The notes under the pieces: model-generated | Databases searched by the model: none | What the model was told of the DNA's origin: nothing | The model's input: the letters and a program-made list of their open reading frames with translations, nothing else | In this document: positions 1 to 64,000 of the stretch, in pieces | Layout of the letters: the number at the start of each line of letters is the position of its first letter | Position numbering within the stretch: the first letter of the stretch is position 1 | Translations under genes and position numbers: made by a program | Sequence record: MN091626.1 | Strand: one strand, 5' to 3' | Length of the DNA stretch: 64,000 nucleotides

Positions 1-495
1 GTAATTATTCTCTTACAAGCAAATCAAATAAAAAATATTAATAAAAATAATGATAGATATTTTAACGAAGACGAATTTCATAATAGTCAAGATATTTTTG
101 GTTATAATGAAAAAGGAATTATGGGTTTTTTAAATATGTCTTTTTCATTAGTTTCAGAATATGATAAAAAAGAAAGATTGTATGCAGGACATTACTTATT
201 AAAAAATATGAATGCAAAATTTTTGATATTTGATTCTAACCATGAAACATATAAAGAAGTAACTTCAAAAGAACTACTACTTGAAAAAGATAAAAGAGAA
301 TATCTTTTTTCAAGACAAATAGAAAGACCTAAATTTTATGATCATTGGTCTAATTTAATTCAAACTAATAAAAAACTCAACATTAAGAACTTGAAAAAAT
401 TAACGAATAAATACGACAATATTCTAAAACAAAAATTTGACTTAGAACAGATTAATGAATTTAAAGATTATATGGAAGGAAGAATTACTTTATGA
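1..495 (+). CDS. Hypothetical protein, 5'-truncated by the window edge
   Basis: Frame 1 is open from base 1 through the listed 121..495 ORF, so the real start lies outside the window. Confidence 0.7.
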   Translation, partial: VIILLQANQIKNINKNNDRYFNEDEFHNSQDIFGYNEKGIMGFLNMSFSLVSEYDKKERLYAGHYLLKNMNAKFLIFDSNHETYKEVTSKELLLEKDKREYLFSRQIERPKFYDHWSNLIQTNKKLNIKNLKKLTNKYDNILKQKFDLEQINEFKDYMEGRITL

Positions 496-632
496 CAGTA
501 TTAATAATATTATCCATAATGACTTTTTTAGTTGTAGCATTTGGCATTATTGAGAAAGATGTTGATATCCTTGCAACTGGAGCTTTAATTGCATGTTTGG
601 CATTGTTTTACGTAGCTTTTGGGATAATCTAA
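492..632 (+). CDS. Small 2-TM membrane protein (46 aa), not in ORF track
   Basis: ATG overlaps upstream stop (ATGA); translates MTVLIILSIMTFLVVAFGIIEKDVDILATGALIACLALFYVAFGII. Confidence 0.7.
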   Translation: MTVLIILSIMTFLVVAFGIIEKDVDILATGALIACLALFYVAFGII

Positions 633-662
633 AAAGAAAATAAAAAGATCGGAGAAATAATT

Positions 663-836
663 ATGATTATAGCACCTATTTTATTGATAATATCTGTTTT
701 TTTAATAATAGCTTCATTGATATCTTTTGTTATAACAGTTATAAATTTTAATGAAGGAATAGTTTCTTTAATAATTGCAGTTGCAGGATTTATAGTTTTC
801 TTATTATCTTGTGTATTTGGAATGATAGGTTTATAA
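663..836 (+). CDS. Small 2-TM membrane protein (57 aa), not in ORF track
   Basis: GGAG SD; MIIAPILLIISVFLIIASLISFVITVINFNEGIVSLIIAVAGFIVFLLSCVFGMIGL. Confidence 0.75.
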   Translation: MIIAPILLIISVFLIIASLISFVITVINFNEGIVSLIIAVAGFIVFLLSCVFGMIGL

Positions 837-860
837 AATTAAAGATCGGAGAAAATAATT

Positions 861-1052
861 ATGGGTACATTTTTGGGAATATCACTCTTAGTGTCTTTTG
901 GATTAACTTTAATCTTCTTTTTATTAACAGCTGTATTTGATGATTTTGACATATTATTAATGATAACTGTTATTTCTGCTATAATAACTGTAGTACTATT
1001 TATATCCTTAGGTATATTTGCTATACTTAACGAAAGTCAATTCTATTATTAA
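861..1052 (+). CDS. Small 2-TM membrane protein
   Basis: GGAG SD in the same AAAGATCGGAGAAA context as 663; two hydrophobic helices. Confidence 0.75.
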   Translation: MGTFLGISLLVSFGLTLIFFLLTAVFDDFDILLMITVISAIITVVLFISLGIFAILNESQFYY

Positions 1053-1081
1053 GAATAAATATTAAGAGAGGATGGTTAGAT

Positions 1082-1351
1082 GTGAATTTATTTAATTTAT
1101 TTAAAAAAGAAGATAAAAGATTAGCATTAATAAGAAATAAATTTGATGAAGAAAAAATTACTGCAGTAATCAGAAAAGAAGGTAATAAAATTGAAGTGGA
1201 ATATTTATTATTTAATGATGAAAATTGCATGATGAGACCTTCTTATTATTCTGAAGAAGATCGTTTAGAAGTAGAAAACAAAATAAAAGCTGTTATGGCA
1301 TATTATGGTTATTTAGACAATGACTTTATTATGTATGCAGATGTAATTTAA
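1082..1351 (+). CDS. Hypothetical protein
   Basis: GAGGA SD, 89-aa ORF. Confidence 0.65.
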   Translation: MNLFNLFKKEDKRLALIRNKFDEEKITAVIRKEGNKIEVEYLLFNDENCMMRPSYYSEEDRLEVENKIKAVMAYYGYLDNDFIMYADVI

Positions 1352-1376
1352 TTATATTAAAAGAGGTGTTTAAGTA

Positions 1377-1460
1377 ATGATAACGACATACATTATATTT
1401 TCAATTTTAGTACTAGGATTAGTTAATATTATTTCATACAAAAAATCAAAAGCAAAATAA
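1377..1460 (+). CDS. Micro membrane peptide (27 aa), not in ORF track
   Basis: AGAGGTG SD; MITIHIIFSILVLGLVNIISYKKSKAK (one TM plus basic tail). Confidence 0.55.
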   Translation: MITTYIIFSILVLGLVNIISYKKSKAK

Positions 1461-1470
1461 ATTAAAAATT

Positions 1471-1503
1471 GGAACTAACCTTTCTATATGAGAGGTTAGT
1501 TCC
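1471..1503 (+). terminator. Intrinsic terminator hairpin
   Basis: GGAACTAACCT/AGGTTAGTTCC 11-bp stem, T-rich downstream. Confidence 0.7.
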
Positions 1504-1581
1504 TCATATTTGATTTTTTTTAGAAATAATTGCGTTATTTATTATTTCAATTAATTTATTTAGAAGGAGAGATACATTATA

Positions 1582-1755
1582 TTGATAATTAAAATACTGT
1601 TTTTGATATTTTTAGTATTGGGCAATATTTTATTTTTAAATTCATTATTTACAATTATCTTTAATGAGTTTGATACATATAAGAGAGAATTAATAATGAA
1701 TCTTATATCACTGCTATCAATTTTTACTGCATTATGGTTATACTCATTAATTTAA
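1582..1755 (+). CDS. Small 2-TM membrane protein (57 aa, TTG start), not in ORF track
   Basis: AGAAGGAG SD; MIIKILFLIFLVLGNILFLNSLFTIIFNEFDTYKRELIMNLISLLSIFTALWLYSLI. Confidence 0.6.
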   Translation: MIIKILFLIFLVLGNILFLNSLFTIIFNEFDTYKRELIMNLISLLSIFTALWLYSLI

Positions 1756-1793
1756 ATCAACTAGAAAAATTTTAATGTTTTTAAGGAAAATTT

Positions 1794-1837
1794 CTAGCTT
1801 TTTTATAAAAAATTTGTTATAATAAATAACGTTATAG
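1794..1837 (+). promoter_or_regulatory. Promoter region of recA-like gene (extended -10 TGnTATAAT plus ATAACGTTAT palindrome)
   Basis: CTAGC-T6-N10-TGTTATAAT also at 18377-18406; TTTTATAAAAAATTT-N10-ATAACGTTAT also upstream of rusA. Confidence 0.55.
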
Positions 1838-1868
1838 TATTAAATAATTTTTGGAGAGTGAATGTTAA

Positions 1869-3170
1869 ATGTCAAAATTAACTAGCAAAATTAATGATTT
1901 GATTAAATCAAACCCATCAGTGTACGGTAAAGAAGATAATTACACGCCTATGTATGAATCAGGAATTGACTTATTGGACTATAGAAATGGTTTCTTAAAT
2001 ACTGTTACAGATGATGAACGTATTGGATTAATGGGCGGTAAAGTAACTACATTTATTGGTGGATCAGGTTCAGGTAAAACAACACTTGCTATTCAAGCAG
2101 CAGCAAAAATTGTTGAAAAATATGAGAACTCAAGTGTTATTCATTATGACTTTGAAGATGCAACTACTGATGAACGTATTTATCAAGTAACAGGTTGGTC
2201 TAAAGAAATGAAACAAGAAAAATACACTAAATTAAATAAAAAGATTAGTTTAGATTCAGTAGATCAATTAATTCGTGGTATCCGTGATACTAAATTAGAA
2301 AATGAAGAAGAATTCACTATCCATACAGACAAAATTGATCCAGAAACTGGAGAAAAAGTTTCATTCATGGCTCCAACAGTAGTTATCATTGACTCTGTTG
2401 CTACAATGGCTTCTAAAGAAATTGATGATAAAGATGGTGAAGGTGGACAAATGAATGCCACTAAACAAGCTAAAGATAATACAACATTCATTAAACGTAT
2501 TATTGGTTCATCTACATTAAATTCAGCTAATATTATGCTTATTTTAATTAATCATATTACAACTAAAATTGATATCAATCCATATGCAGCTACACCTAAA
2601 GAATTAAACTATCTTAAACAAGGTGAAGCATTACCAGGTGGTAAAGCAATCAACTATATGGCGAATAACATGTTTAAGATTAGTCCATCACAGGCTTTAG
2701 ATCCAGAAGGAAATTCTAATCAAGCTAAATATGGAATTAAAGGTTTTATCAATACAGTTGAAGTTATTAAATCACGTTCAAATGCAGCTGGTGCTAAATT
2801 TGATTTAATCTTTGAACAAAAGAATGGCTTTAATAATGCTTTATCAAATCTATTGTTCTTACAAAGTGAAAAAATGCTTAAAGGTAATCCAAGAGCTTAT
2901 CGTATTGATGGTTATGATGATGTTAGCTTTACACTTAAAACATTTATGGATAAATATGAGAGTAATAAAGATTTTAAAGAATACTTTGATAACTATGTTA
3001 AAGGTATCTATAAAGAAAAATTCTTAGCTAATATTGAACATGAATCTAGTTTAGATAATGAAGAATTAGAATTAGTTGAATTAGTTAATAAATATGAAGA
3101 TATTTGGTTAGGTTCAGACGGTAATTATTATGATTCTGATAAAAATGCTATAGAAGTATCTAAAGATTAA
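1869..3170 (+). CDS. uvsX: RecA/UvsX-like recombinase
   Basis: Walker A GGSGSGKTT, DFE motif, Walker B VVIIDSVA, ILINHI and PGGKAINY motifs typical of RecA family. Confidence 0.9.
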   Translation: MSKLTSKINDLIKSNPSVYGKEDNYTPMYESGIDLLDYRNGFLNTVTDDERIGLMGGKVTTFIGGSGSGKTTLAIQAAAKIVEKYENSSVIHYDFEDATTDERIYQVTGWSKEMKQEKYTKLNKKISLDSVDQLIRGIRDTKLENEEEFTIHTDKIDPETGEKVSFMAPTVVIIDSVATMASKEIDDKDGEGGQMNATKQAKDNTTFIKRIIGSSTLNSANIMLILINHITTKIDINPYAATPKELNYLKQGEALPGGKAINYMANNMFKISPSQALDPEGNSNQAKYGIKGFINTVEVIKSRSNAAGAKFDLIFEQKNGFNNALSNLLFLQSEKMLKGNPRAYRIDGYDDVSFTLKTFMDKYESNKDFKEYFDNYVKGIYKEKFLANIEHESSLDNEELELVELVNKYEDIWLGSDGNYYDSDKNAIEVSKD

Positions 3171-3186
3171 TTTTTAAAAGGGATAA

Positions 3187-3216
3187 TTCCAATGAAGATA
3201 ATATACTTCATTGGAA
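3187..3216 (+). terminator. Intrinsic terminator hairpin after recA-like gene
   Basis: TTCCAATGAAG/CTTCATTGGAA stem. Confidence 0.6.
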
Positions 3217-3239
3217 CCCTTTAATTCAAATTTTGGTTC

Positions 3240-3288
3240 AAATATATATTATAAGATTGTAGAATATTAAGAGCATGATATTCTACAA
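3240..3288 (+). promoter_or_regulatory. Early-type promoter AATATATATTATAA plus leader hairpin
   Basis: Motif recurs about 12 times upstream of operons; 11-bp stem 3257-3288 follows. Confidence 0.7.
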
Positions 3289-3322
3289 ATATATTCATTA
3301 TTATAGGAGAGTGTATTAAGAT

Positions 3323-5464
3323 ATGACAAAAGACAAAACACAAAGAATGGTAGAAATTGAAGATAAGCGAAGTCATGAGTTTTTATCAGAACCTCTATTA
3401 ATGCCTAACGTTAATAGAACTAATGGTAACCGATCACAAATGTTTACATCTCACATTGGTCAATGTATTCAATTAACTGGAGCTGAACCACCTTTAATTC
3501 AAACTGGTTTTGAAAATCAAGTAGGTAAATATTCAACTGGATACAAGAAAGCTAATAGAGATTTTGAAGTTATTTATAAATTTGAAAAGAATAAGTACGT
3601 TAATTACTATTTAATTAAGTACAAAGATAATGATGAATATGATGTAATTATTAGAGAAGAAGCTAATCACTTAGCTGAGAAGTTCGGAAATAAATATAAT
3701 AATGATGAAATTGATAAACTAAAAGTTGGAGATACTGTTAGTAAAGAAACTGTATTATTTAAAGATCAAAACTATGATGAAGATAATAATTTCCAATATG
3801 GTGCTAATGCAACTTCTGTATTCTTACCATTCAAAGGTATGACGAATGAGGACGGAATTGTAGTATCAGAATCATTAGCAGAGAAAATGTCAAGTTATTT
3901 TGTAAATGTAATCAATATCACTATCAATACAAACGATATTCCTTTAAATTTATATGGAAATGAAGATGAGTATAAATCATTTCCAGATGTAGGTGAAGAA
4001 GTTCAAAATGGAGTATTGTGTGCAACTCGTAGATTGAATTACGATGAGATTATTCATAAATTTAAAAATGAAATGCTTACTAAAACATTAGAAGATGATA
4101 ATGCTTATAAAGTTCACGGTAAAGTTATTGATATTGATGTACTTAATAATGAAGATATTGAAAAATTAGAAAATCAAAAATATTCAGAGCAATTTGTCAA
4201 GTATATTAAAGAATTAAGACACTTTTATAAAACATTTGTAACTGTTACAGATGATATTGTACGTAAAAAGAAATTTAGTAATGACTTAATTAGAATTCAT
4301 AATAAATTTAAAGGTTATATTGATGATAACGCTAAATTAGTTTATGACAATAATCAATTTGATAAAATTATCTTTAGAGTTAAAGTTTTAGAAAAGAAAC
4401 CTTTAGTTCATGGATCGAAAATCACCACACGCTATGGGGGTAAAGGAGTCGTAGCTGAAATTGTACCTGATGATCAAATGCCAATGATCACAGAGTTCGA
4501 TGGAGAAGACTTCACTAAAGATTCTACTAAAACACCAATTAGTAAACGAGTAGATTTAATCCATAATAATATGGGCATCATTAACCGTGGAAATCCATCA
4601 GCTTTAATTGAGTTAGAATTAAATCATGTATCAAATGTAATAAGACATCGTATAAGTAAATTAGATGATGTTAATCAACAGAAAGAATATCTATTAGGAT
4701 ATATTAAAGATGTAGATAAAATTTCATACGATAATTATGTTAAATTATTTAATCAATTAGATTTATCTGAAACTAAAGAAGCTATTAATGAAATTATTAA
4801 AGAAGGTATTGTATTACATCAAGCACCATTCTTTGGCAATATTGATTCAGAACAATTAAGATACGTATTTAATAAATATAATATTAAGAAAAATAGATTA
4901 AATATAAGTAATAGAACATTCATGGTTGGAGATTTATATCACTTAAAACTTAAACATGAACCGTCTGGTAAATTAAGTGCAAAATCTCTTGACTTTAACA
5001 ATTACAGTGGAATTCCTACTAGAACTCCAGATAGTAAAAAGTATCTATCAAGAATTAATAACAATCCACTCAGAATTGGCGAGATGGAAACATCTAATAT
5101 GATGATCGGTGGATCTATTAAAGCAATCAATCAATTAACGAATATGTATTCAAATAACCCAGATATGCGTAAACGTTTATTAGTTGAATTGTATACAGGT
5201 AATCCATTTAAGATCAATACAGAGAGTATACAAAAACGAACTCAAAATAATAATACTAAAGTACTTAATGCTTACTTTAGTCCATTGAATGTTAGTATGA
5301 CATTTGATGAACCTGAAGAAGATGAATTACTAGATATCATGGATTTAAATGAAGACCAATTAGAATTCTTAATGGAAAAATACGAAAATTTAGATGATAT
5401 CAATGATTTAACACCTCAAGAAATAAATGGTTTAGTTAAAGAAATTATTGAAGAAAGTAAATAA
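3323..5464 (+). CDS. Multisubunit RNA polymerase beta subunit, C-terminal half (probably non-virion RNAP)
   Basis: NRSQMFTSHIGQ, GSKITTRYGGKGVV, DLIHNNMGIINRGN and RIGEMET match RpoB NRALM..NMQRQ, GDK..R.G.KGV, D...N..G..SRMN and RFGEME. Confidence 0.92.
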   Translation: MTKDKTQRMVEIEDKRSHEFLSEPLLMPNVNRTNGNRSQMFTSHIGQCIQLTGAEPPLIQTGFENQVGKYSTGYKKANRDFEVIYKFEKNKYVNYYLIKYKDNDEYDVIIREEANHLAEKFGNKYNNDEIDKLKVGDTVSKETVLFKDQNYDEDNNFQYGANATSVFLPFKGMTNEDGIVVSESLAEKMSSYFVNVINITINTNDIPLNLYGNEDEYKSFPDVGEEVQNGVLCATRRLNYDEIIHKFKNEMLTKTLEDDNAYKVHGKVIDIDVLNNEDIEKLENQKYSEQFVKYIKELRHFYKTFVTVTDDIVRKKKFSNDLIRIHNKFKGYIDDNAKLVYDNNQFDKIIFRVKVLEKKPLVHGSKITTRYGGKGVVAEIVPDDQMPMITEFDGEDFTKDSTKTPISKRVDLIHNNMGIINRGNPSALIELELNHVSNVIRHRISKLDDVNQQKEYLLGYIKDVDKISYDNYVKLFNQLDLSETKEAINEIIKEGIVLHQAPFFGNIDSEQLRYVFNKYNIKKNRLNISNRTFMVGDLYHLKLKHEPSGKLSAKSLDFNNYSGIPTRTPDSKKYLSRINNNPLRIGEMETSNMMIGGSIKAINQLTNMYSNNPDMRKRLLVELYTGNPFKINTESIQKRTQNNNTKVLNAYFSPLNVSMTFDEPEEDELLDIMDLNEDQLEFLMEKYENLDDINDLTPQEINGLVKEIIEESK

Positions 5465-5471
5465 ATAAATG

Positions 5472-5503
5472 GGAGTAATGATCATTATTTTGATCATTAC
5501 TCC
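5472..5503 (+). terminator. Intrinsic terminator hairpin
   Basis: GGAGTAATGATCA/TGATCATTACTCC 13-bp stem after RNAP gene. Confidence 0.65.
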
Positions 5504-5517
5504 TATATTTAAAGGAT

Positions 5518-6072
5518 GTGTTTAAAATTTATCCTGATTACGATGAATTTTTAAAGAAAGAATTAGACCGCTTTGGAATTGATACGGATAGTATGATGTA
5601 TCATTCTGATCTTAATTACAATTATTGTAAAGAGAAATTAGAATCAATTGAAAAGGAAGATAAAGAAATGGAATTTAATTATTTGAATTTAGAAGATATA
5701 TCTTTAAATAAAGAAGAGACAAGTGGAGTTATGACTATAAGAGAATTAGTAAATACTATTGATCACTTGATATATACAGAAAATGAAGTTACACCTTTAT
5801 ACTACTTCTTTATGGATAAAATTGATTCACTTCCTATGATTAATATGATTACTTATAAAAAGGCAGCTAACACATTCTATGAAGAATATAAAAGATATAA
5901 CACTGAAAATCATTCAGCTTATATAAATATTAAGGGAGAATGGAAACAGTTATCATTTAATCAATTTAAAGAATCTTTAAAAGAAGTTTTATTATCTTCA
6001 CATAAAGAAAGCAATGTTGATAAATTATTTAAAGAGTTAAATAATTTAGCTGTAAAAGATAATTTTTCATAA
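5518..6072 (+). CDS. Hypothetical protein; degenerate KEY..VKxxF-type C-terminus (LAVKDNFS)
   Basis: 184-aa ORF; C-terminal comparison. Confidence 0.7.
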   Translation: MFKIYPDYDEFLKKELDRFGIDTDSMMYHSDLNYNYCKEKLESIEKEDKEMEFNYLNLEDISLNKEETSGVMTIRELVNTIDHLIYTENEVTPLYYFFMDKIDSLPMINMITYKKAANTFYEEYKRYNTENHSAYINIKGEWKQLSFNQFKESLKEVLLSSHKESNVDKLFKELNNLAVKDNFS

Positions 6073-6101
6073 TTGCTCTTAGATCAAAATTAGTAATAAG
6101 C

Positions 6102-6152
6102 ATATATTATAAATATGAGACAATGTTCATTAACTTGATCATTGTCTCATAT
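6102..6152 (+). promoter_or_regulatory. Early-type promoter plus 13-bp leader hairpin
   Basis: ATATATTATAA then ATATGAGACAATG/CATTGTCTCATAT. Confidence 0.7.
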
Positions 6153-6191
6153 ATTGTTTTATTTTTTATAAATAAGGAGATGAATTGGATA

Positions 6192-8069
6192 ATGGAAAAT
6201 AATACATTAAATTCGTATATAAAGGAAGATTTTAAATATTTTAAAGATGATAAATTAGAAATTGATGAAATATTTAACTTTAAAGATGATAAGACTAAAG
6301 AAAAATTTGAAACGTTTTTTAATGGAGTTATATACACATTGAAAAATTTGAATTATGTTGAATTATCTGAAATGTATAATGAATCAATTAAAGAGAAAGG
6401 TAATACTCAAGTTAAATCTGAAAGTTATATAAATTATTTAAATAATGAATTGAAAAATAAAAGACTAAATAAAGAAACTAAAAAACTTTATAAAGATTTA
6501 TTAATGACTTTAGAAGATGATTTGAAAAGATATAATGCTAATTTAGATGACAGCATTATAAATAAATTATTCAAAAATAAGTATATATCAATATCTTATT
6601 ATAGTTTAATAGTACCGTATAATATTGCTAACGAAATTGAATTTAATAAAAACTATTATATCTTTCTTGAATTAGAAGATTTTGTTAAATTCATAGTATT
6701 TCCGTATTATCAGCTTTTATACCTATCTAAAAATAATTTAAGAAATATTTATATAAAGAATACAGATATAAATCTTCATGATTATTTTATTGATATAATA
6801 AAGAGTTATATTAAAAATTTAATAGATAATAAAGATGTAGATACACTAAAGGATTTATTAGATGTGTTAACAAATGAGCACGAATATCTAAGATCCCCAA
6901 AATATACAGACTATAGAAAAGGTAATGGTAGAAATTTATTTGAGTTGCTAATAGATATGAATTTCAATGAATTTAAAGACTTATTATATGAAATGATATA
7001 TATTATAATGAATAATAATCTAAAAAAAGAATTACAAGTAGAAATGAATTATGATATATACAAACACAATATATTTTTAATAAGTTTAATGAATGATGAA
7101 GTAGAAAGTCATAGACAACCTAAATTTAATGATAAATTTTTAATAGAGAGTAATAATACAATTAGAGCTACTGCAAGTGCAGATTTATACAGTAAAAATA
7201 ATTACTACCAAAATAACTTATTAGGACACTATATTAATGATCTATATGTAAATAAAAATAAAATAAATAAATTTAAAAGGGTTAATAAAGTTAGAAGTCT
7301 TAAATCTTTTATTTATTTAACTAACCAAAGATGCATTATCGGTGGTGAGTCATATTATAAATATCTATATAAATATTTATTTGATCCAAGTAACTTAACT
7401 AGAGAAGAGTTTGAAGTATCTACATTATTAATTAAATTGATAACTTGTAAGTCTAGTAATCAATTAAAGAAAGTTATGGAGAATGCAAAAACCAACTCTA
7501 TATTAAATAATCTTTTATTTGAAACAGAAATTAATGATATAATTAAAATTGGTATAGAAATGAATATTAATACTATATTCAATGAAAAGGGTTTAAGTAA
7601 AATTAATACAGTTGATTTAACTGTAGGAAATATTGTAAAACCTTTGTTATATAATAACGCAAATGATTATGAAGAACAAACAGAAATCATTAATTCAATA
7701 TTTAAAAATTTTACTTATGATATAGATATCAATTTTGATAAATATCATTACAAAGATTTAGATGAATATTTTGAAAGTAGATTAAATTTAGGTCTTTTAA
7801 AAGAATCAAATATAGATATTAGTATTAATATTAATTATAGTAAAATTGCAAAAACTATTGTAAATAATATTAAAGATAAACTTAGAGGAAAATATGATTT
7901 TGAAAAGAATGAGTTTATTATTACTTATGATAAGATGAATATTACTCGTTTAACTTCTACAGAGTTCTGTAATGGTTTATGTGAATATTTAAGTAAATAC
8001 TTCCCAGAAGAAGCTAAAAAGTTAAATAAGAGTTTTAGAGCTGAAATTGTAAATACAATGTTTAGATAA
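6192..8069 (+). CDS. Large hypothetical protein (start re-called from 6123 to 6192)
   Basis: AAGGAG SD at 6174-6179; 6123-6190 is hairpin/leader. Confidence 0.75.
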   Translation: MENNTLNSYIKEDFKYFKDDKLEIDEIFNFKDDKTKEKFETFFNGVIYTLKNLNYVELSEMYNESIKEKGNTQVKSESYINYLNNELKNKRLNKETKKLYKDLLMTLEDDLKRYNANLDDSIINKLFKNKYISISYYSLIVPYNIANEIEFNKNYYIFLELEDFVKFIVFPYYQLLYLSKNNLRNIYIKNTDINLHDYFIDIIKSYIKNLIDNKDVDTLKDLLDVLTNEHEYLRSPKYTDYRKGNGRNLFELLIDMNFNEFKDLLYEMIYIIMNNNLKKELQVEMNYDIYKHNIFLISLMNDEVESHRQPKFNDKFLIESNNTIRATASADLYSKNNYYQNNLLGHYINDLYVNKNKINKFKRVNKVRSLKSFIYLTNQRCIIGGESYYKYLYKYLFDPSNLTREEFEVSTLLIKLITCKSSNQLKKVMENAKTNSILNNLLFETEINDIIKIGIEMNINTIFNEKGLSKINTVDLTVGNIVKPLLYNNANDYEEQTEIINSIFKNFTYDIDINFDKYHYKDLDEYFESRLNLGLLKESNIDISININYSKIAKTIVNNIKDKLRGKYDFEKNEFIITYDKMNITRLTSTEFCNGLCEYLSKYFPEEAKKLNKSFRAEIVNTMFR

Positions 8070-8085
8070 AAAGGAGAAATTAAAA

Positions 8086-8643
8086 ATGGATGTTAAAAAA
8101 ACGTTTAATGCAGATATAATGAAAAATGATGAAAAGGCTTTCAATCATATTATTAAAAATTGTATGTCTTTTTATGATAAAAGAAAAATGTATAATGAAG
8201 TTAATGATGACAATGAAGTTTTAACATATATATTTAATAACCACAAAGAAGAATTAATGAAAAGAAATAATGGTTTAATAGCTATATCAAAAGATCTAAA
8301 AGATCTTATTAGATACACCGTTGTCGATTATTATTTATTAAGTTTATTAAGAGATTTTTCTTCATTTTCAGTTGGGTACCGGGATATTGAAAATTTTGTT
8401 GAGATGTTAAAAATGGAGTTATTTAAACCAGATCAAGAAACTTTAAGTCAATTTTCTTCAAAAGATGATATAATATATTTATATTATAATACAACACTAA
8501 ATAAAATAATAAAAGTTGATCCTATTATGTACTTAAAAGCACTAATGGAGTATGTTAAAGAAGAAAAAGAATTCTATGGAGATCTATCTATAGAATTTGA
8601 AAAAGAAGTTAAAAAATATTTAGTTGAAAAGAACTTTAAATAA
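8086..8643 (+). CDS. Hypothetical protein, C-terminal-tag family (KKYLVEKNFK)
   Basis: AAGGAG SD; C-terminal motif. Confidence 0.8.
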   Translation: MDVKKTFNADIMKNDEKAFNHIIKNCMSFYDKRKMYNEVNDDNEVLTYIFNNHKEELMKRNNGLIAISKDLKDLIRYTVVDYYLLSLLRDFSSFSVGYRDIENFVEMLKMELFKPDQETLSQFSSKDDIIYLYYNTTLNKIIKVDPIMYLKALMEYVKEEKEFYGDLSIEFEKEVKKYLVEKNFK

Positions 8644-8660
8644 AGGAGAGATGATATTTA

Positions 8661-9395
8661 ATGAATGGATATGGAAAAATTAATAAAAAAGTTTTTAATA
8701 TAGATCGTAGCAACTTTGAAGTAGTTTTAATGGACTACATGGACACTAAACAGATGAAAAATAATTATAATAGGGATATAACCGATCAAGAAAAAATTGA
8801 TCGGTTAATACCTTTAATTAAACAACAAGAAAATGAACAAGATGAAGGTAGAATATTTGAAAATGCTAGAAGATATGAACTTCTTTTAGCTAAAACATTT
8901 GAATACTCTCTTAATGGAAAATTAGAATTATACAAATTAAAAGAAGTATTAAATTATTACGAAGAAAAAAATCTTTTTAATATAGTATATCCAAATTTTA
9001 GATACACTTTTAATGTAGAATCTCCCAGTAAAGAGTATTCCTTATTATCTTTAAAAACTAAAATATTTTTAATTATAGAAACTATTATAGATTTTATTAA
9101 AAATGATTATGTAGAAGATAATCTTTCTATTAAGTTAATTTTAAATTCAGAAGAAATAATGATTGATACCCTTGATTTAAACGAAAAATCTTTGTGTAAT
9201 ACCTTTAGTCTACAATATACAAATGAATTGTTATCTTATAATGGAGATTATTTGTTCTCACATGATCAAATAAAACGTATAGAAAATATAAATAATATTT
9301 TATTTAACGATATATACAAAGATAAAGATAAAGAAATTTTAGAATTTTTATCTAAGAAAGTAAAAAATAAATACATTTCAAAATATTTTAAATAA
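8661..9395 (+). CDS. Hypothetical protein, degenerate C-terminal tag (KYISKYFK)
   Basis: AAGGAG SD. Confidence 0.8.
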   Translation: MNGYGKINKKVFNIDRSNFEVVLMDYMDTKQMKNNYNRDITDQEKIDRLIPLIKQQENEQDEGRIFENARRYELLLAKTFEYSLNGKLELYKLKEVLNYYEEKNLFNIVYPNFRYTFNVESPSKEYSLLSLKTKIFLIIETIIDFIKNDYVEDNLSIKLILNSEEIMIDTLDLNEKSLCNTFSLQYTNELLSYNGDYLFSHDQIKRIENINNILFNDIYKDKDKEILEFLSKKVKNKYISKYFK

Positions 9396-9412
9396 ACAGG
9401 AGTGAATAGGAT

Positions 9413-10582
9413 ATGTCAAATTTAACTATGCAAGAAAAAGACTTAATTATGATTGAAAATAAGTATAATAGATTTTTAGATAAAAAGGAAAAGATAATGA
9501 ATAAAGAAACAGACTTTATTAAAATTGCATTTGAAGAATTAATGGACTTCATTGTACATTTTGGTCATAATAAATTCTTTAAATCAGACACAATATTTTA
9601 TAGAGATTATGATAGAATGTTAGAGAATTATAAAATAGAATTAAATAAAATATCTAAAGTGGAAGATGATTTAGTACTAACTTATTTAAATAAAATTATT
9701 AATGACACCGATAAAGATGAATTCTATGATGAAATGAAAAGAATTTCAGAAAGTTATAGTAAAGAAAAATTAGTCGTATCTATATCATATATAAAAGCTT
9801 TGGACTTCTATATACACATGATGCGAAATGAAGAATTAATGAGTGATATGGGATCTCTTACAGTTCATCCTTATGATTTTAATAAACGATTAATAAGTGA
9901 ATATAAAAAAGATAATATATTTTGGAAAAAACTAAGTGATGAAGAGAAGTCAAATGCAATTCAAATGTCTAATATATATTTTGAAGGTATTGAAAATAAA
10001 GAAATCGGTAGGTCTACTACGAAATATATAAATGGTGAAAAAGAAGGAACTGTATTTAATTTTAATATAAATACATTTCATAAATTTTTCGATCAATTTG
10101 TATCTTTGGATATAGCTTATACAGACGGTTTAATATTTAATTTAATGATGAACAGTAATATCAGTAAATATTATGAGAAATACTATAAAAAAACAGAACA
10201 TGATATCTTCAATACTAGTTATATTTCTGATAAATATGACTATGAAAACTTAGAAAAAGATAAATTTTTAAAAACTTTAAATCGTATAGATATGTTTTAT
10301 GATATAAATGTACCTTTATATATTTATAATAGTGAAGATTTATCAAATAAAAAATACTATAATTATCTAACTGCTATGAAGTCTTTTGCTTTAAATGATT
10401 TGGTTAATCGTTATTATGATTCTTATGAATATATAGAATATTTTAGCGAAGTTAATGTCAATGATTCTTTCACGTTAGATATGTTAAGTGACGATGATGA
10501 AAGTGAATCAAATTATTTTGAAGAATTGTTTAAAAAAATAAAGAAAGAAAATGAAGAAAGACAATGGTTACAAGCTTTTTAA
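9413..10582 (+). CDS. Hypothetical protein
   Basis: AGGAG SD; 389-aa ORF. Confidence 0.8.
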   Translation: MSNLTMQEKDLIMIENKYNRFLDKKEKIMNKETDFIKIAFEELMDFIVHFGHNKFFKSDTIFYRDYDRMLENYKIELNKISKVEDDLVLTYLNKIINDTDKDEFYDEMKRISESYSKEKLVVSISYIKALDFYIHMMRNEELMSDMGSLTVHPYDFNKRLISEYKKDNIFWKKLSDEEKSNAIQMSNIYFEGIENKEIGRSTTKYINGEKEGTVFNFNINTFHKFFDQFVSLDIAYTDGLIFNLMMNSNISKYYEKYYKKTEHDIFNTSYISDKYDYENLEKDKFLKTLNRIDMFYDINVPLYIYNSEDLSNKKYYNYLTAMKSFALNDLVNRYYDSYEYIEYFSEVNVNDSFTLDMLSDDDESESNYFEELFKKIKKENEERQWLQAF

Positions 10583-10612
10583 AATTTATTTAAAGAGAAG
10601 AGGAGACAATTT

Positions 10613-10816
10613 ATGATATTTTTAATTGGTATATTAGTCATTATTTTAATTTGGTTGGAAATAATATCATTTTCTTTATTTATATCAAGTCTGATAAGTT
10701 TACCATTTTCAATATTTGACACAGGAACAAGTGATTTTATTAAAGAAGATATAATAACAGCGTTTCTATCAGGTTTATCTACCGTCATAATCTTTTTCAT
10801 ATTATCATCGTTCTAA
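10613..10816 (+). CDS. Small 2-TM membrane protein
   Basis: GAGGAG SD; hydrophobic helices. Confidence 0.7.
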   Translation: MIFLIGILVIILIWLEIISFSLFISSLISLPFSIFDTGTSDFIKEDIITAFLSGLSTVIIFFILSSF

Positions 10817-10834
10817 TAAAAAGGAGAGAACATT

Positions 10835-11062
10835 ATGTTTGCTTTATTGGGAATATTAGCAATAATATTTTTATTATTAATATTTATAGGTTTACCTTTA
10901 TTTGTCATGGGAGTAGCTTGCATATTTATGTCACTTTATGAAATCTTTGTAGAAAAAGAAAAAGATATTGATATGCTACTGACATCAACTTATATAACTC
11001 TCGGTTCATCAATGGCATTAGGTTTAGCTATCTTTATATCATTTTGTGTTGAAAGCATGTAA
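10835..11062 (+). CDS. Small 2-TM membrane protein
   Basis: AAGGAG SD; hydrophobic helices. Confidence 0.7.
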   Translation: MFALLGILAIIFLLLIFIGLPLFVMGVACIFMSLYEIFVEKEKDIDMLLTSTYITLGSSMALGLAIFISFCVESM

Positions 11063-11089
11063 TCATTTAAAATAAAAAGGAGAAATATT

Positions 11090-13081
11090 ATGTTAAAATT
11101 TAATGAAATTAATGAAAGTAATTTAGATGACGTACAAAAATATTTAGAGGAGCAATCTTATGTATATTATAATACATCAGATCAACCAGAATTAACTGAT
11201 GAAGAATTTGACAAACTATTAAGAGAATATGAAAAGTTCCGTCCATTTAATGGCGGTGCTTTACCTTCTAAAGGTAAAAAATTAGTAGATGTTTCACATG
11301 AATATCCTGAATTAGTAGGAACAGTTTCTAAGGTTAATTCAGTTGAAGAATTAGCTGAATGGATTGAAGAAAAAGGATTAATTAATAGAGAATTATTAAT
11401 TACACAGAAATATGATGGTAATTCAGTATTAGTCATTTTAACTACTAAAGGAGATTATTTAGTAACTAAATCAGCATTAACTAGAGGTAAAGATGGTAAA
11501 GGTGCTGACTTAACTGACTTCTTCAGTCATATTAAAATTAAAAAATCAGATGTAAATATTAATGCAGTCGATTTATCTGAAGATGATATTGATATCGCTA
11601 TTAAGTGTGAAGCAGTAATGAGTTATAGTAACTTTAATAAGATTGATGAAGAGTATGCTAACCCTAGATCAATCGTTGCAGGATTATTAAACTCAGATGA
11701 TGGATATAAGAAACGTAAGTTAATTAATTTATTACCATTGAGAATCAATATTAGTAATAAAGAATTAACTCGACAAGAAGAATTGAATTTAATTTCAGCA
11801 ATTACTAGTCATAGTACTGTATTTGATCAACTTGATCCACAGTATAATTTTGTTATGGAAGATGAACACGATTATAAAGACTTTAATGAATTATATCATC
11901 AAATAGCTGATGAAAGAGAGTATTATGAATACATGATTGATGGATTAGTTATTGAAGCTCTTGATGAAGATGATAGAAATCGTTTAGGCAGATTAAATGA
12001 TCGTAATAAGTTTGATGTAGCATTGAAATTCCCATATATGACTAAAAAGACTAATGTTATTGATATTGAATTTGATGTATCTGAGAACGGAACTGGACGT
12101 TACACACCTGTAGTTAGATTTGAACCTATTTATTTTAATGGTGCTAAATGTGAAAGAGTTTCTATTTCTAACTATAAACGTTTTAAAGAACTTCAATTAG
12201 TTAAAGGACAAGAAGTTATTATTGAATATCGTAATGATGTTTTGAGTTATTTAACTCCATCTCCTACTAACGAAATTACTGGAGAACCTATACCGTTCAT
12301 TAAAGAGTGTGTATACTGTGGTGAAGAACTTGAAGTTAATGAAAATGAAACATTTGTATCATGTATTAATAACGATTGTGAATGTAGAGTATTAGGTATT
12401 ATTAACAACTATGTAGATAAAATGAGTATTAAAGGAATTGAATATTCTACTATTAATAAGCTTTATAAAGGTAACAAACTACCTAACGGAATCCAAAGTT
12501 TATATGAAATTGATAAAAACGATATTATGCAAGTAGATACTTTTAAAGAAAAATCAGCTCAGAATATTATTAATACAATTCATAAAAATAAAGAATATTA
12601 TGACTATGATGTATTAGGTTCATTAGGATTAAATGGAGTTGGAAGAACTACATTTAAATTAGTTACTAAAGTCTATGATCCACAAGAAATAGATTATACA
12701 GATTTAAGTATTAAAGATTTAACTTCTATTAAAGGAATCGCTGATATTACTGCTGAGATTATTATTAATGGTTATAAACAGAATAAAGATTTAATTGAAT
12801 TCTTATTTAATGAATTGGATGTTAAATCACTTAAAAAAGAAATGGAAGCTAATAAAGATGATTCAGTTGAGCCAATGAATATTGTATTTAGTGGATTTAG
12901 AGATGCTGAATTTAAAGAACAGTTAGAACTTAAAGGTCATAAAGTAACTTCATCAGTTTCAGGTAAGACTGATTTATTAGTTACTCCAGATCCAAATTCA
13001 GGTTCATCTAAGATTAATAAAGCTAAAGAAAAAGGTATCAAGATCATTGATATTGAAAGTTCTAAAGGTGAGTTGTTATAA
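11090..13081 (+). CDS. ligA: NAD-dependent DNA ligase
   Basis: YY...P.LTDEEFD domain Ia, KYDG adenylation motif, DGLVI, ALKFP, OB fold TG..TPV, Zn finger C..C...C....C, HhH and C-terminal BRCT (VFSGFR, VSGKTDLLV). Confidence 0.95.
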   Translation: MLKFNEINESNLDDVQKYLEEQSYVYYNTSDQPELTDEEFDKLLREYEKFRPFNGGALPSKGKKLVDVSHEYPELVGTVSKVNSVEELAEWIEEKGLINRELLITQKYDGNSVLVILTTKGDYLVTKSALTRGKDGKGADLTDFFSHIKIKKSDVNINAVDLSEDDIDIAIKCEAVMSYSNFNKIDEEYANPRSIVAGLLNSDDGYKKRKLINLLPLRINISNKELTRQEELNLISAITSHSTVFDQLDPQYNFVMEDEHDYKDFNELYHQIADEREYYEYMIDGLVIEALDEDDRNRLGRLNDRNKFDVALKFPYMTKKTNVIDIEFDVSENGTGRYTPVVRFEPIYFNGAKCERVSISNYKRFKELQLVKGQEVIIEYRNDVLSYLTPSPTNEITGEPIPFIKECVYCGEELEVNENETFVSCINNDCECRVLGIINNYVDKMSIKGIEYSTINKLYKGNKLPNGIQSLYEIDKNDIMQVDTFKEKSAQNIINTIHKNKEYYDYDVLGSLGLNGVGRTTFKLVTKVYDPQEIDYTDLSIKDLTSIKGIADITAEIIINGYKQNKDLIEFLFNELDVKSLKKEMEANKDDSVEPMNIVFSGFRDAEFKEQLELKGHKVTSSVSGKTDLLVTPDPNSGSSKINKAKEKGIKIIDIESSKGELL

Positions 13082-13528
13082 ATGAAATATTATAAGGTTA
13101 ATTATAATGGTATATTGAAAATATTGAATCTAGATGATTTTGAAGATGATAGAATTATTGAAACACTTAGTAATATTGAGTTATATTTAAAAGAAGATGA
13201 AGAAATTAGATTATTGGATTTATTTAAAAAGCCAACTATAGCAATGGACACTCGAATTACAAAAGAAAAAGATAACCTTTATATGAATGGTCATCTCTTT
13301 TTAGAAGTTGAGAATGCATCATGTAAACTATGGAGTTACCATATTAATTTAAATGGTGACGAAACATTAAATGAAATATATGAAAGGATATATAACGGAT
13401 ATGATAAAAATTTCTCTTTTAATAAAATGAGAGAAGATGGTCTATTATTTCTATATGAATATGAACATTATACAGAAATATCTGAAAAAGAATATAAAGA
13501 AAATAAAGTTAAAGAAAATTTTAAATAA
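13082..13528 (+). CDS. MKYY..KEY..VKENFK family protein
   Basis: Starts MKYYKVN, ends ISEKEYKENKVKENFK. Confidence 0.85.
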   Translation: MKYYKVNYNGILKILNLDDFEDDRIIETLSNIELYLKEDEEIRLLDLFKKPTIAMDTRITKEKDNLYMNGHLFLEVENASCKLWSYHINLNGDETLNEIYERIYNGYDKNFSFNKMREDGLLFLYEYEHYTEISEKEYKENKVKENFK

Positions 13529-14004
13529 AAAAGGAGATTTTAAATTATGAAATATTACAAACTAACAGACAGAGGTATTGCGGATATATTTAATATTGGT
13601 GGAATGGATTATGAATTTATGGATTTCTATGAGGACAATAATCACATATTCAGAAATGAAAGTCTTTATCTAAGAGAGGATGAAGTAATACCTCTCTTCA
13701 GTATTATTGAATATGATGTTACTAAAGAATGTGTAATAACTAAAGAAGAAGGCAAATTAGTCGCAAAAGGTAAAACTAAAATAGACGTAGAAGATGGGTA
13801 TGCTGATTTAATTTCCATTGATTTAGATTTTAATGAAGATAATACAAGTTTAAGCGATTTATATAAACAGTTAGAAGAGTACTGTGAAAATGAAAAATTT
13901 GTAGTGAAAGATCGTATAGAAAAACTTTTCGAGGGTTCTGATTATAAAGTTGTCACTGAAAAAGAATATAAAGAAAATAAAGTTAAAGAAAATTTTAAAT
14001 AAAA
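13482..14004 (+). repeat. Two identical 49-nt copies (13482-13530 and 13956-14004) spanning gene 3' ends
   Basis: CTGAAAAAGAATATAAAGAAAATAAAGTTAAAGAAAATTTTAAATAAAA at both sites. Confidence 0.85.
13547..14002 (+). CDS. MKYY..KEY..VKENFK family protein
   Basis: Starts MKYYKLT, ends VTEKEYKENKVKENFK. Confidence 0.85.
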   Translation: MKYYKLTDRGIADIFNIGGMDYEFMDFYEDNNHIFRNESLYLREDEVIPLFSIIEYDVTKECVITKEEGKLVAKGKTKIDVEDGYADLISIDLDFNEDNTSLSDLYKQLEEYCENEKFVVKDRIEKLFEGSDYKVVTEKEYKENKVKENFK

Positions 14005-14018
14005 GGAGGTATTAAATT

Positions 14019-14477
14019 ATGAAATATTATGAATTTAATAAAAAGGGAATTATTAAAATATTAGGATTGGACACAGCTTATTTAAAAGAAGATGAAGATA
14101 TTTTTAGAGAAGGAAATCTTTATTTAAAAGAAAATGAATCAATAAAGATAAAAGATATTATAACAAATAAAAAAGATATGGAGTTTAATTGCAGTATTTA
14201 TGAAGGGTCTGAAGATAACTCATTAATGAAAGCTAATTTAACTTTCAGACATGGATCGGGACAACTTTTATTGAATATTGAATATATTGATTTAAAAGAA
14301 ATAAAAGATCGCACTGTTGAAGAAGTTTACAAATACGCTAAAGATTTAGTTTTAAATAAAACATTTTCTTTTAATAAAGCTGAAGAGCTTGGTATATGTT
14401 TATATGAAGGAAAAGAATATGAAGAAATTACTGAGGAAGAATATAAAAAATACAAAGTAGAAAATACTTTTAAATAA
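14019..14477 (+). CDS. C-terminal-tag family protein
   Basis: MKYYEFN ... ITEEEYKKYKVENTFK. Confidence 0.85.
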   Translation: MKYYEFNKKGIIKILGLDTAYLKEDEDIFREGNLYLKENESIKIKDIITNKKDMEFNCSIYEGSEDNSLMKANLTFRHGSGQLLLNIEYIDLKEIKDRTVEEVYKYAKDLVLNKTFSFNKAEELGICLYEGKEYEEITEEEYKKYKVENTFK

Positions 14478-14497
14478 TGGAATGAGTTGTTATTGTT

Positions 14498-14947
14498 ATG
14501 GAAAAATATTATAAATTAACAGCGGAAGGTATATTTGATGTTTTCAAATTAGATAAAAAACACATTATATTCCCAGAAGATAAAAATACAATAATAGATT
14601 TCAGATCAAAGGAAGAACGTATAGAGAAAATTAATGAACTTATATACTTTAAAGATAATCAAGAAATAACAATAAACTCATTATCTAATTTAACAGACAA
14701 TATCGTAATAGATAAATCAGGTTCTAAATATACATTTAACCATTTAATAGAAATATCATTCACTACTTTTAGTCATAAAAAAAGATATAACAAAACAATC
14801 AATGTACCGAATGTATTTAAAGGAACTGTAAGAGAAAATAGTAGTAGAAGTGCCTTAGATATACCGATAGATATCAACAATATTGATAAAATAGAATTAA
14901 CATTTAAAGAATATAGAGATCTAGTAATAAAAGAAACTTTTAAATAA
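14498..14947 (+). CDS. C-terminal-tag family protein
   Basis: MEKYYKLT ... LTFKEYRDLVIKETFK. Confidence 0.8.
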   Translation: MEKYYKLTAEGIFDVFKLDKKHIIFPEDKNTIIDFRSKEERIEKINELIYFKDNQEITINSLSNLTDNIVIDKSGSKYTFNHLIEISFTTFSHKKRYNKTINVPNVFKGTVRENSSRSALDIPIDINNIDKIELTFKEYRDLVIKETFK

Positions 14948-14963
14948 TAAGGAGATTTTATAA

Positions 14964-15413
14964 TTGAAATATTATAAATTAAATAAGGATGGTTATATTA
15001 AATTTTTAGGGTTAGATGTTTTGCCTGGACTTAAAACCTCAATTGTTGAAAAAGAAATAAAAAATAAAAACTTCATTGTCAAATATTGCAATGGAGCAGA
15101 TTTTTGTTTTACATTAGATGAAATTAATAAAATGAAAAACAAAGATATTTACCCTAAACTTGGATTTGAAAGTCTAACTGAAAAAGTTAATCATGAAATA
15201 GAAAATAATCCAATAGTATTTGTTAATAGAAAATATGAAGATGCTAAAGCTTTAATTCATGTAGATTTAATTATTAATAATGAAGAAACTACATTAATGA
15301 CTATGCCAAGATTTAATATTAATTTTTTAAATCATAATTTGTATATGGAACACTTTGATGAAATAACAGAGAAACAGTATAAAAATATTATGGTAAAAGA
15401 TTCATTTAAGTAA
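14964..15413 (+). CDS. C-terminal-tag family protein (TTG start)
   Basis: MKYYKLN ... ITEKQYKNIMVKDSFK. Confidence 0.85.
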   Translation: MKYYKLNKDGYIKFLGLDVLPGLKTSIVEKEIKNKNFIVKYCNGADFCFTLDEINKMKNKDIYPKLGFESLTEKVNHEIENNPIVFVNRKYEDAKALIHVDLIINNEETTLMTMPRFNINFLNHNLYMEHFDEITEKQYKNIMVKDSFK

Positions 15414-15422
15414 AACTCAATT

Positions 15423-15473
15423 TAAATATATATTATAAAATTGTGAAAGATGTATGATACTTATACATCTTTC
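15423..15473 (+). promoter_or_regulatory. Early-type promoter plus leader hairpin
   Basis: TAAATATATATTATAA then GAAAGATGTAT/ATACATCTTTC. Confidence 0.7.
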
Positions 15474-15495
15474 TAAAATATTTATTTAAAGAGAG

Positions 15496-15924
15496 GTGAA
15501 AAAGATAATGAGTTCTAATTTTGATTATTATATATTGCAATCGAGTATTTCAGAAGCTAGAAAAAAGATTAAGAATAATCTAGATGTAAATGGATATATG
15601 GTTATAAGACAAATATTTTTCAGTCATTTAGATTATAAAGATTATTATAATATGTATCATAAAGTAAATAATGTAGAAGATTATTACAATGATATTATAT
15701 TAGAAAGTATTAAGGATATTATATTTGATGAAGAAGGTAAACTTAATGAAGAAGTAGCATTTAGTTTAATTAAAGGTTCTAATTCGAATATATGTGCTTT
15801 AATTAAAGATAATAAAGGTAATTACAAAATTTATAAAAAAGATAAATATGTAATTAAAGCTATAGAAGATTTATTATCTGAGAAAGATTATAAAAGAATA
15901 TTGGTTAAAAATACTTTTAAATAA
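15496..15924 (+). CDS. C-terminal-tag family protein
   Basis: Ends LSEKDYKRILVKNTFK. Confidence 0.8.
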   Translation: MKKIMSSNFDYYILQSSISEARKKIKNNLDVNGYMVIRQIFFSHLDYKDYYNMYHKVNNVEDYYNDIILESIKDIIFDEEGKLNEEVAFSLIKGSNSNICALIKDNKGNYKIYKKDKYVIKAIEDLLSEKDYKRILVKNTFK

Positions 15925-15969
15925 TTTGAAAGTGGATGCAACTTACTTTTATTATATTACAAGTGAGAG

Positions 15970-16635
15970 TTGGTGATTTTATTGATAAAAATGCATTTAA
16001 TAAACTTTCAAAAAAGGTCTATGAATAGTTATAAGAAGAATTTAAACACAATTGTACTTTTCATAGATTATGATAAAAATATTTTCAACCAAATTAATAA
16101 TCAATTAGATATAGATGTATTAGGTAATGATACTATAAGATTAAATAATGCTAATTATTCATTAATGTTAGATGAGAAGATTTTTAGTTCTGAAAGGACA
16201 ACAATTGATTTCTATAATAAAATAGTAAATAATGATATATTAAATATTATTAAAGAAAATATATCTAATGTAGATAATTATTCTAAATTAAAAGAAATCA
16301 ATAATATGACTGATAGTGAATTTAATGATATTATTAATAAAGATAATTTATTTAAATGTCAAAATAAATACTTCAGTATGAATAAAATACCTTATATAGA
16401 AAAAGAAATACCTGAAAGTTTTTATCTAGATCATTTTAAAGAGATTAATTTAGATTTTATATTTGAGAAGCTTTTTGAAGAGAATAGAGAAGATGAAGAA
16501 AAATTAAAGTACGTTTATACTTTAGCTGAATTATTTCTAACACTCAAACAAGGTAAGAATATATTTTATAATTATAATAAAGAGGTAGATAAGAAATATT
16601 ATAGATCTATATTTATAAATTCTTTATTTAATTAA
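15970..16635 (+). CDS. Hypothetical protein, divergent C-terminal tag
   Basis: Ends VDKKYYRSIFINSLFN; start uncertain. Confidence 0.7.
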   Translation: MVILLIKMHLINFQKRSMNSYKKNLNTIVLFIDYDKNIFNQINNQLDIDVLGNDTIRLNNANYSLMLDEKIFSSERTTIDFYNKIVNNDILNIIKENISNVDNYSKLKEINNMTDSEFNDIINKDNLFKCQNKYFSMNKIPYIEKEIPESFYLDHFKEINLDFIFEKLFEENREDEEKLKYVYTLAELFLTLKQGKNIFYNYNKEVDKKYYRSIFINSLFN

Positions 16636-16660
16636 TATGATAAGAAAGGAGAGAAATAAT

Positions 16661-16954
16661 ATGAAGAAAATATACGGATTTAAAATAAAATATAATAAAA
16701 AAGTGGTAGATACTTTCACTTTTGAAAGTTTTGAAGAAGCTATGAATAAACTAGAATTATCATTATTAGAAATTTATGACTCAGAAGATTTTACAACTAT
16801 GCAATTAATTTTAAACACATATGACATTGAAGAAATTAATGAAGATAGTTTTAAAGATAAATTAAGACTAAATCATCTTAATCACATTAAGAATTTTAGT
16901 ATTGAATTGTTTTCTAAATATATTAACAATAATAAGGAAGAAGGAATTGCGTAA
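16661..16954 (+). CDS. Hypothetical protein (start re-called from 16637)
   Basis: AAGGAG SD before ATG 16661. Confidence 0.7.
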   Translation: MKKIYGFKIKYNKKVVDTFTFESFEEAMNKLELSLLEIYDSEDFTTMQLILNTYDIEEINEDSFKDKLRLNHLNHIKNFSIELFSKYINNNKEEGIA

Positions 16955-17169
16955 TGTTCGAGGAAAGTAAAGTACCATTTTCATTTATTTATAAAGAAAC
17001 TAAATACTTCTTACACAGAAGAAATATTAAGAATTTCCCTAATGGAGATTCTGAATTCTTATTGTATGGAGATGAAAATGGGAAGTCATTCATAATAGAA
17101 GAAAGTAAATTAGAAAACTTAATTGAACAACATGAAGTTGAAGTATCTTACGAAGAAGATATTATTTAA
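16954..17169 (+). CDS. Hypothetical protein
   Basis: TAATG-coupled to upstream gene, GGAAG SD. Confidence 0.65.
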   Translation: MFEESKVPFSFIYKETKYFLHRRNIKNFPNGDSEFLLYGDENGKSFIIEESKLENLIEQHEVEVSYEEDII

Positions 17170-17217
17170 ATATATATTATTAAATTGAGGTAATGACATA
17201 TTATTTGTCATTACCTC
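17167..17217 (+). promoter_or_regulatory. Early-type promoter plus 12-bp leader hairpin
   Basis: TAAATATATATTATTAA then GAGGTAATGACA/TGTCATTACCTC. Confidence 0.7.
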
Positions 17218-17250
17218 TAATATATTAAACAATCAAAGGAGAAAACAATC

Positions 17251-17634
17251 ATGAAGAAATTTTTAGTATTACCATTATTATTCGTTTTATTATTAACAGG
17301 GTGTTCTCAAGCTGATAAAGTTAGTCAGAATATGTCTGAAGAATCAGATAATTTTAATGTAGTTAGAAAAGTAACTGTCATTAATGCAATTAAGAATGAT
17401 ATAATATTCCAAATGTCTGGACGTATGTCTATTAAAGCAGACAAGGAAGACAATCAATTGGAGATAATTGTGGAAAATGAAGATGGTAAATATCAAAAAC
17501 ATATCATTGGTTTATCTGATAATGTTTCATATACTGTTGAAGATGTTACAACTAAGAATGTAAGTAAATATCAATATGAAATTAATTATAATCCTAAAAT
17601 GTGGATTCCTGCAAAACCAGATTATAAAGATTAA
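17251..17634 (+). CDS. Phage lipoprotein
   Basis: Signal peptide with lipobox LTGC; ADKVS.N.S.E.DNFNVVR and HIIGLSDNVSY pattern recalled from a widespread Firmicutes-phage lipoprotein family. Confidence 0.8.
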   Translation: MKKFLVLPLLFVLLLTGCSQADKVSQNMSEESDNFNVVRKVTVINAIKNDIIFQMSGRMSIKADKEDNQLEIIVENEDGKYQKHIIGLSDNVSYTVEDVTTKNVSKYQYEINYNPKMWIPAKPDYKD

Positions 17635-17659
17635 TATAATAGAATGGAGAGATTGATTT

Positions 17660-17968
17660 ATGTCTAAGAAAAAGAAATTAGAAAAAAGACTTAATGTAAG
17701 AATTAATCAAGAACAAAAGAAAGCTATTTTAAAACGTGAAGATATTGATAGAATGGATTTTGAGTTCATTACATTAGATAAAGAGAAACATGATGAAGAA
17801 GAAAAATTTGATATCAAAGTAAAATCTAACGATAAGTTTTCTCTAATTATCATTATTAAATTCTTTTCTAAATTGTTGAATTTTAGTATTAAAAGAGATA
17901 AGAAAAAAGAAAAAGTTAAAGAAGATATAAAAGATGATAATGAAGTTTCTAATTTAGATAAGAAATAA
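17660..17968 (+). CDS. Basic hypothetical protein, possible ribbon-helix-helix N-terminus
   Basis: KRLNVRINQEQKKAIL alternating strand then helix; weak. Confidence 0.55.
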   Translation: MSKKKKLEKRLNVRINQEQKKAILKREDIDRMDFEFITLDKEKHDEEEKFDIKVKSNDKFSLIIIIKFFSKLLNFSIKRDKKKEKVKEDIKDDNEVSNLDKK

Positions 17969-17974
17969 TAAAAA

Positions 17975-18007
17975 TGCCATAATACACAATTTAAGTGTAT
18001 TATGGCA
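17975..18007. terminator. Bidirectional terminator between convergent genes
   Basis: TGCCATAATACAC/GTGTATTATGGCA, A-run before and T-rich after. Confidence 0.75.
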
Positions 18008-18013
18008 AATTAT

Positions 18014-18316
18014 TTATTTTTCAGGTTTAAAACGGTCTTTAAGTCTAGGATATAGACGTAGATGTGCTTTACGAGTAGGATCTGTAACAACAATTTGATT
18101 TGTTCTAGGATTTCTACGTTTACGCATATCTTCAGGTTTAACTTCAAGGACACCAATTTCAGGAATAATAGTTTTAGTTTGATCAGCATCATTTGCAGAT
18201 TCAACAATTATTTCTATCATTTCATTATAAGCATCAACTAGTTCTCTTTGTGTTAATCCAGTACGTCTAGACCATTCTCTAAAGAAGTGTTTTTGATCTT
18301 GAATTTGATTTAGCAT
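18014..18316 (-). CDS. HU/IHF-like DNA-binding protein
   Basis: Helix-helix N-terminus, IPEIGVLEVK, arm motif RKRRNPRTNQIV, LYPRLKD. Confidence 0.85.
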   Translation of the reverse strand: MLNQIQDQKHFFREWSRRTGLTQRELVDAYNEMIEIIVESANDADQTKTIIPEIGVLEVKPEDMRKRRNPRTNQIVVTDPTRKAHLRLYPRLKDRFKPEK

Positions 18317-18376
18317 TTTATTATTTCCTTTCCATATAATATATTTTTAATTTTTTAGAAAATTGTTAATATTTTA

Positions 18377-18406
18377 CTAGCTTTTTTCTAAATTTTATGA
18401 TATAAT
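18377..18406 (+). promoter_or_regulatory. Promoter of RNAP beta-N/beta'-N operon, CTAGC-T6-N10-TGATATAAT
   Basis: Same sequence and spacing as 1794-1823. Confidence 0.55.
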
Positions 18407-18506
18407 ATTGTTATGGAATTTCATAGTTGTAAAAAAATAATTTTTTGCAATAACTTAAATTTTTATATGGTTTCGAATTTTTAATTATAAGGAGAGTCAG
18501 ATATCG

Positions 18507-20129
18507 TTGGGTAATTATTTAAGAAAAATTACGAAGAATATACAAGATGAGGTCAGTACAAAAGAGTCATTTAATGAGGATGTAATATACTTTAGGGAGA
18601 ATGAAAACCTAGAAGATATTATATCTGATATTTACAAATCAGTAGAATTTATTAAAGGCGTAAAATTCATTGATTGTAAAGTTGTTCCTCCAAGTGAAGT
18701 TTATGAGTACAATCAAATGACAGACAAACAATTTAAAGCAAGAGATTTTAGAAAAATCAACGTAGAAGAATCAAAACTATTAGAAGTTCAAATTACTGTA
18801 GAATTTGAATCAGCTGAAGGGGAAAAAGAATTATACACACATAAATTAGATTTCCCTGAACTTATAGAAGGTCAGTATTATTATATTAATGATAATAAGT
18901 TCTTCCCTATCTTACAATTAGCTGATACTGAATTCTATAAACCTAAAGCAAGTACAGTAGTAATGAAAAACTTATTACAACCATTATCAGTAAACGGTTC
19001 TAAAAAAGATGAACTTATTGATGATGATAAGAAAATGCCTAAAAAGTTAAGAGGTAGAACATTATATTTAGAAGTGTTTAATAAAAATAAACCTGTTCCA
19101 GCATTTTTATTCTTTATTGCTAAAATGGGTCTAGATGAAACATTTGAATTCTTAGATATTAAAGAATATTGTGAATTAGTAGATACCAACGATGAAAAAG
19201 ATGATAAACACTACTATTTTAGAATTAATAATAAAATAACTATTCAAGTTGATAAAGAATGGTTAGATCAAGACGATAGATATAGAACTTCTATGGTCTT
19301 ATGTATTAAAGATTTATTTAAAGGTATGAGAGCAGGATTAGATAAAGTATATGATAAAGAATTCTGGCTTAAGAATTTAGGATCTGTGTTTAGTGGTTCT
19401 ACTAATGTTGATACTAAAATTGAAAAAGCTAATTCTATGATTTTATCATTTGATAGAATTTTAGATAGTCGTACTAAAAATATTTCTAGATTAGATCCAG
19501 AAGATAAAGAATCAACTTATCATGTAGTTAAATACATGTTTAAAAACTTTGATAATCTTAATTTATTAGATAATACAGATTTAGCTAATAAACGTTTAAG
19601 AGTATTAGAATACTTAACTTATCCACTGAATAGAAAGAACTCTGATACGTCTTATCGTATGATTAATTTCACAGATAAGAAACGTACAATTAAAAATCTT
19701 AAAGGATTATTCTCAGGTGTACCTCGTGATTTCTTATTAAAAACTATAGGAACATCTGAAGGAATTAGATATTCCAATGCGGTTAATACAATTGACTTAT
19801 TTACTAGAATTCTTAAAATGACTAAAGCAGGTCCACAAACTGCTGTTGATACTAGTAAACCATCTATTAGAACTATTAATATCAATAATACTTATTTCGG
19901 TAGAATTGATTTAATAGCAACATCTTCAAACAATCCAGGTATTACACGTACATTAACACCATTCTGTGAGGTTAAAGATCCTGGTGAGAATGGTTCATTC
20001 TATTTTGAAAATAAACCTAACATCAGAGAAAATATTGACACAGATAATTTAGATAAACTAGAGAAAGAATCTGAAGACAATGAAGTTGTATTAGATATTA
20101 AAGAAATTGTAGAAGAGGATGACGAATAA
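18507..20129 (+). CDS. Multisubunit RNA polymerase beta subunit, N-terminal half
   Basis: GQYYYINDNKFFPILQL (RpoB G.FIING.ERV.V.QL) and GRIDLIATSSNNPGITRTL (GR.CP.ETPEG.N.GL...L). Confidence 0.8.
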   Translation: MGNYLRKITKNIQDEVSTKESFNEDVIYFRENENLEDIISDIYKSVEFIKGVKFIDCKVVPPSEVYEYNQMTDKQFKARDFRKINVEESKLLEVQITVEFESAEGEKELYTHKLDFPELIEGQYYYINDNKFFPILQLADTEFYKPKASTVVMKNLLQPLSVNGSKKDELIDDDKKMPKKLRGRTLYLEVFNKNKPVPAFLFFIAKMGLDETFEFLDIKEYCELVDTNDEKDDKHYYFRINNKITIQVDKEWLDQDDRYRTSMVLCIKDLFKGMRAGLDKVYDKEFWLKNLGSVFSGSTNVDTKIEKANSMILSFDRILDSRTKNISRLDPEDKESTYHVVKYMFKNFDNLNLLDNTDLANKRLRVLEYLTYPLNRKNSDTSYRMINFTDKKRTIKNLKGLFSGVPRDFLLKTIGTSEGIRYSNAVNTIDLFTRILKMTKAGPQTAVDTSKPSIRTININNTYFGRIDLIATSSNNPGITRTLTPFCEVKDPGENGSFYFENKPNIRENIDTDNLDKLEKESEDNEVVLDIKEIVEEDDE

Positions 20130-21439
20130 TGGCTAGATTTTTACTTAAGAATAAAGACTTATCAAAATTACCAGTAGTAACAAATCATGAATCAATTGAT
20201 AAGAAAGGTGATTTCACTGAAGACGGTATCTTCAGTGAGAAAATCTTTGGACCTGATTCAGATGTAGATAATATTACAAATGAAGCTATAGTTTATTTAG
20301 GTAATAACTATATTATTACACCTTTAGGATATGACAGAATTAAAAAATTAATAGGTAGAAAAAGATTTGCTGAGATTATTAGTTCTGAAAAACCTATTGA
20401 TGAAAATGGTAATGTAATTGAACCAGAAGATGACCATAATTCATATATTGGTTTAGTTGAATTTAGAAAGAACTTCTTAAAGATTCTTAAAGAAGAAGTT
20501 AAACGTGATAAACGTAAAACTAAAGATTACAATAGAGTTGTTCAATGGTATTTAAATGGAACATTATTCCAAAATTATGTAACTGTATTTAGCCCTAAAT
20601 TAAGACCGGCTACAGTTAATAAAGCAACTAAGACATTTAGACATTCAGAAATTAATAAAGAATTTAATTTATTAATTGCTCATAGTAATAGTCTTAAAGA
20701 ATTAGATGAACATTATACAGATGATTCAGTTGAACTACAAAAGTTAAACCTACTTAATAAAATTCAAGATGACAACATGAATATCTATGATCGTATTATC
20801 AATGAAAACATTAAAGGTAAAATGGGTACTATTCGTAAATTAATTATGGGTAGTCGTGTAGGATATTCAGCTCGTTCAGTAATTGTTCCAGCTCCTGATT
20901 TAAAATTAAATGAAATTAGAATGAATTATACAATCTTCTTAGAAATATACAAACCACTATTAGCTAATTTAATGTATGTAACGGAAAATATTCCATTACC
21001 TAAAGCAGAAGAAATATTAGGTAGAGCTTTAGATAACTTTAATCCTAAAGTATATAAATATATGAAAGAATTAGTTAACAAAACTGAAGGTGGAATGAGA
21101 GTAATTTTGAACCGAAATCCATCTATCTCAGAATCATCAGTTCAAATATTAAAAATTAAAGATATCATTAGTGATATTGACTCAGCTGTAGTAGGTATTA
21201 GTAATAATATACTTGCAGGTATGGGTGCTGACTATGATGGAGACACATTGAATATTATAGCTCTCTTCTCAGAAGAGCAATATGATATGTTAAAAGTACA
21301 AGATCCAGTCAATCAATTAATATCATATAATGATGGTCTATTTAATAGAACTTATTCACTTAATAAAGACTCACAGATTGCAGTTTATTTATTAAATAAT
21401 CCTAAATCAAAAGATGTAAGTATAAAAGCTAGTAAATAG
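20129..21439 (+). CDS. Multisubunit RNA polymerase beta' subunit, N-terminal/catalytic part
   Basis: DGIFSEKIFGP, KGKMGTIRKLIMGSRVGYSARSVI, VILNRNPSI, catalytic GADYDGD. Confidence 0.93.
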   Translation: MARFLLKNKDLSKLPVVTNHESIDKKGDFTEDGIFSEKIFGPDSDVDNITNEAIVYLGNNYIITPLGYDRIKKLIGRKRFAEIISSEKPIDENGNVIEPEDDHNSYIGLVEFRKNFLKILKEEVKRDKRKTKDYNRVVQWYLNGTLFQNYVTVFSPKLRPATVNKATKTFRHSEINKEFNLLIAHSNSLKELDEHYTDDSVELQKLNLLNKIQDDNMNIYDRIINENIKGKMGTIRKLIMGSRVGYSARSVIVPAPDLKLNEIRMNYTIFLEIYKPLLANLMYVTENIPLPKAEEILGRALDNFNPKVYKYMKELVNKTEGGMRVILNRNPSISESSVQILKIKDIISDIDSAVVGISNNILAGMGADYDGDTLNIIALFSEEQYDMLKVQDPVNQLISYNDGLFNRTYSLNKDSQIAVYLLNNPKSKDVSIKASK

Positions 21440-21446
21440 ATTTTTT

Positions 21447-21476
21447 AGAATAACGGTCTTATCAGATCGTTATTCT
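21447..21476 (+). terminator. Hairpin after RNAP operon
   Basis: AGAATAACGGTC/GATCGTTATTCT. Confidence 0.6.
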
Positions 21477-21501
21477 TATTAAATAAATATGACTGGAGAC
21501 A

Positions 21502-22140
21502 TTGACCATGAACAAAAGACAAAGAAAGAAATTAGAGAAGAAAAAATTAGAAGAACAAAGTAACGAAAAAATTATAGATTTGTCAAAATTAAAAGAAGAA
21601 AAGGATGAAGTTAAAATGAATAAAGAAGTTAAAAGAGAAGGATCTTACAAGAAATTAACTAAGGAACAAGTACATTATATTGCAGAATTAATTGACAAAG
21701 GACACGGAAACACTTATATTTTAAAAGAACTTAAAGCTAAGTTTGGTATTGACCGTAAATCACATTCAATCACACATATTAGACGTGGTGAACATCCTAC
21801 ATTTAAAGCACTTACAGATGACAATTATCACTTTGCTGAAGTGGGATATCCTACATTTAATGAATACAAAAAGATTTTACGTGGAGAAGTTAAACCTAAA
21901 AGTAAAACACGTGTAAAAACTGAAGAAACGGTTAATAAAGTAAAAGAATCACCAGTAGTAGAAAAAGTATCTAGTGTTACAGAAGAAAAAGTAGAACAAG
22001 TAAAAGAAAAAATGAGTAATATTCAAAAAGATAAAGAAACTGGTAAAGAATATCGTGATAAAGAAAGTATTCATAAAGCAGGTAAACCTCAAGAAACTAT
22101 CTTTGATAAGATTATCAAACGTGTTTTAAATATTTTATAA
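21502..22140 (+). CDS. Putative HTH DNA-binding protein, Lys/Glu-rich
   Basis: LTKEQVHYIAELIDKG...LKAKFGIDRKSHSITHIRRG resembles a terminal HTH. Confidence 0.55.
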   Translation: MTMNKRQRKKLEKKKLEEQSNEKIIDLSKLKEEKDEVKMNKEVKREGSYKKLTKEQVHYIAELIDKGHGNTYILKELKAKFGIDRKSHSITHIRRGEHPTFKALTDDNYHFAEVGYPTFNEYKKILRGEVKPKSKTRVKTEETVNKVKESPVVEKVSSVTEEKVEQVKEKMSNIQKDKETGKEYRDKESIHKAGKPQETIFDKIIKRVLNIL

Positions 22141-22158
22141 TAGAAAAGATGATAAGAA

Positions 22159-23211
22159 ATGTCCAAATATGATTTAACTTTATATCATCATTTAAAACAA
22201 GAAGTAAAACCATGTAGATTAACAACTTCACAGGATGAGACAATGATACGTTGTCCGTTCTGTGGAGATTCTAAAAAGTCTAAAAGTTCAACACATTTAT
22301 ATATACAAAATAGAACTCCATTTAAATATTTCTGTCAAAGATGTAATGCTTCTGGAGTTATGAGTAATAAAGTTTTAGCTATGTTAAATAGTGGTAATGT
22401 AGAAATAAATAGTTATATTAACAATCAATATAATGAATATATTTCTAATATGAATAAAAAATATGGCAAATCTTTTATCAATAGAAATACAAAAGAATTA
22501 AAATACTACCCAAATAAATATACCGATTTAGAAATAAGAAAGATTAATTATATTAATGAAAGATTGGGTATTAACATAGATGAGAAGGATATTGAATTAT
22601 ATAAGATTATTTTAAATATAGAAGATTTTTATAAGAATAATGAATTTGATATAGATAATCAATATCAAATAAATAATCTTAATAATAATTATTTTAGTTA
22701 TATGTTGAACGATAAGAATACTATTAATTGTAGGTTAATGAATAGTAATACATTTGGGGCTAATGGGAAGAAACATTTTAAACAAAAAATATTTAAGAAC
22801 TTAGCTGATGAAAGTACTAGATTCTATTCAATTAAAAATGAATTAAGATTGGATAGAAGAGTATATAACATTCATATAGCTGAAGGGTTCTTTGATATAT
22901 TGGGGATATTTAATCATGTGTATAATAAAGAAATAAATGACAATGATATATTTATAGCTAATAACGGAAAAGGTTATAAATTTGTATTAAATTATCTAAA
23001 TAGTTTAGGTATACTTAATATGAATATAAATATTTATTCCGATAGAGATGTTAAAATTACTGATTATCGCAGTAAGAGAATGCTCGGTAATTCGCTACCA
23101 GTAATTTTAAATGATGCTAATATATATTATAATGAATTTGAAGATGAGAAAGATTTTGGGGTAACAAAAGATAAAATAAAATTATCAGAACCAATTAAGT
23201 TTAATCAATAA
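22159..23211 (+). CDS. DNA primase (Zn-finger plus TOPRIM)
   Basis: RCPFCGDS...YFCQRCN zinc domain; IAEGFFDILG and IYSDRD...KDFG TOPRIM motifs. Confidence 0.85.
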   Translation: MSKYDLTLYHHLKQEVKPCRLTTSQDETMIRCPFCGDSKKSKSSTHLYIQNRTPFKYFCQRCNASGVMSNKVLAMLNSGNVEINSYINNQYNEYISNMNKKYGKSFINRNTKELKYYPNKYTDLEIRKINYINERLGINIDEKDIELYKIILNIEDFYKNNEFDIDNQYQINNLNNNYFSYMLNDKNTINCRLMNSNTFGANGKKHFKQKIFKNLADESTRFYSIKNELRLDRRVYNIHIAEGFFDILGIFNHVYNKEINDNDIFIANNGKGYKFVLNYLNSLGILNMNINIYSDRDVKITDYRSKRMLGNSLPVILNDANIYYNEFEDEKDFGVTKDKIKLSEPIKFNQ

Positions 23212-23212
23212 A

Positions 23213-23261
23213 TAAATTTATATTATAAAAGTGAGGTAATGGATATTATATTCATTACCTC
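23213..23261 (+). promoter_or_regulatory. Early-type promoter plus leader hairpin
   Basis: TAAATTTATATTATAA then GAGGTAATGGA/TTCATTACCTC, same stem as 17187. Confidence 0.7.
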
Positions 23262-23288
23262 TAATATTATTTACACTAGGAGAGTGAA

Positions 23289-23795
23289 TTGGATATGGCA
23301 AAAGAAATTTTTAGTTCAGAAGATATTTTTAAGGATTTAACAGATTTTCACACAGAAAGTAGATTAGAGGAATTTAGTCACAAGAATATTTTAACGTCTT
23401 TATTAGAAAATGCAGATAGTAAAAATAATTTAGAAAAAATAATATTGATTCTATCTATAAATATTAATTCATCTTTAAAAAATTTAAATTCTATTGAAGA
23501 TGAAATGATAGATGTTTTTAGTAAAGAAATAGATATTAAGAAAGATAAAGATAATATTGATTTGCTATTAAAAAATCTTAGAAATGTTAAAGATAATTCA
23601 AGTATGGAAGACATTAAAGAATATTTAGTATTAGAAGTATCTTTAGATGAGGTTATTGATAAAATTAATGAAGATGATTTTTATAATGAAGAAGTAAAAG
23701 ATTTATATCTTAAATTCTATAATAATCTTTCTATTTTAATTATATCTTTTAAATTGTTAACATTCTATAATGGTTTTAATAATGTAGTATCTTAA
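23289..23795 (+). CDS. Hypothetical protein
   Basis: ORF with SD; ATG 23295 is an alternative start. Confidence 0.7.
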   Translation: MDMAKEIFSSEDIFKDLTDFHTESRLEEFSHKNILTSLLENADSKNNLEKIILILSININSSLKNLNSIEDEMIDVFSKEIDIKKDKDNIDLLLKNLRNVKDNSSMEDIKEYLVLEVSLDEVIDKINEDDFYNEEVKDLYLKFYNNLSILIISFKLLTFYNGFNNVVS

Positions 23796-23815
23796 TTAAA
23801 TTTAATATAAGGAGA

Positions 23816-24445
23816 ATGATTAGAATGAGAGATAAATTTTTATTATTTGAAAATGATGATAATAGCATATATATGCTATTATCAAATTTTAAATTCAATA
23901 AAGAAATTAAAATAGATTATACACATGATATAAAAAATATCGATGATGTTCCTAAGTATTTTAATAAAGGAATAAAGAGATTTAAAATGAGATATGACTT
24001 TCATTCAGGTCATATTATTAGACAAGATGAATTTTACAACTACATGGATAATTTAGATGCTGATTTTAAAAATTCAAATGCTAAAGCTTTAGAGAAAATA
24101 ACTTTCTCTAATCTTATTAGTGATGATAAAATCAATATAGTATATACAGGTAAGAAAGATGATAATAATAAAATTGTAAAAACTAATATTTACTTTATTG
24201 TCCCTGTTAGTATTATTTCTGAGGAATTAAATTCAAATCTAATATCGTTAGATATTACAGCTATGAATAAAAGATTAAATGATGTTTATAAATCTGAAAC
24301 AACCAATCAGAAATTATTAGGGATAAAACCTAGTGTTACAAATATCAATATTATTGATAGACAAAATAAAATTATTAATGAATACTTTAGAGATATAGGA
24401 GTAGAATATAACTTTATTAATGATTTTAGTAAATCAGAAGAATAA
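23816..24445 (+). CDS. Hypothetical protein
   Basis: AAGGAG SD. Confidence 0.75.
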   Translation: MIRMRDKFLLFENDDNSIYMLLSNFKFNKEIKIDYTHDIKNIDDVPKYFNKGIKRFKMRYDFHSGHIIRQDEFYNYMDNLDADFKNSNAKALEKITFSNLISDDKINIVYTGKKDDNNKIVKTNIYFIVPVSIISEELNSNLISLDITAMNKRLNDVYKSETTNQKLLGIKPSVTNINIIDRQNKIINEYFRDIGVEYNFINDFSKSEE

Positions 24446-24459
24446 AGGAGATTATATTT

Positions 24460-25191
24460 ATGATTGAAGAAGCTTTTAAATTAAATTTCATAAGTCTATT
24501 ATTAAATATACCTTACTTTTTAATATCAATTTACTTATTTTATTATTTTTATACTTACAAGAAAATTAAAAATAATAAAGATGATATATACGATGTAGCT
24601 CCAGTGGCTTTTACAAGTTATTTGAGTATAATAATTATAATTATACTCAAATTATCTACTAATAGTTTATCTCAATATGGTAATTTGATATATCATCCTT
24701 TTAAAATATTTACTTTAATTATAGTAGGTTTAATAATGTATGTGGCACTAGATGCTTCATTATTTATATTTGATAAGATGAAAAGTTCATTAAAAATATT
24801 CATTGTATTGAATATCTTTTTAATTTCATTATTAATATCTGATTCATTATTATTTAATATGATTATTATGATAGTCATATCAATTCTATTAATTTTAACC
24901 TCATTATACTTTACAGTTGATCATTTAGATAGTAAAGATAAATATGTAAAAATAACTTTTTGCACATTCTTTACTTTATTCCCTCTATTTTTATCATTGT
25001 TAATTATAAATATGGATGTAATTAAATTTAACTTAATAGATGTTAATACTAATAATAAAATTGATAATATGCATTTAATTATAATTGTACAAATAATTTT
25101 ACTAGTATGGAATTTAGTAGTAATGATATTCAAAATATTTAATATCAATATATACACCGTTATATCAGAATTATTTAAAAGAAATAAATGA
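24460..25191 (+). CDS. Polytopic membrane protein (about 7 TM)
   Basis: Multiple hydrophobic segments; AAGGAG SD. Confidence 0.75.
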   Translation: MIEEAFKLNFISLLLNIPYFLISIYLFYYFYTYKKIKNNKDDIYDVAPVAFTSYLSIIIIIILKLSTNSLSQYGNLIYHPFKIFTLIIVGLIMYVALDASLFIFDKMKSSLKIFIVLNIFLISLLISDSLLFNMIIMIVISILLILTSLYFTVDHLDSKDKYVKITFCTFFTLFPLFLSLLIINMDVIKFNLIDVNTNNKIDNMHLIIIVQIILLVWNLVVMIFKIFNINIYTVISELFKRNK

Positions 25192-25547
25192 ATATTAGGA
25201 TAATGATCAAATTAATGGTCATTATCCTAATATCATTTTCTTTTTTTGTAACTACCATTATTTTAGATATATATTATAATTATGAAGGGAGGAATATAGT
25301 AATGATATTTAATATTCTAATAGCATTAGCATATGTGGCACTTGTTTCTTTAGGATTAGGTGTTTCAGCTTTTTATATATCTTTATTTTTATTAAGATAT
25401 ATAAAAAATAATATTATCAAGAAAGAAATTAAAAATGAAAATAGAAAGTTATTTTATCTTTCGTTATTAATAGTTATAATATTCATGTCAATAAAATCAT
25501 ACGTTGATATAAAATTAAGTATTATAGAACAAATATTAAAAATGTAG
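25188..25547 (+). CDS. Membrane protein (3 TM)
   Basis: ATGA overlap; hydrophobic. Confidence 0.7.
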   Translation: MNIRIMIKLMVIILISFSFFVTTIILDIYYNYEGRNIVMIFNILIALAYVALVSLGLGVSAFYISLFLLRYIKNNIIKKEIKNENRKLFYLSLLIVIIFMSIKSYVDIKLSIIEQILKM

Positions 25548-25617
25548 AAAAGCGTAACATAAGACATTTTAATTATATATTATAATAATGAAGATATTAT
25601 AATATTAATTATATCTT
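25547..25617 (+). promoter_or_regulatory. Bipartite promoter AAAAGCGTAAC-N15-TATATATTATAA plus hairpin, copy 1
   Basis: Identical spacing in three copies. Confidence 0.7.
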
Positions 25618-25644
25618 TAATAAAAAAAAAGAGGAGAAATTAAA

Positions 25645-25923
25645 ATGACAGAATTTGAAAATGAAACTAAAGTATCAAAAGAGGAGAAGAAGATTAAAAG
25701 ATTTATTGATCAAGGTATTGATAATTTATCTGATACAGTAGGAGAAGGTATTGAAGGTATTCCGTTATCTTTAACTGATTATTTTCCTAAAATAAAGAAA
25801 TTAATTATTAAATTAATTGATAGAGAGGAAAGTGATGAAATTAAAATGACGAATGAATCAGGTGAAGTATTTAAATTTAATAGAACTTCACATGATATTT
25901 ATTTAACAGCAATCAAATTTTAA
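25645..25923 (+). CDS. Hypothetical protein
   Basis: GAGGAG SD. Confidence 0.75.
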   Translation: MTEFENETKVSKEEKKIKRFIDQGIDNLSDTVGEGIEGIPLSLTDYFPKIKKLIIKLIDREESDEIKMTNESGEVFKFNRTSHDIYLTAIKF

Positions 25924-25961
25924 AGAAAATTTTCTATGATCCAAAAAAAAAAATTAAAGGT

Positions 25962-26594
25962 GTGGTGTATATGATTAAAGTCAATGAACTATTAACACAA
26001 GTTAAAGAAATAAAAACAAATGACAGTTATACGAAATTAGTAAACGAGTATAGAGATATTATCAATGAAGAATATATATCTTATAAACCATTAAAAGATT
26101 ATTACAATTTCATTATATATTATTTAGAAAAATCTAGATATCAAGCATTGAAATCTAACAATTTTGATGAATCTAATTTAAATATCAAAACATTGATAGA
26201 CGATCTAATGACATTAAACAATATTGTTAAATCTGATATTTTTGATACTAAAGAAGTAATCAGATCTACTGGTTTTAAATTAACAAATGGTAGTACATTT
26301 GATAGAATTATTAAATACATTAAAGATAAACTAGATAAATTAATTATAGAGATAAATTCAGATAATTATAAATATCAAAATATCTATTTCTATCTACCTG
26401 AGCTAAATAATCTATTGCATAATACAATTCATATAGAACGTGTTTTAGATAAAAATAAAGATAATGTAGATATTATTAATATAGATAAATATAATTTATT
26501 TGAAATGATGCCTTGTAATGATATTATGGATAAAGATGAATTTTATATAATGGTTAATCATTTATATGATTTAGGATCTTTAGAAAAAGCGTAA
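25962..26594 (+). CDS. Hypothetical protein
   Basis: AAAGG SD; follows TTTTCTATGATCC motif. Confidence 0.75.
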   Translation: MVYMIKVNELLTQVKEIKTNDSYTKLVNEYRDIINEEYISYKPLKDYYNFIIYYLEKSRYQALKSNNFDESNLNIKTLIDDLMTLNNIVKSDIFDTKEVIRSTGFKLTNGSTFDRIIKYIKDKLDKLIIEINSDNYKYQNIYFYLPELNNLLHNTIHIERVLDKNKDNVDIINIDKYNLFEMMPCNDIMDKDEFYIMVNHLYDLGSLEKA

Positions 26595-26683
26595 CGTGTA
26601 ATAAAATAAGTATATATTATAATTATGAAGAAAGAGTTTATCATTAATTCTTTCTAATATAAAATTAAATGGAGGAATTTATT

Positions 26684-26854
26684 ATGAAAAAGAATTTAGT
26701 ATTGAAAAGTGTAGCAGGTCTTGGATTAGGTATTGTATTAGGTGTAGTAAGTAATAAGATTGACGACATGATTATGCAAAAGGAAATGGAAAGACAAATT
26801 TTTGAAAAAGCTTCAGAAATGACTTTTGAACATCCGTTCGCTAATTTAAAATAA
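26684..26854 (+). CDS. Small single-TM protein, paralog of 27396 (start re-called from 26669)
   Basis: GGAGG SD before ATG 26684; MKKNLVLKSVAGLGLGIVLGVVSNKID. Confidence 0.75.
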   Translation: MKKNLVLKSVAGLGLGIVLGVVSNKIDDMIMQKEMERQIFEKASEMTFEHPFANLK

Positions 26855-26881
26855 AGGAGGAAAGAGGATAATTGTTTTAAA

Positions 26882-26932
26882 GGTCTAATGAAAATGGATC
26901 AAGTTCATTAGGTCTATAATTTTCTATGATCC
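26882..26932 (+). other. Predicted H-type RNA pseudoknot, copy 1
   Basis: 11-bp stem with G-U pairs; loop GGATCA complementary to downstream TGATCC. Confidence 0.5.
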
Positions 26933-26956
26933 AATAATAAAAAGGAGTTAAAAACA

Positions 26957-27271
26957 ATGAATAACAAAACTAAATTAGCAGAATTAAGAAAAGAATTAAA
27001 AATCGTATATTCGGATATAGGATTGAGCAAAACGAGTACTGTAGAAGAAAGACTTCACAAGAAAAAAGAAAGATTAATTAAAGAAATTAATGAAATAGTA
27101 GAAAAAGATCAAAACATTTTTGATAGAGAAAAACATATAGCAAAAGTTAAAGACCGAAATAATGATAATATTTACAAAGGTTCAGATGAATTTTCTAAGG
27201 CAGGTAGACTTCATAGAAAATATCAAAAACAAGATAAAAACAGAATATTCAATAATCCGGTACAAGATTAA
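26957..27271 (+). CDS. Basic hypothetical protein, paralog of 27847
   Basis: Shared YKG.sd..KAGRLH..yQ motif. Confidence 0.75.
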   Translation: MNNKTKLAELRKELKIVYSDIGLSKTSTVEERLHKKKERLIKEINEIVEKDQNIFDREKHIAKVKDRNNDNIYKGSDEFSKAGRLHRKYQKQDKNRIFNNPVQD

Positions 27272-27395
27272 ATATTCATATAATCAGTTGAATTTGAAAA
27301 AGCGTAACAATATGGTTTTTAATTATATATTATAATTATGAAGAAAGAGTTTATCATTAACTCTTTCTAATAAAAATTAAAGGAGAAAAATTATT

Positions 27396-27566
27396 ATGAA
27401 AAACTTAGTATTGAAATCAGCAGTTGGATTTGCGGCAGGTATTGTATTAGGATTAGTGAGCAATAAAATTGATGCGTACACATTAGCAAAAATTGAAGAG
27501 AAAGAAGTATTAGATAAAGCAGATAGTATTATTAATAATTAATTAGGAGTTGAAAAGGATAATTGA
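27396..27566 (+). CDS. Small single-TM protein (56 aa), not in ORF track
   Basis: AAGGAG SD; MKNLVLKSAVGFAAGIVLGLVSNKIDAYTL. Confidence 0.8.
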
Positions 27567-27571
27567 TTTAA

Positions 27572-27623
27572 AGACCTAATGGACACGGATCAAGTTCATT
27601 AGGTCTATAATTTTCTATGATCC
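27572..27623 (+). other. Predicted H-type RNA pseudoknot, copy 2
   Basis: 12-bp stem; same loop-tail GGATCA/TGATCC pairing. Confidence 0.5.
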
Positions 27624-27658
27624 AATAATAAAAATAAAAATGAAAAGAGGAAATTAAA

Positions 27659-27841
27659 ATGTTAGACTTATTAAAAGGAATTGAATTTGTAAATGAAAAG
27701 GAAATTAACGAAGAGAAAGAATTATTAATCAATTATTCAGATGAAGCAAGATATCCATCTGAACAAGCTTATAGAGAAATAGATTCAATCATCGAAAGTT
27801 TCGACAATACAGCTTTCGGATTAAGAAAATGGGGAGTGTAA
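27659..27841 (+). CDS. Hypothetical protein
   Basis: GAGG SD. Confidence 0.65.
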   Translation: MLDLLKGIEFVNEKEINEEKELLINYSDEARYPSEQAYREIDSIIESFDNTAFGLRKWGV

Positions 27842-27846
27842 TTAGA

Positions 27847-28149
27847 ATGGTTAGAGAAGAAAAAATCAAACAAATGAAACAAGAATTACAAAAAATATTA
27901 GATAAAGAAATTAGATTTGGTTATAAACCAATTTCTAATAGAGACTTTGAAAAGAAATTAAAATTAATGAAACAGATAGACAAGTTAAAATTTGACATTA
28001 GATCTGAAAGATATTTAAGAAATGTCAAAAAGAACAAAATAAAGGAGTATAAAGGTATTAGCGATTATGCAAAAGCTGGAAGATTACATCAATCTTTCCA
28101 AAGTAAAGAAGAGCATAATCTATGGAAAGAAGAATTAGTAATTCAATAA
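27847..28149 (+). CDS. Basic hypothetical protein, paralog of 26957 (start re-called from 27829)
   Basis: GGGGAG SD; KAGRLH motif. Confidence 0.7.
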   Translation: MVREEKIKQMKQELQKILDKEIRFGYKPISNRDFEKKLKLMKQIDKLKFDIRSERYLRNVKKNKIKEYKGISDYAKAGRLHQSFQSKEEHNLWKEELVIQ

Positions 28150-28169
28150 CATAAATGGAGGAATTTATT

Positions 28170-28406
28170 ATGAAAATTTTAAGATTAAAAACTGAATGGG
28201 CGTTAGTTTTAGGTATGATATTAGGTTCAACTATTGGTTTAATGTCAAATGATTTCTTTGTAGGAGCTACAATTTCTATGTTGACACCAATAATTACTAT
28301 AGCAATTAATTATGTAATTGGTGATGAAAGAAAATCTAAAATCCAAGAAAGTAATAAATTATACTATATTAGAATGAATAGTGAAAAAGGAGATATATTT
28401 AAATAA
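28170..28406 (+). CDS. 2-TM membrane protein (start re-called from 28155)
   Basis: GGAGG SD, same ATGGAGGAATTTATTATGAAAA as 26669; INYVIG shared with next gene. Confidence 0.7.
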   Translation: MKILRLKTEWALVLGMILGSTIGLMSNDFFVGATISMLTPIITIAINYVIGDERKSKIQESNKLYYIRMNSEKGDIFK

Positions 28407-28606
28407 TGAATAAAGAAAAAAGATTATTGAAACTAAAGCCATGGATATTATTTTGGTTTACTCTTATAACTGGTTTTATCATAGGAGAAATGATTGGATA
28501 CGTAGAAGGGAAATCGTTATTTTTAGGTTTAATTTTGTCTGGAATATGTCTATCTATCAATTATGTTATAGGTGAAATTAGAAGAGATGGATTAAGAAGT
28601 GATTAG
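28406..28606 (+). CDS. 2-TM membrane protein, paralog of previous
   Basis: LK..W...INYVIG. Confidence 0.7.
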   Translation: MNKEKRLLKLKPWILFWFTLITGFIIGEMIGYVEGKSLFLGLILSGICLSINYVIGEIRRDGLRSD

Positions 28607-28651
28607 GATTAAATTTAGATTATTAATTAAATAATAAGGAGGTGCTTGGAT

Positions 28652-28759
28652 ATGTTATTAGAAAACTTTGTTACAATTATCGTGTTACTTGGTTTAATGA
28701 AATTTACAGGTTGTTTTAAATTTATGAAAGAAATCTGGTCTAACAAAGGTAACAAATAA
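28652..28759 (+). CDS. Micro membrane peptide (35 aa), not in ORF track
   Basis: AAGGAGG SD; MLLENFVTIIVLLGLMKFTGCFKFMKEIWSNKGNK. Confidence 0.6.
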   Translation: MLLENFVTIIVLLGLMKFTGCFKFMKEIWSNKGNK

Positions 28760-28836
28760 CAACAAAAGAGTGGATTATTTCTATGATCCGCTCTACATAT
28801 TTAAATTAAAAAAAAAAACGAAAAGAGGAAATTAAA

Positions 28837-29343
28837 ATGAAAAAATTATTAATGGTGTTAGCATTAATCGCTTTAATCGCAGTTATCGGAGCAGCAGGAA
28901 TATTTGGTTATAGTAGTTTTAAAAGCTTAACAGTCAATAAAGAAGATAGTAAGACTGAAGAAGTATCTAAAAAGAAAGAAGACAAAAAAGAAAAGAAAGA
29001 ACAAGAAGAATCAGATAATGTAGAAGTAAATCAACAACAAGATCAAACTCAAGAAGTAAATAATAATGAACGACAAAATCAAACTACAGAAGATAGTAAT
29101 ACAAATGTACAACAAAATCAACAACAAGAACCAGTAGTTGAAGAGAAAACTCAAGTAACAGATAATGAAGGTAATAATATAGATGATATGGATTCAGAAG
29201 AATTTATTTCTAAATATACAGAAGGAATGGATGAAGAAGAAGCTCAAACAGTAAAAGACATGGCTGAAGAAGATTCAGGATATGAAGATTTCTTACGTGG
29301 ACAAGTAGAAGCTAGACAAAACGGACAAGGCGGAAATTACTGA
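28837..29343 (+). CDS. Signal-anchored surface protein, Q/N/E-rich, paralog 1
   Basis: MKKLLMVLALIALIAVIGAAGIFGYSSFK. Confidence 0.85.
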   Translation: MKKLLMVLALIALIAVIGAAGIFGYSSFKSLTVNKEDSKTEEVSKKKEDKKEKKEQEESDNVEVNQQQDQTQEVNNNERQNQTTEDSNTNVQQNQQQEPVVEEKTQVTDNEGNNIDDMDSEEFISKYTEGMDEEEAQTVKDMAEEDSGYEDFLRGQVEARQNGQGGNY

Positions 29344-29366
29344 TAAGAAGAAAAGAGTGAAATGAA

Positions 29367-29834
29367 ATGAAAAAAATCTTAAGTATTTTAACAGCGATAG
29401 CTTTAATCACAGTTATTGGAGCAGCAGGAGTATTCGGCTATAGTAGTTTTAAAGAATTAAATAATAGTAAAGATAGTCATAAAGTTGAAACAAGTAAAAA
29501 ACAAAAAGAATCAGATGATAAAAATAACACTCAACAACAAGAACAAAATACATCAAAAGAAAACAACAATATCCAACAACAATCAAATGAAGATAGCCTA
29601 ACAGAAAATATGGATGAAGAATATAAAAAACAACAGGAAATGTATGAAAAGCAATCAAAAGGTGAAGCTCCAGAACCGGGTTCTATAATTGGCAACCCAC
29701 CAAAAAATTATGAAACTCCAGAAAAAGATAAAATAACTATAAGTGAGTTAAGAGAAGTTTTAGGCGATGATATTGATGAAAGTAAAATTGATGAAGCAAA
29801 AGCGTCTGGCGAATATATTAATGATGAAGAATAA
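29367..29834 (+). CDS. Signal-anchored surface protein, paralog 2
   Basis: MKKILSILTAIALITVIGAAGVFGYSSFK. Confidence 0.85.
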   Translation: MKKILSILTAIALITVIGAAGVFGYSSFKELNNSKDSHKVETSKKQKESDDKNNTQQQEQNTSKENNNIQQQSNEDSLTENMDEEYKKQQEMYEKQSKGEAPEPGSIIGNPPKNYETPEKDKITISELREVLGDDIDESKIDEAKASGEYINDEE

Positions 29835-29865
29835 AAAATAAATAAAAAGAATAGAGGAAAATAAA

Positions 29866-30342
29866 ATGAAAAAATTATTAGTAGCATTATCAATCTTAGC
29901 AGTAATTGTAGTATTAGCAGCGGCAGGTGTGTTTGGATATTCAAAATATAAAGAAGCAGAAATGAAACAACATAATTTAGAAACACAATTAGAAGAAAAA
30001 AATTCCAATGAGCAAACTAATGAAAACGATCAACAACAAGAACAATCAAATACAAATGAATCTCAAAATCAAGAAAATAGTTCAACAAAAGACAATAACG
30101 ACAATAAACAAAAAGTATCTAGGGACAATGTATTTGACTATGCTTTAGCTGCAGTAAATGAAGTAGGTGACGCTGATTTAATGAAATTCCAAGAACCTTC
30201 TTACAGTGATGGTGTATGGACAATTGACGCTAATAATAAATCTGGTTCAGGGTCTAATACTATAAAAGTATACGATGATGGCTGGGTACAGATATATGAT
30301 GGATCTGGTGAAATAGCTCATGAAACAAAAATAGAACTATAA
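29866..30342 (+). CDS. Signal-anchored surface protein, paralog 3, with globular C-terminal domain
   Basis: MKKLLVALSILAVIVVLAAAGVFGYSKYK. Confidence 0.85.
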   Translation: MKKLLVALSILAVIVVLAAAGVFGYSKYKEAEMKQHNLETQLEEKNSNEQTNENDQQQEQSNTNESQNQENSSTKDNNDNKQKVSRDNVFDYALAAVNEVGDADLMKFQEPSYSDGVWTIDANNKSGSGSNTIKVYDDGWVQIYDGSGEIAHETKIEL

Positions 30343-30363
30343 TTATTAAGGAGAGTTAGTGAT

Positions 30364-30609
30364 ATGATCAAATCAATAACAAAAGAAGAATTAGCTTTTG
30401 ATAAATTTATTTCAGATTTAGATTTAACTAACGTGTATGATAGCTTTATTATTAATCTACCTTCTGGACCTAAATTTATCAGATTAAACGAATTTGATGA
30501 AATTGAAGTATATGAGAAGTATGATTCAAATTTAATTAAAATAGTAGATATAGATGGTGAATATGATGATTCATTTTCACTATTCTTTAAAATCACAAAA
30601 GGAATTTAA
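30364..30609 (+). CDS. Hypothetical protein
   Basis: AAGGAG SD. Confidence 0.65.
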   Translation: MIKSITKEELAFDKFISDLDLTNVYDSFIINLPSGPKFIRLNEFDEIEVYEKYDSNLIKIVDIDGEYDDSFSLFFKITKGI

Positions 30610-30615
30610 AATATT

Positions 30616-30651
30616 ATAGTCATGAATCTATTTAAGTAGGTTCATGACTAT
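30616..30651 (+). terminator. Intrinsic terminator hairpin
   Basis: ATAGTCATGAATCTA/TAGGTTCATGACTAT. Confidence 0.7.
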
Positions 30652-30687
30652 TAATTATATATTTTTTTATAAATATAAGAAAGAGAG

Positions 30688-31389
30688 ATGACATTAATTG
30701 TGTATGAAATTTCAGTAGCTCTAATGTTTTTAATTATAATATATTTTTCATTCAATACAATATATAAAACATTAGTAAGTGCGTATAATGAAAAATTAAA
30801 AGGAAAATTCTTCTCTACATCATTTTTCATTTTTAGTTTATTGTTTCCAATAATGATTATTGTATTTTACAATATAGACGGGATAAATATTAAAATAGAA
30901 TATGTTTTATTTTATTTTATACTATTAATAATTAACTTTGTATTAAATAAATTTCTTAAAGTTCATGATATTATAGTATATACATCATTATTCTATTCTT
31001 TATTTATAATGAATTATCATTATGAAATAGCTAATGATTTATATTTTGCTATATTTATTGTAATAATCAATTTAATAATTCCATTAATTAAAATTGAATT
31101 ACAATTAGTAGAAATAATAATTCAAACTGGTGGAGAATATAAAGATATAGACATGAAAAAGAATATAGTTAGACAGAATTTAAAAATAGTTAATTTAAAT
31201 GATAACAATACAAAATTTTCATTAGATGATTTTCTTGAAAATAAATTTAATAATAATGAAGAATCAATAAATACTTTCTTAGATGAAATGATTGAAAAAA
31301 TATATTCTGAAAGAATAAATATAAAATTGTATTGTTATCATATATTAATGGGATTATTAACTATATACTTTTTATTATCTCAGATTTAA
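30688..31389 (+). CDS. Polytopic membrane protein
   Basis: About 6 hydrophobic segments. Confidence 0.7.
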   Translation: MTLIVYEISVALMFLIIIYFSFNTIYKTLVSAYNEKLKGKFFSTSFFIFSLLFPIMIIVFYNIDGINIKIEYVLFYFILLIINFVLNKFLKVHDIIVYTSLFYSLFIMNYHYEIANDLYFAIFIVIINLIIPLIKIELQLVEIIIQTGGEYKDIDMKKNIVRQNLKIVNLNDNNTKFSLDDFLENKFNNNEESINTFLDEMIEKIYSERINIKLYCYHILMGLLTIYFLLSQI

Positions 31390-31431
31390 ATATATATTAT
31401 AAAAATGAGTAATATTAATTAATATTACTCA
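31387..31431 (+). promoter_or_regulatory. Early-type promoter plus perfect palindromic leader
   Basis: TAAATATATATTATAA then TGAGTAATATTAATTAATATTACTCA. Confidence 0.7.
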
Positions 31432-31456
31432 AAAAAAAAAATAAAGGAGTTTTATC

Positions 31457-31987
31457 ATGGAAAATAATTATTATGCAGTTGCACAGTTCCAGAATCAAAG
31501 AGAGTTCAAAGGAAGAGAGTATATTTATAAAGTACCAGAATATTTATTAGAAAAAGAGAATTCTTATTTCAGTAAATACGCATTGGTTTCTAATTTAAAT
31601 TTAAATGAAGTTAATTTAAATGATACTGGAGTTCATAACGATGATTTAGAAAAATTTGCAAGTTCAGTTAAAGTTGTTAAAGTATTAAAAATTATGGATG
31701 AAGAAGAATTTATACAATCAGAATATGTAAACTCTGTAAAAGATTTAGATCAAAGAATTAATCAAGAAGGAGAAACTTTTGAATATAAAAATATCGTATC
31801 GTTCTTTGATAATGAATTAATAACACACATTGATTTTATTTCTAAAGATAACAAAAAAGAAAAATTAGAAAAATTAATGAGAATCAGAATGGAGAAATTA
31901 AATAAAGAAAAGAACTTACAAGAAAGAATAATTCAATATCAAGATAATGAATTAGACGAATTATTTAAAAAATATAAAGAATTATAA
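31457..31987 (+). CDS. Hypothetical protein with C-terminal coiled coil
   Basis: AAGGAG SD. Confidence 0.75.
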   Translation: MENNYYAVAQFQNQREFKGREYIYKVPEYLLEKENSYFSKYALVSNLNLNEVNLNDTGVHNDDLEKFASSVKVVKVLKIMDEEEFIQSEYVNSVKDLDQRINQEGETFEYKNIVSFFDNELITHIDFISKDNKKEKLEKLMRIRMEKLNKEKNLQERIIQYQDNELDELFKKYKEL

Positions 31988-31994
31988 ATATAAT

Positions 31995-32026
31995 ATCCCA
32001 ATGAGATGAATTATTCTCATTGGGAT
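31995..32026 (+). terminator. Hairpin
   Basis: ATCCCAATGAGA/TCTCATTGGGAT then TATTTT. Confidence 0.65.
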
Positions 32027-32060
32027 TATTTTAATTAAATTAATGGGAGTTGAAATGGAT

Positions 32061-32213
32061 ATGTTTGAGACAATATTTTTATTTTCTTTATTATTGATTG
32101 CTTTTATAATAGGCTTTATTGGAAAGAAAAAAGAGTCAATAGCAATGTTATTATTAGCTATGATAATCGCAATTGGAGAAGTCATATTAACAATCATATT
32201 TTTATCAATATAA
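32061..32213 (+). CDS. Small 2-TM membrane protein (50 aa), not in ORF track
   Basis: GGGAG SD; MFETIFLFSLLLIAFIIGFIGKKKESIAMLLLAMIIAIGEVILTIIFLSI. Confidence 0.65.
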   Translation: MFETIFLFSLLLIAFIIGFIGKKKESIAMLLLAMIIAIGEVILTIIFLSI

Positions 32214-32235
32214 TAAATAGGGAGCTGAAACGGAT

Positions 32236-32733
32236 ATGTTAAAAAATAAAGAATTTGAAATTAACCAAGATATTATTAATAATGAATTACTAAAAACAAA
32301 ATACTTAGAAATGGAGATTACAAAAATGTTTAAAAATGACTTATTATTAAATTTAAGATATCTAAAAGATAATCTATTATCATCATGGTTATTTGATATG
32401 AGTGTAGCACATTTTACTAATTTAGAGGTTTTCTATGATCCTGACTATAAAATTAAAATGACTTTTATAGTAGATGATAAAAATATCGAATATACTTTAA
32501 ATGAAGCAGTTCAAGAAATGATTTATAATTTCATGATTAAAAAATCAAATGATGAAAGAGCATGTGAGATTATTAAATCTATTATTGAATTTGAATATTT
32601 TAAAAAGATGAATAAAAAGGGTCATGATATTGATATGGAGTATGCTAATTTACTTATGGATAAAGTTAAAGAATTACAAGATAAATACAATATTAGTAAT
32701 AAACAAGCTAAGAAATTATATATTGCTTATTAA
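32236..32733 (+). CDS. Hypothetical protein
   Basis: GGGAG SD. Confidence 0.75.
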   Translation: MLKNKEFEINQDIINNELLKTKYLEMEITKMFKNDLLLNLRYLKDNLLSSWLFDMSVAHFTNLEVFYDPDYKIKMTFIVDDKNIEYTLNEAVQEMIYNFMIKKSNDERACEIIKSIIEFEYFKKMNKKGHDIDMEYANLLMDKVKELQDKYNISNKQAKKLYIAY

Positions 32734-32774
32734 AGGAGATAGTTATATCTGGAAGAAAAGAGAAGTGATAAATT

Positions 32775-33314
32775 ATGAAAAATAATAAACCGAGTTTAAT
32801 TACATGGTTATTATATTATTGTGACAATGATTCAATTAATAACGCTATTAATTCTATATGTATATTTATTATCTCTACATTAATTATATCTTATACAATT
32901 TTAATTAGTATGTTTTCAAATTTTTCATTAATGTCAAAATTAATAATATTTTTAATTGTGGTTTTGATATCTATATTTGTTATCAAAATAAAATATGATT
33001 ATTTTAATTTTAGAGACATATATGAGTACACAGACTTAAATCAATGTTTTAAGATTGAAGGAGAATACTATTCAAAATGGTATATTAATTTATGTAATAT
33101 AAAAAATTATACAATGTTCATACCAAGACGTTCTAAGGGTAGAAATCATTGGATTAATTCTATAGAGTCTAATCGTCTTTTAACATATAGAGAATTCTTA
33201 AGATATAAAAAGAATAGACTTAAGATAGAAAAAGCAAATCAGAATATTGAAGAAATAAATGAATTTCAGAAGTATATGGAAATAAAAAATAAGAAAAGAG
33301 AGGGGAACATATGA
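32775..33314 (+). CDS. 2-TM membrane protein, paralog of 33311
   Basis: Shared NHW.N.IESNRLLTY.EFLRYK.N.LKIEK. Confidence 0.8.
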   Translation: MKNNKPSLITWLLYYCDNDSINNAINSICIFIISTLIISYTILISMFSNFSLMSKLIIFLIVVLISIFVIKIKYDYFNFRDIYEYTDLNQCFKIEGEYYSKWYINLCNIKNYTMFIPRRSKGRNHWINSIESNRLLTYREFLRYKKNRLKIEKANQNIEEINEFQKYMEIKNKKREGNI

Positions 33315-33934
33315 AAAATAGAGTAAGTATATTTGACTGGTATCTTTATAAAACAGGTTATGATACAATGATACCTTTTATAATTAAAATAATAATGATT
33401 CTCGGATCAATATTATTATTCTTTTCATTACTAGGAGTTAGCTATAAATTAGCATTATTATCTTTATTTGTATTAGTTCCAATAATAATTTCTTCTATAA
33501 TTATAGGTGAAAAATATTTTAATTCAAGAATAATGGAAGAGTATCAACATTTAAATAAATCATATAAGTATAAAGGAAAATATTATTCTGCATGGTATAT
33601 AATATTAAATAGTAAAGATCCATACTTCAAAGAGTTAATGGATATTATGGGAAATGACGGCACTCTTAGTGAAGACCGTAATATACTTTATAATCTAGAC
33701 GGACTATATATGCCTCCATTTAAAAAAGGAGTTATAGAAAGTCATGAAAGGAAATATAAAAATCACTGGAAAAATAATATTGAGAGTAATCGTCTTTTGA
33801 CATATATCGAATTCTTAAGATATAAAGAGAATAAACTCAAGATAGAAAAATCAAATGAAATGATTAAAGAAATAAAAGAATTTCAAGATTACTATAATTT
33901 AAACAATAAAGGAGAAAATAAAAATGAACACTAA
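33311..33934 (+). CDS. 2-TM membrane protein, paralog of 32775
   Basis: Shared C-terminal block. Confidence 0.8.
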   Translation: MKNRVSIFDWYLYKTGYDTMIPFIIKIIMILGSILLFFSLLGVSYKLALLSLFVLVPIIISSIIIGEKYFNSRIMEEYQHLNKSYKYKGKYYSAWYIILNSKDPYFKELMDIMGNDGTLSEDRNILYNLDGLYMPPFKKGVIESHERKYKNHWKNNIESNRLLTYIEFLRYKENKLKIEKSNEMIKEIKEFQDYYNLNNKGENKNEH

Positions 33935-34388
33935 AATAATCGCAGCATTTCCAGGTACAGGTAAATCTTATATTAAAAACAATATCACATTCTTAAAAAC
34001 ATCTGATTCAGATTCAACTAGCTTTTCATGGTTAGTAAAAGATGGGGAAAAGATTAGAGATCCTAGATTTCCAAAGAATTATATTCGTTATATTAAAGAC
34101 CTTTATTATAAGAATGTGATGGATTACATTTTTGTATCTACACACAAAGAGGTTATCCAAGAGTTGATTGATAATAATTTAGAATTTGTTGTAGCTTATC
34201 CTAAACGTTCAGATAAAGAAATTTATCTAAATAGATATAAAGAAAGAGGTTCAGATAGTAAATTTATTGAGCTTCTTGATAATATGTTTGATAGTTTTAT
34301 AGATGATATAGAGAATAGAGTTCCTGAAGAAAACAGAATTGAACTTAATCATAATGAATATTTAGCTAACGTATTAGATAAAATTTAA
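33924..34388 (+). CDS. P-loop NTPase, nucleotide-kinase-like
   Basis: IIAAFPGTGKS Walker A at N-terminus, DSDST, R...R lid-like segment. Confidence 0.7.
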   Translation: MNTKIIAAFPGTGKSYIKNNITFLKTSDSDSTSFSWLVKDGEKIRDPRFPKNYIRYIKDLYYKNVMDYIFVSTHKEVIQELIDNNLEFVVAYPKRSDKEIYLNRYKERGSDSKFIELLDNMFDSFIDDIENRVPEENRIELNHNEYLANVLDKI

Positions 34389-34405
34389 ATAAGGAGAAAT
34401 TAAAA

Positions 34406-34864
34406 ATGAGATACTTTAAAGGTATAGTAGCAGGAAAAGACTTTTTCTTAAAAGCAGATAATGAAGAAAATGCCATTAAGGAATTAGCATCAAAAGAAAT
34501 TAATTCTATAGGATCTTTTACAATGTTAAGTAATGAAAAACAGAAATACCTAATAATTTTCTTTAATGAAGATGAAGATAAATTTGTTGTTGGAAATGGA
34601 TTAGAATCATATATATCATTAGACAGTCTTAAATCTGAATTAGAATCTAAAGATTTAGAATGTTATTATTTAGATTTAGGTAATACAGATAATATCGAGA
34701 TAAACGGTATTATAAAAAATCAAGAATACACATTAACAGAAATAATAATGGAAAGTATTAAATTAACTATGAATGATTTTTATCAACAAGTTATAAATTC
34801 TGTATTAACTGAATTAACTGAAAAAGAATACAAAAATTCAATAGTTGTTAAAAATTTTAAATAA
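34406..34864 (+). CDS. C-terminal-tag family protein
   Basis: MRYFK ... LTEKEYKNSIVVKNFK. Confidence 0.85.
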   Translation: MRYFKGIVAGKDFFLKADNEENAIKELASKEINSIGSFTMLSNEKQKYLIIFFNEDEDKFVVGNGLESYISLDSLKSELESKDLECYYLDLGNTDNIEINGIIKNQEYTLTEIIMESIKLTMNDFYQQVINSVLTELTEKEYKNSIVVKNFK

Positions 34865-34883
34865 CTAGGAAGGAATAAAAATA

Positions 34884-35354
34884 GTGAGAAATAAAAAAAG
34901 AAGCATAGATAGTTTGATAAATAATAATCTAGAATTACCAATTGAGATTACTGAAAATTATATAAATAATTTTATATACAAATCATTAACTGCTATAAAT
35001 AAGAAAAAAGAAATAAAACCAAATCAAACTTATATAATTAATCATAAGAATGAATTATTTAATAAAGCAGATAATTTCATAAATTGTATTTTAGAATTAT
35101 TAAAAGGTGATGTGGGTACTTTAATAGATAAAAAAGATTTAAAGTTAAAAAGAAATGTAAAGAAAGACAATATAAGTAATTGTCTTACAATATATACTAT
35201 TGTAGAAACTTTAACTTACAATAATTCTATAACAATGATGATGGTAAAAAATGTAAATAATACCAATAAGGAAGTAACTGGTGAACTAATATTTGATATT
35301 AATATAAGTGATAAATTAGGTAAAGATAATTACAATGAAAATATTTATATTTAA
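34884..35354 (+). CDS. Hypothetical protein
   Basis: GGAAGG SD, GTG start. Confidence 0.65.
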   Translation: MRNKKRSIDSLINNNLELPIEITENYINNFIYKSLTAINKKKEIKPNQTYIINHKNELFNKADNFINCILELLKGDVGTLIDKKDLKLKRNVKKDNISNCLTIYTIVETLTYNNSITMMMVKNVNNTNKEVTGELIFDINISDKLGKDNYNENIYI

Positions 35355-35362
35355 TTACTATT

Positions 35363-35384
35363 TAAATATATATTATATAAATGA
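35363..35384 (+). promoter_or_regulatory. Early-type promoter (no clear hairpin)
   Basis: TAAATATATATTATATAAATGA, identical to minus-strand 59750-59771. Confidence 0.65.
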
Positions 35385-35415
35385 AGTTAATTAAAATACA
35401 GGAGATGAATTGGAT

Positions 35416-35757
35416 ATGTTAAACGATACTAAAAAAGTTTTAGACAGAATATATGACAAAATAAATGGTGATTTAATTGTTATTTCAGAGTGTAAAGATC
35501 TATTTGATAAGGAATTAAATTACACTTTAACTGAAGGTAATGAAGAAACAACAAATCTTGATTATTTGGCAGATTCTTTAATTGTAGTTTCTTCAGATAT
35601 ATTTACTTTAAATGAAGTACTTAATATTGATGAAGAAACTATTAATAAAGAATTATTAGAAGAATTTAAATTGAGTTATAGAATGATACAAAATTTCCAT
35701 ATGAAATTAGAATTAAGTAGTTATAAATTAAAAAAGATTAAAACCTCGGTTGAATAA
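35416..35757 (+). CDS. Hypothetical protein (ATG 35416; TTG 35410 alternative)
   Basis: AGGAG SD. Confidence 0.7.
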   Translation: MLNDTKKVLDRIYDKINGDLIVISECKDLFDKELNYTLTEGNEETTNLDYLADSLIVVSSDIFTLNEVLNIDEETINKELLEEFKLSYRMIQNFHMKLELSSYKLKKIKTSVE

Positions 35758-35776
35758 ATATAGGAGATGATTAGGA

Positions 35777-36262
35777 ATGAATTATTTAAAGAATGAAAAA
35801 GAGGAGGTCTTTCCAGTCAATGAAGAAGGAATGGAGAATATTATATTCTTTCTTCTAGACTACTCACAGAAAAATGATTATAATACAATGAATATAATTA
35901 AAGAAATAAATGATCACGTGATGAAAGGCGAAAATATAAGTAATAAATTTATTAATGAAAGTACAAAAGAAGTGATATTAACATTAGGTAAAGTAAAAGG
36001 TAATTTAACTAATGAATTAGCTAGAAGCGGATATATAGTTAATTTCTCTAGAAATAAAATATCATTATCGATATATGTAAAAAATAATAATTTCAAATTA
36101 GTAAGAATTTCAGATCATAATATTAATAAAAAAGTAAATAAGAAAGGAGTAATTAGTAATAGGTTTGACTATCAAGTTAAAGCTGACAATAAATTGGTAA
36201 GTAATAAATCTTTAAAGAAATATGGTATTGATGTATCAGAAGGAATTTATTATTTAGATTAA
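35777..36262 (+). CDS. Hypothetical protein
   Basis: AGGAG SD; LVRISDH motif. Confidence 0.75.
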   Translation: MNYLKNEKEEVFPVNEEGMENIIFFLLDYSQKNDYNTMNIIKEINDHVMKGENISNKFINESTKEVILTLGKVKGNLTNELARSGYIVNFSRNKISLSIYVKNNNFKLVRISDHNINKKVNKKGVISNRFDYQVKADNKLVSNKSLKKYGIDVSEGIYYLD

Positions 36263-36284
36263 TAAGAGTATTGAATTAGAAATC

Positions 36285-36332
36285 AATTATATATTATAAT
36301 AATGAAGATAAATATTATTAATATTATCTTCA
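36285..36332 (+). promoter_or_regulatory. Early-type promoter plus leader hairpin
   Basis: AATTATATATTATAA then TGAAGATA...TATCTTCA. Confidence 0.7.
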
Positions 36333-36357
36333 ATAAAAAAAAAAGGAGTTTTATATT

Positions 36358-36651
36358 ATGACAAAATTAAATGAAGAAGTATTAAGAGATTTTCAAGTAA
36401 GAACTGAGATTGATGGAGAATTTGAAGTCATGGAGTCTGATGAGCTTGGTGTTGATGAAGCTTATGATAATGAACTAATTAAAGAATTAGGATTGGATGA
36501 AGATTCAAGCGTGTTTTCTTATGCAATAGCAGAAAAAAATGATGAAGAAAATATGTATACTTTAGAATATAGTCATGAAGGAGTTCTACTAACTATTCAT
36601 GATTATGATGAGGAATATGTTCCTCAAGCTATTTATAAAAATGTAATTTAA
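36358..36651 (+). CDS. Acidic hypothetical protein
   Basis: AAGGAG SD; D/E-rich 97 aa. Confidence 0.75.
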   Translation: MTKLNEEVLRDFQVRTEIDGEFEVMESDELGVDEAYDNELIKELGLDEDSSVFSYAIAEKNDEENMYTLEYSHEGVLLTIHDYDEEYVPQAIYKNVI

Positions 36652-36661
36652 TGATTTAAGT

Positions 36662-36692
36662 ATAGCTGATATCTTTAACGGATATCAGCTAT
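36662..36692 (+). terminator. Intrinsic terminator hairpin
   Basis: ATAGCTGATATC/GATATCAGCTAT then T-rich. Confidence 0.7.
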
Positions 36693-36734
36693 ATTATTTT
36701 AATTTTTTTACTTGAAGGAGATGAAAAGGATAAT

Positions 36735-37346
36735 ATGAATTATTTTGAATTGGAATTTACAGGTTTAATTGATAACAATCAATTAGATAATGGAGTTTTA
36801 CACAAACAAGAAAATGAAGAAATTGAATCCGGTCTTTTAAATATGATTCTATTTAAATTGTATCTAAAAGAATTCTATAATGATAATATGGATGATAGTG
36901 ATTTATGTAAAAAACTAAAAATAGAAATAAGAAGTGTTCATAGCTATAGTGATTCAGAAATTTATATTAATGAGGACTTTGCTGAAATATATGATGGTAT
37001 TAATCCGAATAATAACGTTAAATCAAGAAAAATAAATAAAAATTATGAATATTTATTTAAATTTATTAAGGATAATATAAATGAGAAAGATTTAAGTAAT
37101 ATACACGTAATTAAATTTACAACATTTGAAATAGAACGGTATAAGTCTGTTGTACGTTCTATATACTCAGCTAAACTTAAAATTAAAACTAGTAAATTCA
37201 TTAGTCGTTATAGAACAACAAAAGAGTTAGTATTCTATGATATTTCAAGCGAAAGTTTATATAGATTGTTGAAAAATACAAATAGAATAAGAAATATAAC
37301 GGAAAAGGAATATAAAAAAGAATTAGTTAAAAGGAGTTTCTTATAA
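36735..37346 (+). CDS. C-terminal-tag family protein
   Basis: MNYFE ... ITEKEYKKELVKRSFL. Confidence 0.85.
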   Translation: MNYFELEFTGLIDNNQLDNGVLHKQENEEIESGLLNMILFKLYLKEFYNDNMDDSDLCKKLKIEIRSVHSYSDSEIYINEDFAEIYDGINPNNNVKSRKINKNYEYLFKFIKDNINEKDLSNIHVIKFTTFEIERYKSVVRSIYSAKLKIKTSKFISRYRTTKELVFYDISSESLYRLLKNTNRIRNITEKEYKKELVKRSFL

Positions 37347-37894
37347 TGTATGAAGTTAATAAAAAATTTAAATATGCTAAAAGAGATAAAGAATTCACAT
37401 TATTTCACCATAAATCAAAAGAAGAAATAACTGATTCATTTATAATTAATAATTATATTTCATATGTATTATATCAATGCTACGAAAGAACACCAGGAAA
37501 TGCAGAAGTTTGGTTGGAAATTAATGACATAAATAATATAAAAGGTGATTTCTTATTTAAATTTATGTTTGACAACAGACCTTCTTTTGGTTCTAATTAT
37601 TTTCCTAAGTGTAAATTAAATATACAAGATAACAGTGATAATAATATTGTAACTATTGAATTTAGTGATAAATATAAAAGACATAATTTTATTCTAGAAG
37701 AAATATCTAAATTTAATAATGTTCATATTAATTTTTATGAAGAAGTATTATTTACTAATGAAGATGAAGAATTCAAGTTATTAAAGAATGTATTTAAAAC
37801 TGATAACATTAAATATTACCAAAATAAAGATTTAATTAGTTATATTTCAGACAAAGAAGCTAGAAAAATTTTAGTAAAAGAAAACTTTAAATAG
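37346..37894 (+). CDS. C-terminal-tag family protein
   Basis: Ends ISDKEARKILVKENFK. Confidence 0.85.
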   Translation: MYEVNKKFKYAKRDKEFTLFHHKSKEEITDSFIINNYISYVLYQCYERTPGNAEVWLEINDINNIKGDFLFKFMFDNRPSFGSNYFPKCKLNIQDNSDNNIVTIEFSDKYKRHNFILEEISKFNNVHINFYEEVLFTNEDEEFKLLKNVFKTDNIKYYQNKDLISYISDKEARKILVKENFK

Positions 37895-37910
37895 AATAGG
37901 GGCAAATAAA

Positions 37911-38444
37911 TTGAATAAATATTTTAAATTTAAATTAAATAATAAAAGTGATTACGATGTATTTAAATTTTCAGGAAATGAAGAAGAAATAAGCGATTCT
38001 AAAATTATAGAATCTTATTTTGCTTATATGTTTGATTATTATATAAGTGAAGCAATACCTGATACTAGCATGATAAATATTACGGTATTTACTAAAGATG
38101 AAAGAAAAAGATTATTTAGATTTTCTATAGATAAACCTCCAGTTTATATAGAAGAGCCTTTTAGTACTTTATTTATGATTGAAAATGATGAAGATAAACA
38201 AGTCAATTTTAGAGATTTTAATGAAATTAAAAAGTTTATACTTCAAAAGATTATGGAATTAAATGAAGACGAATTTTATATTTACATTGATTATAACTTT
38301 GATTTTTCTTATAAAATAGATTACGATGATGTATTTGATAAAATATTATTTACTAAAAATAATCTAAATCTTTATTTATTCTTTATTAAAGAAACAGATG
38401 AAAATGAATATAAAAATTATCTAGTAAGAGAGAATTTTAAATAA
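37911..38444 (+). CDS. C-terminal-tag family protein
   Basis: MNKYFKFK ... TDENEYKNYLVRENFK. Confidence 0.85.
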   Translation: MNKYFKFKLNNKSDYDVFKFSGNEEEISDSKIIESYFAYMFDYYISEAIPDTSMINITVFTKDERKRLFRFSIDKPPVYIEEPFSTLFMIENDEDKQVNFRDFNEIKKFILQKIMELNEDEFYIYIDYNFDFSYKIDYDDVFDKILFTKNNLNLYLFFIKETDENEYKNYLVRENFK

Positions 38445-38461
38445 GAAAGTGAGATAGATAA

Positions 38462-39235
38462 ATGGAATATATTATGATGAATGAATTATTAACAAAAAAT
38501 GATTCATCTGAATTAAAACTAAATATGGTTAAACCATATAAAGAAGAAGACTTTTTCAATTTCTTTTTAAACTTTATTATAGAATATAATTCATATCATA
38601 TAGGAAATTATAAATACTTTTATAGTATAAACTCATTATCGGATTATAATTCAGATTATCAAATAAATGGAAATCCTTATGTGCCATTTGAGGAAGGAAT
38701 AAAAGTAAATGAAGTCATTCATATTTATAAAAATAAATTATTTAGAAATATAAGTAAAGACATTGAAAATAGAATAACCTTACTTTATGTAGAAGACAAA
38801 GAAGATGATATTTCCTATTATATATTAATATCTAATTACTTTAATAGGAAATTTAAAAAAGAATATAAAGAAGAACTTCCCGAAAAAGAAAAAGTATTAT
38901 CTAGACTTATAGTAGGATCTTTTCTAAATGAAAAGATTTTATTAGATTCACATTCAGAATTTTTAGTTATTAAAGATAAAGAAAAATTAAGCAATTTAAT
39001 TACTAATTTAATAAAAAATCAAAAATACAAAATTTTAAACTTTGATTTCTTAAGCAATAGTGAATTAAAATATAATAGGATACTATTTAATAAAAATGTA
39101 TATGATAATAAATTAGTCTTGAAATATTTAAAAGGAATAAGTTACAAAGACATTATTGATAAAGATAAAGAAAAAATTACGTTTATAAATGAAAAAGAAT
39201 ATAAAAAACTAGCAGTGAAAGAATCATTTAAATAA
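38462..39235 (+). CDS. C-terminal-tag family protein
   Basis: Ends INEKEYKKLAVKESFK. Confidence 0.85.
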   Translation: MEYIMMNELLTKNDSSELKLNMVKPYKEEDFFNFFLNFIIEYNSYHIGNYKYFYSINSLSDYNSDYQINGNPYVPFEEGIKVNEVIHIYKNKLFRNISKDIENRITLLYVEDKEDDISYYILISNYFNRKFKKEYKEELPEKEKVLSRLIVGSFLNEKILLDSHSEFLVIKDKEKLSNLITNLIKNQKYKILNFDFLSNSELKYNRILFNKNVYDNKLVLKYLKGISYKDIIDKDKEKITFINEKEYKKLAVKESFK

Positions 39236-39246
39236 ATAATAAATAA

Positions 39247-39306
39247 TCTCATCCATTCATTATATAATAACTTTTAATTATATAATAATTTTTAGAATGG
39301 ATGAGA
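39247..39306 (+). promoter_or_regulatory. Large-loop hairpin overlapping the RBS of 39314
   Basis: TCTCATCCATTC/GAATGGATGAGA 12-bp stem. Confidence 0.5.
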
Positions 39307-39313
39307 TGCTTTT

Positions 39314-39973
39314 ATGAGTAATTATTTATATCGTTTTAACAAAGAGAATGTAAATATCTTCTATCATAAAAGGACTAATAATGGTCATAAAATGTTATTT
39401 AATAATAGTAATGATAAAGATAGATCTATATACTTAATAAATACTGATGAAGAAATCAATAATATGGAACTAGTATCTAAATATATTGCTGGAAAAGTAT
39501 TTGAAATACTAAATCAAGAAAATATGAAAATAGTACATATGGATTTCTTTAATAGTAAATTAGAATTCTTTATAAGTAGATCATCCAAGAATAAATATAT
39601 AATGAATATGTATTTTAGTTTAAAAAGTTATAATGATCTAATTGAAAATGAAAAAGAATTTATAGATAGTGTTAATGAACTTAATTTAGACTTTTTAAAA
39701 TCAGTTTCTTTAGATCAAGACAATAATCATGTATTAGATATGACATTAATATTTTTAATAGATAAAAATAAGATAGATGAATTTATTAAAAATCTATTTT
39801 ACATTAATTATATAAAGATAATAGAATTTATAATAGATACTATATCTGTATATGCAGATGATTATAAGAAATTTAATGAAGAAATAAATATTCTTTTGGA
39901 TCATAGAAATTTTATAGAAGAGATAACATATAAAGAATATAAAAAGATAATGACAAAAGAGATGTTTATTTAA
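39314..39973 (+). CDS. C-terminal-tag family protein
   Basis: MSNYLYRFN ... ITYKEYKKIMTKEMFI. Confidence 0.85.
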   Translation: MSNYLYRFNKENVNIFYHKRTNNGHKMLFNNSNDKDRSIYLINTDEEINNMELVSKYIAGKVFEILNQENMKIVHMDFFNSKLEFFISRSSKNKYIMNMYFSLKSYNDLIENEKEFIDSVNELNLDFLKSVSLDQDNNHVLDMTLIFLIDKNKIDEFIKNLFYINYIKIIEFIIDTISVYADDYKKFNEEINILLDHRNFIEEITYKEYKKIMTKEMFI

Positions 39974-39986
39974 GGAGAAATTAACT

Positions 39987-40697
39987 ATGAAGGTTTCAGC
40001 CAATAAAGAATTATTAGGAAATAAAGTTATACCTTTAGGGTTTAAACAACTTAATGACTTGTATAAAGATCATGATTATGTATATTTAAGAATTCCTGAA
40101 ATATTTAATGTATTTGATAAGTATCAATTTAAAGATGATAAATTTGTATATATTAAAACAGAAATAAAAACCAGTACTATTGTAGATTTAATAGATTCTT
40201 TATCAGGTGGTCATAATTGGTTAGTAAATGAATATATTTCTAATGATATACTAAATATACATTATAAAAAGAAAAATTTATTAGATATTTCTAACAGTGA
40301 ATATAAAAGTCTAGAGGAAACAAGATCTCAACTAGATTTAGAATTGGAATTCATAAGTAGTAATGAAAAACAAAGAAAGCAATCTAATATTTTAATAAAG
40401 GATATTCATAAAGAAATAAATTATATAAGGAATGAATACACAAAAGTATTCACTCTTAAGAAAAGTAAAACCAGAAATAATAAACCAATAAAAATAAAAA
40501 TTAGAAATTTATATGATGAAGATCCAATATCTATATTAAAAATAATATTAGACTTAGGAGAAGAATATTGTATGAATAGTACTATATTTAACGCATTCAC
40601 TTATTCATTAATGTTAACAAATAATTTAGATTTCATAGACGAAAAAGAATTTCAGGATATAGTTAAGAAAGAGAAAGTGAAAAATACTTTCATTTAA
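39987..40697 (+). CDS. C-terminal-tag family protein (extended tag)
   Basis: Ends IDEKEFQDIVKKEKVKNTFI. Confidence 0.8.
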   Translation: MKVSANKELLGNKVIPLGFKQLNDLYKDHDYVYLRIPEIFNVFDKYQFKDDKFVYIKTEIKTSTIVDLIDSLSGGHNWLVNEYISNDILNIHYKKKNLLDISNSEYKSLEETRSQLDLELEFISSNEKQRKQSNILIKDIHKEINYIRNEYTKVFTLKKSKTRNNKPIKIKIRNLYDEDPISILKIILDLGEEYCMNSTIFNAFTYSLMLTNNLDFIDEKEFQDIVKKEKVKNTFI

Positions 40698-40703
40698 AAC
40701 ATT

Positions 40704-40744
40704 ATTCATATAGTTTGAGGAAATTTTCCTTAAGCTATATGAAT
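40704..40744 (+). terminator. Long terminator hairpin ending the early block
   Basis: 19-bp stem with G-U pairs followed by TATTTTTATTTTTTT. Confidence 0.75.
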
Positions 40745-40893
40745 TATTTTATTTTTTTTCTAAAAATATAAACTAATTTATATTAATAATTTTTATAATG
40801 TATCATTCACTTAGTCGCAAATATTTATTTATTTTAAGAACATAAATTTTATATCAAATAATATAGAATTTTTAAAAAGGAGAATTTAATTTT

Positions 40894-41460
40894 ATGGAAA
40901 AATATGATAAATTAACTGAAGAATTAGAAGCTTTATATGAGCAATCTCAAGAAGAAGCTCTAGAAGAACAATTCGAAAGCATTATTGAATCAGCTGATGA
41001 AGATAAAGCAGAAGATGAAGTTAAAGATAAAGATTCTAAAGAGGATTCAGACGAAGAAGAAACATCTGTTGAAGAACAATTTAACAGTATCTTAGAATCA
41101 GAAGATGAAGAATCAGAAGATGAAGAATCTGACGAGGAAGATGAAGAAGATTCAGTTGAAGAATCCGAAGACGAAGAAGATGATGAAGATTCAGTTGAAG
41201 AATCTGATGACGAAGACGAAGAAGATGATGAAGATTCTTTAGAAGAAGAATTAAATCGTTTATTTGAAGAAAATGAAGATCCAGAAATGGATGTTGAAAA
41301 GCAAACTACAAAAGCTAACAACATGAACTCAAAAAAATCATCTGATTCTACTGAACATCCTGAAGAAGATGTAAGCAAAATCACTTCAGAAGATGAAGAC
41401 GAAGAAGAAGATGACGAAGATGAATCATTAGAAGAATCATTAGATCGTATCTTTGGTTAA
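40894..41460 (+). CDS. Hyperacidic repetitive protein (scaffold/core protein or DNA mimic)
   Basis: AAGGAG SD; roughly half D/E; repeated [SA][LV]EE units. Confidence 0.8.
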   Translation: MEKYDKLTEELEALYEQSQEEALEEQFESIIESADEDKAEDEVKDKDSKEDSDEEETSVEEQFNSILESEDEESEDEESDEEDEEDSVEESEDEEDDEDSVEESDDEDEEDDEDSLEEELNRLFEENEDPEMDVEKQTTKANNMNSKKSSDSTEHPEEDVSKITSEDEDEEEDDEDESLEESLDRIFG

Positions 41461-41481
41461 TTATTAATTAATCTTTAAAAT

Positions 41482-41515
41482 ATCCCCTAACCTTATTAAT
41501 TTAAGGTTAGGGGAT
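41482..41515. terminator. Bidirectional terminator between convergent genes
   Basis: ATCCCCTAACCTTA/TAAGGTTAGGGGAT. Confidence 0.8.
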
Positions 41516-41530
41516 TAATACTGCATTTTT

Positions 41531-41998
41531 TTATCTAAAATAGTTTGTATTATCAGTCATTTTTCTTCCAAAAGCATCTAATCCATCTAATGGATTAGCT
41601 TTATCTCCAGTTGCTTTAAAATCATCTCCACCGTAAGTTCCACTAAAATTAGTGTCTACACCTTTTGATAATTCTTCGCTCATCATATTCATGTGTCTAA
41701 CTCTTTCTTTCTTTCTTTGTAAATATGCTTCTGCTTCTTCAACTGACATTAATCTACTCTCATCAATAGTTTCATTTTCTTTTAATTTAACCACTGGTTT
41801 AAAACCTTCCATGTATACATAAAACTTATCAATTTGATCTTGATAAATGAAAGGAATTTTAGTTTTTAAATGAAGAGTTGTAGGTTCATCTTCATATTGT
41901 AGAGTTTCATAATCAAGTATATTTCCTTCTTTATCTACTGTTACTGCTAAGTCCATCATAATTTTTTCTTCATTTTTTTCTTCTGACAAAATATTCAA
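41531..41998 (-). CDS. Hypothetical protein
   Basis: 155-aa ORF, GGA SD, TTG start. Confidence 0.7.
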   Translation of the reverse strand: MNILSEEKNEEKIMMDLAVTVDKEGNILDYETLQYEDEPTTLHLKTKIPFIYQDQIDKFYVYMEGFKPVVKLKENETIDESRLMSVEEAEAYLQRKKERVRHMNMMSEELSKGVDTNFSGTYGGDDFKATGDKANPLDGLDAFGRKMTDNTNYFR

Positions 41999-42016
41999 GT
42001 CCTTTCCAATTAAATA

Positions 42017-45013
42017 TTAGTTTCTACCATAAATATATGAGTTAAGAATCCAAGCATTACCTTTTTGTCCTGGTTTAACTCTTGCACGAATTGCTATAGA
42101 TGCTATAGATTGTGCCGGAATACCCATATCTACAATAATCTCTTTATGTTTTGTCTTAGTTACACTAGTTGATGTGTCTTTAGGTATAGATACAGTTTTA
42201 TCAAAGAATACTCCATTTTGATCATTAAATGAATCAACTTTAATATCTATACCACATTGTGGAGTAGCATACCATATACCAATGTGTAACCATCTAGTTT
42301 CATGTTGTCCGTATAATGTCATAGCACGTCTAAAGTAGCTACCAGTAGTCTTATCACTAAACATAAATGCATTACCAACATTTTTAAATCTTGGAGTACC
42401 ATTTGACATCAAATCTTGTACACCTGGTTCTGAACGTACATAAGCTGTAGTAAATCGAGGCATACCGTTATAAACTAGATATCCACCATCAGGACGTTTA
42501 ATAGTAATACCACCCTTAACTTCTCCCATAGCATCTAACATTGTTTGAACAACAATATTTTTAGACATTAAATTAGTAATAGCCGCTTCTTTAATAGTAG
42601 CTTTACCATTAGAAATTATTACATCACCATCATTGATATCAACCATTTTGGATTTTAATTTAATATTATTAGGATCAACTTCCAATGTAGATAATTTATC
42701 ATTAGAAGAAGATGACATAGTAATACCATCTGCTAAAATAGATAATGCGGAACCCATTTTTTCTATTTTAGTTTTATCAGCATTGTAAGATTCTTTAGTA
42801 ACACTTAAAGCGATATTATTTTCTGTTTGACTAATTCTACTTTCCATATTAGTAATTCTAGCATTACTATCTTTAATAGAAGGTTGCCAAGCAGTAGACT
42901 TGTTACCTTCTTCAACTTTCAATCCTTCAATATCAACAGACATTGGGAAAGTTCCATTTTTATTAATAACCATATTAATTAATGTATCAACTGTAAATGA
43001 ATCATTAGGAATAAATACTACTTCTATTAACGTTAAAGCAGAAGTATCATCAAACGTAATATTACGTGAATCTTGACCTTTAGCAACACTATTAACAAAA
43101 GTATTAGTTATAGTTGAATTAGGTATACTAATATCTACATTAGTTAATGTACCAGTTTTCTTTTCTAAGTTAAAACTTAATATGTGTTCACGTCTATTTC
43201 TAACTTTATCTAATTTAAATTTAATACCTTGACCGTTAGCAGTTAAAGCCGCATTAAGTTCTCCGTATTCTAAATAACTAGTTTTAGTTAAAGTTACAGA
43301 ACCAATTGGTGTAATATTATCAATACTAACTAAGTTCATACCGCCAACTGTAATTTTACCAGCTTCTGTAACAGCATAACCATTAGAAATACTGTCAATA
43401 GCTTTTTGAATAGCATCTTTAATATTTGATTGAGCTTCATTATATCTCAAGTAGTTAGTGTTAAATTGAGCTATTTCTTCTTGAGTAGCTACTCCATCGC
43501 TAATAGTGTTAGTAATATCTTGTATTAATATATTATATTTTTCATTAAATAAATCATATTTATTTTTTAAATCTGTTTTTACTGAATTAGCCATCATTTT
43601 ATTAGGATAAAGTGTATTAAAGATTTTATCTATCTCAGCTTTATCCTTATCAATAACATTTTTTTGTTTATCAATAGCAATTCTTTCAGCATTAGATATA
43701 ATGCCATCTTTAAAAGCCTCAGTAACCGTATCACCTAAACCTACAGCGTTCTTTTCAATATTAGTTATTTTACCATTAATAGTTTTATTATAGTTTTCTA
43801 ACATATTGTCATAATCTTCAGGAGCTGCTGTCCAGTCAGAAGAAACACTACCTCTTTCAACTTTAACTCTAGCAATATCAAATGTACCACTTAAACCATT
43901 AAGATCAGTGTCTACTCCAAGAAGTAATTTAGTATTATTTCTTCCAGTCAGTGTTTGTTTATATACAAATGAATATCTATGCCATTCTTCATCAATATCT
44001 AAATACTTTTCAGCAATTGGTGTAGAATAATTACCAGAAGGATCAATAAAGTAACAATAATCAAGTCTATTAAATGTATCTGATCTAAAATCAAATGAAA
44101 TAGTATAAGTTTCATTGTATTCTAATTTAAATCCATTATAGCTTTGAGCTCCTACTTGACCTTCAATTCCTTCAGTATTAATTGTAAAATAACTTTTACC
44201 GTTACTGTCTTGTCCAAAAGTTAAAGCATTTGGGTTTGATGAATTTAAAGTATCTGGTTTTAATAACCAATTACCTGAAACTGCTAAAGAATTTTCTAAT
44301 AAGTTTTTACCACCAATAACAATACCATCCATTTCAGATTTAGAAACTGTTTGTTCTATTAAATCTGCAAATTGAGATATTTGACTTTCAAATTCAGTTA
44401 CTTTATTATTAACGGTATCTATATCAGCTCTAGTGACTGTATCTTGTAAAACTCTAGCTGTTTGTTCTCTAAATGATTCTAATTTAGTAATACTATCATT
44501 AATTTCATTAAGAGTATAATCAGTAGCTATACTCTTAATAGATTCTGCAGTTTGTTCTACTTTAGTACTTAAATATTGTATAGATGATTCATATTTATTA
44601 ACTTTAGACATTGCTATTGATAAAGATTCTTCATTAGATGAAACTCTTCCATTTAAAGAATCTAGATTACCTTTAATATCAGAATCCCATCCACCTTCAG
44701 CAATACTATCAATATAGTCAATACTTAGTTTTTGGTATTTTCTTAACTCCGTTTTTAATGTATCAAGTGTAACATAGTTAGATAAATCTAAATCAATATC
44801 GTGACTACCATCTAAATTTCTTAATTTTTCTACTAAATTATCATTTTCTTTATCTAAAGAATCAATATTTGTATTTAATACATTAATTCTATTTTTATTA
44901 TCTTCTGATAGATTTTTAATGCTATCTTGTTCTTGTAATAAAGAATTGAATTTCGATTTAATAGAATTTATTTCTTCATTTATTTGAAGAAGATTCTTTT
45001 CTTTATCTTCCAT
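42017..45013 (-). CDS. Tail fibre/receptor-binding protein, siphovirus minor-tail type
   Basis: Coiled-coil N-terminus; two CBM-like modules bounded by IGGKNLLENS/KVERGSVSSDWTAAPED and VGGMNLV/KVEEGNKSTAWQPS; C-terminal domain shared with the 2664-aa protein. Confidence 0.75.
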   Translation of the reverse strand: MEDKEKNLLQINEEINSIKSKFNSLLQEQDSIKNLSEDNKNRINVLNTNIDSLDKENDNLVEKLRNLDGSHDIDLDLSNYVTLDTLKTELRKYQKLSIDYIDSIAEGGWDSDIKGNLDSLNGRVSSNEESLSIAMSKVNKYESSIQYLSTKVEQTAESIKSIATDYTLNEINDSITKLESFREQTARVLQDTVTRADIDTVNNKVTEFESQISQFADLIEQTVSKSEMDGIVIGGKNLLENSLAVSGNWLLKPDTLNSSNPNALTFGQDSNGKSYFTINTEGIEGQVGAQSYNGFKLEYNETYTISFDFRSDTFNRLDYCYFIDPSGNYSTPIAEKYLDIDEEWHRYSFVYKQTLTGRNNTKLLLGVDTDLNGLSGTFDIARVKVERGSVSSDWTAAPEDYDNMLENYNKTINGKITNIEKNAVGLGDTVTEAFKDGIISNAERIAIDKQKNVIDKDKAEIDKIFNTLYPNKMMANSVKTDLKNKYDLFNEKYNILIQDITNTISDGVATQEEIAQFNTNYLRYNEAQSNIKDAIQKAIDSISNGYAVTEAGKITVGGMNLVSIDNITPIGSVTLTKTSYLEYGELNAALTANGQGIKFKLDKVRNRREHILSFNLEKKTGTLTNVDISIPNSTITNTFVNSVAKGQDSRNITFDDTSALTLIEVVFIPNDSFTVDTLINMVINKNGTFPMSVDIEGLKVEEGNKSTAWQPSIKDSNARITNMESRISQTENNIALSVTKESYNADKTKIEKMGSALSILADGITMSSSSNDKLSTLEVDPNNIKLKSKMVDINDGDVIISNGKATIKEAAITNLMSKNIVVQTMLDAMGEVKGGITIKRPDGGYLVYNGMPRFTTAYVRSEPGVQDLMSNGTPRFKNVGNAFMFSDKTTGSYFRRAMTLYGQHETRWLHIGIWYATPQCGIDIKVDSFNDQNGVFFDKTVSIPKDTSTSVTKTKHKEIIVDMGIPAQSIASIAIRARVKPGQKGNAWILNSYIYGRN

Positions 45014-45051
45014 TATTAAATTTCACCAAACTTTCATTTTTATTTAAATAA

Positions 45052-45063
45052 TAAGTTGATGTT
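45052..45063 (-). promoter_or_regulatory. AR9-type late promoter AACA-N6-TA
   Basis: AACA-TCAACT-TA, 39 nt upstream of the 998-aa gene. Confidence 0.55.
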
Positions 45064-45075
45064 TTATGATTTTAA

Positions 45076-45582
45076 TTAAACGAATAATGAAAGATTGATT
45101 GCATTTGTATACGGATCTGATAATTTATATACATAAATATTAGTAATCATTAAATCTTTCATCTCAATTTTATTATTTTTCATTAATTCATCTAACTCTG
45201 TATCTTCTTTAATAGAATCAAAAATAGCTGGACCAATATATTTTAATACTTCTTTGTCTAATTTATCAGCCACATCTTCTTCATATTCTCTTAAATAGAT
45301 TTCGTAATCATCATTACTTCCCTGAAAACTTTGTTTATTTTTAGCATGCAAATCTTCATCATCTAATTTGATAACAAATGTTGGTTTTTTAACATCAATG
45401 TGTTTTTCTGCCGCTTCAGATCTAAATTTAAAGTTTTCAGATTTATTAATAGTATCACGAATAATATCAACTGTATTCTCTAAATCGATATAGTTCATAA
45501 TGTTATTTCTAATTCTCATTATTAACTGCAAATCTCTAATATCTTTTTCTTCATTAACTAATACATCTTTATTATTTCTCAT
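45076..45582 (-). CDS. Hypothetical protein
   Basis: GGAG SD; 168 aa. Confidence 0.7.
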   Translation of the reverse strand: MRNNKDVLVNEEKDIRDLQLIMRIRNNIMNYIDLENTVDIIRDTINKSENFKFRSEAAEKHIDVKKPTFVIKLDDEDLHAKNKQSFQGSNDDYEIYLREYEEDVADKLDKEVLKYIGPAIFDSIKEDTELDELMKNNKIEMKDLMITNIYVYKLSDPYTNAINLSLFV

Positions 45583-45584
45583 TG

Positions 45585-46217
45585 TTATTTATTCTCCATT
45601 CTTTTCTCTTTTATTTTTTCTATTAATGTTTTATATCTATCTAATAATACTTTATCCATTCTACCTTTAGATTCTTCTAGATCATCTTTTACATATTTAA
45701 TATGTATGAATGTTTTATCTTTAAAATCACTAGAATACTTCTTAAGAGAAGTTACTTTAAATATCTGAGCATCATCTTTCCAAAACATTTCATTCATAAC
45801 ATCAAATGTAGTTTTTTGGAAATTATCAACATCAGGAGTATTTGTTCTCTTAATTAAACCTAAAAGTTTAAATAATATAAGTTTTATTGAATCAGTATTA
45901 TTACAAGGATTTCTTTCTGTAATTAATTCAAATTCAATAGGACTTTCAAAATTATTTTTAATGATATCTTTTATAAAATCTTCTTTTAATTCTTCTTTCA
46001 TTCTTTTCTTTAATTCTTTTTTATATGTGTGTAAAGGATCATAAGTTCTCATTCCGCTTTTTCTATGTCTAAGATATTGATAAACTTCATGATCATCTAT
46101 AGAAATGATAATTTCATTATCATTTACACTTTTATACTCAATGTTACAATTTTTAACTTCTTCAATTTTATCTAATATCTTTTTAGGTACTTCTTTTTTC
46201 TTTTTAGGCATTTTCAT
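45585..46217 (-). CDS. rusA: RusA-like Holliday junction resolvase
   Basis: PDVDNFQKTTFDVMNEMFWKDDAQI matches RusA PD.DN..K...D.L.G....DD.QI. Confidence 0.85.
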   Translation of the reverse strand: MKMPKKKKEVPKKILDKIEEVKNCNIEYKSVNDNEIIISIDDHEVYQYLRHRKSGMRTYDPLHTYKKELKKRMKEELKEDFIKDIIKNNFESPIEFELITERNPCNNTDSIKLILFKLLGLIKRTNTPDVDNFQKTTFDVMNEMFWKDDAQIFKVTSLKKYSSDFKDKTFIHIKYVKDDLEESKGRMDKVLLDRYKTLIEKIKEKRMENK

Positions 46218-46288
46218 TCAATTCCTTTAGCAAAGTGTATATTTATAATAATAACGTTATATGTATATTAAAATTTTTTATAAAATAA

Positions 46289-46320
46289 ACGGTAACATTC
46301 AATTTAATGAATGTTACCGT
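46289..46320 (-). terminator. Terminator after holin
   Basis: ACGGTAACATTCA/TGAATGTTACCGT, T-rich on minus side. Confidence 0.75.
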
Positions 46321-46328
46321 AAAGTATA

Positions 46329-46865
46329 TTAATTTGATTGATCTCCAGCAGATCCTCCACCTAAGATTTCAGGATTATAATTAGCATCAGCTATAACATC
46401 TGATTCTATTAATTCTTCGTCTTCAGTAGGAACTTGTTGTTCTAAATTTTCACTCTCAGGAATTTCTGGAACCTTTGACAAGTTTGTAGTTTCTTGGTTG
46501 TTCTCTTGCTCCAAAAAAGGCTTCACTGGAGGAAGAACCGTACCGTCATAGTCCATTGCTTGAAGAGATTTTTCATTATTTGTAGTAGGTCTACTTTTAA
46601 CTAAGTTACGTTCAGAGTCGGCTATTCCTTCAGTAGTACTATCTACAAAACGACCAACTAAACTAGATATAACACCTGCTAAAACTTGAACTATACTTAA
46701 AACATTAGTTTCAGTGTCACCAGAAACTTCTCCACCGAAAGCACGAATTAAGAAAATAACTACGTTGACTAATTGAATTAATAAAGCTGCCGTCCATGCT
46801 TTATTTTTAAATCTAACTAATACGTTAATGTGTTTATCTGCACCAATTTTTAAATTTTTTGCCAA
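46329..46865 (-). CDS. Holin (phiLC3-like) with long acidic C-terminal tail
   Basis: INVLVRFKNKAWTAALL resembles INWKVRLKNK.FW; two TMs; D.TT.G..DS motif. Confidence 0.75.
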   Translation of the reverse strand: MAKNLKIGADKHINVLVRFKNKAWTAALLIQLVNVVIFLIRAFGGEVSGDTETNVLSIVQVLAGVISSLVGRFVDSTTEGIADSERNLVKSRPTTNNEKSLQAMDYDGTVLPPVKPFLEQENNQETTNLSKVPEIPESENLEQQVPTEDEELIESDVIADANYNPEILGGGSAGDQSN

Positions 46866-46904
46866 TTTAATATTTCTCCTTTTTATTAAAATAAATATTT
46901 AAAA

Positions 46905-47465
46905 CTATCCTCCAAATATTCTTCTAAGTATATCTAAGATTACTGAAGGAGCTAGTATCAAAGACACTATATTGATAAATAAATTTCTTTTAAAAGTTTT
47001 ACTTTCCTTTTCATCACTATTAGAACCGTCTTCAATCTTTTTAAACTCAATTTCAAAGTCTTCTATATTAAGTTTACTATCTAAACCCAATCTTAAATCT
47101 TGTATATCGCTAGTTATCTTTCTTTCAACTTGTTCAACATTTTGATTTAATTCTTGTTTAACAGATTGTATTTGTGATTCTAATTCATAATGTCTTCTTT
47201 TTCTTTCTTCTTCTTCAATTTTTCTATTTTCTCTATCTTCTTTCATTTCTTTTCTAATTTCTTCAGTATTTTTACCCATGCTTTCAAGTAATACTTCTAC
47301 ACGTACTAAGGTGTTACTTGTTTTTTGACTCTCAGATTTAACTTCATCTATTTTCTTATCAAACTTCTCTTCAATTTCTTCTTTAAGTGAATTATTTGAC
47401 TTTAGTAATTCTAATTCAGTTATAGATTTACTATTTTCATACAATCTTCTTTTATCTTCTTCCAT
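46905..47465 (-). CDS. Coiled-coil protein with C-terminal TM (lysis-module associated)
   Basis: Heptad coiled coil then LFINIVSLILAPSVILDIL. Confidence 0.7.
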   Translation of the reverse strand: MEEDKRRLYENSKSITELELLKSNNSLKEEIEEKFDKKIDEVKSESQKTSNTLVRVEVLLESMGKNTEEIRKEMKEDRENRKIEEEERKRRHYELESQIQSVKQELNQNVEQVERKITSDIQDLRLGLDSKLNIEDFEIEFKKIEDGSNSDEKESKTFKRNLFINIVSLILAPSVILDILRRIFGG

Positions 47466-47946
47466 TTATAATAGATTCCATTCTCATTTCAAGAATTGTA
47501 AATACTGCAAAGAAGAGATTTAGGAAAGAGATGAAAATTTTTAATATTATGGTAGATTGCATACCAGCACTATCTAAAGATAAAATAGCGTATATTAAAA
47601 ATAGAGCGAAGTTAATAAATGCACCTATAGTCATTAAAGGTTTCGTCATGAAATTATCTAAGAATAGGGAAGCGGCTAAAGCCAATCCTCCAATAATTAA
47701 AAATACTCCATATGTTTTTAAATCCATAAAATGAGAAATAGCCACATAAATATCTGATGTTCTATAAGCTTCTCTTGTTCGAAAAACAAATTGAAAACCA
47801 TAGATTAAAGAATAAACAGCTAAGAAAATAGGAGTTATATAATATTTAAATTGCTTAAGAAAATAATATAATTTGATGACTAAACTATTTGCTTCTTCAA
47901 CACTTAGATTATCTTCTCTATCATTATTTTTATTATCGTCCGTCAT
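47452..47946 (-). CDS. 4-TM membrane protein (lysis-module associated)
   Basis: Four hydrophobic helices; overlaps next gene. Confidence 0.75.
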   Translation of the reverse strand: MTDDNKNNDREDNLSVEEANSLVIKLYYFLKQFKYYITPIFLAVYSLIYGFQFVFRTREAYRTSDIYVAISHFMDLKTYGVFLIIGGLALAASLFLDNFMTKPLMTIGAFINFALFLIYAILSLDSAGMQSTIILKIFISFLNLFFAVFTILEMRMESIINGRR

Positions 47947-48046
47947 AGTTATTTTTCACATCCTATTCTTTTATTATAAATCTTTATTATAAATCTTTGT
48001 TCTTTTAATAGACTTGATGCGTCCTATAAATTTTGGAGCAAAATAA

Positions 48047-48080
48047 AGTCCCTAACACTCAAATAAGAATGTTAGGGACT
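48047..48080 (-). terminator. Terminator hairpin after tail operon
   Basis: AGTCCCTAACA/TGTTAGGGACT. Confidence 0.65.
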
Positions 48081-48173
48081 GTTTGAAGACTTTGCCAAAA
48101 TTAAAAGAAAAAAGAATAAAGATAGACAAGAACAAAGAAATTGTATGAAAGATATTTATGTAAATAACTTTCA

Positions 48174-48185
48174 TATAAATATGTT
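48174..48185 (-). promoter_or_regulatory. AR9-type late promoter candidate for lysis genes
   Basis: AACA-TATTTA-TA, 228 nt upstream of 47946. Confidence 0.35.
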
Positions 48186-48218
48186 CTATTTTCTTTATTC
48201 AATTGACGTTGATAAGAA

Positions 48219-48584
48219 TTACTGACTAGGTAAAGATCCGCCTTGAGCAGTTGAAGGATTTTCAGGATCTTCTTCTTGAGGTTCTACTTCTGTAGCTCGA
48301 CCAATACCTTGGACTTCAGAATCTTCCACAGCTTCATCAACCATATGTTCTTCTTCAATAGGATCGATTTCTTCAACCACTTCGTCATCATTATCAATGA
48401 TACTTGAAGTAGTATACTGAGGACTTTCTTGTTCTTCAGTTGTATTGTCGTTTAATTCATCTAAGATTTCTCCGACTAATAATCTTAAATTATTACCTTC
48501 GGAAACTTCTTCTAATTCTATTACACCTTTAGCAACTAAAGTTGCATGAAAAGTTACAATAAAAGATTTTTTATCAATTTTCAT
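48219..48584 (-). CDS. Hypothetical protein with acidic disordered C-terminus
   Basis: GGAGG SD. Confidence 0.75.
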   Translation of the reverse strand: MKIDKKSFIVTFHATLVAKGVIELEEVSEGNNLRLLVGEILDELNDNTTEEQESPQYTTSSIIDNDDEVVEEIDPIEEEHMVDEAVEDSEVQGIGRATEVEPQEEDPENPSTAQGGSLPSQ

Positions 48585-48599
48585 AATTTAAATTTCCTC

Positions 48600-48953
48600 C
48601 TATTTTTTATTAGCCAATAAAGCAGCTAATCTCTCTTGAAGCTCACGAATTTCTTTTTCTTCAGGAGTTTCTACTGGTTCTTCTTTCTTATTGAAAGTTT
48701 GACCAGGTTTTTCGGCTAATCTAGGTGTAGCATTTTCATATTCGATTTTTAATTTTTCCATCTGTTCACGAATATTATGGTCTACAATAAATATTAAAGT
48801 TTCTTGAGTTGAATCGTTCATATTACCTATAGAATAACCTGAAAAGTTTCCTTCTTCATCTATATCTTGCATATTGATAATCAACCAAAATAATCCGTCA
48901 ATTCTTCTTCCTCTATCATCATACATACTTTTATATGTTTCTACAAGTGCCAT
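48600..48953 (-). CDS. Putative tail-fibre assembly/chaperone protein
   Basis: Directly after the fibre gene; C-terminal EEKEIRELQERLAAL helix; context-based call. Confidence 0.45.
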   Translation of the reverse strand: MALVETYKSMYDDRGRRIDGLFWLIINMQDIDEEGNFSGYSIGNMNDSTQETLIFIVDHNIREQMEKLKIEYENATPRLAEKPGQTFNKKEEPVETPEEKEIRELQERLAALLANKK

Positions 48954-48992
48954 TATAAATCCTCCTATAAATTATATTTGATAATTCATAGT

Positions 48993-51900
48993 TTATTTTT
49001 CTATTACGTAATCGCCACCTTCAAAATCACTTAAAGACATACGAAGTATTTGAAGCTGGCCATAGTTAAACCCTCCAGAAGTTCCTGTTATTGCTAGCTG
49101 TATTACAAATGTTTTACTATAATTATCAGGTTTCCCTAAATCTATGGTAGCTATCTGTATTTTTAGAGGTTCTCCACCTTTAACTGCTATCTCTTTAAAC
49201 ATAGGAATTGATGAGTTAGTCTTCCAACCTTCTTTTTCTGCAAAAGTTATATAAAGATTATTACCTTCTGTGGCTCTTCCCAGGTAAACAAATTTTAAAT
49301 AACGTTTATTATGATGATAACTAAATAGATTAAGTGTAGCCTTGTCTTTTCCATTTGACTCTGCTAATTGAGCATTATCATAACCGTACTTATATACATC
49401 TCTTTTTATCATATATGCTCCTGCCCATGTATCAGTTTCAACTATTTCCATATGATTTTTAACATCTGAAGAACCTGTAACATGATTCCATGTTTTAAGT
49501 CCAGGCAAAGTAGGTACAATATTTGTTTCAGATTTAAATAGACCATCAACCATTTGATCTACACCATTTTTTCTAATGTTCAAACCAGTAGAATTTATTT
49601 CAACATAATTATCGTTATCTAAAGCAGTTTTTGATATTCTTAACCTATCTCCAGTAAAATTTAAGTTACCTTTACTATTATATATAGTCATCTTATCAGT
49701 ATTAAAATCAATGCTTCTTGATATCATTTTAATTGATTCTGGATTCATAGTTATTTTACTTGATAAAGAACTAGTACTATACTTATCTAATGCCGAAGGT
49801 GTCCATGGTTTTAATTGGTTTCCTTTTTCTAATTTTGGAAGAGCATAGTAAAATACAGTTCCATCATTATATACATCAGGTTTATCATAGTTATTGTAAC
49901 GTAATAAAAATCTTAGATAATTAGTTTGACCATTAGCGGAACTTCTAGGTATTTTAGCTGTAAAGCTATACCTAGTCCATTTATCAAACACAAAATCGCT
50001 TGCTGGTATTTCAACTACACCAAATTTAGGATTAGTAGTTTGTTGTATATTTTCATATGTTGCTACTTCAAAATATATTTTATAAGTAAGAGACTTTCTA
50101 GCAGTTGAAGGAATGTATATATAAACAGAACCTGTTACTTCATCTCCAATACTAAATTGCCCTTCTTGTCCCACTGGTAAATAACTTGAAATTACTGCAG
50201 GCCAAGTTGTTCCGAATGTATTCTGTTTGTATTTAAATACATTTCTTACTTCATTGATGTTGTATGACATATCACTGTCGTTAGAGACATCTTTAGATTC
50301 CTTGACAACTATATTTTCAAAAGAAACAGTTATATCAGAGTTATCAGTGGACCCTGCTTTTGCAGCATAAAATAATAATTGATTTATTTTATCCTCATTA
50401 GGAGTGGTAATCTCTATTATATTTCTTTTATTTGCACTGACAGGATAGTCTAATCTATTAACCGAATTAATTTCAGGAAGTGTATCTGCATCGGTTGAGT
50501 ACCCTGAACCTTTATAAGGATATCTATATGGATATAATGAAATTAATCCATCGCTATTCTTCCCAGATTGTATATTATAATCAAATGCAACTTTATATTT
50601 AGTATTCTTTTTTAGATAACCATTTAACGGAAGAGTCATTCTTTTATAAGGTCCTCTAGATACGTTGTTTACACGATAAACTGATCCTAAAGCTAAGTTA
50701 TCATCTGTATTAATTGTCATGTCTTCTTCAGAAGATATTGAGAATCTAGGGTTTTTAGGATAAGTTCCCTCATCAAGTCTTATATTTCTAAAGTAAAACT
50801 TACCATCTGAGTAAGGAGAAACGGAAGCTATGATCAATCTTATTTGTTTCATATCACTTAAATCTGAGCTAGTTAAAGTAAAATTAGTTTGGAAAGTGGT
50901 CCAATCATCATTAATATCATTCTCAGCAGATATTGTATAACTTAATGGGTTAACTGTACTTGAACTATTTTTATTTACACGAAGACTTACAGTAATAGAA
51001 CCTTTAGTGGTTTCTACTGTTTTTCTAACATCAAAACTAAAATTATAAGTACCGGGCTTAATTTTAGCTAATTTTGAGCTTCCATCTGCCCCATTATAAT
51101 CAATATTGGATGTCTGCCATTGCTTCCAACCTTCACTAGCATCTGAAATTATAGATAAATAATCTCTATAATTTGTAGTAGTGTCCGTTGGATTTTTTTC
51201 AGTAGATCCACTAAAAGTATAAGCCCAATAAGGTGAATCAATCTTATCTGCGAAATTTAAATTCTCTGATGTTTGATCATCATTAGTTGTCCATCCTTCC
51301 CATCCATTCCTAAGATCAGAGTTAATAAGTGAGTTATCTGCATTAAGATATTTACTTATTTTATTAACAGATAGTTCAATAGAATCTGCTTTTTGATCTA
51401 TTTTAGAAGAAACAGTAGATATTGAAGTCTCAATATCTTCAGGTGCTGGAGACCAATCAGTAGATTTATTACCTTTTTCTACTTTGATCCACTCTATACT
51501 TGATAAATAATTTCCATCTTTAGGCATATCGTATACTGTTAATAATCTTTTTAAATTTCTGGAAGATTCTTTTGCTGTTCCAGTTCCTATCCAAAGATCT
51601 TTTTTAGCATCATATGTTAAAGTACATAGATTTGTATAACCATCATCGGTATAAGCACTGAAATAATGATCTTTATTATTTACATTACCTTTTATTGTAA
51701 CTGTATAAGTTTCTCCAATCACCCAATCCAATGACATATCATATGGTTTTCCATATAATGTATGATTGGTGTATTTATTATTTTTACTATCTAGAACTAA
51801 ATTTCTTCCACCGATTCTAATATTATCAATTTGTGAATTAACATCTTCAGGAGCAGGTGTCCAATCAGTAGCTTTATTACCTTTTTCTATTTTAATATTT

Positions 51901-54900
51901 TCAATAGAGAATTTATCTCCATTATTATTATTGTAAGCATATATAGCCCATCTAGAATTAGTTCCAGAAGTCTTAGTTATTTTAGAAGTATATTTATATC
52001 TAAATTTTTTATTACCAACATTAGTTATTGTATCACTACCAATAGACATTCCTGGATCTACTACACTATCATATATTCTAAAAACATCTCCACGTTCCAT
52101 TTGTAAATCAAATGATATAGAAATTTCATCTCCGACTTTCACTTTATTCATTAACTCATCAATATAAATTCTCCATAAATATTGATAAGTACCGTTTGAA
52201 TTATCTTCAAAACCTTTATTCCAAGATAAACTGTTTTCTAATAAGTTTCTAGCACCTATTTGAATATTATTAATATTTTCATTAACTCTATTTTCTACTG
52301 CAGTAACTTGTGATGTAATTTGATTTGGTAATTGTTGGATGCTAGAAGTATTAGCAGAAATTTTACCATCCATCTCATCTTGTTTACTAACAATACTAGT
52401 GATCTTATCAGTTTCTACTTTTAATTCACTATACTGATTTGTAGTTTTAGTATCTAATGTCGTAATAGAAGAAGCGTTAAGTGTAATATCTTTCTCAGTC
52501 TGAGTTATACGAGTTTCATTTTTAGCAAATCTGCTTCTATAATCTTCTGGTGATACGTCCCAAGAAGAAGCCACATTACCTTCTTCTAATTGAATATGAC
52601 CTACGTAAGTGTCTTTAGTTGTATTATTTGCAGTGAACTGAATTTTAAGGAAATTATTTGTTTTAGAATTGAATCTTAACTCATATCTAGTAGGAGTTGT
52701 TGTCAGTGTCTTAGCAGATTCAGTCATAGTAATAAGATAATCTTTAGGTGAAACTTCAGTAGTTAAACTTGAAGCTTTTGTAATAGGTGTTTTAATTACT
52801 GGTGAAGCGGCAGCTGAATAAGCATCATAACTTAACACATAATTTGTATTAGGTTTAACTGCAACTATTTGAGACACTTCAGCTAAATTCGTTTTAGTAT
52901 TAGCATAAGTTATACCATTATTGACTTTTTTAGTAATGCTAGCTAAGAAAGGTAAATCAAATTTTTCAGTTCCAGCAAGCATATTCTTAGTTCCAATTTT
53001 AACTTTACCTGAAATAGCTTCAGTACTCGTTTCAGAAGTAACTCTTTGATCAATTCTACCAATTTCAGCTGTAATATTAGTATTTAAATTTGATACAGTT
53101 TCATTAACACTAGTTTTAGTAGCATAATCTTTAGAGATATCTTGTCTAATAGAATCAGCTGTAGTAGTAATACTAGCCTGTAAAGTTTGTTTAGTGTCAT
53201 TAATAGCAGACTGTCTATCTGTAACTTCTTGAGTTATTTTATCATTAGCAACTTTTAATTCACCAGTTAGATTACTGATATTACCTTCATTTTTAGTAAC
53301 TTTATCAGCAGTAATAGTATAGCTATCATTAAGTTGAGTTACTTTAGTTGATAAATTAGAATAGTTTTCATCGCTTCTATCTATTCTAGAAACTAATGAT
53401 GTGATATTATCAGTAGCTACTTTTAGACTACCTTCTAGATTAGTAACATTTTCTTGAGTTACTTTTTGTTCTTCAGAAATAGCTTTAATTTCTCCAGCAA
53501 CTGTTTCTAATCTAGATGATATATCTCTAACAACTTTATCATCTAAATCTTCTATCTTCTTAGAAACCTCTTGACGAATCATATCTACTGTTTGACTGAC
53601 TTCAGAGAAACCTTCAACTATCTGTTTACGATAATCATCCATTTCTTTTTTAGTCATCATAGTAGCTACTAATTCGTTAGTATCAATTACAGTTTTCTTA
53701 ACAGATTCTAGTCCAGTAACATCATACATTTCTAAATTAGTAACCCAGAATTTAGGCTCATCTGATCCATCTTCAAATTCAGTAACATCTGAATCTTCAG
53801 ATTGGTTTACTTTAAAGTATAATGTCATATAGAAAGCACCGTATAAGAAACCATTAGTACCTCTAATATTTTCTTTAGTAATTAAACCTTGACGGTGATA
53901 CCAACCATTAAATTCTTCAGGATCGTCATCTTCTTCTGTATTAGGAATATCTTCATCTTTAATTAAAGACCATTCAACATTACTATCAGTGAATGTTCCT
54001 GAAACTTTAGTTCCAGCAGGAAAACCTCCGTCTTCAGAATCATAATTAATTAAATCAAAAGGTCTATTTAAATAGATACAATTATTTTCTCTATCAATAG
54101 CTCCAAAATCCCAACCGTTCATGAATACATTTCTAGAATAAGTTGATTCTCCATAATTATAACCATCATTACTCTTGAAATTCCAAATAACTAATGAATG
54201 ATTATCATTATAATCCACTAAATTAGGATTAATATTTCTATTAACTATTCCTGCATTAGATACATTATAATTATTAGTCATATTCTTAATAGCTTCTTCT
54301 TCATCTACTGGAGTTGAATTAGTTTCAACTGGTTCGTCAGATTCAGTCATAGGAATATCAGGTTCTGTAGTTTTATCTTCTTCAGGAGTATCATCTGCAT
54401 ATATTACTCTATCTTCTTCTTCATCAGGCAATGCATTAGGATCATCTATAGAAAGAATATCATCTGCATCATTAGGTAATATAACCGATCCATCTCTATC
54501 ATAATCATAAACAGGAGTATCATCTTCTTCATCTAACGGTGCAGATTGGAATCTGTAAGTATCATCAAGGCCATCAAGGCTATTGAAATAAATAACTTTA
54601 TCTCCTTGTCTTAATTCTTGAGCTAATTCAATTACAGGTTTTTCACTACCCATTACATGTTGAGATTCTATTAACTGTCCGTCTTTATCATAACTTAAAT
54701 GACCTATAGAAGAAGGAAGAGAATTATTATTCTTCATAAACATAGAAAGTTTATATGTCTTCTCTGGATTAATAGGTATTAATCTTTCAGAAGAAATAGT
54801 AGAGTTAAATCCTTCCATTCTAAATGAAGCTGCTGATTGGAAGGCATCTGAATTATCGTAATACATTCCAGGGAAGTTTGATTCATCTCCTTGATCTGCA

Positions 54901-56987
54901 TTACCATTAAAAATTAAGTTATCTCCACGAGAATCCATGTAGTAATTAAATTCTTGTTGTGATACTTCTAATTCTTGACCTAAATCTTCTCTAACACTAT
55001 TAGCTTCAGCCATAGCTTTATCTATATCTTTAGATTTTTGATCTAACTCTTCTTGTTGTTTTTCTAACTCTGTTTTAGTATTCTCTAAATTAACTTTGGA
55101 TTCAGCAATTTCATCTTTAGTTTTTTGAATCTGTTCTTGAATAAGGTCAAACATATCTTGTTTATCTATAGTGCCATCTATTAAACCAGATTCAGAATTA
55201 AGCGGTAAACCTAATACACTTGATAGATTTTCTTTTAATTGAGTTAAGTTTTCTTTTAAACCTCTATCGGAATCATTAAGGTCACTTTCAATTCTATTAA
55301 CTTTCACTCTCATTAATTCTAAAGAAGTTTTTACTTCATTGATATCTTCATTTACATTGATATTCCCTGTTAATTTTTGAGTTTTACTATCATAAGATAA
55401 ACCTAAAACTCTTCCAATTTCAGAAAATACAGTATCTTTAATACCATGAGAATATTCATTTTGAAGTTTATTCATTTCTAAGTTAATAGCTTCATTAGAT
55501 AATTCAATAATACTTTTAGTGCTATTAACTACAGAATAAAATCCTACAAATGATTTATTAATATCTTTCATTAATGATTCATTCTGATCAGCTCTATTAA
55601 GTTTATTGACTTCAGATTTTATTTTATCAAAGTCATTATTAATTTCTTTAATTTTATCTCTAACCTGAATTTTAATTGCATCTTCTTTAAGATAAGCTGA
55701 ATCAAATATAGATTTTAATTGGTTAACAACTTGATCTTTTTGAGATTTAATTAAATTAAAATCAGAAATAATAGCATCAAAGTTAAGTTCTTTATTTGAT
55801 TGTAATACACTTGATCCATCTGTACCACTATTGTTATTATTGCTAATATCATTAATATAATTTTTAAATGATTCTAATTGTTTATTAACTAAAGATTCAA
55901 CTAATTTAACATCATTACTTTTAGAAGTTGTACTGTCTTTAATAAAGATATTATCATTAGCATATTTAGTATAATTCTCTAACATTTCAGGTTTATAAAC
56001 TTCATTAGAATCTTTATACTTAGCAAAGAAGTTAAATTTCTCTATATTGTAATCGAATAAACTTCTCTCTAATTTATATATTTGAAAACCTGCTGTTAAC
56101 TCAGGTTTAATATTTTTATAATTGATGAATATTTGACTTGATATAAATTTATTATAATGACAGTTAGTCCAGTTTCTTAGCACTAAACCAGTCATTTTTA
56201 AATCTATAGCATTCAAAGAACTGTCATTAAGGTATTTAGAAGCAATTTCTTCCATTTCATCTCTAGTTTTTCCTTTAACTTCCATAGTGTCAAATATATA
56301 ATTTTCATCTTTAATAAATCTAGCTTGATTTAATGAGTCTTTAACAGTAATAGATTCATTATTGTCATTATACATGATTAAGCCGGTTTTAATATTTGAT
56401 TTATCTACATTAAATTCAAAACCAGGAATTCTACCAGAAACTTCTTTAGGATTAGATTTTCTTAAATCTTTACCTTTATTAATTATTAAAGTTCTTTCAT
56501 TTGTATTAATATCATACTTATGTCTAATAGATAAATCTTTTTCAAATAAAATATCTAATAATTTTTCAAATACAGATTTATTATTTTTAGATAAAGTAAT
56601 TTCTTCATCAACAACCAAATCATTATATTCAATATTATATCCTGTATTCAATAATAGAGTACTTAATACTGATTTTAATTGCCCTTTTAATTCTTCATTA
56701 GAATTCATAAAGACATTATTTAAATCTTTTACATAAGCAGGAATTAATGAAGATTTTAAACCATTTTCTTCAATACAAACAAATTCAGAATCATTCTTAC
56801 TTTCATCTTTAATAATTATATGTGTATTTTCTGAAATATAGTTTTTACTTTTGAATTCAATATTAATGATTTCAGTTTTCTTACTAAAATCATATACTAA
56901 TTTCTCACTAGAAATTACATTTTCAAAAGTTTCTGCAACTAATTTACCTTCAATTCTTTTACGTTCTTTATCTAGAATACTAATCAA
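48993..56987 (-). CDS. Giant tail-tip/receptor-binding protein (2664 aa)
   Basis: N-terminal prophage-tail-hub-like region, long coiled coils (SKIDQKADSIELSV type), several CBM-like modules bounded by IGxRNLL/KxEKGNKATDWxPAPED. Confidence 0.8.
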   Translation of the reverse strand: MISILDKERKRIEGKLVAETFENVISSEKLVYDFSKKTEIINIEFKSKNYISENTHIIIKDESKNDSEFVCIEENGLKSSLIPAYVKDLNNVFMNSNEELKGQLKSVLSTLLLNTGYNIEYNDLVVDEEITLSKNNKSVFEKLLDILFEKDLSIRHKYDINTNERTLIINKGKDLRKSNPKEVSGRIPGFEFNVDKSNIKTGLIMYNDNNESITVKDSLNQARFIKDENYIFDTMEVKGKTRDEMEEIASKYLNDSSLNAIDLKMTGLVLRNWTNCHYNKFISSQIFINYKNIKPELTAGFQIYKLERSLFDYNIEKFNFFAKYKDSNEVYKPEMLENYTKYANDNIFIKDSTTSKSNDVKLVESLVNKQLESFKNYINDISNNNNSGTDGSSVLQSNKELNFDAIISDFNLIKSQKDQVVNQLKSIFDSAYLKEDAIKIQVRDKIKEINNDFDKIKSEVNKLNRADQNESLMKDINKSFVGFYSVVNSTKSIIELSNEAINLEMNKLQNEYSHGIKDTVFSEIGRVLGLSYDSKTQKLTGNINVNEDINEVKTSLELMRVKVNRIESDLNDSDRGLKENLTQLKENLSSVLGLPLNSESGLIDGTIDKQDMFDLIQEQIQKTKDEIAESKVNLENTKTELEKQQEELDQKSKDIDKAMAEANSVREDLGQELEVSQQEFNYYMDSRGDNLIFNGNADQGDESNFPGMYYDNSDAFQSAASFRMEGFNSTISSERLIPINPEKTYKLSMFMKNNNSLPSSIGHLSYDKDGQLIESQHVMGSEKPVIELAQELRQGDKVIYFNSLDGLDDTYRFQSAPLDEEDDTPVYDYDRDGSVILPNDADDILSIDDPNALPDEEEDRVIYADDTPEEDKTTEPDIPMTESDEPVETNSTPVDEEEAIKNMTNNYNVSNAGIVNRNINPNLVDYNDNHSLVIWNFKSNDGYNYGESTYSRNVFMNGWDFGAIDRENNCIYLNRPFDLINYDSEDGGFPAGTKVSGTFTDSNVEWSLIKDEDIPNTEEDDDPEEFNGWYHRQGLITKENIRGTNGFLYGAFYMTLYFKVNQSEDSDVTEFEDGSDEPKFWVTNLEMYDVTGLESVKKTVIDTNELVATMMTKKEMDDYRKQIVEGFSEVSQTVDMIRQEVSKKIEDLDDKVVRDISSRLETVAGEIKAISEEQKVTQENVTNLEGSLKVATDNITSLVSRIDRSDENYSNLSTKVTQLNDSYTITADKVTKNEGNISNLTGELKVANDKITQEVTDRQSAINDTKQTLQASITTTADSIRQDISKDYATKTSVNETVSNLNTNITAEIGRIDQRVTSETSTEAISGKVKIGTKNMLAGTEKFDLPFLASITKKVNNGITYANTKTNLAEVSQIVAVKPNTNYVLSYDAYSAAASPVIKTPITKASSLTTEVSPKDYLITMTESAKTLTTTPTRYELRFNSKTNNFLKIQFTANNTTKDTYVGHIQLEEGNVASSWDVSPEDYRSRFAKNETRITQTEKDITLNASSITTLDTKTTNQYSELKVETDKITSIVSKQDEMDGKISANTSSIQQLPNQITSQVTAVENRVNENINNIQIGARNLLENSLSWNKGFEDNSNGTYQYLWRIYIDELMNKVKVGDEISISFDLQMERGDVFRIYDSVVDPGMSIGSDTITNVGNKKFRYKYTSKITKTSGTNSRWAIYAYNNNNGDKFSIENIKIEKGNKATDWTPAPEDVNSQIDNIRIGGRNLVLDSKNNKYTNHTLYGKPYDMSLDWVIGETYTVTIKGNVNNKDHYFSAYTDDGYTNLCTLTYDAKKDLWIGTGTAKESSRNLKRLLTVYDMPKDGNYLSSIEWIKVEKGNKSTDWSPAPEDIETSISTVSSKIDQKADSIELSVNKISKYLNADNSLINSDLRNGWEGWTTNDDQTSENLNFADKIDSPYWAYTFSGSTEKNPTDTTTNYRDYLSIISDASEGWKQWQTSNIDYNGADGSSKLAKIKPGTYNFSFDVRKTVETTKGSITVSLRVNKNSSSTVNPLSYTISAENDINDDWTTFQTNFTLTSSDLSDMKQIRLIIASVSPYSDGKFYFRNIRLDEGTYPKNPRFSISSEEDMTINTDDNLALGSVYRVNNVSRGPYKRMTLPLNGYLKKNTKYKVAFDYNIQSGKNSDGLISLYPYRYPYKGSGYSTDADTLPEINSVNRLDYPVSANKRNIIEITTPNEDKINQLLFYAAKAGSTDNSDITVSFENIVVKESKDVSNDSDMSYNINEVRNVFKYKQNTFGTTWPAVISSYLPVGQEGQFSIGDEVTGSVYIYIPSTARKSLTYKIYFEVATYENIQQTTNPKFGVVEIPASDFVFDKWTRYSFTAKIPRSSANGQTNYLRFLLRYNNYDKPDVYNDGTVFYYALPKLEKGNQLKPWTPSALDKYSTSSLSSKITMNPESIKMISRSIDFNTDKMTIYNSKGNLNFTGDRLRISKTALDNDNYVEINSTGLNIRKNGVDQMVDGLFKSETNIVPTLPGLKTWNHVTGSSDVKNHMEIVETDTWAGAYMIKRDVYKYGYDNAQLAESNGKDKATLNLFSYHHNKRYLKFVYLGRATEGNNLYITFAEKEGWKTNSSIPMFKEIAVKGGEPLKIQIATIDLGKPDNYSKTFVIQLAITGTSGGFNYGQLQILRMSLSDFEGGDYVIEK

Positions 56988-57017
56988 ATTTAATTCACCA
57001 TCCTTTCATTTAATTGA

Positions 57018-57029
57018 TATTAATGTGTT
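57018..57029 (-). promoter_or_regulatory. AR9-type late promoter
   Basis: AACA-CATTAA-TA, 31 nt upstream of the 2664-aa gene. Confidence 0.55.
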
Positions 57030-57041
57030 CCATGTCAATAA

Positions 57042-57464
57042 TTAATAGTCTTCTAATTGTTCAGCTAGAGTATCGATAATAGTAGCTTTTTTCCCTGATA
57101 GTTGAATTTCCATATTATCAATAATATTTAATAAAATAGATTTATCTCTAACAGTAATAACTGCTTTTTCTTCATCAATAGCCAATATATCTTCTTTAGC
57201 ATTTGGGAATTCACTTACATTAAGAATAATACTTTCTGGATCTTTAGGGTCTTTAATAATATTACCATTTTCATCTTTTTTAGAAAATTCATCAATCATA
57301 TCTTTTCTATCTTTAGCGTATTCTTCATAAGATTCTTTAAGTTGATTAATGAATTTAGTTCTATGTCTAGATTTATTACCATTAAGTGGAATATTGAATA
57401 ACACATCATATACAGTTTGTAAATCTTCATTTTTAATTGTAACTTGTTCAATTGTTTCTACCAT
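57042..57464 (-). CDS. DUF1617-like phage protein
   Basis: IKNEDL..VYDVL..IPLNGNKSRHRTKF....KE....Y..DR.......KDENG pattern recalled from DUF1617, which sits beside siphovirus tail fibres. Confidence 0.65.
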   Translation of the reverse strand: MVETIEQVTIKNEDLQTVYDVLFNIPLNGNKSRHRTKFINQLKESYEEYAKDRKDMIDEFSKKDENGNIIKDPKDPESIILNVSEFPNAKEDILAIDEEKAVITVRDKSILLNIIDNMEIQLSGKKATIIDTLAEQLEDY

Positions 57465-57581
57465 TTTTAGAAAACTCCTTTTAAATTGATATTTATAATA
57501 TAAATTAAGTTATTATGGCATTTTAAAAAATTACTCAACATTTTATTTATTATGAAACTAATAGAAAGTGGGTAGAAATAT

Positions 57582-58844
57582 ATGCCTCATTTAGGAAAAG
57601 AAAATGGTTATTCCATGTGTACTGCATCGCCTTCATTATCCAGTGTTATATCAGGAGTACAATCATTCATGTGGAACTATTTTAAATCAATGTTCCCTAG
57701 TAATTTTTTTGCTTCAACTTATGTAAATACTTCTCTTAATTCAAATTCATTAAAAGATATGAAGGAACGTAAAAAAGGGTTTCCTCATTTATCAATGAAT
57801 ACTCAATTTGAATTGGGTGACGGTTTTATGTCAGGTTTACCTATGTGGCATAAGACTGATAGATTTGTAATGAAAAATCTTAAAAGAAATTATAGATTAA
57901 TATTTGAAGATGATACAAGAGGAATCAGAATATATACAGTTCCTCAAAGATATAAGATAGTATTTAATTACGGTATATTATTACAAACAGAAATGGGAGC
58001 TTGGAACGTTCTTAATCACATTAATCAAACATTTGAAAATGGTGGTTATAATTATGCTAATGAAATAAGAATACCAACAAAATTACCAGAAATATTTATT
58101 GTTAATATATGTAGAAAATTAGGTTTAGATATTAATAACAATAAAGATAGAATGCAATTAAATGATTATATGATGACAAACGGTTTAGGTCCAATTACTA
58201 ATAAAAAAGATTTATCTACAGGTAAAGAAAAATACACTTATGATTATACTACTAATATATTATTAAACTATCCTGATTTAACTAATTACGAAAAAGAAGT
58301 AACTAATTTAATAAATAAATCAGCTTCAGTTAGATATGCGATATCTGCTGAATTATGGGTACCTGGTAGTTATATATTAGAAATTGAAGATGATTTCAAT
58401 ATTCAAAGAGAAATTGATTCACTTTCAGATGATGTTTTACAATTCGACATTGCTATTTTACAAGATATGATTCCTAAGGAAAATGAAAGAGGAATGAAAT
58501 TATTATTAGAAAGAAACTTTAATACTGAAATGAATGTTAAATTTGATTCAACTCAGATTGAAGAAATATTAGATAAAGATGTTATAAATTCAATTAAAGA
58601 ACTTAATAAGATTAATGGGGATATTCAAAAAATTGTAGAGTTCAAATTATTTAAGAATAATAAACCTATGAGTAAAGATGAATATTTCGTTGATTATGAT
58701 ACGTTTGAATTAATTGTAAAAGAACCTGAAGATAATAAGGTTCACACACTTGTAATGTATGCGGATACACGTAAGATTAATATGATAAATGAATTAATAA
58801 ATCAAGGAAGAAAAAAAGATTTATACAAAATGGACATATTTTAG
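57582..58844 (+). CDS. Hypothetical protein, probably virion structural
   Basis: 420-aa ORF in structural region; near-match AACA-N7-TA upstream. Confidence 0.6.
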   Translation: MPHLGKENGYSMCTASPSLSSVISGVQSFMWNYFKSMFPSNFFASTYVNTSLNSNSLKDMKERKKGFPHLSMNTQFELGDGFMSGLPMWHKTDRFVMKNLKRNYRLIFEDDTRGIRIYTVPQRYKIVFNYGILLQTEMGAWNVLNHINQTFENGGYNYANEIRIPTKLPEIFIVNICRKLGLDINNNKDRMQLNDYMMTNGLGPITNKKDLSTGKEKYTYDYTTNILLNYPDLTNYEKEVTNLINKSASVRYAISAELWVPGSYILEIEDDFNIQREIDSLSDDVLQFDIAILQDMIPKENERGMKLLLERNFNTEMNVKFDSTQIEEILDKDVINSIKELNKINGDIQKIVEFKLFKNNKPMSKDEYFVDYDTFELIVKEPEDNKVHTLVMYADTRKINMINELINQGRKKDLYKMDIF

Positions 58845-58864
58845 AAAAAAAAATCAAAATATTA

Positions 58865-58896
58865 GAGGTAACTATCAAATTAATGATAGTTACCTC
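58865..58896. terminator. Bidirectional terminator
   Basis: GAGGTAACTATCA/TGATAGTTACCTC between convergent genes. Confidence 0.75.
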
Positions 58897-58903
58897 AATT
58901 TTA

Positions 58904-59710
58904 TTATTTTACATTAGTTCTGTATTCAAGAATAGTTTTTACTAAAAGCATATTAGCATTTAATTCTTTAGAAGTTCCTTCAGCTTCTTCAGCTTTAAGT
59001 TTACCTACTTGCTCTAAAGACATCATTTCCATTGGATTAATATTTTTAGGAATTTTACCTGAATTAAGTTTAATAACTTCACTAGCTTGCATAGCTTTAA
59101 TAGATTCATTTAAAAATTCATTAATGACTGAATCTGAAAAGCTTTTAATAACTTTGTTATCTTCTTTTTTAGTGATATCATTACCTTTAATTAAGTCTGC
59201 TCTGTTATAATATACAAATAAATCAATATAAGTTACTAAGATTATATTGTATATTTCTTGGAAATTTAAATTAGTGCCCATATTTTCATCAGTGTAATTC
59301 AACATTAATGCAAATACTCTTTCACTAATATTACTTTGTCCTTCTGGAAGAAATTCATCAAAATCTACACTTCTAGACATTGATAAGAAGTCCATAATAT
59401 TTCTTGCAAAGTTTTCTTCACTGTTTAATTCATTTTCATCAGTAAAGAATTTAATAAAATCAGAATATGATAAACCAGTAATATCATCTGATTTTCTTCT
59501 AATCATTTTCATACTATAAAACTCTCTGAATGTTTTACTATCTCCAGTTGAACCTAATCGATCTTCTAAGATTTCTAATTCTTTTCTATTAGATTCTTCT
59601 TTCATCTCTTTCATTAATACATTTGAAACATCCTCGTTAATTCTTTCTAAGTCATTGTTAAATAATTCAATTGCTTGGTTTAATTCTTCCATTATCCATT
59701 TCATCTCCAT
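58904..59710 (-). CDS. Hypothetical protein
   Basis: GGAG SD; early-type promoter upstream. Confidence 0.75.
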   Translation of the reverse strand: MEMKWIMEELNQAIELFNNDLERINEDVSNVLMKEMKEESNRKELEILEDRLGSTGDSKTFREFYSMKMIRRKSDDITGLSYSDFIKFFTDENELNSEENFARNIMDFLSMSRSVDFDEFLPEGQSNISERVFALMLNYTDENMGTNLNFQEIYNIILVTYIDLFVYYNRADLIKGNDITKKEDNKVIKSFSDSVINEFLNESIKAMQASEVIKLNSGKIPKNINPMEMMSLEQVGKLKAEEAEGTSKELNANMLLVKTILEYRTNVK

Positions 59711-59749
59711 TTATAAAAATTATTTAAGATTATTTAATTACCATTAATC

Positions 59750-59771
59750 TCATTTATATAATATATATTTA
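59750..59771 (-). promoter_or_regulatory. Early-type promoter
   Basis: TAAATATATATTATATAAATGA on minus strand. Confidence 0.65.
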
Positions 59772-59791
59772 AATAATGTTTATAATTTTAT

Positions 59792-60445
59792 TTATATATC
59801 TGAAGCTTCTAATAATTCATTATACTGTTCTATTTGATGATCTAACATGTAATCTTTATAATACGAAACAAATTCATTTACTTTACCAAATATTGAAGAT
59901 AATGGAATGATAATTTTACCTGCATGAGCTAATTGATGATTTGTTTTGGATAGTAATACTAAACCTACTTTATTATCGAAATGTAATTTCATAACTCTTT
60001 CTGCTATATCTATTGATGTAAATTGTTCATCTTCCATTATAGCTCTATTAACTACTATTTCTACAATCTCATATAATGTAAAAGGAAAGTGATGATATTC
60101 CATTGTAACCATGTCTTCTGTTAAATTTGACATTGTTATATCATTTTTTAGATTGTATTCTTCTTTTAATATTGATAAATACTTTTTATATTCATTTGAT
60201 CTTCTTACTAATCCTTCTACATTCTTAATAAATTTCTTTAAACTATTTTCTGATTCTATTTCAAAGTATAAACTTGATATTTGAAATTTACTTTTTTTAT
60301 TTACTAATGTTGTATTATTATTTGAATCTTTCTTGATTAATATATTATTAATTCTATTATTTTTATTTAGTTTAACTTTACTACTTGAAAATTTCTTATT
60401 ATTAAATTTTATATCTACATTTTTATTACTACTCATTTTATTCAA
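59792..60445 (-). CDS. HNH-like nuclease-domain protein
   Basis: EYHHFP ... GLVLLSKTNHQLAH resembles beta-beta-alpha-metal HNH motif. Confidence 0.55.
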   Translation of the reverse strand: MNKMSSNKNVDIKFNNKKFSSSKVKLNKNNRINNILIKKDSNNNTTLVNKKSKFQISSLYFEIESENSLKKFIKNVEGLVRRSNEYKKYLSILKEEYNLKNDITMSNLTEDMVTMEYHHFPFTLYEIVEIVVNRAIMEDEQFTSIDIAERVMKLHFDNKVGLVLLSKTNHQLAHAGKIIIPLSSIFGKVNEFVSYYKDYMLDHQIEQYNELLEASDI

Positions 60446-60959
60446 TTCCTTTTTATTAATTAAAAATTAATTAATTTATTATATTTATATTCTTTATTTA
60501 TTAAAAATTCTTTAATTAAAAATATATTTATTAAAAATTTATTAATAATATTTATATTAATTAAAATTTAATAATTAAAAATAAATAAACTACCCCCTAA
60601 ATCCCCCTTCTTGTAAAACAAATTCCAAACTATATATTAAATTATTAGCTCAGAAAATTAAAAATTTTTACTAAATAATATATCTGTTACAAAATGTATT
60701 AATCTAATACAGATATATTAATATTAAAAAACTAAAAATTTGAATTAATATATTTATATTTAAATATAAATATATTAATTCTTTTTATAAGTATAATTAT
60801 ATAATTATTTCAATCATTGGTATGTTTATTTTTGAATTGAATAGAGAACATATTAAGTTAATATAGATTTTTAAATTAAAAATATTATAGAAAATATACA
60901 GAGATATATAACAACCTTTTATTAAATATACAAAGAGAGCGAGGATTAAATGAGATATA
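60446..60959. other. Extremely AT-rich divergent intergenic region with CCCCCTAAATCCCCC island
   Basis: 60451-60590 almost only A/T; no credible SD-led ORF. Confidence 0.6.
60910..60921 (+). promoter_or_regulatory. AR9-type late promoter
   Basis: AACA-ACCTTT-TA, 39 nt upstream of the 847-aa gene. Confidence 0.55.
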
Positions 60960-63503
60960 ATGGCTATAGAATTTAATGATTTTAATAGATTCAGTAAAGA
61001 TGATTTAAGAAAATACAATCCTCTCTATTTTTATAAAGCATTTACTGAAGAAGATATAGAAAATTTAGATGATGTTATTAAATATTGTCAAGGTCTAATT
61101 ATTAAAGATCAGTCAATGGCAGATAAATTAGAATCAAATGACTCAATGATGGAATCTGATTTATATATAAGAGCTAAAGATGATACACTTGATGATTACT
61201 ATTCAGTTTTCGATAGAGATAGTATATTAAGAACGTATAAAGAAAAAAATCCATACTATGGTAAATTAAGAAATTTATATGATATTGATCCGTATGACTC
61301 AAGAACAACTAGTGATTTTCAAATAATAAAAGCACTTAATAAAACTCTAGATAGTAAAGAAGAGTCTATATTATTGGAAAGTTATACAGAGTCAGTCGAA
61401 TATTTTAAAAAAGTAACTCATACTAGAGCATTTAATAATCAAATATATTACAGAGAAATGTTTTATATGTATCTAATTAATGCAACTCTACATAGATATA
61501 TTAATAAAACTATGTATAGAATATTCGATGTTGATAGATATACAAGGAGAGATCTTAAAAATGCATTTATATCTAATGGTTTGGATTACTTTGATGAGTT
61601 CCCACTTGAATATCAAAGAAGAACTTACAAAAGATTAAATGATTTAATTAGAAATAAAGGCACTAATGAAATATTTCCTATAATTGAAGAAATATTCTCT
61701 ATTAATTCTATTGATATTAATAAATATTATCTAGCTAAGCATCCGAATGATTTGAAATTTTATAAAACTAATGTAAATGATAATTTCAATCCTTATAAAA
61801 ATAACCAATATAGCTACAATGAAATTGTCGATCTTGATCCATATTGGAGAAATACTAAAGAAGAAGTTATGGATAAAGCATTTAACGTTATACAAACTAA
61901 ATATTTGTCTACTGATGCTGTTATAGATATAATTAATAACAGTAAATCTTTATCATTCTTATACAGTTTAATTAACTTAATGAAAGAAGATAAAAATATT
62001 ATCGAAGATGACAGTTTCAATATGACTAATACAAGAATTAGTTCTAGAAAATTTAATGTCTTTGACGGAATTGTTACACTTAATACACTTGTCATAAATT
62101 ATATTAAATGGAATGATAACATTAAGAATGATAAAAATATGAATATATATGCGTATAATTTTAATTCAGATATAAAAGATACTGTAGATGATATTCGTAA
62201 TTATATTTATTCTAGACAATTTGATAAATCAGACTATACTGATTTTGCTAGAGAGTTAAATTTCCTTAATATTAAGAAATTTAAAAATAGAAATACACTA
62301 AGTTATGAAGATATTATAAATGAATATGAATCATCTGACTTAGCTCAAAGACAATTTAAATTCATTTCTGAAATGTTAACTGGTGAAAATGGATCAACAC
62401 AATTAGAATACTATATTGAAAATGATTTAATTATTGATGGTATGAGATATTTATGGACTCAAATATCAAACCCAGAAAGAAACTTCTTATTCAAAAATAT
62501 TTCTTATTATGAAAACTTTATGAAAATATATAAGAAATTCTTAAATGTAATGGTAAGAGATGGAAGAATTGATAGAGAAGATGTATATAAAATAATGATT
62601 GAAGACGAATCAATTGATAAAGAATTAAAAGATTTTGTTAAAATTATGAATGTTAGATTTTTAAATGAATCTTACGATAGATATAAAGACAATAAGAATG
62701 CTGAAAATATTGAAAATATAGTTACTGCAGTCAGAAAATCTATAGACTATTCAATTAAGAATAATCAATATACTTCTAAAAAACAAATATCTAGATATCC
62801 TGCATTAAAATCATATATTTCAGATATATTAGTTTATGATGATTCTGATAAAGATTTAATAAATATTTATGATATTATTAATATGTATAAGCATAATGAA
62901 AAATTCCGTAAAGAACTAGAAGAATTAATATATAATGCGAATGATCCTCATTTAAGAGAAAAATTTATTACATTGCATAAACAACTATTTATCAATAATT
63001 CTAGTAATGATGTATTTAATGGATTTAAGACCTATTCAGATTATCTTAAATTTAAGGAACCTGATTTGTATTATTATACTATTGTAGAATCAGAAATATA
63101 TGATGAAGATACATTTGATAGAGAAACTATCTTTAGAGAAAGAATTTTTGAATTAGTTAGTAGTATTGATAATCATTTAAATTTAAAAGAACAGTATTTC
63201 ACTAATAGTAATTTTGTAGGTATAGTTAATTTTATCAGAGATTATATTACTATTTTAATTACATTATTTAAATCTTATTCAACTGATTTAATTTATACTA
63301 GTCTATTATTTAAATTAGACGATAAATTTGAAAATAGTATACATTTAATAGATGAAGCCAATGTTAAGTATAGTGGAACTTCTAAAAAAGTAGATAAGAT
63401 CAATACACTTGACAATAAAAATATCATTGATAAAATTAATAGAAAAGAAAGTATTGAGACTAAAGATGAATTAAAAATCTCAATAATTAAGAAGGGAGAT
63501 TAA
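60960..63503 (+). CDS. Putative baseplate wedge-type structural protein
   Basis: RRTYKRLNDLIRNKGTNEIF resembles the R..IK.A..L...KGT signature of P2 gpI/T4 gp7-like wedge proteins; weak. Confidence 0.5.
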   Translation: MAIEFNDFNRFSKDDLRKYNPLYFYKAFTEEDIENLDDVIKYCQGLIIKDQSMADKLESNDSMMESDLYIRAKDDTLDDYYSVFDRDSILRTYKEKNPYYGKLRNLYDIDPYDSRTTSDFQIIKALNKTLDSKEESILLESYTESVEYFKKVTHTRAFNNQIYYREMFYMYLINATLHRYINKTMYRIFDVDRYTRRDLKNAFISNGLDYFDEFPLEYQRRTYKRLNDLIRNKGTNEIFPIIEEIFSINSIDINKYYLAKHPNDLKFYKTNVNDNFNPYKNNQYSYNEIVDLDPYWRNTKEEVMDKAFNVIQTKYLSTDAVIDIINNSKSLSFLYSLINLMKEDKNIIEDDSFNMTNTRISSRKFNVFDGIVTLNTLVINYIKWNDNIKNDKNMNIYAYNFNSDIKDTVDDIRNYIYSRQFDKSDYTDFARELNFLNIKKFKNRNTLSYEDIINEYESSDLAQRQFKFISEMLTGENGSTQLEYYIENDLIIDGMRYLWTQISNPERNFLFKNISYYENFMKIYKKFLNVMVRDGRIDREDVYKIMIEDESIDKELKDFVKIMNVRFLNESYDRYKDNKNAENIENIVTAVRKSIDYSIKNNQYTSKKQISRYPALKSYISDILVYDDSDKDLINIYDIINMYKHNEKFRKELEELIYNANDPHLREKFITLHKQLFINNSSNDVFNGFKTYSDYLKFKEPDLYYYTIVESEIYDEDTFDRETIFRERIFELVSSIDNHLNLKEQYFTNSNFVGIVNFIRDYITILITLFKSYSTDLIYTSLLFKLDDKFENSIHLIDEANVKYSGTSKKVDKINTLDNKNIIDKINRKESIETKDELKISIIKKGD

Positions 63504-63508
63504 AAAGC

Positions 63509-64000
63509 TTGTTTAATTTTGATAGATTTTCAAGAAGACTTGTTGAAAGTAACGCTATGGAACAAGAAAAAATAGATGAGATAAGCTCAAGAGTGGAAAC
63601 AAGAGACTCTAACGCTATTAATATCAAATCAGATTTTAAAGAAGATATAGGAAATTATATTAAAGGTATTGTTAAATTTTCTAATCCTAGAACAGGTGAA
63701 CTAATACATCAAGAAGAAAATTTAGTTTTAATGAGAACTCGTGTTTGGTTATTAGAAAAATTATTTGGTAAAGGTATACCTTCAAACTATAATGCAGATA
63801 GTACTCCTGATCGTACAATTTGTTTATTCTCGATTGGGTCAGGTGGAGCAGATGTTAACAATGCAGCTTTTTCTCCTTATACAGTTAAGTATTCGGATCA
63901 AAAATTAAATAGACCAATTCCATTTGTAGTAGAAAATCCAGATAAAGAAAACTCTGATTTAACTGCAAATAATCCTAGTATGATTGAAGAATTATCTGAT
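63509..64000 (+). CDS. Putative tail/baseplate protein, 3'-truncated, not in ORF track
   Basis: AAGGGAG SD, TTG start, open to window end: MFNFDRFSRRLVESNAMEQ...ENLVLMRTRVWLLEKLFG...ICLFSIGSGG. Confidence 0.7.
   Translation, partial: MFNFDRFSRRLVESNAMEQEKIDEISSRVETRDSNAINIKSDFKEDIGNYIKGIVKFSNPRTGELIHQEENLVLMRTRVWLLEKLFGKGIPSNYNADSTPDRTICLFSIGSGGADVNNAAFSPYTVKYSDQKLNRPIPFVVENPDKENSDLTANNPSMIEELSD

Follow-up and report, generated by a model that had tools for sequence, protein, structure and literature searches.

The window, a stretch of 64 000 nucleotides, is identical (100%) to bases 62001–126000 of the Staphylococcus jumbo phage PALS_2. PALS_2 is related to Bacillus phage AR9; both are jumbo phages with dU-DNA that encode two split multisubunit RNAPs, and the split RNAP β/β′ genes of PALS_2 are related to the AR9 genes. 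Twelve intergenic copies of a promoter-like motif lie on the plus strand, built from a core, TATATATTAT, six bases that are mostly A/T, and a G, the predicted first transcribed base; the promoter adjoins the upstream stop codon. A hairpin follows ten of the twelve copies (nine strong, one weak). Transcription starts are predictions by homology with AR9, in which starts were mapped experimentally. Stems were counted if they comprised at least 7 bp and started within +1 to +4 of the predicted start, and the stability at each site was scored against 200 shuffles (z and the number as stable).

Sites in the window

The first core (TATATATTAT, 3243–3252) has its predicted +1 G at 3259 and precedes gene PALS2_067 (nvRNAP β subunit), which starts at 3323; its 5′-terminal hairpin at 3259–3286 (11 bp, loop of 6, −11.3 kcal/mol, from +1; z −4.87, 0/200 shuffles) shows two compensatory pair changes in the SA1 orthologue. 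A separate terminator-like hairpin (3187–3216, +) lies upstream of this promoter, outside the promoter–hairpin unit. The core at 6101–6110 (CATATATTAT, one mismatch; predicted +1 6117, gene start 6192) is followed from +1 by the 5′-terminal hairpin 6117–6148 (−16.5 kcal/mol, z −4.76). At 15427–15436 (predicted +1 15443, gene start 15508) the hairpin occupies 15445–15473 (13 bp, from +3, −14.1 kcal/mol, z −5.54), with other stems in its SA1 and Machias orthologues. The core at 17171–17180 (predicted +1 17187, gene start 17251) is followed by a GAGGTAATGAC-type 5′-terminal hairpin at 17187–17217 (12 bp, −18.5 kcal/mol, z −6.76), in which a C–G pair is replaced by a compensatory U–A in PB50. The core at 23217–23226 (TTTATATTAT, one mismatch; predicted +1 23233, gene start 23295) precedes the 5′-terminal hairpin 23233–23261 (13 bp with one G–U, −15.9 kcal/mol, z −6.16); the G–U is G–C in LY01 and the register moves with +1 in Machias, PB50 and AH12.

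Downstream of a separate terminator-like hairpin with a U-rich tail (25192–25233, +) lies the core 25268–25277 (predicted +1 25284), which lacks a promoter-linked hairpin; an SD, GGGAGG, stands at +4 and the gene starts at 25302, giving a leader of 18 nt. The next core (25574–25583, predicted +1 25590, gene start 25645) has only a weak hairpin at 25590–25618 (eight A/U-rich bp, 13-nt loop, −4.5 kcal/mol, z −1.45, 19/200 shuffles), the LY01 orthologue of which has 11 bp and −8.3 kcal/mol. The cores at 26611–26620 (predicted +1 26627, gene start 26684) and 27324–27333 (predicted +1 27340, gene start 27396) are followed by paralogous hairpins: 26629–26655 has 10 bp including one G–U (from +3, −9.1 kcal/mol, z −3.31), while 27342–27368 has G–C in its place (−11.4 kcal/mol, z −4.51), a swap that had been noticed in a sequence-only reading of the window and that we confirm. 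Cassettes of promoter, stem and gene are duplicated at 25547–28836. The core at 31391–31400 (predicted +1 31407, gene start 31457) precedes a 5′-terminal hairpin at 31407–31430 (10 bp, loop of 4, −9.7 kcal/mol, z −11.9) and then an A-tract; the SA1 orthologue carries an unrelated stem. At 35367–35376 (predicted +1 35383, gene start 35416) PALS_2 and LY01 are stemless, and the SA1, Machias, PB50 and AH12 orthologues have a 6-bp GAAGTT/AACTTC stem. The last core (36288–36297, predicted +1 36304, gene start 36358) is followed by the 5′-terminal hairpin 36304–36331 (−7.5 kcal/mol, z −3.83) and an A-tract; stems differ in Machias, PB50 and AH12, and SA1 is stemless.

The sequence-only reading had listed eleven of these copies, all of which are present within a few bases; the copy at 25268 was absent from it. 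Its statement that ten of the eleven precede a stem also stands: the stems begin 6–9 nt past the core and the exception is the site with +1 at 35383. Nine of the ten beat their shuffles (0/200 as stable, z −3.3 to −11.9); that at 25590 is weak. The three minus-strand copies that it had proposed fared unequally. The core at 59758–59767 has the full consensus with the predicted +1 G at 59751, ahead of gene PALS2_142 (start 59692), and a weak 7-bp hairpin at 59726–59751 (−3.4 kcal/mol, z −0.52) that has 10 bp in SA1 and 7 bp of different sequence in the Machias group, whereas 57495–57504 and 18336–18345 have neither the G nor a stem.

Promoter motif

The early (virion-RNAP) promoter of AR9 was determined by dRNA-seq as AAATATATATTAT-N6-G(+1) (Lavysh et al., 2017, PMC5312081). 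In the Staphylococcus phages the consensus reads TTAAATATATATTATAaaAATGA, with AAAAAT as the N6 consensus and A-R-R conserved at +2 to +4. G was the seventh base in 21/24, 21/24 and 27/28 exact sites, and the reversed motif, used as a control, gave 0–2 matches per genome versus 26–35 for the true pattern. These data support a fit of the PALS_2 motif to the experimentally mapped AR9 promoter, +1 G included; core, spacing to the conserved G and placement before early gene arrays are the same. The motifs would accordingly be named AR9-type early promoters for the virion-packaged multisubunit RNA polymerase of PALS_2, with the start predicted by AR9 homology. Exact 12-mers within genes at 6997 and 23121 are probably not promoters, since the G seven bases downstream is missing.

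The sequence-only reading had taken phiKZ as its model. Its proposal of a virion-RNAP early promoter with a 5′-terminal stem is supported, but AR9 is the better comparator. The virion-RNAP motif of phiKZ and 201phi2-1 is likewise extended and AT-rich around a TATATTA-like core; its consensus is longer and distinct, and a +1 hairpin is not reported in their transcriptome papers (PMC8244752, PMC11512511). In MarsHill, a phage of the same clade with 96% identical DNA and the same early motif, MEME analysis had already predicted an AT-rich TATATTAT in front of 29 genes (Korn et al., bioRxiv 10.1101/2020.12.14.422802). The hairpin linked to the early promoters appears undescribed: hairpin, stem-loop and terminator have 0 occurrences in that paper, and the PALS2 and UFV_DC4 genome papers likewise do not mention them.

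Distribution and position of the hairpin

Hairpins were counted at exact-motif sites in six phages of the clade and in four outside it, against a genome-wide background of ∼7%. They were found at 23/29 sites in PALS_2, 19/29 in SA1 and 23/34 in Machias (binomial p 1e-16 to 1e-21 versus genome background, down to 5e-21), with similar fractions in LY01 (20/29), PB50 (21/35) and AH12 (21/32). Outside the clade the hairpin is absent (AR9 2/25, which is background level, BpSp 1/29, LPJP1 2/39, phiR1-37 4/43): close Bacillus, Listeria and Yersinia phage relatives have the same promoter without it; inspection by hand of eight annotated AR9 promoters gave 0/8. Candidate late-promoter sites (AACA-N6-TR) have a hairpin in 3–5% only, i.e. 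it is absent from them.

The stems are 7–14 bp long and variable in sequence; the 5′ arm starts at predicted +1 to +4, and the positional profile of stem starts has a sharp peak at −1 to +5. Counted from the predicted +1, 0–3 nt are unpaired before the stem, and at most one in 46/58 stems; with an AR9-type start site, the transcript would therefore open directly with the stem. Between hairpin and Shine–Dalgarno sequence lie ∼15 unstructured A/U-rich nt, followed by the gene. The distance to the SD is 42–45 nt in hairpin leaders versus 23–26 nt in hairpin-less ones (∼20 nt in AR9), and a hairpin leader resembles a hairpin-less leader with a 5′ insert of ∼25–30 nt. The stem is missing at 20–35% of clade early promoters and individual orthologues have lost it, so that it would be dispensable at some units.

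Selection on pairing

Threading of orthologues gave 15 double compensatory changes versus three double disruptive ones, and a stem was kept in 92/105 orthologous instances, often with unrelated sequence. Among 85 distinct stems (833 pairs) 19 G–U and 0 A–C pairs were counted in the plus sense. Members of one family of related stems, GAGGTAATG, recur at several promoters and are 99.4% paired versus 91.8% in shuffles (0/500 shuffles equal). The pairing is shown to be under selection, specific to the sense strand and restricted to the early class and to the clade.

The recurrence of GAGGTAATG-family stems and the duplicated cassettes at 25547–28836 might suggest functionless palindromic repeats that spread with promoter cassettes. 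We consider this very improbable because the stems covary: unrelated stems occupy the same position in orthologues, and compensation, strand asymmetry and tenfold enrichment hold across ∼20–25% sequence divergence. The sequence-only reading had itself offered termination of antisense transcription, pointing to a U-rich stretch behind the hairpin on the minus strand, which there reads AUUUUUAUAAUAUAUA; the AAAAAT N6 consensus places a U-run straight after the stem on that strand, where 15445–15473 is called terminator-like. With 19 G–U and 0 A–C pairs, however, the stems are not antisense structures, as several would be mismatched in antisense RNA, only 1/10 is flagged as a terminator on that strand, and the sites lie within long plus-strand gene arrays with nothing to terminate, which leaves this proposal scarcely credible.

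Termination on the plus strand has more in its favour. The hairpin might serve mainly the upstream operon, as a terminator or 3′-exonuclease barrier with the next promoter squeezed before it and a secondary or combined 5′ role: the promoter abuts the upstream stop codon, at ∼70% of sites no other hairpin lies between that stop and the promoter-linked stem, and the weakness of both rA:dU and rU:dA in dU-DNA might allow an A/U-rich tail to terminate. Some arms (GAGGTAATGAC) are found again at other places in the genome, in terminator-like hairpins that have no promoter, e.g. between convergent genes at PALS_2 171295, so that a common origin or an additional role is possible. The promoter-linked stems nevertheless do not have the U-tails that mark the separate terminator hairpins of the phage (7 or more T among the next 10 nt in 0/14, 1/7 and 0/10, versus ∼23% for other hairpin/strand combinations), and on the plus strand only 1/10 is flagged as terminator-like. 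They are independent of upstream terminator hairpins, which are found at 31% of promoters with and 31% without a 5′ stem (odds ratio 1.0), are equally frequent in AR9 and BpSp, and can share a spacer with a promoter-linked stem (3187–3216 with 3259–3286). Stems also stand at divergent junctions that have no co-directional upstream gene (PALS_2 167536−, 173683+, 244699+), their start tracks +1 within 3 nt, and a genuine terminator at +30 would halt newly started transcripts too. We regard a principal role for the upstream operon as unlikely.

A role in transcription by the virion RNAP, as a nascent-RNA aid to escape or pausing or as a non-template DNA fold that helps the open complex, would account for the tight fixing of the stem to +1, the conserved A-R-R and the restriction to the early class. 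G–T wobbles suit the non-template strand equally and do not separate RNA structure from structure of that DNA strand. Phage N4 has a virion-packaged polymerase and a promoter-tied DNA hairpin, which lies upstream of +1, is conserved in sequence and is needed for recognition; the stem of the PALS_2 clade lies downstream of +1, varies in sequence, is dispensable in relatives and has an RNA-sense-strand bias. The hairpin is missing from four relatives whose promoter consensus is the same and whose polymerases are homologous, which also disfavours the hairpin-assisted recognition raised in the sequence-only reading; 20–35% of clade promoters are stemless, orthologues gain or lose the stem with the core intact, and loops reaching 13 nt and stems of differing length do not resemble a recognition element of fixed form. 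We hold such a role to be rather improbable.

Proposed function

On balance we think it probable that the units are virion-RNAP early promoters with a 5′-terminal stem as mRNA stabiliser, where start and stabilising function are what we infer. The polymerase would start at G(+1), so that the early mRNA begins base-paired and continues into the A/U-rich leader, SD and gene. A paired triphosphate end would be a poor substrate for an RppH-type pyrophosphohydrolase, BsRppH requiring at least two unpaired 5′ nt (PMC3997798), and likewise for 5′-end-dependent RNase J1/J2 and RNase Y; the stem may in this way stabilise the message against 5′-end-dependent decay. Against this, AR9, BpSp and LPJP1 infect Firmicutes with RNase J and RNase Y and are hairpin-less, so that protection from these nucleases leaves the clade restriction unexplained and the presence of RNase J1 in Firmicutes is insufficient as an argument.

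The stem could instead tag early messages for a phage or host protein, for timed destruction, selective translation or sparing from a phage-induced, 5′-end-dependent shut-off of host mRNA. Confinement to a single temporal class within a single clade and conservation of structure rather than sequence would suit a tag, and host mRNA is reported to fall strongly during AR9 infection (PMC5312081). As this idea is pure inference with no candidate protein identified, and neither loop nor stem has a conserved sequence for a specific binder, we give it a low probability.

For the stabiliser there are precedents. The T7 phi10 leader, a known stabiliser, opens a phage-polymerase transcript with a stable stem-loop at +1; T7 has a single-subunit RNAP and this leader, of a late gene, is one conserved sequence, whereas the stems of the PALS_2 clade are many covarying sequences. 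The E. coli ompA and papA and B. subtilis aprE leaders carry 5′-terminal stem-loop stabilisers (reviewed in PMC3997798), with the stem likewise a few nt from the triphosphate end and pairing, not sequence, being what matters. In those cases the stem belongs to one cellular gene each and its influence on half-life was measured, while the effect in the PALS_2 clade is putative and the stem is hard-wired to a whole class, at ∼20–25 promoters per phage genome. With a hairpin directly behind most of its predicted early promoters, PALS_2 would probably open its early messages with a folded stem that resembles a cap.

Phage identification and gene setting

Over nucleotides 18000–24000 the window matched Staphylococcus phage PALS_2 (MN091626.1) at 100% identity; as a whole it corresponds to 62001–126000 of that record. 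PALS_2 (G+C content ∼25%) is one of the dU-DNA jumbo phages of the S6/MarsHill group, which have genomes of ∼260 kb. Its multisubunit RNA polymerase (RNAP) genes are split, those with the Rpb2_6 and Rpb1_2 domains lying inside the window, and the β subunit shares 39% identity with its counterpart in Bacillus phage AR9/PBS1. Window positions 1–41500 are occupied by a nearly uninterrupted plus-strand gene array. To our knowledge, phiKZ, AR9 and phiR1-37 are the few models for virion-polymerase transcription in jumbo phages. Ten RNAP subunit genes have been reported for MarsHill (bioRxiv 10.1101/2020.12.14.422802; referred to below as the MarsHill preprint).

Early promoter motif

In AR9, differential RNA-seq identified 41 early promoters, which share the consensus AAATATATATTAT-(6N)-G(+1) and were ascribed to the virion RNAP because they are active without protein synthesis (PMC5312081). 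Sites conforming to this consensus were found in the window at 12 plus-strand positions and one minus-strand position; the Staphylococcus phage sites themselves gave TTAAATATATATTAT-AaaAAT-G-A as their consensus. The pattern occurred 26–35 times per genome versus 0–2 times for the reversed pattern used as a control, and a G was located exactly 6 nt past the core at 21/24 exact sites in PALS_2, 21/24 in SA1 and 27/28 in Machias (SA1 and Machias being relatives within the Staphylococcus clade), the genomic G content being ∼13–15%. According to the record annotation the sites are intergenic and lie upstream of, and co-oriented with, SD-bearing genes, with 28–32 such sites per genome. An AR9-like motif upstream of 29 genes has already been reported for MarsHill, which is 96% identical to PALS_2 (MarsHill preprint); together with the fit to the AR9 consensus, the promoter part is therefore already known by homology. 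The motif is taken to be a putative AR9-type virion-RNAP early promoter, the start site of which is predicted by homology to AR9. A search for sequencing runs containing this phage gave 12 of DNA type and none of RNA. A plain host promoter was ruled out by a scan in which sigma-70-type promoters were not enriched (177 against 184 expected and 173 against 197 expected).

All eleven plus-strand copies listed by the sequence-only reading were recovered in the window; that reading had overlooked a twelfth, which is intergenic and lies at 25268. The three minus-strand copies of the sequence-only reading fared unevenly: the one at 59767–59758 fits the full consensus and carries a weak stem, and the other two, near-copies of the core at 18336–18345 and 57495–57504 (upstream of PALS2_087 and PALS2_140, respectively), have no downstream start G, no stem and very short leaders, and could be either variant promoters or matches by chance. 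No early-type motif was present in the 190-nt spacer (window 18350–18506) upstream of the non-virion RNAP β-N/β′-N operon, which is located at 18507–21439; an extended −10-like TGATATAAT at 18398–18406 was the sole promoter-like feature seen upstream of this operon.

A hairpin at the predicted transcription start

Sites are denoted here by their predicted +1 positions in the window unless a core is named. For each site the 40 nt starting at the seventh base after the core were folded and compared with 200 shuffles. Nine window sites (3259, 6117, 15443, 17187, 23233, 26627, 27340, 31407 and 36304) gave a hairpin at the very start of the predicted transcript, with energies between −7.5 and −18.5 kcal/mol, z scores between −3.3 and −11.9 and 0/200 shuffles as stable; a weak stem was obtained at 25590, and 25284 and 35383 were stemless. 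The earlier claim that ten of the eleven plus-strand copies are followed by a stem thus holds with nine strong stems, the weak one at 25590 and 35383 as the exception; the G–U versus G–C difference that had been noted between the paralogous stems 26629 and 27342 is likewise real. Rfam gave 0 matches in the window at the gathering threshold.

PALS_2 was reassembled from the record pieces and compared with SA1, Machias, PB50, AH12 and LY01 (∼75–93% identical). A stem was counted at an exact TATATATTAT-N6-G site if it comprised at least 7 bp and began inside the first four transcribed bases. Stem-positive exact sites numbered 23/29 in PALS_2, 19/29 in SA1, 23/34 in Machias, 20/29 in LY01, 21/35 in PB50 and 21/32 in AH12, compared with a background of ∼7% when G-starting positions were drawn at random from these genomes (binomial p = 5e-16 to 5e-21); since the six Staphylococcus phages are related to one another, pooled counts are not independent. 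Among positions within 80 nt either side, the 5′ ends of the stems clustered at −1 to +5 only. Relative to the predicted +1, the offset was 0 in 28 stems, 1 in 18, 2 in 8 and 3 in 4, so that 46/58 stems would leave no more than one unpaired 5′ nucleotide.

In the region 25547–28836 of the window, a cassette made up of a promoter, a 5′ stem and a small gene is present in three to four copies, and the upstream genes in these cassettes share the end GAAAAAGCGTAAC, located 14–20 nt before the cores at 25574, 26611 and 27324.

Conservation of pairing

Orthologous promoters were identified via their downstream genes. The 5′ stem was retained in 92/105 site-by-genome instances, and unrelated stem sequences were common among orthologues (for example at sites 15443, 31407, 36304 and 59751). 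At 35383 the stem is lost in PALS_2 and LY01, with a 6-bp stem kept in the other four genomes, and at 36304 it is lost in SA1. The start G of the 23233 orthologue is displaced in the Machias group, and the stem starts at the new G. When the orthologues were threaded onto the PALS_2 structures, 15 double-changed pairs still paired versus three that did not; the threading also gave 34 single 'broken' pairs, many of them from orthologues with another stem at the same place, and the count therefore understates conservation.

Across the 16 sequences of the GAGGTAATG family, the paired fraction of cells was 99.4% versus 91.8 ± 1.1% in shuffles and 17 cells were double-changed versus 5.5 ± 2.1, with 0/500 shuffles reaching the observed values; when the partner was slid by 1–3 columns, pairing dropped to 28–65%. 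With G–U and A–C treated equally in the scoring, the 85 distinct promoter-linked stems contained 814 Watson–Crick, 19 G–U and 0 A–C pairs. The nominal p of 2e-6 for this asymmetry is too small, since some of the G–U events are shared by descent, but the asymmetry is clear despite this. Pairing rather than sequence is selected, and it is selected in the mRNA-sense strand, not in the antisense strand. We consider it likely that the stem is a sense-strand 5′-terminal RNA structure of the early transcripts.

Comparison with terminators and other hairpin elements

PALS_2 also contains a separate class of hairpins, which directly follow stop codons and combine a G+C-rich base with a AAATTAAT-like loop and a U-rich tail; in the window these terminator-like hairpins are located at 1471–1503, 3187–3216, 5472–5503, 17975–18007, 25192–25233, 31995–32026, 36659–36695 and 41482–41515. 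Their stem bases read CCCCTAA.., ACCCTAAC.. or GGAGTAATGATC.., and the hairpins number dozens genome-wide. A divergent junction at ∼7930–7990 of PALS_2 holds a minus-strand early-type promoter with CCCCTAA-CCCCTAA repeats behind it; many terminator-like hairpins have arms built of this heptamer.

This separate class shows the G+C-rich stem with a U-tract right behind it that typifies intrinsic (rho-independent) terminators. The tails of the promoter-linked stems are A-rich or mixed (at least seven T in 10 nt at 0/14, 1/7 and 0/10), and a terminator scan was passed by only 2/10 window stems, 23233–23261 on the plus strand and 15445–15473 on the minus strand; an identity as intrinsic terminators was rejected on these grounds. 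The two kinds of hairpin can share one spacer, as where the terminator-type hairpin 3187–3216 precedes the promoter at 3243 and its own 5′ stem at 3259–3286. A role of the 5′ stem as stand-in terminator for the upstream unit is contradicted by the frequency of upstream hairpins, which is 31% for 5′-stem promoters and 31% for stemless ones (odds ratio 1.0), and by 5′ stems at divergent junctions where there is no co-directional unit to terminate (PALS_2 167536−, 173683+ and 244699+). The upstream-hairpin rate in AR9 and BpSp is similar to that in the Staphylococcus phages. Some arms (GAGGTAATGAC) are nevertheless common to promoter-linked stems and terminator-like hairpins, which favours a link between the two kinds; this may be a common origin or an added 3′-end role.

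Three further identities were rejected. An N4-type hairpin promoter disagrees with a stem that lies downstream of +1, varies in sequence and is absent from relatives that share the core; an RNase III site would need more than the 7–14 bp available; and translational control disagrees with an SD that lies ∼15 nt past the stem and is never paired.

Distribution of the stem

In phages outside the clade that carry the same promoter core, the identical stem test gave background levels: 2/25 in AR9, 1/29 in the Bacillus phage BpSp, 2/39 in the Listeria phage LPJP1 and 4/43 in the Yersinia phage phiR1-37. Within the Staphylococcus phages, stems were found at just 3–5% of AACA-N6-TR sites upstream of other genes; these are candidate late sites, as AACA-N6-TR is the late consensus of AR9 and may not hold in the Staphylococcus clade. 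With genes called by a simple ORF-plus-SD rule, the length from +1 to the SD was 42–45 nt for hairpin leaders (∼15 nt of it beyond the stem), 23–26 nt for hairpin-less leaders of the same genomes and 18–22 nt in AR9 and BpSp. From these lengths, the stem looks like a 25–30-nt module joined to the extreme 5′ end of an AR9-like leader.

When IMG/VR was scanned with a promoter word of 20 nt, 29 stretches each gave a single exact match; many of these are plausibly chance hits in AT-rich contigs, and some carry giant-virus bin labels. One uncultivated contig of jumbo-phage size, L159 (IMGVR_UViG_3300043093_000048; 265 kb, 26% G+C), has five early-type motifs in 12.8 kb, located at 2468–12650, two with +1 stems and three with very short leaders, and may be an intermediate lineage as regards the hairpin. 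The contigs L145, L152 and L162 are related to it.

Proposed function

For B. subtilis RppH, two unpaired 5′ nucleotides are the minimum and three or more are preferred, triphosphate removal precedes both RNase J1 attack and 5′-end-dependent endonuclease entry, and 5′ stem-loops as well as 5′-proximal ribosome binding are established stabilisers (reviewed in PMC3997798). In the mechanism proposed here the virion RNAP would initiate at the predicted G, the first 25–30 nt of the transcript would fold back so that the triphosphate end is base-paired, and the paired 5′ end would confer a longer half-life. Stabilisation as the main role of the 5′ stem is given about an even chance or slightly better. 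The hairpin-less promoters fit 5′-proximal ribosome binding as an alternative stabilising strategy: at 25284 the SD GGGAGG begins at +4, and the SD of AR9 and BpSp leaders is ∼20 nt from the 5′ end. The weak point of the stabiliser reading is that the hosts of AR9, BpSp and LPJP1 also have RNase J and RNase Y; a further factor, peculiar to Staphylococcus or to the phage clade, would presumably be involved.

That the stem does more than stabilise passively, either by marking virion-polymerase transcripts as 'self' in a clade-specific manner or by giving a co-transcriptional signal on them, appears improbable. As a self mark it may spare early phage messages from phage-triggered 5′-end-dependent destruction of host mRNA; as a co-transcriptional signal it may be required by the virion RNAP of this clade for escape or processivity on dU-DNA.

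Significance

An early-promoter hairpin or stem-loop is not mentioned in the AR9 transcriptome paper (PMC5312081), the MarsHill preprint or the PALS2 and UFV_DC4 genome papers, nor in the phiKZ and 201phi2-1 transcriptome papers. Two known kinds of element, the AR9-type early promoter and, probably, the 5′ stabiliser stem-loop, are joined here; what appears to be new is their systematic, clade-restricted coupling.

The ∼85 natural, sequence-diverse 5′ leader stems are candidate expression or stability parts for S. aureus, and the action of RNase J, RNase Y and RppH on phage messages becomes directly testable. Should the stems act on the polymerase, a sigma-less multisubunit RNAP would be responding to a promoter-proximal signal of a new kind. 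The Staphylococcus clade of jumbo phages is relevant to phage therapy, and a hairpin found on ∼70–80% of the early promoters of one clade and missing in its sister clades, which use the same promoter, is a clean natural experiment that could reveal limits on early phage mRNA in S. aureus.

What the first reader, a model, noticed from the sequence alone, without database searches (positions are those of the whole stretch)
5518..40697. A shared 16-residue C-terminal tag on 13-18 otherwise dissimilar early proteins: candidate sorting/docking system
Seen: twelve ORFs end in a fixed 16-aa register with penultimate F. They are ISEKEYKENKVKENFK (13082), VTEKEYKENKVKENFK (13547), ITEEEYKKYKVENTFK (14019), LTFKEYRDLVIKETFK (14498), ITEKQYKNIMVKDSFK (14964), LSEKDYKRILVKNTFK (15496), VDKKYYRSIFINSLFN (15970), LTEKEYKNSIVVKNFK (34406), ITEKEYKKELVKRSFL (36735), ISDKEARKILVKENFK (37346), TDENEYKNYLVRENFK (37911) and INEKEYKKLAVKESFK (38462). 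39314 (ITYKEYKKIMTKEMFI) makes thirteen, and 39987 has an extended version. Their bodies (142-257 aa) do not visibly align. The family sits in two blocks about 20 kb apart. Inference: the conserved unit is a portable amphipathic helix with a free C-terminal aromatic. It could be a signal for capsid loading or ejection, a docking peptide for one common partner (phage RNAP, a host hub, a protease adaptor or a compartment scaffold), or a degron carrying a diverse payload of anti-host effectors.
Basis: partly seen in the sequence, partly recalled or inferred. Interest (0 to 1): 0.9.

Follow-up and report, generated by a model that had tools for sequence, protein, structure and literature searches.

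The report
Shared-tail early protein family, jumbo phage
About one gene in seven of this Staphylococcus jumbo phage belongs to an undescribed, fast-evolving family of early proteins whose only strongly conserved part is a ~20-residue C-terminal end with an invariant second-to-last phenylalanine; this end is probably a shared structural handle, and its partner, if any, is unknown.

Summary
The window is Staphylococcus phage PALS_2 (MN091626.1, 62001-126000). All 18 listed ORFs end in the tail. A tail profile finds 33 members in PALS_2 (36 by pattern, 0.7 expected), and every strong hit ends exactly at a stop codon. A third, larger array lies outside the window at 179.5-205 kb.

The constraint acts on the protein, not the DNA. 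Synonymous divergence in tails equals that in bodies, while non-synonymous divergence is lower. Bodies evolve about twice as fast as neighbouring genes (38% versus 71% identity to phage PB50). Outside two small subfamilies they show no detectable similarity, and none carries a known domain.

About half the members also share an N-terminal aromatic strand. In the one confident AlphaFold model the tail is a strand plus capped helix continuous with the fold, not a floppy tag. AR9-type early promoters head the arrays. The family occurs only in S6-like staphylococcal jumbo phages, and no member appears in a shallow published virion proteome.

Best reading: one expanded, birth-and-death family of early paralogs with a conserved terminal handle that probably contacts a common partner. 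A free portable sorting tag is less likely, and capsid loading is unlikely.

The parts
5518..6072 (+). Family member, 184 aa, weak tail (F at -2, last residue S)
   Evidence: 4.5 bits, ends 1 residue from the stop. The tail is kept in the PB50 ortholog, which is 42% identical overall.
6123..8069 (+). Long outlier, 648 aa (annotated start 6192), divergent tail with V at -6 and F at -2
   Evidence: PB50 ortholog: body 36% identical, last 16 residues 69%. No Pfam or PHROG hit.
8086..8643 (+). Family member, 185 aa
   Evidence: 7.9 bits, ends at the stop.
8661..9395 (+). Probable member, 244 aa, divergent tail (F at -2, K at -1)
   Evidence: Below the profile threshold.
13082..13528 (+). Member, 148 aa, subfamily 1, first gene after the DNA ligase
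   Evidence: (27.9 bits).
13547..14002 (+). Member, 151 aa, subfamily 1; the protein that was modelled
   Evidence: AlphaFold2 pLDDT 82.5, with the tail as strand 133-136 plus helix 138-149.
14019..14477 (+). Member, 152 aa, subfamily 1
14498..14947 (+). Member, 149 aa, distant subfamily 1
   Evidence: hhalign 47-87% probability to subfamily 1.
14964..15413 (+). Member, 149 aa; shares only the first 18 residues and the tail with subfamily 1
   Evidence: (35 bits, the best hit).
15496..15924 (+). Member, 142 aa, unique body
   Evidence: 29.7 bits. An early promoter lies at 15424-15443.
15970..16635 (+). Probable member, 221 aa, divergent tail (F at -2)
   Evidence: The tail is kept in PB50.
34406..34864 (+). 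Member, 152 aa, unique body
   Evidence: 26.2 bits. PB50 ortholog: body 23% identical, tail 62%.
36735..37346 (+). Member, 203 aa, first of the 36.7-40.7 kb array
   Evidence: 28.7 bits.
37346..37894 (+). Member, 182 aa, paralog of 37911
   Evidence: hhalign 99.9%. The AlphaFold2 model is poor (pLDDT 46).
37911..38444 (+). Member, 177 aa, paralog of 37346
38462..39235 (+). Member, 257 aa, unique body
   Evidence: 27.5 bits. PB50: body 34% identical, tail 75%.
39314..39973 (+). Member, 219 aa (T at -6, I at -1)
   Evidence: 27.7 bits.
39987..40697 (+). Member, 236 aa, tail with a 4-residue insertion
   Evidence: 7.3 bits, ends at the stop.
3240..3259 (+). AR9-type early promoter motif, exact match, upstream of the RNA polymerase gene and the 5.5-9.4 kb members
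   Evidence: The consensus comes from PMC5312081.
15424..15443 (+). Early promoter motif, exact match, directly upstream of member 15496
31388..31407 (+). Early promoter motif, exact match, heading the unit that contains 34406
36285..36304 (+). Early promoter motif (1 mismatch) with a downstream hairpin, heading the 36.7-40.7 kb array
   Evidence: repeat families D5/D7.

Best explanation
The tails mark one clade-specific, greatly expanded family of early genes in S6/PALS_2-type Staphylococcus jumbo phages. PALS_2 has 33-36 copies, about 13% of its 279 annotated CDS, and 18 of them lie in the window.

The copies sit in tandem arrays headed by virion-RNA-polymerase (early) promoters. They evolve by birth and death: duplication, fusion, tail loss and very fast divergence of the body.

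Protein-level purifying selection keeps one part constant: a C-terminal module of about 22 residues. It consists of a short beta-strand, a helix with a Ser/Thr-x-x-Glu capping box, an aliphatic residue at -6 and an invariant Phe at -2. In about half the members an N-terminal aromatic strand is conserved as well.

I read these termini as a small structured handle that closes the fold. The hypervariable middle would be the part that meets changing host targets. The handle would be the common contact surface for one shared, still unknown partner of phage or host.

Shown: the family, its size, its position at the stop codon, protein-level constraint, fast bodies, restriction to the clade, and promoter context. 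Inferred: common descent of all members, early timing, and handle-partner docking.
For: Enrichment and position
- 34 tails against 0.72 expected.
- The 23 best profile hits, and 33 hits in all, end at the stop codon; F at -2 in 33 of 33.

Protein-level constraint (PALS_2 versus PB50 orthologs)
- Synonymous divergence: tail 0.46, body 0.51.
- Non-synonymous divergence: tail 0.21, body 0.35, other genes 0.16.
- Codon use at conserved columns equals genomic use. K/R, V/I and Y/I/V/F exchanges occur, and all three stop codons are used.

Fast bodies
- Median identity to PB50 is 38% against 71% for neighbouring genes (p = 3e-4).
- Tails are 66% identical against 38% for the bodies (p = 2e-4). Other genes show no such terminal excess.
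- dN/dS against DC4 is 0.26 versus 0.13.

Descent
- Tandem arrays.
- N-terminal aromatic pair in 20 of 36 members against 35 of 166 other ORFs (odds ratio 4.7, p = 1e-4).
- No known domain on any member.
- Fusion of two neighbours in DC4 and truncated tails in MarsHill and Madawaska.

Structure
- The AlphaFold2 model of 13547 has pLDDT 82.5. The tail is strand 133-136 plus helix 138-149 at pLDDT 85-93, with no linker.

Timing
- Exact AR9-type early promoters head the arrays: 7 in locus L007 against 0.66 expected.

External constraint (inference)
- The tail stays constant while the body it would pack against is replaced beyond recognition.
Against: - No partner is identified, and nothing here tests binding.
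- Common descent is not demonstrated across subfamilies. With tails removed, family-to-family hhalign probabilities (median 0.2%) match the controls. Foldseek against BFVD found only same-subfamily models.
- Only one confident model exists. I could not inspect its contacts, so the packing of the tail against the N-terminal strand is a guess.
- The conserved polar columns may reflect only helix capping and helix stability.
- Size outliers (92, 95, 395 and 648 aa) and the roughly 45% of members without the N-terminal motif fit a portable element as well as they fit descent.
- Some orthologs have lost the last six residues yet remain open.
Confidence: 0.45

Rival explanations
1. Purely structural cap. 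All members are divergent paralogs of one fold. The tail, with the N-terminal strand, is only the folding nucleus that survives because everything else is free to vary. No shared partner exists.
For: - The tail is continuous with the fold at high pLDDT.
- The Ser/Thr-x-x-Glu capping pattern and the preference for E and K fit intrinsic helix stability (column shares).
- Tandem arrays and the shared N-terminal motif.
- No member has a foreign domain.
- Truncated-tail orthologs persist.
Against: - A helix that packs on the body should co-vary with it. Instead it is the most conserved segment while bodies fall to 23-40% identity.
- No common fold was detected.
- Body length ranges from 92 to 648 aa.
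Confidence: 0.3
2. One reading: a portable, trans-recognised C-terminal signal (sorting, docking or degron) attached to genuinely unrelated effector proteins.
For: - The tail always lies at the extreme C-terminus.
- The bodies cannot be aligned.
- Tail variants occur on 92-aa and 648-aa proteins.
- The tails of 13082 and 13547 share a 41-nt perfect identity while their bodies are about 33% identical. This suggests the tail can be exchanged as a unit (about 2% by chance on my own estimate from codon bias).
Against: - No disordered linker in the confident model.
- No tail on any recognisable enzyme or domain.
- The N-terminus is co-conserved in half the members.
- Tandem-array organisation.
- Low helical hydrophobic moment.
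Confidence: 0.15
3. Capsid-loading or ejection signal. The tail would address the proteins to the prohead so that they are injected with the DNA.
For: - Short shared terminal peptides do address proteins to phage heads in other systems (my own knowledge: the T4 internal proteins).
- The aliphatic / Ser-Thr / acidic triplet at columns -16 to -14 resembles a head-protease site class (my own knowledge, untested).
Against: - Arrays are headed by early promoters and lie among non-virion RNA polymerase and replication genes.
- None of the 15 proteins in the DC4 virion proteome is a family ortholog. That data set holds only 26 peptides.
- In AR9, 41 of 43 virion proteins are late (PMC5312081).
Confidence: 0.04
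4. Not a protein feature. The repeat would be a DNA or RNA signal (promoter, terminator, coupling element or recombination cassette), or a by-product of AT-rich composition.
For: - The genome is about 23% GC, so the tail codons are the commonest ones.
- Tails appear as 48-64 nt direct repeats at 69-91% identity.
Against: - Synonymous divergence in tails equals that in bodies.
- Substitutions are conservative at the amino-acid level, and codon choice matches the genome.
- The equally AT-rich LPJP1 region has none.
- Tails end genes whether the next gene follows after -1 nt or after 800 nt.
Confidence: 0.02

Closest known systems
Poxvirus ankyrin / PRANC (F-box-like) multigene families (own knowledge; not tested by sequence)
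   Same: A large, fast-evolving viral multigene family. A small conserved C-terminal module is kept on variable target-binding bodies. Copy number and gene integrity vary between strains.
   Different: That family belongs to eukaryotic viruses. Its module is a defined domain with a known host partner, and its bodies are recognisable repeats. Here the partner is unknown, the bodies are ORFans, and no sequence or fold relation was found.
Capsid-targeting sequence of phage T4 internal proteins, and paralogous inner-body protein families of phiKZ-like jumbo phages (own knowledge)
   Same: A short shared terminal peptide, or paralog families, on otherwise dissimilar phage proteins in large phages.
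   Different: Those are N-terminal, late-expressed, cleaved by the head protease and found in virions. Here the element is C-terminal, the genes sit behind early promoters, and none appears in the DC4 virion list.
Hyperplastic early regions of T4-type phages with promoter-stem-loop cassettes (own knowledge)
   Same: Arrays of small, fast-changing early ORFans behind repeated early promoters. The window also carries repeated promoter-plus-hairpin cassettes (D5/D7/D15).
   Different: There the conserved repeated unit is DNA between genes. Here it is a peptide under protein-level selection.
C-terminal translocation signals of type IV secretion effectors (own knowledge; resemblance in working only)
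   Same: Many dissimilar proteins share a C-terminal signal read by one machine.
   Different: Those signals are loose, disordered and compositional. This tail is a sharply conserved, structured strand-helix. No secretion machine is implicated.

Membership tests
Lineage-specific expanded paralog family (birth-and-death evolution) | Members clustered in tandem arrays on one strand | tested here: met
   Arrays lie at window 5.5-9.4, 13.1-16.6 and 36.7-40.7 kb, and at genome 179.5-205 kb.
Lineage-specific expanded paralog family (birth-and-death evolution) | Detectable homology among all members beyond the shared motif | tested here: inconclusive
   Homology is found only within 13082/13547/14019/14498(/14964) and 37346/37911. 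The other pairs equal the controls in BLAST, iterated HMMER and hhalign. The N-terminal motif is enriched. Orthologs diverge so fast that loss of signal is expected.
Lineage-specific expanded paralog family (birth-and-death evolution) | Gain, loss, fusion or decay of copies between close relatives | tested here: met
   DC4 fuses two neighbours into one 297-aa ORF. MarsHill and Madawaska orthologs lack the last six residues. S6 has only a 33%-identical counterpart of 13547, while its RNA polymerase subunit is 100% identical.
Free C-terminal docking peptide or degron (short linear motif) | Located at the extreme C-terminus with a free carboxylate | tested here: met
   All 23 profile hits above 9.7 bits end at the stop codon.
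Free C-terminal docking peptide or degron (short linear motif) | Separated from the folded body by a disordered linker | tested here: not met
   In the 13547 model, pLDDT is 87 to 93 to 85 over residues 121-150, and the strand at 133-136 leads straight into the helix. This rests on one subfamily only.
Free C-terminal docking peptide or degron (short linear motif) | Occurs on proteins of different, recognisable folds | tested here: inconclusive
   None of 30 members tested has a Pfam domain. The two members tested against PHROGs (13082, 38462) and the ten tested against PADLOC also lack any credible hit. The folds of most members are unknown.
Free C-terminal docking peptide or degron (short linear motif) | A defined receptor that binds the motif | not testable with these tools
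   No complex prediction or interaction data were available.
Packaged (capsid-targeted) phage proteins | Late expression | tested here: not met
   AR9-type early promoter motifs head the arrays. This is inference from a motif, not from transcripts.
Packaged (capsid-targeted) phage proteins | Presence in purified virions | tested here: not met
   The DC4 virion LC-MS list of 15 proteins holds no ortholog of a family member. The data are shallow.
Membrane-targeting amphipathic helix | High helical hydrophobic moment with a hydrophobic face | tested here: not met
   Mean moment is 0.21-0.23 against a background of 0.27-0.30. Mean hydrophobicity is -0.23 to -0.35.

The most novel reading that the evidence does not exclude
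The C-terminal module is an address read in trans. One phage or host receptor would bind the tails of some 35-45 early proteins to sort them, to assemble them on a scaffold, or to destroy them together at the early-to-late switch. That would be a tagging system for a whole phage effector arsenal, with no described counterpart in bacteriophages.
Probability: 0.3. Interest if true: 0.85.

Novelty: new variant of a known kind. Interest (0 to 1): 0.55.

Why it matters
These are the only known jumbo phages of Staphylococcus aureus. About 80% of their genes have no assigned function, and the papers I could read on MarsHill and DC4 do not mention this family.

One simple sequence rule now classifies 33-36 ORFans of PALS_2 (about 13% of its 279 annotated CDS) as a single early family. 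It also marks them as the fastest-evolving part of the genome, which is the expected signature of genes at the phage-host interface.

If the tail proves to be a common handle, a single partner would give access to the function of the whole set.

Tried and rejected
Searches and models that led nowhere
- Pfam, PHROGs and PADLOC gave nothing on members. The one PADLOC match is weak (E = 9e-4 over 38 residues) and I disregard it.
- Rfam gave nothing on the window.
- Foldseek of the good model found no PDB match (best E = 0.58, TM below 0.3). BFVD returned only the same subfamily.
- The second AlphaFold job (37346 plus 37911) reached only pLDDT 46. Its fold search is uninformative beyond its own subfamily.
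A fair test of a second subfamily was therefore not possible.
- The tail profile against 1.84 billion representatives gave 4 hits, all in the clade.
With subfamily 1 it returned two giant-virus contigs at 30% identity over 56 residues, which I regard as spurious.

Ideas rejected
- Phage GroEL as a clade-specific partner. GroEL is shared with LPJP1, AR9 and PBS1, which lack the tail.
- The 8-mer early-promoter core alone is not enriched. The full motif is.
- A DNA-level signal.
- A membrane-targeting helix.

Technical notes
- Loci fetched in parallel never reached the script machine.
- The first hhalign run timed out.

- No majority, repaired or ancestral sequence was built.

Full report
**Identity of the window.** Megablast places the window at 100% identity on Staphylococcus phage PALS_2, MN091626.1, bases 62001-126000. 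PALS_2 belongs to the S6 / MarsHill / DC4 group of S. aureus jumbo phages. This group is related to Bacillus phages AR9 and PBS1 and to Listeria phage LPJP1, and it carries split multisubunit RNA polymerase genes. Every ORF in the finding is annotated as a hypothetical protein.

**The observation.** It adds weaker versions on 5518, 6123, 8086, 8661 and 15970.

I built an 18-column profile from twelve tails and ran it on six-frame ORFs of the window and of three further pieces of the same genome, covering 26-224 kb in total. The 23 best hits (above 9.7 bits) all end exactly at a stop codon. The first internal hit scores 9.0 bits. With a cut-off of 3 bits and the hit at the stop, there are 33 members.

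Column shares among the 33:
- Position -2: F 33.
- Position -6: V 27, I 5.
- Position -5: K 25, R 3.
- Position -10: K 27, R 3.
- Position -12: E 24.
- Position -13: K 24.
- Position -14: E 22.
- Position -11: Y 13, I 9, V 5, F 3.
- Position -15: T 10, D 10, S 4.
- Position -1: K 23.

A simple end pattern is met by 34 of 222 gene-like ORFs against 0.72 expected, and F at -2 by 56 against about 11. Allowing T at position -6 raises the count to the 36 used in the later tests.

Twenty or so members lie outside the window, at genome 179.5-205 kb, and a few isolated ones at about 38-40 kb and 170 kb. The late/structural region 223-268.7 kb has none. The first 49.9 kb has no canonical copy.

**Not composition and not a DNA signal.** The syntenic 50 kb of LPJP1 has 26% GC, and 0 of its 45 genes have F at -2. 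Codons at the conserved columns follow genomic usage (F: TTT 31, TTC 5; all three stop codons occur). The exchanges seen are K/R, V/I and Y/I/V/F.

Between orthologs of PALS_2 and PB50:

| Region | Synonymous difference | Non-synonymous difference |
|---|---|---|
| Family tails | 0.46 | 0.21 |
| Family bodies | 0.51 | 0.35 |
| Other genes | 0.41 | 0.16 |

The tail is therefore held by selection on the peptide.

**Bodies.** With the last 20-22 residues removed, I compared bodies by all-against-all BLAST, by iterated HMMER, and by hhalign on small ortholog profiles (PALS_2 + DC4 + PB50). These link only 13082/13547/14019/14498 (plus the first 18 residues of 14964) and the pair 37346/37911. The remaining family pairs are indistinguishable from controls. 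None of 30 members tested has a Pfam domain. The two members tested against PHROGs and the ten tested against PADLOC also gave no credible hit.

Family bodies are the fastest-changing genes of the region. Median identity to PB50 is 38% against 71% for neighbours, while the RNA polymerase and ligase are 84-97% identical. The last 16 residues are 66% identical in family members. Other genes show no terminal excess. dN/dS against DC4 is 0.26 versus 0.13, so these are real genes under relaxed or diversifying selection, not noise.

**Signs of common descent.**
- Members lie in tandem arrays.
- Most are 140-290 aa long.
- An aromatic pair within the first 22 residues occurs in 20 of 36 members against 35 of 166 other ORFs.
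- The conserved C-terminal block extends upstream into a hydrophobic strand, giving about 22 residues in all.
- Copies decay and fuse. DC4 joins two neighbours into one ORF with loss of the upstream tail end. MarsHill and Madawaska orthologs lack the last six residues. A metagenomic fragment reads from one member into the next.

**Structure.** AlphaFold2 on 13547 with 13 relatives gave pLDDT 82.5 and pTM 0.73. The model has:
- an N-terminal strand and helix;
- a beta-meander;
- two helices;
- strand 133-136;
- a final helix 138-149, which is the tail.

pLDDT is 85-93 over this end, and there is no low-confidence linker. The Ser/Thr at -15 and Glu at -12 fit a helix capping box (my reading). 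The fold has no PDB match. In BFVD it matches only its own subfamily.

The helical hydrophobic moment of the tails is below background. The hydrophobic columns fall on two opposite faces, which suits a sandwiched helix better than an amphipathic tag. The second model was too poor to use.

**Timing and location.** The AR9 early promoter consensus is published in PMC5312081. It occurs exactly, or with one mismatch, on the coding strand ahead of the arrays. Sites in the window are 3240, 15424, 31388, 35364 and 36285. Sites outside it are genome 179438, 190650, 193736 and 198735. In locus L007 there are 7 sites against 0.66 expected. The MarsHill authors found the same motif upstream of 29 genes. 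The published DC4 virion list of 15 proteins contains no family ortholog.

**Distribution.**
- tblastn of a member finds only Staphylococcus jumbo phages among 50,697 phage records, and so does tblastn of a 24-residue tail alone.
- The tail profile against 1.84 billion representatives gives four hits, all from this clade.
- A profile search with subfamily 1 returned 12 proteins, all from the same phages or from unnamed short contigs.

**Interpretation.** The simplest account is one explosively diversifying early paralog family whose termini are conserved. The tail is kept while its supposed packing partner, the body, is replaced. For this reason I favour an external constraint, meaning a shared partner contacting a structured terminal handle, over a purely internal structural role. 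The margin is small (0.45 versus 0.30).

A free portable tag on unrelated proteins is less likely (0.15). Capsid loading and DNA-level explanations are unlikely.

I found no description of this family in the papers I could search.

Noticed in passing
window 25541-25594, 26578-26663, 27291-27376, 36255-36340: A cassette is repeated four times. It consists of the early-promoter motif followed at once by a short inverted repeat (repeat families D5, D7 and D15). It resembles the promoter-stem-loop cassettes of T4-type hyperplastic regions (own knowledge).
   Followed up: partly
window 26862-26943 and 27553-27634; part also at 25928-25958: An 82-nt direct repeat, 91% identical, lies downstream of small genes. 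It folds into a 12-bp hairpin (-16.3 kcal/mol, z = -1.3, not significant) and has no Rfam match.
   Followed up: partly
window 13485-13525 and 13959-13999: The tail-coding ends of two neighbouring paralogs share 41 nt of perfect identity, although their proteins are only about 33-40% identical. This may reflect gene conversion of the tail. I estimate the chance probability at about 2% given the codon bias.
   Followed up: partly
window 28837-29343, 29367-29834, 29866-30342; and 32775-33314 / 33311-33934: Two further small paralog groups lack the tail. The first has hhalign probabilities of 98-99.8%. The second is 36% identical by BLAST.
   Followed up: no
window 17251-17635: This 127-aa gene is 97.6-99% conserved across the jumbo phages. 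It shares about 84% nucleotide identity with Twort-like S. aureus myophages (phiSA_BS1, phiSA_BS2, JDF86), where RefSeq calls it a recombination directionality factor. This looks like exchange between unrelated staphylococcal phage groups.
   Followed up: no
window about 41000-42000: GC and AT skew change sign and gene orientation flips. Plus-strand early genes lie up to about 41.4 kb, and mainly minus-strand genes run from about 41.5 to 60 kb.
   Followed up: no
L013 11867-12760 (phage DC4) and L015 (phage PB50): DC4 annotates a 297-aa fusion of two family neighbours. PB50 carries a homing endonuclease inside its split RNA polymerase gene and an HNH gene next to the ligase, both absent from PALS_2.
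   Followed up: partly
whole PALS_2 proteome scanned (genome 26-224 kb): Beyond the 33-36 clear members, some 20 further ORFs end with F at -2 followed mostly by K or R, without the rest of the tail. These include 35977, 129059, 145545 and 169055. A looser terminal rule may therefore extend further than the family.
   Followed up: partly
PALS_2 as a whole: A published survey lists PALS_2 among probable uracil-DNA phages with no recognisable uracil-DNA glycosylase inhibitor (PMC10303552). Whether a member of this ORFan family fills that role is untested.
   Followed up: no

Follow-up and report, generated by a model that had tools for sequence, protein, structure and literature searches.

The closest known analogue of the gene array analysed here is the promoter-early stem-loop (PeSL) cassette of T4-like phages (Arbiol et al. 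2010, PMC2839356; Comeau et al. 2014, PMC4122927). The promoters within the array have their counterparts elsewhere, as the early consensus AAATATATATTAT-N6-G+1 was derived from dRNA-seq for the jumbo phage AR9 (PMC5312081) and TATATTAT was found upstream of 29 genes of phage MarsHill as a predicted early promoter (bioRxiv 10.1101/2020.12.14.422802). A hairpin at the 5' end followed by a strong SD is a known determinant of mRNA protection in Firmicutes, e.g., in the Bacillus aprE and ermC leaders (review PMC3997798).

The analysed window, 64,000 nucleotides of sequence record MN091626.1, belongs to Staphylococcus phage PALS_2, an AR9-like jumbo phage (100% identity; genome 268.7 kb). Positions are those of the window, and features lie on the plus strand unless stated otherwise. 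The initial annotation described an array of cassettes with constant regulatory spacers and exchanged genes; the underlying observation was confirmed, and its interpretation was supported in part. The repeated "spacers" are three distinct elements, namely an early promoter module (P), the string AAAAGCGTAAC and a box termed M. The array region is probably a fast-changing (hyperplastic) block of small early genes of an AR9-like jumbo phage, built from the standard control modules of the phage and remodelled via homologous recombination.

Module P opens with a predicted early promoter of the AR9 type for the virion RNA polymerase, TATATTAT-N6-G+1; behind it come a stem-loop, an A-rich leader of constant length and an SD. 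Exact copies of AAAGCGTAAC occur in the 268.7-kb genome only at 25549, 26586 and 27299; TATATATTATAA is located 15 nt 3' of each (25574, 26611 and 27324), and all three unit promoters are followed by a hairpin, an SD and a small gene, in the order originally listed. The unit 1 module occupies 25574..25644 (TATATTAT 25576-25583, predicted +1 G 25590, stem-loop 25590-25618, A-run, SD) and the unit 2 module 26611..26683 (TATATTAT 26613-26620, predicted +1 G 26627, stem-loop 26629-26655 with one G.U pair, SD-ATG block 26666-26689). The unit 3 module covers 27324..27395 (TATATTAT 27326-27333, predicted +1 G 27340, stem-loop 27342-27368 with a z of -2.9, SD). A further putative promoter, P0 (TATATTAT 25270-25277, predicted +1 G 25284), fits the AR9 early consensus without a leader hairpin and precedes F6 (25302-25547), an 81-aa membrane protein with only weak transmembrane matches in Pfam. 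Genome-wide, 31 intergenic PALS_2 sites fit the early consensus, with leaders mostly of 48-65 nt. A stem-loop began at +1 to +3 at 27 of these 31 sites (mean z -4.4) versus 1 of 10 non-promoter matches. The stem sequence varied by site with the pairing kept, and the G.U pairs work on the sense strand only. Much of the "constant spacer" is the standard early promoter of the phage, already published for the sister phage MarsHill. The virion RNA polymerase would read TATATTAT-N6-G+1, and the stem-loop, forming at the extreme 5' end of the transcript, may shield the early mRNA; the small gene behind it would usually encode a membrane protein. The 5' hairpin is dispensable for this polymerase type, because AR9 early transcripts lack it at the seven AR9 sites examined.

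The M box is an invariant 12-mer, TTTCTATGATCC (box of 12-13 nt), which usually lies 3' of a 13-bp RNA hairpin and, within the units, between the promoter-proximal small gene and the following gene. Six exact copies were present in the window (25931, 26921, 27612, 28778, 32430 (+) and 39898 (-)), compared to an expectation of 0.86 even if one mismatch is tolerated, and all 100 shuffles stayed below six. The genome scan, proposed earlier as a search for further units, gave 12 exact M boxes in addition to the 31 promoter modules, while the five one-mismatch variants were not conspicuously above a rough chance estimate. M box 1 (25931..25942), located about 7 nt past the F7 stop codon, has no hairpin. 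M boxes 2 (26881..26932; arms 26881-26892 and 26904-26915, TATAA, M 26921-26932) and 3 (27572..27623; hairpin 27572-27606 with -23.3 kcal/mol and z -3.2, M 27612-27623) follow their hairpins. The fourth M box (28778-28789) is itself part of a 12-bp hairpin (28767..28794; -16.5 kcal/mol, z -5.3), of which it supplies the UUCU loop and the 3' arm, and no shuffle folded equally well. Among the 18 compared copies of the hairpin preceding M, one pair changed from C-G to U-A in 6; the remaining one-sided changes in the lower 12 pairs gave G.U, and only the apical pair was broken (3/18). M was also found within genes, where its in-frame translation is FYDP, and two copies lie antisense to genes. A simple terminator scan of 24500-31500 called none of the hairpin+M sites; its sole terminator-like call was an intrinsic terminator just 5' of the array (25178..25247), a long hairpin with a T-run (32-nt inverted repeat, 81% complementary) that ends the upstream operon and carries a terminator annotation in MarsHill and Madawaska.

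A late promoter function of M was rejected, since the late promoter AACA-N6-TA was found upstream of late genes. M could otherwise act at the DNA level as a promoter or operator, e.g., as a third "middle" class or a regulator site, with the genes behind it forming separate later transcription units. An SD and start codon always lie 24-47 nt after M, the genes behind it have no early or late promoter motif in front of them, in units 2 and 3 it directly follows a terminator-like hairpin, and it is kept in a non-coding region beside a RecD-like helicase gene despite diverged flanks. However, promoters normally tolerate mismatches and only the exact 12-mer was over-represented; M is part of a stable hairpin in unit 4 and lies inside coding sequence elsewhere, and AR9 has only two promoter classes (PMC5312081). 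We therefore give a DNA-level role a small chance. In most copies M lies just 3' of or within an RNA hairpin, and it would mark the border to the next genes, perhaps as an RNA-level attenuator or as a signal for processing or stability, which is the least certain step of the scheme.

The third repeated element was initially taken for a regulatory sequence and turned out to be of coding origin. AAAAGCGTAAC is not a promoter element; it corresponds to the conserved terminal codons of an F4-family gene, or to what is left of a deleted copy. F4b ends with this string (..L E K A stop), as does F4c in phage LY01; MarsHill F4c has GAAAAGCGTAAC, one base shorter, and reading continues through it to give ..E K R N V stop. 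Copy 1 (25548..25558) is a 3'-terminal remnant of an F4-family gene, copy 2 belongs to F4b (25971..26594; 207 aa, multi-copy family, last codons AAAAGCGTAA), and copy 3 ends the last ~27 nt of a deleted F4c (27282..27308). An intact F4c (215-222 aa) was present at the position of this relic in MarsHill, Madawaska, PB50, Machias and LY01. The left breakpoint of the deletion was different in each of PALS_2, S6/UFV_DC4 and AH12, and the repeats were not used at any of the three.

Units 2 and 3 arose by an old tandem duplication, and unit 1 shares only the control modules with them. Unit 2 carries F8 (26684..26854; 56-aa single-pass membrane protein) and F9 (26957..27271; 104-aa basic protein), and unit 3 carries F8' (27396..27542; 48 aa), F11 (27659-27841; 60 aa) and F9' (27847-28149; 100 aa). 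The paralogy of these pairs, noted at the outset, was borne out by identities of 52% (F8/F8') and 29% (F9/F9', E 1e-7). Similarly, the unit 1 cargo, the 92-aa ORFan F7 (25645..25923), proved unrelated to the cargo of units 2 and 3 within the common frame of control elements. Three to four cassettes had been proposed; the three promoter units stand, but the supposed fourth (28152..28759) has no promoter of its own and is the distal part of the unit 3 operon. It does reuse the start of unit 2, as an identical 24-nt stretch of SD, ATG and AAAA stands at 26666 and 28152 (its 16-nt core occurs at these two places only in the whole genome), and it continues with the small membrane proteins F12 (28170-28406), F12' (28406-28606) and F13 (28652-28759). 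Behind M box 4, F14 (28837..30342) comprises three tandem paralogues, signal-anchored and lipoprotein-like (phrog_11228). The repeat families in the window included a 54-nt promoter block and a 31-nt M block, each in three copies, a 73-nt promoter+hairpin block (86% identity) and an 82-nt hairpin+M block (91%). Between units 2 and 3, the control blocks were 86-91% identical, whereas F9 and F9' shared only 29% at the amino-acid level.

Purifying selection alone could explain the high identity of the control blocks, and the array might be a plain old tandem duplication that diverged around constant control sequences, with no exchange of cargo there. The duplicate nature of units 2 and 3 is evident, the end of an F4 gene was part of the duplicated unit as seen from the AAAAGCGTAAC strings, and conservation of promoters is to be expected. 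The evidence from elsewhere in the genome bears on both sides. Near-identical P modules (88-98% over 54-76 nt) were found upstream of unrelated genes at distant PALS_2 loci; the unit 1 module, for example, matched the module at 36290-36350, which precedes an unrelated gene, with 90% identity over 60 nt. Plain duplication does not account for unit 1 and the distant loci having modules in common, with freely variable hairpin sequence and unrelated genes. At three loci, different genes stood behind the same P module in PALS_2 and PB50, i.e., true replacements, which also speak against it; base-by-base reading of the g028 locus in the two phages showed that homology stops at the start codon. The claim of constant control sequences with differing genes between them was upheld by these near-identical modules and replacements. 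In line with plain duplication, strain-specific genes directly downstream of P modules were not significantly enriched genome-wide (6/42 vs 25/237, p 0.43; 8/44 vs 26/243, p 0.20), so the modules do not qualify as a general driver of gene turnover.

The comparison of relatives largely refuted plain duplication, which we regard as unlikely. A single fixed arrangement was not seen; instead, the nine sequenced related phages showed five gene arrangements, with junctions at the M box, the hairpin+M block, the promoter leader and the SD-ATG region. The unit 1 promoter and F7 were missing from PB50, AH12 and Machias, and between PALS_2 and PB50/AH12 the homology started 6 nt 5' of M box 1. Chimeric junctions inside M and the hairpin+M block likewise contradict plain duplication: the LY01 junction combined the left flank of M1, a 20-nt identical core and the right flank of M2. 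In MarsHill, an F20-F22 segment missing in PALS_2, S6 and LY01 lay between direct hairpin+M repeats, and in AH12 the P3 leader was fused to F11 at the SD-ATG region. Metagenomic contigs provided additional variants with joints at the same elements, also at odds with plain duplication, including one without the promoter and F7 (25578->25919), an F8/F8' recombinant (26749->27459), the P3 leader placed directly onto the SD-ATG block at 28152 (27376->28152) and F12-F12' swapped for 440 other letters (28149->28646). The crossovers were located within ~20-135 nt of ordinary flanking homology.

The array had also been called loosely integron-like, with M (or AAAAGCGTAAC) as an attC-like site at which an unrecognised site-specific recombinase would insert and excise cassettes. 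At several junctions the 12-nt core does not vary, and it often lies inside a hairpin; an excess of M copies was seen for exact matches and not for those with one mismatch. Against this reading, the PALS_2 and PB50 annotations list no integrase, inspection by eye revealed no attC-like core, and every unit is equipped with a promoter of its own. Other junctions fell at P leaders, in SD-ATG regions, inside the F8 coding sequence and at non-repeat sites such as the F4c deletions, the crossovers lay inside the flanking homology described above, M within genes is read in frame and AAAAGCGTAAC is a gene end. We consider an integron-like system highly improbable. The initial annotation had seen no recombinase nearby; the window does encode general recombination enzymes, a RecA/UvsX-type recombinase (1869..3170; PF00154, E 1.2e-7; orthologue annotated as UvsX-like in PB50 and AR9) and a RusA-type Holliday junction resolvase (45585..46211, minus strand; PF05866, E 1.4e-12). 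In the preferred reading of homologous remodelling, these would be the likely enzymes. The array may have grown via tandem duplication of a unit F4 - P - F8 - M - F9 and would be remodelled continually as the repeated P, M and SD-ATG sequences recombine with each other, either by ordinary homologous recombination or via short homology, and some illegitimate deletions may add to this. Whole genes would be deleted, inserted or replaced while the expression wiring stays correct.

Integron cassette arrays resemble the PALS_2 array as a row of small genes with recurring short separators, some of them foldable; they differ in the integrase and attC core, the promoter per unit in PALS_2 and its junctions, which are not confined to a single site. 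Lambdoid morons were reportedly described by Hendrix and colleagues as promoter-gene-terminator units inserted between genes. They are usually expressed from the prophage by the host polymerase, and we know of none in arrays or with common homologous control modules. The P - small gene - hairpin/M segment resembles such a self-contained unit, being present or absent between neighbours. The Bacillus stabiliser leaders likewise have a hairpin a few nucleotides from the 5' end and a strong SD; in contrast to them, the function suggested for the PALS_2 hairpin derives from its position alone, and the phage uses it serially and genome-wide. The early promoters of AR9/PBS1 (Lavysh et al. 2017, PMC5312081) and the predicted MarsHill promoter have the same core, (A)TATATTAT, with a G six bases downstream, and the numbers per genome were similar (PALS_2, 31; AR9, 41; MarsHill, 29 predicted). 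The staphylococcal phages add the 5'-terminal stem-loop and a leader mostly of 48-65 nt, both lacking at the seven AR9 sites, and the leader hairpin is not mentioned in PMC5312081 or in bioRxiv 10.1101/2020.12.14.422802. PeSL cassettes share with PALS_2 a short repeated composite of early promoter, stem-loop and SD, placed ahead of small ORFan genes in variable regions, as well as indels and replacements between close relatives with junctions in the repeats, for which homologous recombination was proposed. The enrichment near variable genes, unlike for PeSL, was not significant genome-wide in PALS_2. The PeSL promoter is served by the host sigma-70 polymerase, whereas that of PALS_2 would be read by the phage's own multisubunit enzyme. 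The PALS_2 stem-loop, unlike that of PeSL, lies at +1 to ~+30 of the transcript and is probably not a terminator, since it is AU-rich with no U-run after it. Finally, PALS_2 differs from the PeSL systems in having a second invariant element, the M box, which is the source of several junctions.

The window matched Staphylococcus phage PALS_2 (MN091626.1; 268,748 bp) at 100% identity, window positions being the record positions minus 62,000, and eight related S. aureus jumbo phages at 84-94%. Its G+C content was 20-30%, and the genes lay on the + strand up to approximately 41 kb. PALS_2 and its relatives are AR9/PBS1-like phages encoding virion and non-virion multisubunit RNA polymerases; the records of MarsHill, Madawaska and PB50 list subunits of both enzymes, and that of PALS_2 lists beta/beta' genes. 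The MarsHill preprint describes the virion enzyme (bioRxiv 10.1101/2020.12.14.422802). The initial annotation described a loosely integron-like cassette array at 25547-28836, in which constant spacers separate swapped ORFs. The repeated units were confirmed, all the listed elements being found where they had been placed, while the interpretation was supported in part: cargo exchange held and the likeness to integrons did not. The string AAAGCGTAAC occurred exactly three times in the genome, always within the array and each time 15 nt 5' of TATATATTATAA. Six exact copies of TTTCTATGATCC were present in the window (0.86 expected even with one mismatch; none of the shuffles reached six), and the units were delimited by repeat families of 54, 73, 82 and 31 nt. 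The proposed paralogue pairs of units 2 and 3 were recovered, with F8 and F8' being 52% identical and F9 and F9' 29% identical (E = 1e-7). The proposed fourth unit shared a 24-nt SD-ATG block with F8 and ended in the conserved 12-mer termed the M box, but it lacked a promoter and is thus better regarded as the distal part of the unit 3 operon. Units 2 and 3 were 86-91% identical in their control blocks, as opposed to the 29% amino-acid identity of F9 and F9', which fits either strong constraint or homogenisation between the blocks. The Rfam scan of 24500-33500 returned no family match, Pfam and PHROGs searches of the array cargo gave only weak transmembrane matches and one lipoprotein-like family, and the IMG/VR search with F9' as the query retrieved no relatives. 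Adjacent to the array (28837-30342), three tandem signal-anchored lipoprotein-like paralogues with low-complexity Q/N/E-rich linkers were present; the relatives carried two or three copies of varying length.

In AR9, dRNA-seq established AAATATATATTAT-N6-G+1 as the early promoter, which the injected virion polymerase recognises (PMC5312081), and the TATATTAT motif was predicted 5' of 29 MarsHill genes (bioRxiv 10.1101/2020.12.14.422802); the motif itself is therefore already published. The promoter modules of units 1-3 (P1, 25574; P2, 26611; P3, 27324) read (T/A)TATATATTAT-AAT(A/T)AT-G, which agrees with the AR9 early-promoter consensus and places the starts, by prediction, at G 25590, 26627 and 27340, respectively. 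Host sigma-70 promoters were considered and rejected: the region contained 73 sigma-70-like sites in comparison to 66 ± 10 in shuffles, i.e., no enrichment. Across the PALS_2 genome, 31 predicted intergenic AR9-type early promoter sites were identified, with leaders mostly of 48-65 nt. A stem-loop starting at +1 to +3 was predicted at 27 of them (mean z of −4.4 versus shuffles), as compared with one of ten non-promoter matches to the motif. Examples within the window were found at 3245, 6103, 15429, 17173, 23219, 31393 and 36290 (+) and at 59765 (−). The sequence of the leader stems varied widely between sites and relatives, the pairing was kept, and the G.U pairs were valid on the sense strand only. 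An A-run, and not a U-run, comes after the stem-loop, which itself is located 3' of the predicted start; this argues against a role as a terminator. The seven AR9 early promoter sites examined had no such hairpin, indicating a feature of the staphylococcal clade; it appears to be an undescribed trait of these jumbo phages. In Firmicutes, an extreme 5' hairpin combined with a strong SD is known to protect mRNA (PMC3997798), and by analogy the PALS_2 stem-loop may protect early mRNA. The search of sequencing runs retrieved no RNA runs with this sequence, and none of the papers searched covered the 5' hairpin, the M box or the junction analysis.

The string AAAAGCGTAAC, which had been taken as a constant regulatory spacer, proved to be of a different nature. 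In F4b it encodes the C-terminal end (..L E K A stop). MarsHill, PB50, Machias and LY01 have an additional F4 paralogue, F4c (215-222 aa), between F9 and P3; in LY01 it ends in AAAAGCGTAAC, and in MarsHill the string is one base shorter and is read through to a later stop. F4c is deleted in PALS_2, S6/UFV_DC4 and AH12, with three different left breakpoints, and its last ~25 nt remain. The copy 3' of F6 is a similar relic of an F4 gene end. AAAAGCGTAAC is thus a fossil of the duplicated unit, namely the F4 C-terminal coding sequence or its relic, and not a control sequence. A role as a −35 or UP element was rejected on the same grounds and by its absence from the other 28 early promoters. At least four copies of the F4 family surround the array (23826-24446, 25971-26594, 31457-31987 and 34884-35354), with more in the relatives, and the sole Pfam match was weak and sub-threshold (BrxC-helical).

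The arrangement of nine loci was compared by clustering the ORFs into families (F) and mapping the promoter modules (P) and M boxes (M). PALS_2 and S6/UFV_DC4 shared the order P F6, P F7 M F4b, P F8 M F9, P F8' M F11 F9' F12 F12' F13 M F14. Relative to it, MarsHill and Madawaska additionally carried F4c after F9 and F20 F21 F22 M after M3 (27612). PB50 and Machias lacked P-F7, kept F4c and had F22 with no preceding M as well as F25 after M4 (28778), F25 starting just past the M4 hairpin. AH12 lacked P-F7, F4c and the F8'-M3 segment, and LY01 had the order P F7 M F9 F4c, P F8 M F11. The single M box between F7 and F9 of LY01 combined the left flank of M1 (25931) with the right flank of M2 (26921) around a 20-nt core identical in all copies. 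The F20-F22 segment was enclosed by direct repeats of the hairpin and M box, with the recombinant form present in LY01 and PALS_2. Homology between PALS_2 and PB50/AH12 began 6 nt 5' of M1, and in AH12 the SD-ATG region was where the P3 leader met F11. Further variants came from contigs of four public runs, metagenomic or other: 27376 joined to 28152 (P3 leader onto the F12 SD-ATG block), 25578 joined to 25919 (loss of F7), 26749 joined to 27459 (a one-unit F8/F8' recombinant), and replacement of F12-F12' by 440 other letters. Being derived from relatives at 85-99% identity, the contigs constitute weaker evidence than the finished genomes. The proposed cargo exchange at spacers was therefore borne out for junctions in M boxes, P leaders and SD-ATG regions, with crossovers within 20-135 nt of shared sequence; several deletions used no repeat.

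The scan of the remaining genome revealed that P modules were scattered in sub-families. Four copies (record 37984, 51074, 79187 and 85233) were 88-94% identical over 57-76 nt, two copies at record 190669 (+) and 267681 (−) were 98% identical, and the unit 1 module was 90% identical to that at record 98304. The genes behind matching modules were unrelated (E > 0.2). Identical hairpins imply copying, not convergence, since these sequences can otherwise vary freely. At three loci, PALS_2 and PB50 had the same P module with different genes behind it; at the g028 locus, compared base by base, homology stopped at the start codon and resumed at the SD region of the next gene. The SD-ATG string of the alpha-type module, AGGAGATGAAATGGATAATG (record 38040-38048), recurred in PB50rc at ~134405-134430, the right-hand junction of the replaced gene, which suggests that translation starts also serve as recombination joints. 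A ~23-kb block (record 249.8-268.7 kb plus 1-4 kb) was inverted between PALS_2 and PB50 relative to the remaining alignment.

The core of the M box (UUUCUAUGAUCC), (T)TTCTATGATCC, was invariant in ~40 copies from nine phages with differing flanks. Twelve exact copies were present genome-wide (~0.03 expected by a rough composition-based estimate), ten of them co-oriented with transcription; the five one-mismatch copies were roughly at chance level. The M boxes of units 2 and 3 follow a 13-bp hairpin, that of unit 1 has none, and in unit 4 a 12-bp hairpin (−16.5 kcal/mol, z of −5.3) has the M box in its loop and 3' arm. Among 18 aligned copies of the hairpin preceding M, a switch from C-G to U-A affected one pair in six, the remaining one-sided changes within the lower 12 pairs gave G.U on the + strand, and a broken pair was found only apically (3/18). 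The C-G/U-A switch and the G.U changes point to RNA structure. Our best guess is that M is an RNA-level boundary element, acting in attenuation, processing or stability; the main alternative is a promoter or operator recognised at the DNA level. The variant of the latter in which M is a late promoter was rejected, as the late genes carry the AR9-type AACA-N6-TA motif. This AACA-N6-TA/G motif, for which the MarsHill preprint (bioRxiv 10.1101/2020.12.14.422802) reported no de novo detection, was observed 20-60 nt 5' of many late and structural genes of PALS_2, e.g., those ending at 45013 (−) and 56987 (−) and that starting at 60960 (+). With respect to an intrinsic (Rho-independent) terminator, the 13-bp stem has covariation support and UUUUCU is located 4-5 nt past the main stem, or directly past a weaker 3-bp extension. 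The pattern-based terminator scan did not call the hairpin with M. A general early terminator is unlikely given ~6 intergenic copies versus 31 early promoters. A pseudoknot between the loop and M (GGAUCA with UGAUCC) was broken without compensation in 5/18 copies and was discarded. The M-containing 17-mer had 101 matches over unrelated bacteria, including a single Staphylococcus, which is about chance by estimate, and a host element was rejected.

The M 12-mer was also found within coding sequences, at 32430-32441 (+) inside PALS2_114 and at record 22874, 39838 and 53630. Intragenic copies encode FYDP, nearly always in that frame (4 FYDP per proteome versus 0.35 expected), and the rarer Phe codon TTC was used in 7/8 cases, suggesting selection at the nucleic-acid level. 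Another copy at 39898-39909 (−) lies antisense in the + strand gene PALS2_127, with the equivalent position conserved in PB50, and may reflect chance plus coding constraint. The 350 nt that separate an early gene from the divergent gene of a RecD-like helicase (record 167483-167834) are very AT-rich and include an M box; the box was kept in PB50 despite the diverged flanks, and the stretch could serve in replication or regulation. A hairpin with a loop complementary to M was noted at record 241220-241337, 22 nt 5' of tRNA-Asn and 3' of a sigma-A-like −10 element. The whole segment, including the tRNA, is absent from PB50, which keeps its M boxes, and M was thus rejected as the target of a phage antisense RNA. 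The literature search for the M sequence gave nothing relevant.

An integron or another site-specific system was rejected as the origin of the array. Neither the complete PALS_2 record nor that of PB50 had an annotated integrase or tyrosine recombinase (IntI), no recombinase domain was present in the ten array proteins that were scanned (all but F8' and F13), and inspection by eye of the boundaries (M box, promoter module and SD-ATG region) detected no GTTRRRY/RYYYAAC attC cores. Moreover, each of the three units has its own early promoter, as opposed to the promoterless cassettes under a common promoter of integrons, and the junctions fell at several kinds of sequence. On these annotations, domain scans and inspections, the array is not an integron. 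The initial annotation noted no recombinase visible nearby; general recombination enzymes are encoded in the window, with a RecA/UvsX-type recombinase at 1869-3170 (+) and a Holliday junction resolvase of the RusA type at 45585-46211 (−), both labelled 'hypothetical protein' in the PALS_2 record. The simplest account would begin with tandem duplication of a unit, followed by unequal and short-homology recombination between the control repeats, with selection retaining those products that could still be expressed.

Among described systems, the PeSL cassettes of T4-like phages come closest; in these, an early promoter, a stem-loop and an SD are concentrated before ORFans and recombination between cassettes results in indels and replacements (PMC2839356, PMC4122927). 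The PALS_2 modules likewise repeat promoter, stem-loop and SD (roughly 75-90 nt versus ~100 bp in PeSL); 27/31 had the complete composite with the stem-loop, and the sub-families were 88-98% identical over 54-76 nt. Indel and replacement junctions between relatives fall in these modules too. The two systems differ in that the host polymerase reads the sigma-70-like promoter of PeSL, whereas the PALS_2 motif is that of the AR9-type virion polymerase promoter. The position and probable role of the stem-loop, which in PeSL terminates or attenuates transcription coming from upstream, are also different, and PALS_2 has the additional M element. Excised mini-circles are a further trait of PeSL. PeSL cassettes preferentially lie beside strain-specific ORFans; in the genome-wide comparison of PALS_2 with PB50, the enrichment of strain-specific genes directly behind P was not significant (odds ratios of 1.4 and 1.9; p = 0.43 and 0.20). 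We regard as rather unlikely the broader proposal that M is a new, strictly sequence-specific signal of the phage transcription or RNA-processing machinery, punctuating early operons and serving as a preferred joint for gene exchange, which together with P and the 5' hairpin would form the phage-polymerase counterpart of PeSL, with genes possibly moved via excised circles. Under this proposal, M could, for instance, cause the multisubunit phage polymerases to terminate or pause, or could direct cleavage.

Jumbo phages with their own RNA polymerases are under development as S. aureus therapy, and their early genes are mostly of unknown function. If the main reading, gene exchange at repeated control modules, is right, new early genes would be wired via a few portable control modules and swapped at those modules, which would explain the fast divergence of accessory gene sets. 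For engineering, natural "plug-in" sites would become available, together with a compact promoter and leader that work independently of the host polymerase, and the PeSL idea would reach past T4-like phages and host sigma-70 promoters. The sequence comparison also highlights two signals, the 5' hairpin of the staphylococcal clade, absent in AR9, and the invariant M box.
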